DNA from: Nemertoderma westbladi
Lineage: Eukaryota > Animalia > Xenacoelomorpha
Assembly: GCA_032718475.1 (NCBI GenBank)
Contig: JAUCBJ010006424.1
Location: 1-34,831 of the forward strand
Direction of reading: 5' to 3'
DNA: 34,831 nucleotides
The notes beneath the pieces are model-generated. The model made no database searches, was not told where the DNA came from, and saw only the letters and a program-made list of their open reading frames with translations. Below are positions 1-34,831 of the stretch, in pieces; position 1 is the stretch's first letter, and every line of letters begins with the position of its first letter. Both the position numbers and the translations under genes were made by a program.

Positions 1-398
1 GGGGGGGGGGGGAACAGGTGAGATGGTATGGGGGAGGCAGGGCGGTTGGTCTCTGACAAGAGTTTAATTTAAATGTGTCAGCGAACTGACACGACAACAC
101 TCTGGCTGATTATGCTGACTAATGTATTACGGGTAAATTTGCTTATAGATTACATCGTTTATTGTTTTGAGTTTTGGTTATAAAAGTCCGTCGGTGTAAT
201 CTGTTCCTTTCCCTCAAATCAGCCGTTAGTATTAACTGGTGGATAAAAGTTTTACAATCACGGGTTCTTAAATGGAAATAACCTGTGATTGGGGTATTAT
301 TTGCAGCGTATACGGAGCCTTTAGGCGCAACTTTATTACTCAGTTACAGTATTTACTTTATTTACTCAGTTATTTACTTTATTAAGTCCGATTTTCAG

Positions 399-555
399 CA
401 TTTAGACGAGACGAATTCAGCTGAGATGAGCACTTCGATAAACGTGGGGGCTCTGAGTTCGGACAGCTCGGATCTCGAGCTGTTGCCTGGATACCGGCCA
501 TTCATAGAGGACCGTCTGGGGTTGACTCCACAGCGACAAACTCCTGCGAGTAACG
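399..555 (+). CDS. PCM1: Internal coding exon of PCM1-like host gene (HLDETNSAEMSTSINVGALSSDSSDLE...PASN)
   Basis: Acceptor ttttcAG at 397-398, 157-nt open frame, perfect donor G|GTAAGT at 556 (phase 1). This phase matches the acceptor at 32701. SAEMSTSINVGALSSDSSD resembles the vertebrate PCM1 segment SVAESTSLNIDVQSEASD (recalled from memory). Confidence 0.7.
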
Positions 556-574
556 GTAAGTTACCTGGGTAACG

Positions 575-1621
575 CGGCAGCTCCAAACCAAAACCCAGTA
601 AGTACATTTTTTGACTTTTTGAGATAATCGCAGAAATAATTTTGGACTTTAAACAGCTAGTATTTGGTTGAAATTTAATTTGATGAGTTATAATTTTGTG
701 TACCTTTACAAATTGTACATATATTAGTGCCAAAACTTTTTTTTTAATTTATTCCTTACTTTTCATATAAATCGACTTACACGGTTTTGGTCTGGTAGAA
801 AAGAAAACAATTGTGATTTTTGATGCATCAATACCCAGTAACGTCATGATTGTCATTTCAAAACACAGTAACTAATTTGCCCACACCAAAACCCAGTAAA
901 CTAACATATTTAACTTTTCCAATCAGTTACCTTTTCCTTTCCAAAACCCAGTAACTGACAAGTCCCTTAGCCAAAACCAACGGGGAGCGAAAACAAAGAG
1001 GCAACATTCTAGAATATAATATTCTAGAACATTTAATTATTTGTCTACGTCTGTTGCGTTGCCGGAGTTACTGGGTTTTGGTTTGGCATAGTATCTGCAT
1101 TCGGGAAATCCCACGTCAAAACCCAGTATCTCAGACTGCTGGAAACCCAGTAACTCTGTTTAACTGTGTTTTGACGTGGTAAATCTGACATTGACAATAT
1201 ACATACTGGGTTTTGACTTGGACAATTTGTCTTTCGGAAATGATACTCGATTTTGTTCAGAAAATACCAGGTGAAAACCCAAAAGAATTTTGCTCAAAAC
1301 CCAGTAGTGCAGTTACTGGGTTTTGGCGTGGAATTTTGGGATTTTTGAACACATATACTGGGTTTTGATGGAGTAACTTTTTCAAAATAACACCAGAAAG
1401 GATAAACGAAACCCAGTAACTAGCATTACTGTGTTTCGACGTGGTAGTTGCTTTAAATTAGCTAATTAGTTAATTAATTAATTGATAATACTGCGAAATC
1501 GGTTAGTGCTATGGTTTCGAAACTGAGTCTGATGAGTTCTACGCCCCCAAATTACCCAAAAAATCGAAAAAAATCGATTTCGAAAAAAATTGACATACTG
1601 CGTTTTGGTTTGAAGCTGCCG
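575..1621. mobile_element. Non-autonomous TIR DNA transposon with 4-bp TSD (AACG); superfamily unresolved
   Basis: Left end CGGCAGCTCCAAACCAAAACCCAGTA; the reverse complement of the right end is CGGCAGCTTCAAACCAAAACGCAGTA. AACG at 571-574 and 1622-1625. Many internal AAACCCAGTA motifs in both orientations. No transposase ORF. Confidence 0.88.
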
Positions 1622-2550
1622 AACGGGTCTCTTACCTGAATCTATGGGAAAATTTCTTGACGTTCTACCAAAAAAGGCGACAAATTCGCTAAATATTGAT
1701 CCCTATAGTCTCCCAATTACAGTTCAGTTTACCACTCCACTACGACAATGTTATCAAGAAATATGATACTGGTTTTATATAATATATTATACTGACTAAC
1801 AACACAACAGACAGAGTAAGAATGGCATGGAAATTTAAGGCACACATTTACCGCCCACCAATAAATCCTAACAAATAATATAAATACAAAACTGATATGT
1901 CGTACCTAAGCATATCCAAATACCGTATGAAAATGCAAAACTAAAGCTGCTTTTACTTAAAATTACATTAAAAAATAATCTACAGTACATTCTACATACA
2001 CACGTGTACACATTGTATAAATGGATATTCATATTGTAGTAACTCAAAATATTTTATTTTGTAACAAACTACATTGGGATGGAAGACTATGTTGTCAATG
2101 TCTTCCTTGGTTTTGGTTGAATAATTTTTTATACGCATTTATGTGTTTACAAATATTATTATTACAAAATATCTATGACATACTTAGTAAGAATTTTACT
2201 TTATGATAATTAATTAATGCAATTTATGAGGTATACATATACATACACTTGTATGGTTGGGATTTGGTTCTGGTTGCAGTGTGCGGTGTGGTGCATAAAA
2301 AAACATTCAGAATATTATATTTTATTTTCTTTTTAATTACCCATATCACAGGTAACGGATCAATTCTGTCATATGAAACATTTCAAAAATGAGTGATGAT
2401 ATTATACTAATAGTCACCATTCATATGTGGCAGTAACTTATTGTAAATAGGCGGTGGGTTTCTACTGAAATACAAAAGTTTCTACAAAAACAATGCTTGC
2501 TTGTGTAGTACATTCCTACTACAGGGTTGTGTTCCAGTATTTAGATAATA

Positions 2551-2632
2551 AACACGGTAACCCATCGGTAACACATCGGTAACACATCGGTAACCCATCG
2601 GTAACACATCGGTAACACATCGGTAACACATC
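2551..2632. repeat. 11-bp minisatellite (AAC[A/C]CATCGGT), about 7 copies
   Basis: Direct tandem repeats read from the sequence. Confidence 0.92.
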
Positions 2633-3368
2633 TATTAACTTGTAGTCATTTGGTATATAGTTTATGTCTTACCAAATACTATCTCAGACAGACTGTTACA
2701 TGGATGCAAAATGGGAAAAATTTGTAAATTAGAGCGACGCCCAAGGACCAGTGCCAGCTCACTACGCTGGCTAGCCCCACAATAATGTCAATAAATGTCG
2801 ACACTTGTTGGCGACATATTGTTGGCAATTATGGTTAGATGTTCGTTCATTTAAAACTAACCTATAGGCATATTTAATCTAACTATGAAGGCAACGTTGA
2901 TAAAATAACCACATCCACTACTGCACAGTGCACACACAGAATATTAATTCAAGTGTAGAAAATAAGGGCCCCATATTATGTGTTGTTTCACTTGTAGTGA
3001 GTATAGGGGTTGTTGGGTGGTAGTCTTCGAAGCTACAATTTAAGTACACTGAGACACAATGAATTGGCAAATTAAACAATCACCACAAAAATTATTCGCG
3101 TTTACGCTCTTACATACAACCAAAATATTGTTATTGTTTTATCTTGGCTGTTATTTACGAAGAAATGAAAAATATTAATTAAATTTCTTGCTGTGGTAAA
3201 CTCATACCGCAACTACAATATGATTTTTGGCGGGTGTATAATTCGTGCCAAGTATACATTTGCGATATGAATGAATTGATAATGATGTATTTAACAATTT
3301 AGGTACTCTTTAAATTAATTATTATCACTGTTGTTACCATAGTAAAGTGTAATTCCCTACTGTACTAG

Positions 3369-5726
3369 CTAGATATCAATAAGATTGGTTGAACCGAGGT
3401 CGTCTGCCCGGCTTGATAACCCTAGGAAGTATTCTCGATCGAGTCCAGTTTTCGATATCACGTTCCCTCCACTGCTACCCGTTGTCAGTATGTCCTGGTG
3501 AAAGTTTTTGGCTAGGTTTTCTCTTACATTCGGATTGATATCTTCGCTGTTATCGAAGAGATCTTCGTTGGCCAACCATTCGTGCGAGAGTGTCTCCAAC
3601 GCTGTGTACCTGTTAGCTACATCCCTGTCCAACATGTGCTCAATGACATCAGTGGCTGCGTTTGATACTTTGTTGAAGTATTCCTTCGGGTAAACTATCT
3701 CGTCATATACTATTTTATGAAAGAGATCTTGTAGATCGCTAGATTCGCTTTGGAAAGGCGGTAATCCACACAGGAGAATGTAGGCGATAACTCCAGCACT
3801 CCACACATCGATCTTTAGACCATAACCCGTCTCCGTTAGCACTTCAGGAGCCACATAGGTAGGGCTACCACAAACTGTGTAAATCGGTCTATCAACTTTC
3901 ATTGCCAAGCTAAAATCCCCAAGTTTCAGGGCTTTCGATCCATCTTGAAAGCAGCAAACTAAAAGATTTTCTGGTTTGACATCTCTGTGGACAATATTCA
4001 TCTCATGGAGGTAACAGAGGGCACTGCACAAGTTGTATATCATACTGCTCGCATCTCTTTCGGTATAGACCATGTTCAATTGGATTGCCTCAAATAGATT
4101 TCCACTATTAACTAACTCCATGACCATGTACATTTCATTTTGGCCATCCCATTCTTCCACAAGTAGAACAATATTGGGATGCCGAATATTTTTGAGAATT
4201 GTAATTTCACTCAACATCAGCAAATCGTCGTTGCATTTCGCTTTATCAATTATTTTCATTGCGAACTCATTCCCTGTTTCTCTCTCCACACACCGGTTAA
4301 CAACAGCAATCTTACCTTCACCTATCTTTTCGCAAATTTCATATTTATCAAGCATAATGTTATCTATTTCGGGAAGACTTCCATCGCCACCACCAGTTGG
4401 TTCTTCTTCCGCTGCGGGTAAAGGCGGTATTTCTGGCGGATTTTCCGGGGCGAGATTTATGTGAACCACGGCGTGAACATTGAGTTTTAGCGAACTTACA
4501 AACTGCTCGTTTTCGTCTGCCATTGGTTTGTCCAGAAGTGGTTGGTGGTTATATGGAGCCATTTCCATTAAATTGTCAACAGAGCGACCATGGTCTGTTG
4601 TGTCGCCCATAACATTTGCGTTGGGATCGTTGTTGATCTGACTTAGATCGGGTGTGCTTTTGAAGTCGCCTTTAACTCCGTGGCTGTGGTAGCATCTGTG
4701 CGGCACAATATGGCCCTCCCAGTTGAGCCCACCTGGGTACCGTCGGGTGCTGGACGACCGCATCGCTTTCCTGCCGCTCCGAGGAACTGGTGTTCCTGTG
4801 AACGGCTCCACCGAACTTTCCGTAACACGTTGACGCAACTGTTCCAGATGTTGGGATTCACTGGCGTCCAGTTTGAAATCTTCTTTTCCATGTTTTTCGC
4901 TACCAAAGGCGAAGAAAGCGTCTTCGGCGCTGTAGAAGTCTTGGAGACTGACGACCGGCTGACCCGTTGTCGTGTAAACCCGACGCACCTGACCAGAGGT
5001 GAGTTTCAGCACATCCGTCATGTCGTCTACGACGTGCTCGAAACTAGGCGCCGTGCGTTTGTTCAGCAGCATCCGTACCATCCGTCTGGGTCTCCGGCCG
5101 CCTCGGATCACCGTGATTAACTTGGGCCAGACCTCGTGGTGGTAGTGTATCTCCGTCTCACAACCGTTGCATGCCATTGAACTCGCGCTCTTCCGCATGC
5201 CGTTAGACTCCACGCTGCTCCCGCTCTTCCTCACTTGTTGCGCACGTCCTTGCGATGGGACCAATGAGATCTCTCCATTCGGCGTCGTATTGCCAATGTA
5301 ATCCATTTTCTTAAAGGGCTCGTTAGATGTAACAACATAGACCCCTCTATCTTCCAGCTCGTCCACATTCAGTATAGGAACCCCGTCGATGGTGTAGACC
5401 CGTCTGGCCCCCGCAGGTAGCCGACCTTCAGCTGAAAGCGTTCTAGTCAGGTCACTCAATAGGTTCTCGAAACTGCGACATCTCATGTTCGATATGGCCA
5501 TCGGCACTCCCTTGTGGTAGCGGTCCCCATTCGGAAAGAATGTGACTCGTTTAGCGCGGTGTAAGGTGTCTGTATACAGACGCGAATTGGTGCTATACAC
5601 AGTCGACGTCACAGTGCTTGTGCGATATGATTGGTTATTATTCCTGGGACTCCCGCCTCCATTGAGGCGGCTTTTATGTTCGCTGTTAGTTCTCGGTGAT
5701 CGTTTCTTGTCAACTACAACGGGCAT
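3369..5726 (-). CDS. DCLK: Doublecortin-like serine/threonine kinase, paralogue A (785 aa, intronless CDS, divergent kinase motifs)
   Basis: Two DCX domains (AKRVTFFPNGDRYHKG; PKLITVIRGGRRPRRMVRMLLNKRTAPSFE) plus a CaMK-type kinase domain (FAMKIIDK, HRDVKPEN, DFS, YVAPE, DVWSAGVI). Confidence 0.95.
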   Translation of the reverse strand: MPVVVDKKRSPRTNSEHKSRLNGGGSPRNNNQSYRTSTVTSTVYSTNSRLYTDTLHRAKRVTFFPNGDRYHKGVPMAISNMRCRSFENLLSDLTRTLSAEGRLPAGARRVYTIDGVPILNVDELEDRGVYVVTSNEPFKKMDYIGNTTPNGEISLVPSQGRAQQVRKSGSSVESNGMRKSASSMACNGCETEIHYHHEVWPKLITVIRGGRRPRRMVRMLLNKRTAPSFEHVVDDMTDVLKLTSGQVRRVYTTTGQPVVSLQDFYSAEDAFFAFGSEKHGKEDFKLDASESQHLEQLRQRVTESSVEPFTGTPVPRSGRKAMRSSSTRRYPGGLNWEGHIVPHRCYHSHGVKGDFKSTPDLSQINNDPNANVMGDTTDHGRSVDNLMEMAPYNHQPLLDKPMADENEQFVSSLKLNVHAVVHINLAPENPPEIPPLPAAEEEPTGGGDGSLPEIDNIMLDKYEICEKIGEGKIAVVNRCVERETGNEFAMKIIDKAKCNDDLLMLSEITILKNIRHPNIVLLVEEWDGQNEMYMVMELVNSGNLFEAIQLNMVYTERDASSMIYNLCSALCYLHEMNIVHRDVKPENLLVCCFQDGSKALKLGDFSLAMKVDRPIYTVCGSPTYVAPEVLTETGYGLKIDVWSAGVIAYILLCGLPPFQSESSDLQDLFHKIVYDEIVYPKEYFNKVSNAATDVIEHMLDRDVANRYTALETLSHEWLANEDLFDNSEDINPNVRENLAKNFHQDILTTGSSGGNVISKTGLDREYFLGLSSRADDLGSTNLIDI

Positions 5727-6747
5727 GTTTTTAATACAATTTATTTTTCTAGGTCAATTATTATTACATCAATAATAAAATATCAAATTCTCTCCCCACA
5801 AATGTTTTTGATATAACAAGAATAATTGAGCTCACAACTCGTAGAAACATACCGGTTTCTGCATAAAATGAAATGTTTGTGTTCGGAAAAATAATTACTA
5901 TTTACAACAAATGAATAAAATGTTCTTTCAGTAATACTTAATGTATCCGTAATAAAAGAAAAATGCAATTCACTTTTGTCCAATGTAAATGCGGGGGTGT
6001 TTGTGGGTAATCTTGGTAAGTAAAAAGCCAATATATACTGTAATGTTAGGAATGCATACTTGTAATAGCTAATAGCTTAGAAATGTATAACACCCACAGG
6101 CAGCCAGTCTCTGACTAATATAAGCTGCATCCCATATTGTTCCAGTTGCTATTGTGCCATCTGCTTCCACTGGGACTAGCGCTCGCGGGATGCAGTGAAA
6201 TCCTTGATGGATGGATGGGGTTGCCATGACACCACCACTCAGTTAAATATAGAGATGGGGAGAATGTCTTATACGCTGGAATAGTGCGTTGCATCTGTTG
6301 TTCTACGGGTCATTACCGGGTTCGAACCAGGAAACTTATTATTTTACTGGTATTAAAGAGTACCTCATATTAATTCACTATGGAATAGTAACTTTGCATG
6401 TTGTGCATGTGGTTCTTCCTAATGGGAATGTAATAAATAATAATGGTATGTCAAGGACAATACTCGAGTTGTGGTGTAATTGTTGTCCTGATGTGTTGAT
6501 TAGCCGTCAGAAAAAGAAAGAAGGCGATACCATAAACAGCGGTTTGTTGGGGATTATTCGCCTACTTACTGGGATTACTTGGATTCGTGATTGGCTTCAC
6601 ATCGTACTGATTATAATTAGGTTGTTGTCTATAACATATTATGTTCAACGGTGGGGATTCCCCTTGTGTTGTCTCTAAAATAATATAATATTAATATTTG
6701 CTTCCGATCGATTTCGAGATCTTAACTCCTTCCTAACATGAATTAAT

Positions 6748-7159
6748 TACATATTGACCCCTTAGAACCGCGACCAGCCATGTCTACATATTGACCCCTT
6801 AGAACCGCGACCAGCCATGTCTACATATTGACCCCTTAGAACCGTGACCAGCCATGTCTACATATTGACCCCTTAGAACCGTGACCAGCCATGTCTACAT
6901 ATTGACCCCTTAGAACCGCGACCAGCCATGTCTACATATTGACCCCTTAGAACCGTGACCAGCCATGTCTACATATTGACCCCTTAGAACCGTGACCAGC
7001 CATGTCTACATATTGACCCCTTAGAACCGTGACCAGCCATGTCTACATATTGACCCCTTAGAACCGCGACCAGCCATGTCTACATATTGACCCCTTAGAA
7101 CCGTGACCAGCCATGTCTACATATTGACCCCTTAGAACCGTGACCAGCCATGTCTACAT
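6748..7159. repeat. 37-bp tandem array, 11 copies (TACATATTGACCCCTTAGAACCG[C/T]GACCAGCCATGTC)
   Basis: GACCCC starts at 6756 and recurs every 37 bp to 7126; only one C/T position varies. Confidence 0.97.
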
Positions 7160-7660
7160 TTTTGTCAAAATTGAGTTATTGGTATCGTTGGAATGCTGAA
7201 CAAAAGTACTATCCATGAAAAAGGTCTCAAGTCCATATCTATGCATTCAACTTGCAGATCTGGCAAGTCGGTAATAACCTAATATCCATGTCCAAACCAT
7301 GAATTTCGGATAAATGAGCCATGTCTGTCCAATGCTTTTACAATAATGAGCCATGTCCATGTACGTGGCTCATTTTGTCACTTTTATTTTACAAATATTT
7401 GGGATTTCAATTATGTAAAAATGACCAATGTCCAAAAAATTTGGTAATAGTTTTGGAAAGTTGGCTAGTTTTCAAAATTTGCAATACATATTCCAAACTT
7501 TTTGATATCACACCGTTTAGTAGTGGTTGGGCAATGAATTTCCATTGAAATAACTTTGTTATAATGATGTGTCGATTTATACGGCCACTTCAAAAACTTT
7601 AAACGTATTTTTCTCGGAATTACAAAATGTGGACATGGCTGGTTATGATTCTAAGTGGTC
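7126..7660. mobile_element. Non-autonomous TIR element whose left end has been tandemly amplified
   Basis: Left GACCCCTTAGAACCGTGACCAGCCATGTCTACATTTTTGT. The right end (7622-7660) reverse-complements to GACCACTTAGAATCATAACCAGCCATGTCCACATTTTGT. Internal CCATGTC motifs. No clear TSD. Confidence 0.8.
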
Positions 7661-7939
7661 GCTTCTTGGGAAATAAAAATAATAATATAAATAGTAAAAA
7701 GTAATTAAATCTGAAAAGCATAAAAGTATAATATTTTCGGTGGAATTAATGAAATTCTATAATATGAATTATGAATTGCTATTTTGTAAGGCAATACACG
7801 AGTGGGATGGGGGGGGGGGGAGATTCGCGTGTACGAATCGAGATGAGCTTTTCGTAGCAGTGAAATTAGTTGACCTGGACACTCCCCCTAGCTGCCGGTA
7901 GAGGAACTATATAAATCTGTTTGTGTGTAGAATTTATAA

Positions 7940-8078
7940 ACATTTGATATACTACATGTGTTGTGTACCAAGTTTGGTTCCATTTCATCAAAGATTGACC
8001 GACTTAATAGCGTTCAAACACATTCCGACCATGACGACAAACAGTCCCATAATTAAACCGCTACAAAAAGGCTCACCT
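7940..8078 (-). mobile_element. Fragment of Helentron/DINE-1-like non-autonomous element, same family as 10551-10670
   Basis: AAGATTGACCGACTTAATAGCGTTCAAACA is the near-exact reverse complement of ~10638-10668, and AAGGCTCACCT is the reverse complement of AGGTGAGCCTT at 10573. Confidence 0.6.
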
Positions 8079-9182
8079 ACACCCCCCCCCCCCCCCCCCC
8101 CCTCCTATATTTTGGGCCAACTCGGTACAAACACGACGATTGAGACTGAGAAGTCGGCAAAACATGGTCGGGTTGAGGGAATTCGGGAAATTTTTGGAAC
8201 AGCGAATAATTAAATTTATATTCCCGAAGGATTACAATAAACAAAATAGTATGTAACAGTATCGCTGTTGATATGAAAATTCGATTGTGGACTGTAGTAA
8301 CAGATAATTTATTAAGTTGTGTAACATACTGTTTGAACAAAACAAAAAACCAGACCAGATTTGTTATAACAGAGGCCTGTTGCTGTATGCTTAGAGGTGC
8401 TCACTAAATGAGCTCATTGTGTAGTTTTCTTGACCGTGTACGCGTTACGTGTAGTGTAGAATGCTGATTTTATATCAACACACAAATTTGAGTGAGAATT
8501 TGAGTGCGTGACACTAACTCTACCACTCGCCTTTTAAGCGTGATCTTTTTAATGTATTGTTTGTGAATGTTTATAATTTGTAAACATTATCGGTGCAAGT
8601 GCTAATAAGCCGACTGACTGTTGAATATCATATTAACAAAAATTTCTAACATAAACATAATCCGTGCCGCTGATGACTGACCTTTCAACCTCAATCACAA
8701 TTTCCAATCGCTATGCTCTATTTTTTTAATTGATGTAAATACATTTTTGCTCAACACCGTTAGTATTAACAGCGAGTTGTTAACAACCTTAGAGGACATT
8801 ACAGCATTGTATTGGCCTGTACAATTAGCATTGTAGTGGGTGTTGTAATGTCCCATGTTTATGTAGTAACCAATGACGGCGAACTGTAAAGTAACGGCGT
8901 CAATGGTTAACACGTAAACAATAGGTGGAAATTTGCCTGACAGCCAGATAGGCCTACTGCATTAACTACCGGTAGGCGGGGTATAGCTATTAATAACCAG
9001 TAGCTATATTATTATCATGGCTCCAAACGCCACCATAAATATAAGCTGACTTATTTATAACATAATTTATGTCATTTTTACATTTATTTATACAGAAACT
9101 AATATAATTTGTGCAGTTTCTATCACTTATAATGTATATGTACAATCATTTCGTAATGTTACAATTTGGGAATAAAACTACA

Positions 9183-9319
9183 TACATACTTGTTGCAAAG
9201 TACTTTACAGTGTTCTGATCTTCGTGGCTTTATTTTCTCCCACTCACTAACGTTCGTTCGTGTAACAAAGCCACTCAGATCATCACACTGTAAAGTGGTA
9301 CTTTACACACAAGTATGTA
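9183..9319. repeat. Imperfect ~137-bp palindrome (MITE-like hairpin element)
   Basis: Paired arms TACATACTTG/CAAGTATGTA, CTTTACAGTGT/ACACTGTAAAG and GTGGCTTT/AAAGCCAC. Confidence 0.75.
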
Positions 9320-10265
9320 AATAGTTATTACATAATATTGCAATTCGAACAATTTTGCTGCTCGCGGCATTCGCATATCTCTACTTATAGCAGAATACAG
9401 TAAAAGCATACATGCTTTAATTAAATAGACAAAGATTTTGTTGCAAAAATTATTGATTAAATATAATTATATTCTTCTAAAAAATGGGTAACTCATCGCA
9501 CATCACATTTCCTTTGGCGCCACATTAGAATCTGATTTGAGTGCAGATACTGTAAGCTGTGCACGATATAATAGGCCTACACCTATTCAGTCATCTTGGT
9601 ATGTATTACATATCATTGCCTTTGGGTGCATGTAAAGAGCGGACTGCGGACTGGCGGACTACGGACTGGGGATTGCCAAAATCCGCGCGGTCAATTTGAA
9701 TTATCGACTTCCAAACTAAGAATCCGCTCTTTGTTGTCTGGACAAATGGCGGACTGAAGCCGGTAAATTGTAACCTGATTGGCTCAATCATGTACATAGG
9801 CTGAAGCTGAAAGGGAACTTAAAGAATGAATCATTCCATTTGGCTTTTAAATGTTTACCATTGTGCAACACTGTAATACAGGAAATAATTATCCTATACA
9901 GTAATTACGTGGACTGTTGATTAAGGGCCTACTATATTACCAATCAATATTATATATATATATATATTAGACCATTACACAAATTAAAATTACAAATACA
10001 AATACCCACCTACTATATAATCAACATTCTACGGATTTTCAGATTATTTATTTCAATAAATATTTTTATATACTTCCTGCCTTTAGAGTTTATGTCACAG
10101 TTGTCTGTTCGCAAATATAAAAGAGCGAATATTCGGACATTCGGACATCGGATTTTTTTGACAGCCTTAAAATGAAAAACACGAACACCTGATCGGCTAG
10201 TGCTTTTTTTAATGCTTTTTTAGTGTGGGCTGTGATATCCTACATATCTGACATACGATTAACTG

Positions 10266-10542
10266 GGCCCATGTGAAGTATACCAGACTTTCCGCCGTTA
10301 TATTTCACTTTGCAGTTACCCCCATGTGAAGAATACCAGGTTTTCACCAAAAACACAGGTTACAGAAGGGCTGAATCTAACCAAAACAATAAACGAATTA
10401 GTATATGTACAGGTTATAAGACAGAAATAAGCGCTATAAAACACTTAATAAAGATAAATTTAAAAAAATAAAAAATCTTCATATATAAAATTCCAATAAA
10501 AAGTCGACCGAAAAGTGAAATCCTGGTATTCTTCACATGGGC
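10266..10542. mobile_element. MITE nested in the MULE, 9-bp TSD GATTAACTG
   Basis: GCCCATGTGAAGTATACCAG ... CTGGTATTCTTCACATGGGC inverted ends; GATTAACTG at 10257-10265 and 10543-10551. A third TIR copy is near 10321. Confidence 0.82.
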
Positions 10543-10550
10543 GATTAACT

Positions 10551-10670
10551 GTGGGGCGAGCAACGTAAGTCCAGGTGAGCCTTAGCATATGGGTATAAGC
10601 ATATGGGTGGACCCGTCTGTCGTTGTCATCGTCGGAAATGTTTGAACGCTAATAAGTCGGTCAATCTTGG
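10551..10670 (+). mobile_element. Truncated end of Helentron/DINE-1-like element
   Basis: GTGGGGCGAGC...GAGCCTTAGC followed by a short GTC-type microsatellite, the same layout as the element end at 22416-22275 on the minus strand. Confidence 0.6.
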
Positions 10671-10872
10671 AAAAATAATGTTTCACTACTAGTATGTACG
10701 ACTAATATGTTTCAATTATGTTCCAATTTTGTTTCAACTAACAGAGACATAATAGTGGCAGTACGAGCCAACCTCCCCCCACCCCCCCCCCCCCCCCCCC
10801 CCCTTTTTTTTGGACGACCCCAACGTAAAAACTTTTAATTTAAGTAACAAGCAAACAAGGAATATCTTATAA

Positions 10873-11001
10873 GGTCGCGGTTCACACCTTTAAGCAATAA
10901 GCATAACTCTGCTTCGGCAGCAGAAGTACATACTACAGTAGTCCCAAAGTCTTTATCTAAAGTAGAGTTACGAATGAATCATGCTTAAAAGTGAACCGGC
11001 C
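10873..11001. mobile_element. Small Tourist/Harbinger-like MITE
   Basis: GGTCGCGGTTCACACCTTTAAGCA ... TGCTTAAAAGTGAACCGGCC imperfect TIRs flanked by TAA and TTA. Confidence 0.5.
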
Positions 11002-11907
11002 TTAACCTGAGAGATTTTATTGAAAGTTCAAGAGTTCTTCCTACTGCCTACATAATAGGTTTTCAAAATAATAGGTTTCCATCTCTGTGTCACAATGAAA
11101 ACATTTAAGCCAATAAGAGGATTCAGGAAAGTTCCCTTTGGGCCTATGTAAATGATTGAGCCAATCAGGTTACAATTTTCTGGCTTCAGTCCGCCGTTTG
11201 TCCAGACAACAAAGAGCGGATTCTTACATTATAATGCTATAATTCAAATTGACCGCGCATATTTGGGCTTTTAATTGACAATCCGCAGTCCGTAGTCCGC
11301 AGTCCGCAGTCCGCCCTTTACATGCACCCCTTGCCTTTGGCAAACTATTATCTAATCATAAACCTAAACCAGGAATTTTTATGATTTTTATATTTCATCT
11401 CGAAATATATACTACTCTTTACTATTTAACAGTTAACACGATTATGTTAACGATACTAATAATTTATAAATATGGCAGTAGCAGTGTATCAGAAGGATGG
11501 AATAGAAACGAAATTTTTAAGAGTTGCACATTCATGTTCCTGACTTGTTGGGATAATGATACAATTTATTAACTTCCAATTCTAATGTGGCTCAGTGGAG
11601 GGAAATTCAAAGTTATTATTGACTATAAGTAAATTCAATAATATGACTGAATGTCTGCAGTCTGTGAACCAAGGCCTACGCGTCAACCTTATTACAGTAT
11701 TACTGTATTACCTGAATTAAATTCGATGTAATTTGAATAGTTGTTATCAACAATGGAGATATACAGATGTTTCTTTGGAATTGAAGAATTTTTAAAGAAA
11801 TTTCGCAGAACCCATAAATTGATAAAAAATTAACTTGTCGTGCGTGACACCGAAAGAGTGCCATAGTTTTGTTTCAACATTCCTCAACATTCAATAAACA
11901 ATAGAAT

Positions 11908-14820
11908 ATGGATGAAGCCATGGTAACAGTTAATATGTTGTTGAACCGGAGTTGTGTAGGAATAGAAGCTAGTGCGGATCCGTTAACAGATCCGCAAGCG
12001 ACTGATTGTGGGGTGGATCAAATGGATGAGATTATTCGTCAACGGTTTCTAGAGTTCCAGAGGAGGCTGATACAACCAGGGGACCGCGGTGCATCTGGTT
12101 CCTGTCCGGAGGATTCCACCGTTACTCTATACGTAGAGAGGGGAGTCGCCGCATTGCGAAACGTTCGAAAAGTCTGCGAGACAACCCACGGACAGTCGCC
12201 GTGTCTGTCAACCAACCAGGAGGTTTCCGTGGGTAAACTCATCCAGATGCTTGTGTGTCTGGGCTGCTACCCGCAATACGACCCAGGGGTCGGGGTCCCG
12301 CTCAGTCTCCGGACTAACAGTCTAACTGCCCTCCTGTCGCCGCGCCCCCCAACGGCGATGGAAGGAACCGGTCGTTCGCGCCCCACAGCGGGGGGACCCG
12401 GTACCGTTCAGCTGTTTCGCGTAGTACGTGAACTGGTGTTCGCGTTGGAGACGACGTGCCTTCAGTCGGTCGTAACGGCTAAACATCTGGGAGACGTGCT
12501 AACGGGGTTGTTACAGCTGAGCGTACGAATCGGCGAGCCATACACGGAGGCCGGGCGGCGAGGGGGTGAGCCATACACAGAGGTCGAGCGGCTCTGGTGC
12601 GTAGCTCAACTCAACGGGTTAGTTACCGGACTCTATCCCGTTTCTGTTGTTAAACAACTTCTTTATCTCCAGGGAAACCGATCTGGAGGCCTCGACGATA
12701 GCGCGCCTGCCGTACCTCGCTGGCTCCGCCGCGCATGCGCAAGATTCCTGTCGGACTTCCTACTGCGAGTAGACGGGGTTGTTGTCATGGTGACCGCGTT
12801 GGATGACGTCATTGCGTCGGATACGGCGTCTGATTGGTCGGCGCTCGAGACCGTTGCCAAGGTGATAGCTGCGGTTCCGCAGCGGTCCGAGTCACCATCT
12901 TGGTACTATGGCAACGTGGCTCCGCAAGTATTGGATTTGGTGCGCCGCCGCGAGGGGGCCATGTTAGCGTTACCCGTGGCAACCGTCTCCGCGATGCTAA
13001 CAGCTAAGCCGTCGCTAGCTAAGGATCTCCTACTCGCCCCTCTATTCGACCCCCTGGTTGCCCTAGTAACTAGCGAGGCCCCCTTCCCGACATCTCTTTC
13101 AGTAAACGACTCAGTACTAACGATACACAAGATATTCACTTCACCTATATTCCGCAACGACTATCTACAGGAGACTTTGGGTCCCGTGTCGGATTGTCTG
13201 TTCGGTCTGTTTGTTTTTCTGCCTCGCGTCTCCCACGTCAGTGGTTCGCTTCGCGATGTGTTGGCGGCTTATCTATCGTCGCGAGACCAGACTGCCGCCA
13301 TAGCAACGCTTTACCGACTGGCGGTGAGGGGTGATGGCGTGAGGTCGTTGCGACGAGGTGCCCTGGTGTCTATGGGTTCCGAGGGTGGGTTGGCTGTCAC
13401 CGAGGAAACACATTCGGGACTTTCTTCTGCAGAAGAAACTGAACTAAATTATATTGAAACTTCGTGTCAGTCCGTTGTCAGTTTAGTTAATCGAATTACG
13501 TCTGCCACATTCCCTGGAAAATTATTACTATTTCTTTTAAATAAAATGGCTGAGATTCATTCCCAGGGACCCACAGACTTACAAACACAAAAACATTCGC
13601 TTTCCCCGTTAGAAACAATATCTATTTTGGTTTTTCTTTCCTGCATTATTGACAATTTTTCATCCAGTATCGTTTCGAGTTTCGAACAAGTTATTGAGTT
13701 TATTGACGTCATCCTGCAGCGGTTTGCTCCTATTACTACACTAGAGTTCAACCAATCAGAGAGCGTTTCTATGTGCTTCGCTTTACTAGCGAGTATATTG
13801 AATGATGTTGAGGCTCAGAAGGTCGCGAATTTGTCGTTGTTAACGTCTGTGGCTGTTTCCTTGGATACCATTTCTAGAAACAACACAAATTCCAACATCA
13901 GGCAAATGGCGTCCGATTTACGTGTTGCCATAGCAACTCACGGTGCAGTTAAACTTCCGCCTACAGACGAATCTGTGAAAGTCAAAGTGAAAAGCGAAAA
14001 CAACAAAGGCAAATACGAATTAGAGTTTGACGAAGTTTGGAATGATTTAGTTAGTCCTCTGCTCCCGATTAAGGCCCACGCTATTCTTAGTTTGGGAGAA
14101 CTCGTCGCTCGGGGCAACCCCGTTGCTATGCGACGATCAGACGAACTGCTGACGATTATCTCGGACTCTATGTCGGACTCAGATTCTTACCTTTACCTAA
14201 ATGCAATATCCGCTATGGTAGCTGTTTCTACCAGGAAGGCTAGCAGTGTCATTACGCACCTAGCGGCCGAGTTCGCCTCCTTAGAAGGGCGCAGTAGAAC
14301 CCCGGACCAACGGATAAAAGTGGGCGAGGCGCTGATTCGCGTGACGTCACAACTCGGTGACGTAGCTCCGTACTATGGGGATACTGTGATTCGCGCCGTT
14401 CTGATTGGTTGCAAGGACGATCACGCTCTGGTTCGAGCCAGCTCATTGGCTAATCTCTCGTCGTTGTGTCAGCAACTCCGCTTCGCCGTCTCGCCGATGC
14501 AACACGAGATAGTCAACTGTCTCTTCAATCTGATCAGCACAGACCCCGAGGTCGTTGTTAGGAGAGCGGTTGCCATGGCGATAGTCCAGTTGGTGGAACA
14601 CTTCCAGGGCGACACCACGCGGATTTTTGAGGAATCGATGACTGAGATATACCGGGTCTGTAAGTTTGCTGTTGACGACTGTGATGACGTCACACGTATT
14701 AACGGCTCCAAAGCCATGGAAGCAATTGATGATGTTACTAGAAGGATGTTATTCCCAAGACAACAGTTGCGTAAGAAGATCGTCGTTTTACCATCTCAAT
14801 ACGACGAATCGCCGACATAG
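11908..14820 (+). CDS. TANGO6: Transport and Golgi organization protein 6 homologue (TANGO6/TMCO7, yeast Rtp1 family), HEAT/ARM-repeat protein, 970 aa, intronless CDS
   Basis: Long ORF with family motifs PGVGVPLSLRT, P.WLRRAC...LS..LLR.DGV, the RTP1 C-terminal-like LVSPLLPIKAHAIL...DSDSYLYLNAI, RIKVGEAL, VRASSLANL and VVVRRA. The exact start codon is uncertain. Confidence 0.9.
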   Translation: MDEAMVTVNMLLNRSCVGIEASADPLTDPQATDCGVDQMDEIIRQRFLEFQRRLIQPGDRGASGSCPEDSTVTLYVERGVAALRNVRKVCETTHGQSPCLSTNQEVSVGKLIQMLVCLGCYPQYDPGVGVPLSLRTNSLTALLSPRPPTAMEGTGRSRPTAGGPGTVQLFRVVRELVFALETTCLQSVVTAKHLGDVLTGLLQLSVRIGEPYTEAGRRGGEPYTEVERLWCVAQLNGLVTGLYPVSVVKQLLYLQGNRSGGLDDSAPAVPRWLRRACARFLSDFLLRVDGVVVMVTALDDVIASDTASDWSALETVAKVIAAVPQRSESPSWYYGNVAPQVLDLVRRREGAMLALPVATVSAMLTAKPSLAKDLLLAPLFDPLVALVTSEAPFPTSLSVNDSVLTIHKIFTSPIFRNDYLQETLGPVSDCLFGLFVFLPRVSHVSGSLRDVLAAYLSSRDQTAAIATLYRLAVRGDGVRSLRRGALVSMGSEGGLAVTEETHSGLSSAEETELNYIETSCQSVVSLVNRITSATFPGKLLLFLLNKMAEIHSQGPTDLQTQKHSLSPLETISILVFLSCIIDNFSSSIVSSFEQVIEFIDVILQRFAPITTLEFNQSESVSMCFALLASILNDVEAQKVANLSLLTSVAVSLDTISRNNTNSNIRQMASDLRVAIATHGAVKLPPTDESVKVKVKSENNKGKYELEFDEVWNDLVSPLLPIKAHAILSLGELVARGNPVAMRRSDELLTIISDSMSDSDSYLYLNAISAMVAVSTRKASSVITHLAAEFASLEGRSRTPDQRIKVGEALIRVTSQLGDVAPYYGDTVIRAVLIGCKDDHALVRASSLANLSSLCQQLRFAVSPMQHEIVNCLFNLISTDPEVVVRRAVAMAIVQLVEHFQGDTTRIFEESMTEIYRVCKFAVDDCDDVTRINGSKAMEAIDDVTRRMLFPRQQLRKKIVVLPSQYDESPT

Positions 14821-14821
14821 T

Positions 14822-14846
14822 GGGGGGGGGGGGGGGGGGGGGGGGG
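14822..14846 (+). repeat. Poly-G tract (25 G) immediately after the TANGO6 stop codon; one of eleven long G/C homopolymers
   Basis: Others start at 1, 7809, 8082, 10782, 16951, 23296, 27071, 27234, 30434 and 34408. Confidence 0.95.
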
Positions 14847-17501
14847 TTCTTCTAATAGATTTTCAAAATTATTTTTTATTAATTTAACACATGACATGTC
14901 AGCTTTAAAATAAATTAACATAAAGTATTGGTGTACATGTCGCCGTTATGAACTCAGATCGTCTTTCACTTGCAATTGTATTCTATGTGTGATTACACTC
15001 ATTTTCGTTCCATATTGTTATTTTTCTTTATTTATTATCTTTATCAATTGGGAATTATTTTTATACCAAATGGAGATGACCAAAGAATTACAACTTAGTA
15101 ATGGGCAAATACTATTTGGCTAGGCAGATTTCGAGGTTCACGAACAGTGAGGCAATTTCGATATTATTCTGTTGGATTACAAAGATTTTTCAGTAAGTAA
15201 CCGTGGCATTAGACCCTTTCTACAGTCATTAAATCACAGAACCCCATACGCGTGGATAGGCATGGATACGCCACGAACGGAATCATTTCGATTTATTTCC
15301 CATTTAAATATATAACTTTATTACTTTATAATAAATCTTAACACTAATGAAGAAAGGTTCCCTTTTTACAGACATGAAGACAATTTCACTTTCGCTCACA
15401 GTCTTGATTCAAGGTTCGCATTTGCTCGCTCTTTTAAAAGGAAGTTCGATTTTCTCAATTTACACAAATTGGTATAATTATAAAGGCAAAAGTGACTCTA
15501 TGGCTACATTTACAATTAATTATAATAAGTTATTTCAATTATAGAGCAGTCAATAATAATTATTGCACTCACGCAGTACAAGAAGCAGGATGTCATAACA
15601 AAGTACTGCAGTTTACCCATAATGAACGTAATTATAAATTATATTTACATTTCACATCATTATCCATCCTAAACCTTATTTCCAATCCATAATGTATTTG
15701 ATATTGTGATATTAAGTGAGTTTACTACCTGTTTGTTTGAGGCCTTTCTGCTCTGCCGCTTTTTAACCCCAATGTGCTTCCACGTAGGGCTATCTTGTAT
15801 TATGTTGTTACCATTAGCAATTGGGATGGAGAGGAATCGTGTACATTTTCCATCTGCATGAGGCCATTCTATTACACCATGACCCGTAATATAGTGTCAT
15901 TCTCTTATGACACGGACCCCTCCCCCCCAAATTTGTTTACAAATCTTTATCATATTACTTGAAACTAAAACACAACCAGTTCAACCAAGGAGTTCTAGAA
16001 CATAGTATTTATTTACAATAAATACTATGTTGTAGAAGTCCTTGGTTGAGCTCACCGTCGATGTCACCATGAAGCCGGAATTTTCGATTTTCCCTGTAAT
16101 TTTTTTTATAAGCGTTTTAAAAAAAAGTTTCTTGCGAATTCGCACCTTTCGTATCACCGCCATTCTTCACATCACTTGCATTGCAATGTTTCAAAATATG
16201 TAACAATATCTTAATTTCGTTGAGAAACAGCTGAGATAATAGGCGTTCAAAGATTGCAAGAATTATTGCAAGCCATTTATTCTATTTAATAAATACACAA
16301 AATTCAAGAACGTGTTATTTATTTTGTTACATTATGTCATCTTAACAGCGTTCTGGTGAATTAATCGTAACGATGCAAAGTACTACTTTGCAGCGTTGCG
16401 GCCTATAGGACGGAACGCTGCAAAGTAATCAGTGACATGGAAACAACTTCAATTAACGTATTCCAGAATTTATTATTTCCATTTATGTTAATGAGTGCTG
16501 CTTTATTATCCAGTTTGCAGTGACGGGACTGATTAAATATAATAAATAGCCACCATCGTACAATAATTCTGGCAATCTTTGAGTGCCTAGATCTGAGCTG
16601 TTCCTCAACTAGATTTGGATATTGTTACATATTTTGATATCTTGCAACGTAATCTTTCAAAAGATATGAATAACGATACGGATGATGAGATTCACAAAAG
16701 ACTCTCAGCTATTTCTCAAGAAACTTGAGATTGTGTTATTTGGTATGCTTGCAAGGACAACTTTCTATCAGTACCACCAACAAACCACTATGAGGTTAAA
16801 GAATAATTGCTGCGCAGTTGGCGCAATAACGACAGAGACATCTTTTTTAAACGTTTGTCCTTGTAGCTAAAGTAGCAAAAATAAAAATTATGCCTCACAC
16901 AGTAAGAAGGAGGGATGTGAAACTAAACATGTTTCAACACATCATCATTAGGGGGGGGGGGGGGGACTATATCCCAGGAGATGGATGCTGTTTGCACATT
17001 TCGACAATGGGTGGTATATTCGATTTTATTAATTTCTATGGAATTAATTTTCCATTACCAAATCACCAGGGCGACATATTTACCAGCTTTATATCGCAGT
17101 GCGACATCATTTCTCACTATGTCCCTACGCCATGCATTTACTATGTATTTTCAGTATGTCACCGCGTCATTATTACGGCCCTCGTTTTGTTATTTCCCTC
17201 GCTCACTCGTGCCGTAAAGCTGTAAAGTGCTATTTTATGAACAATGACGTATATAGTTATTGTTATATTATGTCAACTTTTCAGCGTTTGTAGGACGGAA
17301 CGCTTGAACTTCTAGAACACGTCTAGAGTAATCTCCATTAATGATAGCCAGGCAAAGATTATTCACCGTGTAGTTGTTACAGTAACTCAAAATATTAATT
17401 CCATAAAAAGGATACAATTTCATTTATATTCGTAAACATTGCAATAATAAAGTTAATAATTAAGCATTCAAAACGCGAAAAATTGACATAACAAAATTAC
17501 G

Positions 17502-17646
17502 TTCACCATTGTCTGAAAAGGGCGCTAATCAGTCTTTATGATCCATGTATTATGTAAACTTCCCTCGCTGCGCTCGCTCGGTATTTAAATAAATACACTG
17601 GGGTCCTAATGCTGAAAATTACTGCTTTTTCACACACAATGATGAA
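17502..17646. repeat. Degenerate palindromic element with central CCTCGCTGCGCTCGCTCGG
   Basis: TTCACCATTGTCTGAAAAG pairs imperfectly with CTTTTTCACACACAATGATGAA; further paired blocks lie inside. Confidence 0.5.
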
Positions 17647-18295
17647 AGTTATTCTGGAGTTTTGAAGGCATTAATAATAATTAAGCCTTAATTAAATCTC
17701 ATCGTATTACATGTATTCGTATTTATGTATTCATATTGTTTAATATTGATAAAAATGTAAACCGTTACTTGTACACCAAATAACATATTATTCATGTATT
17801 ACAAAAACACAAATTGGTTCAACAAGATGAAATGAAAAATTAAGTCCAGTATATAGTATGAAAACCCAAAATACCAAAGGTTGGGCGTTTTAGTTTTTTT
17901 TTACAACAATTAATTTACTATTTACACCAAATAACCGTATATAATTAATTAATATAAGGTATGTGGTTAATTAAACATAACGATAATGTATAAATAATCT
18001 ATAATATTATTGTGCACTTATAACATGATCTCTAGAATGATGCTAGACCATTATCGCAGCCAACATCCTTCATTGCAACTCGGTGGTGATAGCCGTCGCA
18101 TTTGATAGTGAGTTTAGCTACAACATTATTCTTAATATGGGCGACGTATTTGTGTAGTGAGTCGTGAATAGTTTGTAGTTATAAAGTGAATGGAGGTAAA
18201 CCATCATGAAATCGATTATATGTGAAATATTGTGCCTTAAAAATGTATAACCTATTGGTTTCGGATAACTTATTCGATGTCAAATAGAAATGCTG

Positions 18296-20506
18296 TTATA
18301 TTTTAAGCAAATCTTCAACCTCTCCGTTTTCATTGTAACCATTAACACTAGGTTCACTAAAGTTAAGTTCCTTATCAAGTGCTGTAATGGCGATCAGCTT
18401 CCCACTTGCTCCATCTCTGCCACGAGTGCTAGTTCTCAACTGCCTTATGTTGCGACCAACATAGTTCTTCATGTCGTGATCTTCCAAGGACGCATTATCT
18501 TCAGCCAGCCACTCGTGGCTCAGTGCCTCTTGCGCTGTAAATCGCCTTGCCACATTCCGCTCCAACATGTGCCGTATCAAATACTTCGCGTTATAGGAAA
18601 CCTCATCCCAAAATGGAGGCAAAAATATCAACTCTTGGTGGAGGATATTGTAGAAGAGCTCTTGTTGATCCCCGGATTCGCTCCGGTAAGGGGGAAAACC
18701 ACACAGGAGAATGTAGGCGATAACTCCAGCACTCCACACGTCTATCTTTAGCCCGTAACCCGCTTCTGCAAGCACTTCGGGAGCCACATAGGTAGGGGTA
18801 CCACACACTGTGTAGATAGGTCGTTCCACTTTTATTGCTAAGCCAAAATCTCCAAGTTTCAGGGCTTTAGATCCATCTTGAAAGCAGCAAACTAAAAGAT
18901 TTTCTGGTTTGACATCTCTGTGGACAATATTCATCTCATGGAGGTAACAGAGGGCACTGCACAAATTGTATATCATACTGCTGGCATCTCTTTCTGTGTA
19001 TCTGGTAGCTGATTGAATAGCGTCAAATAGATCTCCTCCTTTGACGTATTCCATTACCATATAGACCTCCGTGGGTCCGTCCCAATCCTCAACAAGCAGT
19101 ATAATGTTTGGATGACGAACCTTCTTTAGAATAAATACCTCACTATGAATCATATGAAGTTTGCCTTTACATTTGGCTTTGTCTATAATTTTTAGTGCAT
19201 ATTCTTGTTGAGTTGCACGTTCTACACATCTTTTCACCACCGCAAAATTTCCATCTCCTATCTTTTCATGTACGGCGTACTTCATTGTGATTGGATTTCG
19301 CTTTCCATCCTTGGCCGTCTTTGGGTTTGCACTAAATTGGATCGCAGGTTTCTTGTTACTCACAGAGCATAAATCCTCGGCTGATTTCCACCCGGATTTC
19401 TTTGACTGAGATGGATCCCGATCCACCTGATCCAGTAGATCCCCTGTGCTGCTGCTGTGGTGGGCACCGCGGTGTTTTCCCCCGAGGAGGCACGAGTGTG
19501 GGACTACGATGGGTTGCCAACGCAGTCTCTGACTGCGTACGCGGTGCGGAGATCGTCCTCTGCGGCGATCGGAACTACGACGCGATGGCGCGGAACTTGT
19601 CGTCTCCCAACCATCGTTGTACCCGTTCTCGGCCGTGGTCGGTCGTCTGAGTTGCTCCAACTCTCTACATTCTGTTACATCCAGATCAAAATCGTCAGGG
19701 TTGATTTTAGCCCCGCTGCCAAATGCCATAAAGACATCAGCCTCCCTGAAGAAGTCTCTCAATCGACGTATTTGTTGTCCGTCAATGGTGTATATTTTTT
19801 TTACGGCACCCGTATGGAGTTTTATGTAGTCCGTGATAGTGTTAAGGACGCGCTCCAAAGTAGGTGCGGATCGTTTGTTCAACAAGATGCGAACGAGTTT
19901 GCGTGGCCGTTGGCCGTTTCTGATAACAGTTATTAGTTTTGGTCGGATAAAGGATTTATCTTGGTCTTCAGTTTGAGATCCGTTTGTCGCTATTCCCATT
20001 TGTTCTGCGGTCCTTCCATTGTTCAAAATGTCACGACTTCCCGCCTTCTTGCTGTTCAGGATATTCGAAGAAGCAATTTTATTGTAGGGAATCTTTCTAA
20101 ATATCTCATTTGATGCTGCAACATAAACACCTTTGTCTTCCAAGTCGTCCACGTCTGCCATTGTATTTCCCTGTAGGTCGTATATTTTTCTCACACCCTG
20201 ATTTAGGAAGGGATCACTTTCCACAGATAATCGCGATGTCAACTCCGCAAGAAGCATTTGATAAGTGCGAAAACGATCACGCGATATTGCGAAATCTATT
20301 CCTTTGTGGAAGCGATCTCCGTTTCTATAAAAGTGAACTTTTTTTGCTTTGCGCTCATTTGTAATCTCTTGAAGTTGTCGTCTGGACGCTGAGGGTTGGC
20401 GCTTTGACCGGTCGTCTTGGTAACTATCGCCATGACCACTGTTGCCTTCCAATAAATCATTGGTGCTTCGACTGACTCCCCTGGAGGACGCTTGAAGAGA
20501 CGGCAT
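18296..20506 (-). CDS. DCLK: Doublecortin-like serine/threonine kinase, paralogue B (736 aa, intronless CDS, canonical motifs)
   Basis: Two DCX domains (KAKKVHFYRNGDRFHKG; FIRPKLITVIRNGQRPRK) plus a kinase domain with IGDGNFAVV, YALKIIDK, HRDVKPEN, DFG and CGTPTYVAPE. Confidence 0.96.
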   Translation of the reverse strand: MPSLQASSRGVSRSTNDLLEGNSGHGDSYQDDRSKRQPSASRRQLQEITNERKAKKVHFYRNGDRFHKGIDFAISRDRFRTYQMLLAELTSRLSVESDPFLNQGVRKIYDLQGNTMADVDDLEDKGVYVAASNEIFRKIPYNKIASSNILNSKKAGSRDILNNGRTAEQMGIATNGSQTEDQDKSFIRPKLITVIRNGQRPRKLVRILLNKRSAPTLERVLNTITDYIKLHTGAVKKIYTIDGQQIRRLRDFFREADVFMAFGSGAKINPDDFDLDVTECRELEQLRRPTTAENGYNDGWETTSSAPSRRSSDRRRGRSPHRVRSQRLRWQPIVVPHSCLLGGKHRGAHHSSSTGDLLDQVDRDPSQSKKSGWKSAEDLCSVSNKKPAIQFSANPKTAKDGKRNPITMKYAVHEKIGDGNFAVVKRCVERATQQEYALKIIDKAKCKGKLHMIHSEVFILKKVRHPNIILLVEDWDGPTEVYMVMEYVKGGDLFDAIQSATRYTERDASSMIYNLCSALCYLHEMNIVHRDVKPENLLVCCFQDGSKALKLGDFGLAIKVERPIYTVCGTPTYVAPEVLAEAGYGLKIDVWSAGVIAYILLCGFPPYRSESGDQQELFYNILHQELIFLPPFWDEVSYNAKYLIRHMLERNVARRFTAQEALSHEWLAEDNASLEDHDMKNYVGRNIRQLRTSTRGRDGASGKLIAITALDKELNFSEPSVNGYNENGEVEDLLKI

Positions 20507-21248
20507 AATAGCTAAATTAATAATTTATAGTCTCACCGAATATAGACCAATAATAATATGTTCACTCACACATTAATATAACCGTGTCAATTGTACCTAA
20601 ATTATGTTGTTTATTCCACATGTGATTAAATTTATATTTAACTAATTTAAAGAGTATTATTATCTACGAAGCTAATATAAGTAAAGTTAACAACCTCCGC
20701 CAAAAAATATTTTATTTAGCTATGACGGTGTATTATGCATAGTGTTGATAGTGGCCCCTTTTATTCAAATGCGGGAGATATATACCATATTTAGTGATGC
20801 CTTTAGCTTTTAATTAAATTTAATAAATTTGTAAGAATATTTTAGGACACAGCGTTACCCGTTCGTTCGCCTCATCACTTTGCAACTCGTACCTATTGTC
20901 ATTTTCCTCATTGGAATCCTGTGAAAGTAACCTGTGGTGAGCAAGGCCGCTACAACGTGTGCCGCAGGAAAACCTGCATTCCAAAATTGAAATCTTCAAA
21001 TCATATTTCCGATCGCTTGTGTTACAAATGCATTTATATATATCACAATGGCAGTACCATTGTTGCGTGCCCCCTAACTTGCGAGTTGCCACTACATCCT
21101 AATTCATTTAGTTTACTTCTATCGAACAGACACAGACACATGTTACACGAAGTGGGGCCTTCGCGCAGCACGTGAAATGAGTTAATGCTAAGTATCAACT
21201 CGAAAGGATTATAAAAACATAGGAGAAGATTTTCCCGGAAAACGTTAA

Positions 21249-22152
21249 CCCTCTAGCGGGAGACTGGGTAACTGAAGAAGGAAGGATTAGTTTCCCTACA
21301 AAGCCACATCCTATGGTCTATTACATATCTACCAAGTTTCCGATTGACGGATCATAAATAACGAAATGTTGGAAGGTTTTCACTTTCATACATTTAGCCC
21401 TCTAGCGGCATATTAAAGAACTACGGATCGATCACCTTCCTCACAAAGACGAGGCATGTGGTCTAGTACATACCGGTACTGTATATTCCAAAATTCAGCT
21501 TAAATAGATTAAGATCAAGGAATTCGCAAAGGTTATCACTTTCCTACATTTCGCCCTCTAGCGGCAGACTCGAAAACTCCGGACCGATTACTGTCCACAC
21601 AAAGACTTAGGATGTCTTCTAGTACATATATGACAAGTTTCAGCGTAATCAGATCATAAACAACTAAATGGAAGAATAATTTCACATTCGGGACATTTCG
21701 CCCTCTAGCGGCAGATTGGAGAACTGCAGACAGATTAGCCTCCTTTGAAATTTACAGCTAATGGTCTAGTACATACTTCCCAAGTTTCAGCTTAAACGGA
21801 TTAAAAGCAAAGAAATGGGTGGCCATTTAATGTTTAGACATGTGGCCCTCTAGCGGGAGACTGGAAAACTTCGGACCGATTACAATCCACACAAAGACTC
21901 AGGATGTCATCTAGTACATATATGACAAGTTTCAGCGTAATCAGATCATAAACAACTAAATGGAAGAATAATTTCACATTCGGGACATTTCGCCCTCTAG
22001 CGGCAGACTGGAGAACTGCAGACAGATTAGCCTCCTTTGAAATTTACAGCTAATGGTCTAGTACATACTTCCCAAGTTTCAGCTTAAACGGATTAAAAGC
22101 AAAGAAATGGGTGGCCATTTAATGTTTAGACATGTGGCCCTCTAGCGGGAGA
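21249..22152. repeat. ~147-bp tandem array (7 CCCTCTAGCGG anchors) with a recent 292-bp dimer duplication
   Basis: CCCTCTAGCGG at 21249, 21398, 21554, 21701, 21846, 21993 and 22138. Most of 21554-21850 recurs almost exactly 292 bp downstream. Confidence 0.92.
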
Positions 22153-22274
22153 CCATTGCACTGATGGTGTCTGAAAGTCTCTCAAAAATCTCAACTTTTG
22201 CTCATATTGATACCTACAAATTTTCAACTTGGCAGCTTTAAATCCGACAAAGTTATTAGCATGTCAAAATCGTA

Positions 22275-22342
22275 ACGACGACGACAACGACGACGACGAC
22301 AACGACGACGACGACAACGACGACGACGACGACGACGACAAC
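22275..22342. repeat. (ACG)n microsatellite with ACA interruptions
   Basis: Read directly from the sequence. Confidence 0.95.
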
Positions 22343-23472
22343 TATTTGCATAAATTGACCCACCCCCTAACAGTGTCAATTCGCTAAGGCTCCGCCAACT
22401 TCGTGGCTCGCCCCACATATCCTATCGACTATGATAATATAAAAAATTTGAAACGCGCCTAGGCCTACTTATGTGCGCTCCATATTTTGCCAATCTCATT
22501 GCTTGTAAAACGAAATCGCCTGCGTTGGGGGTCCCTAGTTTTCGTTGGGGTGTTGAAGAGGTCACAGACACCGATGACGCCCATTATTAGTGTGCTGTGA
22601 AGCTGTCTGTCCTGAAGTGATACAACGTCGAGGTCTGCGTTGCGTTTTGGTTGTGGTATTTCTGCAGGTCTGCTTATACATCCGGGTAAGGGTTGTTAAT
22701 TAACTTGTTTGATTAATTAAATAAACTACATTACTAACAAATGATATTTTATGCTGATTCAATCATCTATTTTAACAAAAATAAATAAGTTAAGAATTAC
22801 TGAGAAATTTTTTAAATTAAGGAATAAACACATTGTTTACATTACCCAACGTACCATAATAAATTGACTAGAATACACGGAATACGGAATACAGGTTTGT
22901 CGTTTTATTAGCACTAAATGGGGATTATGGATGTGAGTGTTTTGTTCTTTCCCTTACCAATAATTTAATGGGGTAGAGTGCAGCTGTTGCAAGTGGGATT
23001 GGATTATACTATGGCTCATAGCGTAGTCATAGTTACATTCTTTCCCACTCCCCAGGGAATCGCCTAGTTGCTATCCGTTAATGTATGGGGAGTCTAAGTT
23101 ATCCTCTGCGGTGTAGTTTCTCATTTCTTGCAAGAAAGAAGATGGAGATGAATTTCATACGTAGCAGCTGCAGATATGTCGCCCGCCCAAGAAGCGTCAT
23201 GTATAATACGAGCCGGTTCGTTGTTGATTGATGTGCGATGTCCCCCTGGATATGGGTCCATTATGATGCTGATTAACGAAATAACGGAGGGTTATGGGGG
23301 GGGGGGGGGGGGGGGGTAGTCGGACTTCACACACTTGCTTAGAATACACCATAGTACTGTTTTTGATTGGATACTAGATTCATTCTTATATATATTCTGA
23401 AAGCTAATTAGATGAGCTTTTCTTTTCCGTGGTCAGACACCTAAGTTACTCGCTTCTGATTGGCTTATAGCC

Positions 23473-23622
23473 AATTGCAAAATATCCTTTCATAAAATGA
23501 ATCTCCTCTGTAAATTTTGAGTATTTGGTTTTAAAATTGGCATTGACAATTGCAAAATATCCTTTCATAAAATGAATCTCCTCTGTAAATTTTGAGTATT
23601 TGGTTTTAAAATTGGCATTGAC
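23473..23622. repeat. Exact 75-bp tandem duplication
   Basis: CAATTGCAAAATATCC...GGCATTGA occurs twice in tandem. Confidence 0.93.
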
Positions 23623-24606
23623 TATCACTTTATAGAATCCTTTGAGGAATTTTTGAATTTCCTTTTCAAAATGATTTTATTGCACTTTTCGTAACACGAA
23701 GTCATAAAATTTCCATTTTTATAGACTACGCAGGGTTTAATCTTACTTTTCTCGAGGACGCGAAATTCAAAAATCCATCTAAGGATTCTGTTCAGGAGAG
23801 ACAGCGAGATTAACAAAATCGGACAAAGAATGTCGGATGAGAAAGATTCTAGTGACGAAAACTGAGGGAAACTGACAGGATCAAAGCGGGTAAAACATAA
23901 CGTGTTTTACTTTTCCGCTCAAAACTGTCTGTTAATATGTAAGAATGTTAGTAAATAATGTCTGTCAATAAGGATAGCTTAGGGGTTTGGGATATGAGTA
24001 GCAGAGCGCATCCTCTTAATGGATTATAATCCGCTTAAAGCATTGTTTTTCTTCCCTCTAAATTTTACTTCTTCTGACCCAAGATGATTTAGAAAACAGC
24101 GCTGTTATATCCCAGCCAGCCCAAAACCGTCGCGTTTACAAAATATTTTGACTATTGTGTGAACAACCATCGAAAATTTGATTCTACCAGCTTGCCTGCA
24201 CCCCGTATCTGAGAGTTGCTTCTAATAATATAAATAGTGTTCTAGAATATTTTATATTATTTATATTCAACGTTTGTACATTCATTGTAGGGTAGGTAGG
24301 TATGTAAGTAAGTCATAATCCCATAGGCCTTGTTAGATTGTGTTAATCTATTGTACGGTTACGAAATACGGAAAGTTGTTTATTTCATGAGAAATATGAA
24401 ATGCTACAAATCTAGAGTATATTAACCCTAACATATATTAACCGAAATACAAATAAAATAATAAGTAAACGCAGCGTTTAACTTTGGATTCTTGTCTGCA
24501 GTACGAGGTAACATTTGGTGAAACTTTGTGTAGTTTGTGGGCAATTTGCAATTTGGTGAACAACTCAGGCTGCCAATCAAATTACTTAAAAAATTGACCG
24601 TTCAAC

Positions 24607-25130
24607 TTATTCGGCACACGAATTATTCGGCACAAAATTTGCCCACATGTATTTCCAATTAGCACCACTGCGTTATCTGTACTCACTACCTAGGTTTTTT
24701 CCTCCTATATGCATTCAAACTAGCTATCTTTTCATGTTTTTTTTGTAAAATTTTCTACACCATGTTGGCTATTGATAAAATAAATTTAAAAATGCTCTAG
24801 AAAATATTTTTGTATACAGGAGTTATTTTTAATGTAAAAATATAATTTTACATTCGAAGTTTTTTTTTTTAATATTAGCTAGCATGAAAAGAATGGCACT
24901 ACTATGGTTAAAATGGATGTTTTTGTAGAAGCTAGTTTTGCTACTTTTTTTTTACTTACAAATAATTTCTAATAAATTTATTTTTTTAAATGTTCTAGAA
25001 CAAAAAATATTTGTTCTAGACCATTTTTTTACAAAATTATAGAGAACGTTTAAAAAAATGTAGCAAAAACTAGCTTCTATAAAAAAATCCGGTCATGGGT
25101 ACACATAGCTGTAGTAGTGCCGAAAATAAT
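24607..25130. mobile_element. Degenerate AT-rich foldback/TIR element
   Basis: TTATTCGGCAC (24608, 24623) is inverted relative to GTGCCGAAAATAAT (25117). Inner arms are GGCACTACTA/TAGTAGTGCC and TAGAAGCTAGTTTTGCTAC/GTAGCAAAAACTAGCTTCTA. Boundaries are uncertain. Confidence 0.5.
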
Positions 25131-25640
25131 TAATAGCTGATAAATAAGAATACCCACTCGCCAGTACAAAACAAATACCCCCCCAGTACAACACCAAGAC
25201 GTGGTGTTGAATAGGTTAATATTGGATGAAACTTTACTGGGAGAGCTGTTAGGCGGACAAATTTATTTACACCATTTGTTATTTAAATAAAAGTTGATTT
25301 TATTTCATTATTACTTTGACTCTAGATTTGTGATTTTTTATATTAATACGTTCTGAATTTGATTAAGAATTGCTGAAAAATGTTTGGCATATGTTGCATT
25401 TGGACGTTGGCACTGTTACACCCCGGGTCTAAACGTTATGGAAAGACAGTAAATCCTCACTTGATAATATAAAGAATGCATTGATAACATTTTATACCGT
25501 CAAGCATAGCATTTTTTTCTCAACACAACTTAAAATTCATAAGAAATTGTATTTTATGGGCGATCTTATTTAATTTGGGTGATATAATTTCCCCTACTAA
25601 AACGATTTGTAGATGTTATTGGCTTATTAGAGCAAAGAAT

Positions 25641-26849
25641 ATGGCGAATAAAGAAGAATCTGTAAATACAGAAGAGCCAGTCGCCACTACTAAAGATTCT
25701 ACTGAGAATGGAGAAGGGACGCCACGGACTAACTCACAACAATCTATTGGATCAGAGAATCCAACTGCCAAAGAAGATGAAACACCAAGGGATACTCAAC
25801 CAGAGGGATCTTCTTTCAGAGTGACCTCCAAAGGAAAGACTAGCGCGCAAGACCTTGTTGAGGTATCGTCATCATCTTATGTTGTTCGTATTGTGAAGAC
25901 AAAAAAAATAAATACAAAAAAGGACAGTGTTGGAGACTTAGCAAGAAGGTCGCTGAAAAATCCCAAGGATCTCAAGACATTGGACAATGAAATAGTTAAG
26001 GAAGTCGTTGTAGGGATTGTACAAAATAAAAAAAATGAAATCGCTGGGCCACCTATTCTACGTGGCTCCTCTTCTGCATTGCCTAATAAGGCCATGTTGC
26101 ATAATGCAAGTGGTAGCGCTACATCTGTATCTGTTAAGAAAACACTCAGTGAAACAGATATAGTTAGTAATATGGTAATCACTGAAAGGGAAAAACAACA
26201 AATGATTAAACAGCTTGAGACAAACCGGAAAATTGAAATAGAGAGGAGAAAGAAGGAAGACGATAAACGCCAAATCAGCGACAAAATGCGCAAGTATTCA
26301 ATTGAAAGAAGGAGGACCTCTGATATTAGACGCCAAATGAAAGACATTGGATATCAAAAGAAGAACACTGACGCGCTGAAAGCGCAAGATAAAGAGCGTA
26401 TGCGCATAGGCTCTATTGGAAGAAGAAGGGCTTCTGATACCAGACGTGCTGAGATGGATATTGTGGAGGATACTGAAGACCATAGGCGACGCATATCCGA
26501 CAATGAAAGAGCCAAGAATGATGAAAAATATAAAAAAAAGGTAGCTCAATTACAGAAAGCTACCACATCTTCTAAAATGTCAAATGCCGCCAAGACCAAT
26601 TCTGTAACTCAGCACAAACCCGAACGTAGTAATGAGCCTACTAGTACAGAGTTACTTGTAAAACGACAAGCTGATATTAACGCATTACATGTGAGGAATA
26701 AAGCATATCGATACGGTATACCGACAACAAAGTCAAAGGCAAATCATAATGACGCGATGTTAAAACGTCTAGAGAATCGGGGATCTTGGCAACCAGACCT
26801 AGTTGAAGCACAAAAGGGTAAACCCAAGAAACAGTCAAAACCAAATTGA
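25641..26849 (+). CDS. Uncharacterised highly charged, likely disordered/coiled-coil protein (~402 aa from first ATG)
   Basis: 1.2-kb open frame in AT-rich DNA with purine-rich, coding-like composition. First ATG is at 25641 (the ORF track starts at a TTG). No recognisable domain. Confidence 0.75.
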   Translation: MANKEESVNTEEPVATTKDSTENGEGTPRTNSQQSIGSENPTAKEDETPRDTQPEGSSFRVTSKGKTSAQDLVEVSSSSYVVRIVKTKKINTKKDSVGDLARRSLKNPKDLKTLDNEIVKEVVVGIVQNKKNEIAGPPILRGSSSALPNKAMLHNASGSATSVSVKKTLSETDIVSNMVITEREKQQMIKQLETNRKIEIERRKKEDDKRQISDKMRKYSIERRRTSDIRRQMKDIGYQKKNTDALKAQDKERMRIGSIGRRRASDTRRAEMDIVEDTEDHRRRISDNERAKNDEKYKKKVAQLQKATTSSKMSNAAKTNSVTQHKPERSNEPTSTELLVKRQADINALHVRNKAYRYGIPTTKSKANHNDAMLKRLENRGSWQPDLVEAQKGKPKKQSKPN

Positions 26850-27320
26850 AACAATTTTTTTCAATTAACTCAGCTACTAACCATATTAGTTATTATAAAA
26901 CTTAGTCATAGTCATGGAAAATTCGATCCACGAAATTAATAGATTTTTGAGATTATAAGTCATATTTGGCATACATATACTAGTAATGTATACCTATATT
27001 TCATTATTGTCCATATAGTATTGGACCCAAATTAATTTATGACAATACATACATACATATGCCGGGGATTGGGGGGGGGGGGGGGGGGGGGGTGTTTCTC
27101 AAAACACATTGAAGGAATTAGGTGACTCAGGGGTAAATAGAAGCATGAGTGATAATTAGTTGATTTTAATTCAACGGTTAGGATTGATTTTTTAGAATGT
27201 TCATTTGGATTTAAAATCTATTATTTCACAAATCCCCCCCCCCCCCCCTCCCCCTCCCGCTCCACCACCATGTCCCAGCAGATTAAATTAATTTTTCACT
27301 TCAGTTGTTTTCTACCTTAA

Positions 27321-29364
27321 CTAAATTATAGTGGTGCGTCGCTCATTAAGGGGCAGATCCATTGCTACGACCTGAACTCGCAACACATCACTAAAATCCA
27401 CGCATTCATCCGAGTACATGCAGTTGTTAACAATCTCCTCCGGATCCCACAATCGCCCAGGGAGTTGGTCTATTTCAATACCCATGGCCGCGTCTAGCGT
27501 TTTATTCTCATCTGGCCTGGAATTCGCATACTTTTTCCGAGTGTATCGAACTTTGTTTTGTCCGCAACTCTCGTCTTTATCGTATATTATATCATTCGAT
27601 TTGTTGATTTTTCCTCGAAATGTCGTTGTTTTGATATTTGCGAAACCGGAATCCCTTTTAGAGTGCGCTGTCTGCGCATGCGCAGTCCTGCTATGGTGGA
27701 TAAATCGGTACTTGTGATGATAAATGGTCCCGCATGTTGCGCATTGCCTCGCTGGCATTCCACGACATTTCCTTTCTTTAATATGCCACAGATGTCGATA
27801 CGCTTTATCGAATGTGCGTCCGCACTTCCGACAATCGTAGTGTTTTATAGACCCTTTTGAGTTTACTTGATCTGTAGCTTTTCCGTTTTTTAAACTTTCC
27901 ATTTTTTTTCCGTCTGTGCTCCACCTCTGGACAGTATGCGTTTCGACAATGCTTGGGTTGACCCAATCAGTCTGCCCAAACATGTTAACGTTTGTTCCAG
28001 TTTCCCTAAGGTCTATTGGATGATCCCCGTAGTTCATATTGACATGCGAGTGTGTCTTCATGTGACGCTTTAAGTTCCAACTCTTACCGAAACTTTTATC
28101 GCATTTGTTGCAATGGAAATTTCGGGTAGTTGAGCTGACTGTAATGGGAACGTTGTTTTGTTTGGAGTTTGGGATCAACCCGAATCCCATCTGATTGTCA
28201 ATTTGGGGCGGATCATTAGTGCTTAGAGTTTTTACATCCTCTGATAAATAGTTGAACTCTTTAGACGGTGATAGATCGATTGGAGTCGATATTTGTTCGA
28301 AAGTTACAACTGGTTTCATCGGTGGTGGTGGTGTCTTCTGCTCCTCGCCATAGTCTGATCCATATATTTCGTCGCAGATGAAGGGATTGTTCACTTTGAT
28401 AGCTTCACTGTTCAGCCTATTGAGAAATAAGTTAATTCATTCAATGATATTCGGGTTCAACTCCCAGAAAACTATAGTACATGGGTGGGTGTGTAGCTAC
28501 TGCAGAGGATACCAAATCTCGGGATAGCACTTATACAATAGGTACGGTACGGCTACGCCGGGTTCATTTTGTCAAGTACAATGAACACTGAACACATCTC
28601 CAATCATAAATCATTAGTCTCACCAAGCTTGACACTTGAGCGGGGCCGCCTCCGCTTTGCAGGAGGCGGTTTGTTTGATGTACTAATGTTATGGGGTCCT
28701 ATAAGTTTTTAACATACGCATATTCTCACTCCCACACTGAGTAGAGTAAGACTGTAGTTGTCGACTTACTTGTTTTCCCCGCTTAGAGATTTAGATTTCC
28801 TCCGGCGGCCGCTTTTCTTGGTTTCTCTTTGCTTCATTGTGATGCCGCTCTCCAAAACTAATGTTAAGGGAAACGCAATAAAATGATAATTATTAGGGTA
28901 CACGTAACGTAAACGTACTCTTGGTTAAGGAAACATAAACGGGTACACGTAACGTAAACGTACTCTTGGTTAAGGAAACATAAACGGAACGTCTTTCTAT
29001 GTCTAGGTATTTATTCAAAATTTAAAAATAAAAATTAATATGACGATCTATAAAACATTCGCTAATATCTGCCACGCCACTTACCATCAGTGGATTTGGA
29101 ACTGTGTAATTTATCCATGTGCCTCTTGAGATGCTCCTCTTGTACGAATGTTTTGATGCAGAACATACAGTAGAACGGTCTGGATCCCGTGTGGATCCGT
29201 TCGTGGCGGTCTCTATTGGATCGTTGGGTAAACCCTTTGTTACACCAACTACACTTGTGGGGTCGCGTGCCATTGGGGGCTTTCGCTGGGATGTACGGCT
29301 CAGCAACACGTTTTGCCGTAGTAGTCGGGTCTGTGGTTTCTGTGTCAAACGAGTTTTGGTTCAT
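27321..29364 (-). CDS. C2H2 zinc-finger protein (~487 aa); coding exons 29364-29085, 28857-28770, 28416-27321
   Basis: Fingers CSWC...HERIH-TGSRPF-CMFC...HMDKLH, CNKC...HMKTH, CRKC...HIKERKC and CATC...HSRTAH. Both donors are GTAAGT and both acceptors are tAG, with phases 1 and 2 joining into one open frame. The middle exon has a basic NLS-like stretch KKSGRRRKSK. A 5' UTR intron is likely at 29583-29375. Confidence 0.85.
28896..28985. repeat. Exact 45-bp tandem duplication in zinc-finger gene intron
   Basis: GGGTACACGTAACGTAAACGTACTCTTGGTTAAGGAAACATAAAC at 28896 and 28941. Confidence 0.93.
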
Positions 29365-31086
29365 CTTTCGAAACCTGTGAATGTTATATAAAATAAATTA
29401 AAATGTAAAATTAAATTGTCTAACATTATGCATAAAATAATAATATTAGGAACACTAAAGTACCAATTAAATACTAAACCAAAACCGACAAGGTGGATTT
29501 TGTCATGTCATAAATAAGAAATACAAAAGACAGTCTATAAGGAATGGTAACCTCCAATTATTTAAACGCAATATATTACTCACCTGTGAACCACGAAGCT
29601 AACAACGATTGCCGGTAATTAAATAAGTTAAAATTATCTTATTTACGACAATTCTATACTAGAAATATGCAATTACCAGTAAATCTAAGAAGAATTATCT
29701 TCAGGTGGTGCCAGAATTACAGAATTACCAATCTTCACCCCTCGCGCACTTAACTAGTAACTAATAAATAAATGACTGTATATATCCTGTAGCCCGCGCA
29801 CTATATTACTCTCACATTGATGAGAATTGAAGATATTGGGTAGTAGTAGTAAATGATTAACATTGGCTCGCACTAGTATATTGAAGGAAGATGTTAACAT
29901 AAAGGTGTGTTGGCTTGTTACACAGAATATAAAGTACTTTGCCCTGATCTCACGCTGAGAGAGCATAGTCCATATCCTGGCAAAAGATCAAGTCTATCCC
30001 AACACTCTCCTTTGTAAGTGTAACGAGCCTTGTTCCAACCCAAACTGGGTGGCTAGAGATTGGAGCGACTTGTAATGGGTTGTTGGGGTTGCCCAAACAA
30101 AACAAACTAACTTGTTTGGTATCTGCAAGGGACATCCCATCAACAACATCTAATATAAACATGCTTATTATAAGGAAGTTTCTAAAACATGAATAATATT
30201 TTAAAAATCAATTATATTAATCGATTATTTAAGTCTGTATATTTGCTTTTCGCTTTTCTCGGCTCACCTTTAATACAACCTTCGTCACTCCATTACAGTG
30301 GAACGTTATTCTAACCAAAACAATAAACGAAGTCAATAGAACAGGTTGCAGTTTTATTTTTCGAGGTAATCAGCTGTTATTTTTGGGTTGAATTTCCTCT
30401 GGAGAGGGATGAATTTTGTTTGCGTCGAAAGTTCCCCCCCCCCCCCCCCCCCCCCCCCCATTTCTTGTTTTTGGGAATAAAGTTTATGACGAGTAGGAGG
30501 TATTTGACCAGAGGGTCTCCCCACTCGTTATAAATATTTATCATTTTGAGTATTATCTTACGCCACGAGCGACTTCGTTCCATTATATCACCTCGTCTGA
30601 TTATGGTAATAAGTTAAACTGTTCGACAATTAATTTTATTAAAATCATTTTTAATCAATTTTATTAAAGTATTTCCAAATATTATTAAATGTTACACTCT
30701 GTTATAACATTCTGACTAATGCTGCGCTATGAATGACGTCACGGCCGCTCATACCGGGATTATTATTAATTTGGGGCGAGCCATTAATTCTAGGTGAGCC
30801 GTTGCGTATCGGTATAATTAGTGGACAGTTATCAAAAGTTGCACACAAATAGTAGCACAAATTCTACACACAGACAGACTTATATAGTTCCTATGCCGGC
30901 CGCTAAGGGGCGTAATGAAAGAAACATAGAACACAATGGTCCACTAATTGTAATAACACTGAATACTGTTTCACCTGTTACACCATGCCATCGTAATAAA
31001 TGACATTAAACGTAACCCAAGCATGGCCTTTCGTCATAAACTTGTTTTGCTATAATAATTTGTTTATAACAATTTGTATTATTTCT

Positions 31087-32375
31087 TTATCGATACGTAA
31101 AATAGCCGGTTTCTTCATCCCTAGTAACTTGGTCCCATCGACCAATCACGCCGTTCATAGCAACGTAAACTCCTGATTGGTTGATGGTCTGAGCCGAGGC
31201 CACGGCCGCCCCTATATTAAAGTCGGCGTCGGATTCCTTAAAAGGCTCTGGTAGAAATGATCCTGTTAATACTATTACAGTATTCTTACACTCGGGCAAG
31301 TCTTTCATGTGAGTTGCCAGATACTTGGCCGTTTCTAACATTGTGTCGGTCCCATGGGTCACCACAATCTTCTCGTAGACAGCAATGGTAACCGCTCCCA
31401 TTAGTTTGTCTCTATCGTCGTCGTTAATGTCCTGACTATCCTTCCGGGATACCGTTATATACCCTATGGTATCGGGGGCGTGGCACCGGTTGAGTATACG
31501 TTTACCAGCACATTCGCTTATTTCGAAAGCATATCCTTGTCTGAAATATGTAAACATAGACTGGATTATAGATTGAATGAGGTGTGTTTGTTTATTCGCT
31601 TTGACGTCTAACACCATGGGCAGCAAACTTCGCCCGCGAGCAAACTTCGCCCGGAGCAATCTTCGCCCTCAAAATGAGCAACTAGCGCCCGGCGGAAACC
31701 TTCGCCCGCAGGCGATCTTCGCCCGCGAGCAACCGTCGCCCACTAAACAATTTTATTTTGGTTAGAAAAAACCGTCTCTGTAACCTGCTCCTTTCCCTTA
31801 ATTGGTAACAACATCGTTTATTGTTTTGGTTAGAAAAAGCCGTCTCTGTAACCTGCTCCTTTCCCTCAATTGGTACCTACAATGGTTACTAAAACAAATC
31901 GTATTGGGCGAAGGTTGCTCGCGGGCGAAGATTGCCTTGCGGGCGAAGCTTTCCCCGGGCGAAGGTTGGACGCGGGCTAAGATTGGACGCGGGCTATGGT
32001 TGTACGCGGGCGAAGGTCGCACCCAACCAACACCATGTCATCTTACTGTAACTAACTAGCGAATCCAGAGGTCGGAGGTTCTAACATAATTAGAGCTGTG
32101 ATATTTTTTGCTAATAAGTTAAAATCTTAATATAAAGGTGGATAAAAAAAATATATTGTTCGGTTCCATGATATATTTACCGTTACTTTTTTTATAATAA
32201 ATACTACGGAGGCCTACAGGAAATATCCCTACAAGTCCAGTGATGAAAATCTCAAAAACCAACATATATTCGTAAAGACTAAATATATGAAATTATTTTA
32301 CCTGATTTTCGGGTAACCCTTATCGATTGTTCCTCCTGTTTGAATTATCAAAATTTCTGATTTTGAAGTTTCCAT
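31087..32375 (-). CDS. Short single-domain L-asparaginase-family protein (175 aa); exons 32375-32302 and 31540-31087
   Basis: Exon 1 encodes METSKSEILIIQTGGTIDKGYPKI (TGGTI catalytic motif). It splices in phase 2 to exon 2, which has KDS, VVTHGTDTM, VLTGS, SDADFN and GVYVAMNG. The ORF track's N-terminus (31659) lies in intronic repeat sequence. Confidence 0.92.
31619..32028. mobile_element. MULE-like foldback MITE in the asparaginase intron, perfect 9-bp TSD AACACCATG
   Basis: Left arm of tandem CTTCGCCC motifs, right arm of GGGCGAAG motifs, GG...CC termini. AACACCATG at 31610-31618 and 32029-32037. Internal duplication of TTTTGGTTAGAAAA...AATTGGTA. Confidence 0.88.
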
Positions 32376-32701
32376 TTCAAAGTGTTTAGACGTCCACAGA
32401 ATAATAAACCCAACTTTATAACCAACAATTAACAATAACAATAGGTGCTGGGGATTTCGCCGTGCTAATTAAATTCCTACAGCTAATAGGCTACTGTAAT
32501 TACTCAACGTTGTGAACAATAATAAATCAACTGTAGAGTACAAGGCCGTACTTGTTTCCCTTTGCGAATTTAGACTTATTACGTGTTGTAATATTATAAC
32601 AATGGGGTACATTTTTTCGCAACTACGATTTCACCGTAGCCACTGCCCGTATAACGCTGGTCGCTGATTACAATGTTTAATTGTTGTTTTTTTACTTTCA
32701 G

Positions 32702-32978
32702 CCCGGAATAACAGACCGGATACAGTTCCCGGTCCCGTAGCGCCGCACACATCCACGGCTGAGAATTACGTCGCACCCAACGTAAAGCAGTTGGGCGCTG
32801 TTCCGGTCGGAGTCGGCACGGTTCCAGCCGGAGTCGGCGCGGAATCGTTGGGCGTTGGCACGACAACCGAGCAGCACGGAAGCACCACGCAGGATGAGAT
32901 ACAAGGCCTACAGAGACAGAAAGATATGCTCCTCAAACTACTTCAACAAAAGGAGCATCTAAAAATGTTACAGAACCA
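32702..32978 (+). CDS. PCM1: Coding exon of PCM1-like gene (coiled-coil region)
   Basis: Long polypyrimidine tract plus cAG at 32700-32701 (phase 1), open frame, donor GTAAGT at 32979 (phase 2). DEIQGLQRQKDMLLKLLQQKEHLKMLQ aligns by eye with recalled PCM1 EEIENLKKQHDLLKRMLQQQEQLRALQ. Confidence 0.8.
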
Positions 32979-33799
32979 GTAAGTCGCAGTGTCCAAAGTG
33001 ATGAAAGAATATACCTTGGTGTTTATACGCCTTACTGTGATGTGGATTTCTAATCTTACAGGAAATACAAAATAATTACTTTACAGATAACATACCACCA
33101 CAATGCAACCCGCCCAGCCTAGGGCTATTATAAATAGGTGATCACAGTAAATCGCGACCCACATGTATCTTGTAAGATTTACGCACGATCAGTAGATCGT
33201 AGATCTATGTGGACCTTGTAAAATCAGTATATTTCATCGAGGTATTAATTATTGTACTGTACCGAGTATTAGTATTGTACCGTGAACGGATTCCCTCTCG
33301 CACAATCAGCCGCCGCTAAAATCTGGTAATTATAAATTCACATGTGCAGAGTGTGTAATATCAAGCTCTCTCCCAAAATCATAGTTGGATATTAGCTAAC
33401 TTATTTTCACCACTTAAACTCTAAGGATTCTTTACTACAATAAATTGTACAATGAATGTTCGGGTGAGTTTAAGGGTTAAAATATTTTGAAAATCCCTCT
33501 CATGTTTGTCGCTTGACAAATAAGCGGTTAGTTGACCATTAATTATTATTGGTGTTATGGGTGAATGAGTGGTTTCATATGCCCAACATGCTGTGACCAA
33601 CAAAAAAGTTATTTTGGCCATTAATGGCTTTCTAAACATCTAATCCCGTTTCGAAGACCGTGGAAGTTACTAACTCAATTTAGTTGTAAGTTGATGCCAC
33701 GCCAAGCTAGTGGGCTCTTCAAAAAAGCTTCACGATTTGGATAATAAAGATTTGTGTACACAATTATATAATTTGCATTGTTTGTTTGTATCTCCACAG

Positions 33800-33935
33800 A
33801 CATTCTGCATTGCTTAATCAGCAGCAATTGGCCGAGCAGGAGTTGGGAAATTTACAAGACGAACAGGACGCCCTTAGAGGAGCAACTGGGGGAGAACCGA
33901 TGCCACAGGTTGGTATAGGGAGAACCGATACACAG
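33800..33935 (+). CDS. PCM1: Coding exon of PCM1-like gene; 3' boundary is either 33908 (GTTGGT) or 33935 (GTAGGT), both phase 0
   Basis: Acceptor ctccacAG at 33798-33799, phase 2, matching the previous donor. QHSALLNQQQLAEQEL continues the alignment to recalled PCM1 RQAALLALQHKAEQAI. Confidence 0.75.
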
Positions 33936-34396
33936 GTAGGTACAGGGAAGAGTGGTACAGGGGAGAGCCGATGCCACAGGTTGGTACAGGGGAGAGCCGA
34001 TGCCACAGGTTGGTACAGGGAAGAGCCGGTGCCACAGGTTGGTACAGGGGAGAGCCGATGCCACAGGTTGGTACAGGGGAGAGCCGATGCCACAGGTTGG
34101 TACAGGGGAGAGCCGATGCCACAGGTTGGTACAGGGGAGAGCCGATGCCACAGGTTGGTACATGGGAGAGCCGGTGCCACAGGTTGCTACAGGGGAGAGC
34201 CGATGCCACAGGTTGGTACAGGGGAGAGCCAATGCCACAGGTTGGTACAGGGGATAGCCGGTGCCACAGCTTGGTACAGGGGATAGCCGGTGCCACAGCT
34301 TGGTACAGGGGATAGCCGATACCCCAGGTTGGTACAGGGGAGAGCCGGTACCACAGGTTGGTACAGGGAAGAGCCGGTGCCACAGGTTGGTACAGG
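33890..34396 (+). repeat. 29-bp minisatellite (GTTGGTACAGGGGAGAGCCGATGCCACAG), roughly 16-17 units, overlapping a PCM1-like exon end
   Basis: Direct tandem repeats; they generate the overlapping repetitive ORFs in all six frames. Confidence 0.95.
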
Positions 34397-34613
34397 ACGC
34401 CCATAGAGGGGGGGGGGGGGGGGGGGGGGGGATCTAATATGTCAAATCGCTCGATTTAGCTACTATATATGAGTTCATCGGACGGGAGATGCCACACTAC
34501 GGATGTGAGTTTTCCGGAATTATGTTTCCTGATTCACCAATGCCAGTCCACTATAAGAGCCATATTATTTCATCATCCTACCTCATTCACTCATTATTAA
34601 TCTTGTTGTTTAG

Positions 34614-34767
34614 ATCGGATCAGCAGACCCTATTGGATTCAAAACCCAAACGAATTTATCGCCGAACGAGGCTGAGTTAGGCGATCTTTGGGATAAACTA
34701 CAGTCCTTGGAGGAGAAAGAACGACGTATGGGGCAGTTGGTTCACCGACTGGGCACACTGACCCAAG
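34614..34767 (+). CDS. PCM1: Coding exon of PCM1-like gene; the gene continues beyond the window
   Basis: Acceptor tgtttAG at 34612-34613, 154-nt open frame in phase 0, donor G|GTAAAT at 34768. DLWDKLQSLEEKERRMGQLVHRLGTL resembles recalled PCM1 ELFSKMRVLQEKKQKMDKLLGELHTL. Confidence 0.75.
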
Positions 34768-34831
34768 GTAAATACTAAATAAGTACTTTGTACCGCAAAA
34801 GGATTACACGTGCAATACTGGTACGCGTTGT

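Follow-up and report, generated by a model that had tools for sequence, protein, structure and literature searches.

The window analysed here (34,831 nt of Nemertoderma westbladi DNA, contig JAUCBJ010006424.1) contains a 32,146-nt intron that holds six intact protein-coding genes, two of them on the strand of the host gene, one of these two being the housekeeping gene TANGO6. The host encodes a protein with predicted coiled coils, probably PCM1, and very likely skips positions 556-32701 by cis-splicing of this single, gene-holding intron.

The gene-within-gene layout is already known, and the locus is a large example of it. The majority of nested genes on record are young, lie antisense and are tissue-restricted, features thought to spare their hosts transcriptional interference. 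With a mouse-essential gene on the host strand among five others, the locus offers a test case for how a polymerase transcribing the host gets past the 3' end of a nested gene that is active. Gene prediction that does not allow nesting would break the host into two, with consequences for annotation and synteny work.

Host exons and the 555-32702 junction

The following features belong to the host gene or lie close to the left end of its large intron:

399-555, + strand: host exon A, 157 nt; phase 0 in, phase 1 out; AG acceptor, GTAAGT donor; covered by contigs of runs X4 and X5
556-32701, + strand: host intron, 32,146 nt; GT-AG, phase 1; acceptor AG at 32700-32701; skipped in both contigs whose match ends at 555
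575-1621, no strand assigned: element of 1,047 nt; terminal inverted repeats identical at 24 of 26 positions; 4-nt target duplication
32702-32978, + strand: host exon B; phase 1 in, phase 2 out; matched exactly over 32701-32978 by contigs of X4 and X5, the match ending at the donor
33800-33935, + strand: predicted host exon C, from splice signals and frame; 3' end directly before a 29-nt tandem array
34614-34767, + strand: predicted host exon D, from splice signals and frame; heptad-rich

Evidence for the junction comes from X4 and X5, public runs from two independent studies that are labelled 'DNA?' (no run examined is recorded as RNA). An X4 contig (554 nt, depth 29.8) aligns to 414-555 and then to 32701-32978, and an X5 contig (807 nt, depth 23.6) to 396-555 and then to 32701-32978, each with zero mismatched letters; record length and depth agree at the two ends of the join. 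In both runs the sequence past 555 is that of window positions 32702-32731 (30/30 letters). The transcript junction that the preliminary description had proposed as a check on its model is present in a run from each of the two studies. Exon A, which it had described as carrying a phase-1 donor, is bounded by the expected splice signals.

We read X4 and X5 as RNA because their contigs are spliced, because the asparaginase intron described below has also been removed in X4 and because the host introns lack depth (zero in both runs over the host intron stretches 33124-33506 and 265-384). Some bins inside the large intron are likewise without depth in these runs. We rejected the idea that the 555-32702 join stems from a processed retrocopy in DNA, given the missing asparaginase intron in X4 and the lack of host-intron depth in both runs.

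Exon A is an internal exon, since the X5 contig carries 158 further letters upstream of 396, the last part of which is absent from the window. At the other end, the X4 contig has 135 downstream letters without a place, a number that fits the length of predicted exon C; joining onto 33800 and onto 34614 is itself predicted from splice signals and frame. When the four exons (399-555, 32702-32978, 33800-33935 and 34614-34767) are joined, 241 codons are open with no stops, bearing out the earlier claim that the join at 555 is stop-free. The same description had held the neighbouring host introns to be under 1 kb, and those downstream are predicted at 821 and 678 nt, against 32,146 nt for the intron that holds the genes. 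It had also named 32701 as the next matching acceptor, which is true of usage rather than of position: a scan of the + strand found that 6 of 35 strong acceptor-like sites open at least 60 codons in phase 1 (four of these in the TANGO6 frame), but 32701 is the only site seen used, in both contigs that end at 555.

Comparison with reads and contigs took in stretches on either side of 701-22399, exon D excepted, and the contigs carry no strand, start or end information. Contigs of the DNA runs X1 (265-574) and X2 (283-574) run from exon A into the intron. The 1,047-nt element is missing from one contig in each of these runs, where position 574 is followed directly by sequence matching 1626-1655 (28/30 letters), and the left intron end is thereby anchored by DNA from exon A through to 1626-1655. 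The window is abundant in high-copy repeats and poly-G runs. Runs X1 and X3 show almost zero depth over 32358-33123, yet for 32650-33950 the fraction of words present in X1 is 0.94; depth being subject to a filter, we place no weight on this.

Six genes within the intron

The nested genes, in the order in which they lie, are as follows:

3369-5726, - strand: DCLK-A, predicted gene; single uninterrupted frame, 785 aa; two DCX domains and kinase (Pfam); ~40% identical to vertebrate DCLK2
11908-14820, + strand (host strand): TANGO6, predicted gene; single uninterrupted frame, 970 aa; Pfam domains
18296-20506, - strand: DCLK-B, predicted gene; single uninterrupted frame, 736 aa; best matches hemichordate DCLKs (48-49%)
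25641-26849, + strand (host strand): orphan ORF, 402 aa, charged and of low complexity; X4 and X5 contigs
27321-29756, - strand: C2H2 zinc-finger gene; predicted coding exons 29085-29364, 28770-28857 and 27321-28416 (487 aa); Pfam
31087-32482, - strand: short asparaginase, 175 aa, N-terminal domain only (PF00710); exons 32302-32482 (ATG at 32375) and 31087-31540, 761-nt intron

All six are found at the places and on the strands given in the preliminary description, and Pfam names five of them. Their coding regions fall within 3369-32375, wholly inside the host intron, of which ~33% is coding. Four of the six coding regions have no intron; the two genes that do (zinc finger and asparaginase) are both antisense to the host. 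Separate contigs were found for three of the six, namely the orphan, zinc-finger and asparaginase genes, in the stretch compared with the spliced runs.

The TANGO6 protein carries TANGO6_N, ARM_TANGO6 and RTP1_C1 domains in that order, with Pfam scores of 69.4, 122.3 and 90.7 bits against curated cut-offs of 27, 27 and 25.9. A word search for TANGO6 relatives nevertheless returned none among 7991 candidates, despite these clear domains. In both DCLK proteins a pair of DCX domains precedes a Ser/Thr kinase domain (Pfam), with matches to named DCLKs reaching 1e-190 for DCLK-B. At four-fold sites outside one tract the two genes agree at 28 of 102 positions, which is the chance level. Exact sequence look-up found none of four proteins, and a metagenome scan for a related locus found none in 45 stretches.

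The orphan ORF matches no Pfam family, and its best Atlas score (0.79) is a lead only; one unspliced X4 contig spans 25204-26967 and X5 contigs span most of 25342-26926. X4 contigs also lie on 27274-28305 and 29180-29372 of the zinc-finger gene, which likely has a 5' UTR exon near 29584-29756, to judge from depth and a gap row. A two-exon model of this gene was rejected because of a frameshift, whereas the three-exon join is open. For the asparaginase, one X4 contig joins 32302-32482 to 31283-31540 and extends at its 5' end by 48 letters past 32482 that find no place; the coding sequence is therefore nested, but the first exon may lie outside the intron.

Origin of the gene block

Working from the sequence of this one locus, we lean slightly towards growth of the block by successive insertions, several of them via RNA copies. 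This is favoured because four of the six coding regions lack introns although they sit in a densely interrupted host (four exons in 724 coding nt), and because DCLK-A and DCLK-B, which by their divergence are old duplicates, flank TANGO6. Intron-free coding regions could instead stem from intron loss in place. In flies, nested genes are as a rule young and quick to evolve (PMC5174743). The TANGO6 and DCLK families are neither, which counts against this reading.

A less probable, though still sizeable, alternative is that the six genes entered the intron together, through one translocation or a pair of inversions. Two of the nested genes do keep introns, the mixed orientations and normal spacing look like those of an ordinary gene neighbourhood, and an essential gene moves most easily together with its promoter. 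The scarcity of introns in the block relative to its host counts against joint entry, as does the pattern of strand and intron content, which matches that attributed to selection on single insertions in fly data (PMC3814207).

Identity of the host

The host gene is probably PCM1: exons A, B-C and D appear to resemble three successive parts of the N-terminal half of PCM1, in the right order. PCM1 has N-terminal coiled-coil segments and a conserved C-terminal PCM1 domain (a Pfam family), which in this gene would be encoded beyond the downstream end of the window. Exon D has aliphatic residues at seven of eight heptad core positions, a feature not specific to PCM1.

A real nesting in some coiled-coil gene other than PCM1 seems unlikely, though this reading has the database searches on its side. 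Pfam returned no family for any of the four host exons. With exon B, a word search among longer proteins found no PCM1 (none of 340 candidates at E <= 1, under a 2000-residue ceiling), phmmer gave no PCM1 and two matches only, both to a low-complexity Gly/Val/Pro stretch, and the Atlas gave no usable match. With exon D, a PDB search gave no PCM1 and two kinesin stalk matches (E 0.43 and 0.91). These searches were of low sensitivity, however, using fragments of 45-91 aa and the same word-search tool that missed a clear TANGO6, and the apparent likeness to successive parts of PCM1 weighs on the other side.

Splicing across 32 kb

Positions 556-32701 are most likely removed by ordinary cis-splicing of one 32-kb intron: the exons lie in order on one strand, the intron is bounded by GT-AG, 241 codons are open and both spliced runs contain the junction. 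Each nested gene would likely have its own promoter. The host polymerase would traverse four antisense genes and run past the 3' ends of two genes on its own strand; to read through the poly(A) signals of these it would need premature cleavage to be suppressed, as is usual in long introns. The layout is likely tolerated because the two same-strand genes are intron-free in their coding regions and offer few competing splice sites, the intron-bearing genes lying on the opposite strand. A search of the host strand for recursive-splicing ratchet sites (AG/GT) found two strict sites with weak pyrimidine tracts (5/13 and 7/13), neither convincing, and a relaxed scan found two sites on the + strand against three on the - strand.

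A bolder reading is improbable: a centrosome gene split by a neighbourhood of old genes that includes the animal's only TANGO6, and whose mRNA is made by trans-splicing, or else by a host polymerase that routinely reads through a same-strand housekeeping gene active in the same cells, contrary to the transcriptional-interference rule derived from flies.

We give very little weight to separate transcription of the two host halves followed by trans-splicing, with the six genes lying between two units and no read-through. Such an arrangement would relieve the host of reading through 32 kb with two same-strand 3' ends and four antisense genes in it; contigs built from short reads display the joined product only and cannot separate cis from trans, and the zero-depth bins of X4 and X5 inside the intron are expected for mature RNA under either view. 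The same strand, right order and canonical GT-AG pair are, however, what cis-splicing yields, and introns of ~32 kb are ordinary in animals. Nor do the intron ends offer a complementary stretch: between 556-3300 and 30000-32701 the best opposite-strand matches are 13-20 nt long (E 0.26-0.92), none convincing.

Just as remote is a real but shorter host intron, with part of the six-gene block placed there by repeat-driven misassembly. The repeats and poly-G runs of the window are of the kind that might favour it, and a glass-sponge genome paper names 'unreal introns' arising from misassembly (PMC10282587). No contig or read was seen to bridge the whole intron, 32483-32701 has no bridge among the matches listed, and the read comparison lies to either side of 701-22399. 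Against this, exon B directly follows exon A in RNA, and misassembly would thus have to make two wrong joins, one on each side of a foreign insert. On the left, DNA contigs anchor the flank as far as 1655; the right side is tied by the X4 contig of the asparaginase gene (31283-32482), which ends 219 nt short of the acceptor. Among the matches listed, the longest DNA contigs cover most of 22728-31652, repeat gaps excepted.

Comparison with known nested genes

Among the matches listed, a literature search showed no published account of this arrangement, although supplementary tables of fly and ctenophore nested genes could hold larger single-intron blocks; in one listing, none of the 10 papers shown of 34 mentions TANGO6. 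The preliminary description had called a six-gene block in one intron unusual. Multi-gene introns and same-strand nesting are documented in several animals, and the claim is to that extent too strong; what stands out is that the genes are unrelated and old, that one of them is lethal when knocked out in mice and that coding density is 33%.

The closest parallel in Drosophila is the dunce intron, which contains five genes, Sgs4 and ng1-ng4 (PMC10835880), and complex fly nestings reach 13 genes per host gene, though not per intron (PMC5174743). As there, several protein-coding genes lie within the intron of an unrelated host. The ng genes, however, are short, intronless and glue-like, whereas the block described here comprises five unrelated families with products of 175-970 aa, including the conserved TANGO6 and DCLK. 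Nesting in flies often arises through RNA-mediated duplicates (Assis, PMC5174743).

In humans, an NF1 intron holds OMG, EVI2A and EVI2B, and MOB2 has 13 nested genes, some of them coding (PMC4394429). [quoted passage not shown] It differs from NF1, where the three genes are all antisense and the host spans 283 kb, in having six genes in 32 kb, two on the host strand, and ~33% coding sequence. Dense nesting, with parallel and conserved nested genes, is also seen in two marine animals with compact genomes, the ctenophore Hormiphora (2357 nested genes in 1654 hosts, many parallel; PMC8527503) and the glass sponge Aphrocallistes (2432 genes in nested position, a good many of them conserved; PMC10282587), but the passages on these species give at most four genes per host, as against six here.

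In flies, 72.5% of same-strand nested genes are single-exon compared with 37.4% of those on the opposite strand (Lee & Chang 2013, PMC3814207). The N. westbladi locus follows this rule, both same-strand genes being intron-free in their coding regions and both intron-bearing genes antisense. It departs from the fly pattern in the kind of gene involved: those of flies tend to evolve fast and to be testis-biased (PMC3814207), whereas TANGO6, which in the mouse has at least three exons, is embryonic lethal when knocked out in that animal (PMC10943085).

Splicing of the host gene

The host gene lies on the + strand and comprises the following exons within the window:

399-555, + strand, exon A
32702-32978, + strand, exon B
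33800-33935, + strand, predicted exon C
34614-34767, + strand, predicted exon D

In the sequence, exon A is bounded by an AG acceptor and a phase-1 donor, GTAAGT, and the start of exon B falls at 32702, behind a pyrimidine-rich AG. Joined by coordinates, exons A to D yield 241 codons with no stops and introns of 32,146, 821 and 678 nt. The preliminary description had taken 32701 to be the next matching acceptor by sequence. This is not literally so: between 600 and 32701 there are 35 acceptor-like + strand sites with at least 11 of 14 pyrimidines, six of which open at least 60 codons in phase 1 (four of them in the TANGO6 frame). With the acceptor at 32701 not unique by sequence, reads were needed to settle the junction.

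Six runs were listed for 32650-33950, none of which is recorded as RNA, and run contigs were placed on two stretches of the window, 22400-33880 and 265-700. Two runs labelled 'DNA?', X4 (study P3) and X5 (study P2), hold just a quarter or so of the words of 32650-33950, near the exon share. We infer that both are RNA because the 761-nt asparaginase intron is absent from an X4 transcript contig and neither run has depth in 265-384 or 33124-33506. Contigs of X4 (554 nt, depth 29.8) and X5 (807 nt, depth 23.6) match 32701-32978 exactly, whilst on 265-700 contigs of equal length and depth match 414-555 (X4) and 396-555 (X5). The record positions of these exon A pieces abut the exon B piece in each contig, the single letter common to both pieces being the G at 555 and 32701, and the loose end past 555 is in both runs identical to 32702-32731 (30 of 30 letters). 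In the DNA runs X1 and X2, contigs continue from exon A into the intron. The proposed splice from 555 to 32702 is thus seen in runs from two studies, confirming the observation as a whole and supporting its reading, the PCM1 name apart. The X5 contig has 158 extra letters upstream, whose displayed end keeps an open frame and does not occur in the window; exon A is therefore internal.

Cis-splicing of one long intron (556-32701) is the simplest reading. Neither strong recursive splice sites nor complementarity between the intron ends was found in the host intron. Poly(A)-type hexamers lie 3' of TANGO6 at 14909, 15228 and 15330, so host transcription through the intron would have to ignore them, presumably by way of the suppression of premature cleavage that is usual in long introns.

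Assembly of the interval

No contig spanning the whole host intron was found among those on 265-700 and 22400-33880. On the left, contigs of X1 and X2 follow the window up to 574 and then continue with sequence like 1626-1655 (28 of 30 letters). What lies between, 575-1621, is an element of 1,047 nt whose terminal inverted repeats agree at 24 of 26 letters and which has a 4-nt target duplication; it is polymorphic, with a precise empty site in one contig of each run. Without recourse to the window sequence, these empty-allele contigs connect exon A with the flank downstream. The element sits in the intron, 19 nt beyond the host donor. On the right, one X4 contig links 31283 to 32482, 219 nt short of the acceptor, and the longest of the DNA contigs listed (eight per run) match 22728-31652 for the most part, interrupted at repeats. 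Misassembly of the interval is very improbable: with exons A and B consecutive in RNA, it would require two false joins.

The nested genes

Six genes lie within the intron, in this order (domains from Pfam):

DCLK-A, - strand, DCX-DCX-kinase protein
TANGO6, + strand, three family domains above cut-off
DCLK-B, - strand, DCX-DCX-kinase protein
Orphan, + strand, 402-aa ORF, no Pfam family, best Atlas score 0.79
Zinc-finger gene, - strand, C2H2 fingers
Asparaginase, 31087-32482, - strand, N-terminal domain; 175 aa, two exons, short single-domain form

Coding sequence makes up ~33% of the intron (10,595 nt, a count that omits the 88-nt exon in the middle of the zinc-finger gene). That exon (28770-28857) is needed to keep the zinc-finger frame, giving a product of 487 aa. 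DCLK-A, TANGO6 and DCLK-B are predicted genes; the orphan is covered by an unspliced X4 contig (25204-26967), and X4 contigs also cover the zinc-finger gene and asparaginase. The coding regions of both genes on the host strand are free of introns and both intron-bearing genes are antisense, the same pattern of strand and introns as that described by Lee & Chang (single-exon share 72.5% for same-strand versus 37.4% for opposite-strand nested genes; PMC3814207).

The closest of the 120 matches listed for DCLK-B are from hemichordates (48-49% identity), no close relative of the animal itself being among them. DCLK-A and DCLK-B are 46% identical and, outside one tract, agree at 28 of 102 four-fold sites, which is chance level; they are old duplicates. 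In that kinase-core tract (3726-4085 and about 18645-19000) 30 of 43 sites agree, compared with those 28 of 102 outside it and with 7 of 31 for the remaining part of the kinase (Fisher p 3e-6, the tract having been picked after the data were seen). Gene conversion between the two genes, 15 kb apart, is a likely reading of this pattern.

In a comparison with bacterial and archaeal loci, the long asparaginase exon is 41-47% identical to four of them; a transfer from bacteria is conceivable. Its transcript starts at most 219 nt from the host acceptor, on the opposite strand. At the 5' end of its contig, 48 unplaced letters extend past an acceptor-like AG at 32483-32484. X4 depth across 32358-33123 is fully explained by two known contigs, and these letters may therefore represent a further, distant exon, possibly past exon B of the host, or else come from a trans-spliced leader.

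Other features of the window

6748-7159, tandem array, 37 nt, 11 copies, between nested genes
21373-22153, tandem array, about 147 nt, 5 copies, between nested genes
23472-23622, tandem array, 75 nt, between nested genes
28896-28987, tandem array, 45 nt, between nested genes
33953-34396, tandem array, 29 nt, 15.3 copies, directly after the predicted exon C donor
9675-11268, 16176-16652 and 31679-31968, inverted-repeat pairs resembling non-autonomous DNA elements

The 29-nt array occupies most of the 678-nt host intron and has a donor-like motif in every unit, so the 3' end of exon C may vary. Summed depth in the DNA runs is very high in the bin 31592-31974. One contig of X4, 345 nt long at depth 13.2 and with 10 differing letters and 5 gaps, falls on 22596-22915, near which no convincing ORF was found; it may stem from a non-coding transcript or a UTR exon, or be a repeat copy that belongs elsewhere. 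Short open frames on the - strand at 29950-30207 (85 aa) and 20820-21098 (92 aa) match no Pfam family above cut-off, and are possibly element fragments or UTR exons.

Identity of the host gene

The host is probably PCM1, as proposed in the preliminary description: three successive exon segments appear to resemble, in the correct order, the N-terminal half of PCM1. Exon D is heptad-rich. Searches for PCM1 relatives gave no PCM1 match with short queries (45-91 aa), one search being confined to at most 2000 residues; the word-search tool used also missed every TANGO6 relative.

Origin of the gene block

Nesting usually arises by RNA-mediated insertion (PMC5174743). Four of the six nested genes have intron-free coding regions, while 724 nt of the host are divided among four exons; Tango6 of the mouse has several exons (PMC10943085). 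Judged from such sequence features, stepwise accretion is somewhat favoured as the way in which the block was built. Arrival of all six genes in one block move is less likely, the contrast in intron content between nested genes and host telling against it. Synteny support was found for neither.

Comparison with known nested genes

Among the papers listed by the literature searches, none deals with this locus, and the relevant part of PMC3786989 gives general rates only. The preliminary description considered a six-gene block unusual; six in one intron does belong to the upper tail but still falls within the known range. The dunce intron holds Sgs4 and four ng genes (PMC10835880), fly hosts are described with up to 13 genes (PMC5174743), and a single NF1 intron contains three coding genes, MOB2 being host to 13 nested genes (PMC4394429). 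Among human hosts, 95% have four or fewer nested genes, the two orientations being broadly similar in frequency (PMC11694760), and more than 2300 nested genes are reported in each of a ctenophore (PMC8527503) and a glass-sponge genome (PMC10282587). What is less usual here than in the known cases is that the nested genes are long, unrelated and old, and that one on the host strand, TANGO6, is a gene whose knock-out is lethal to mouse embryos (PMC10943085).
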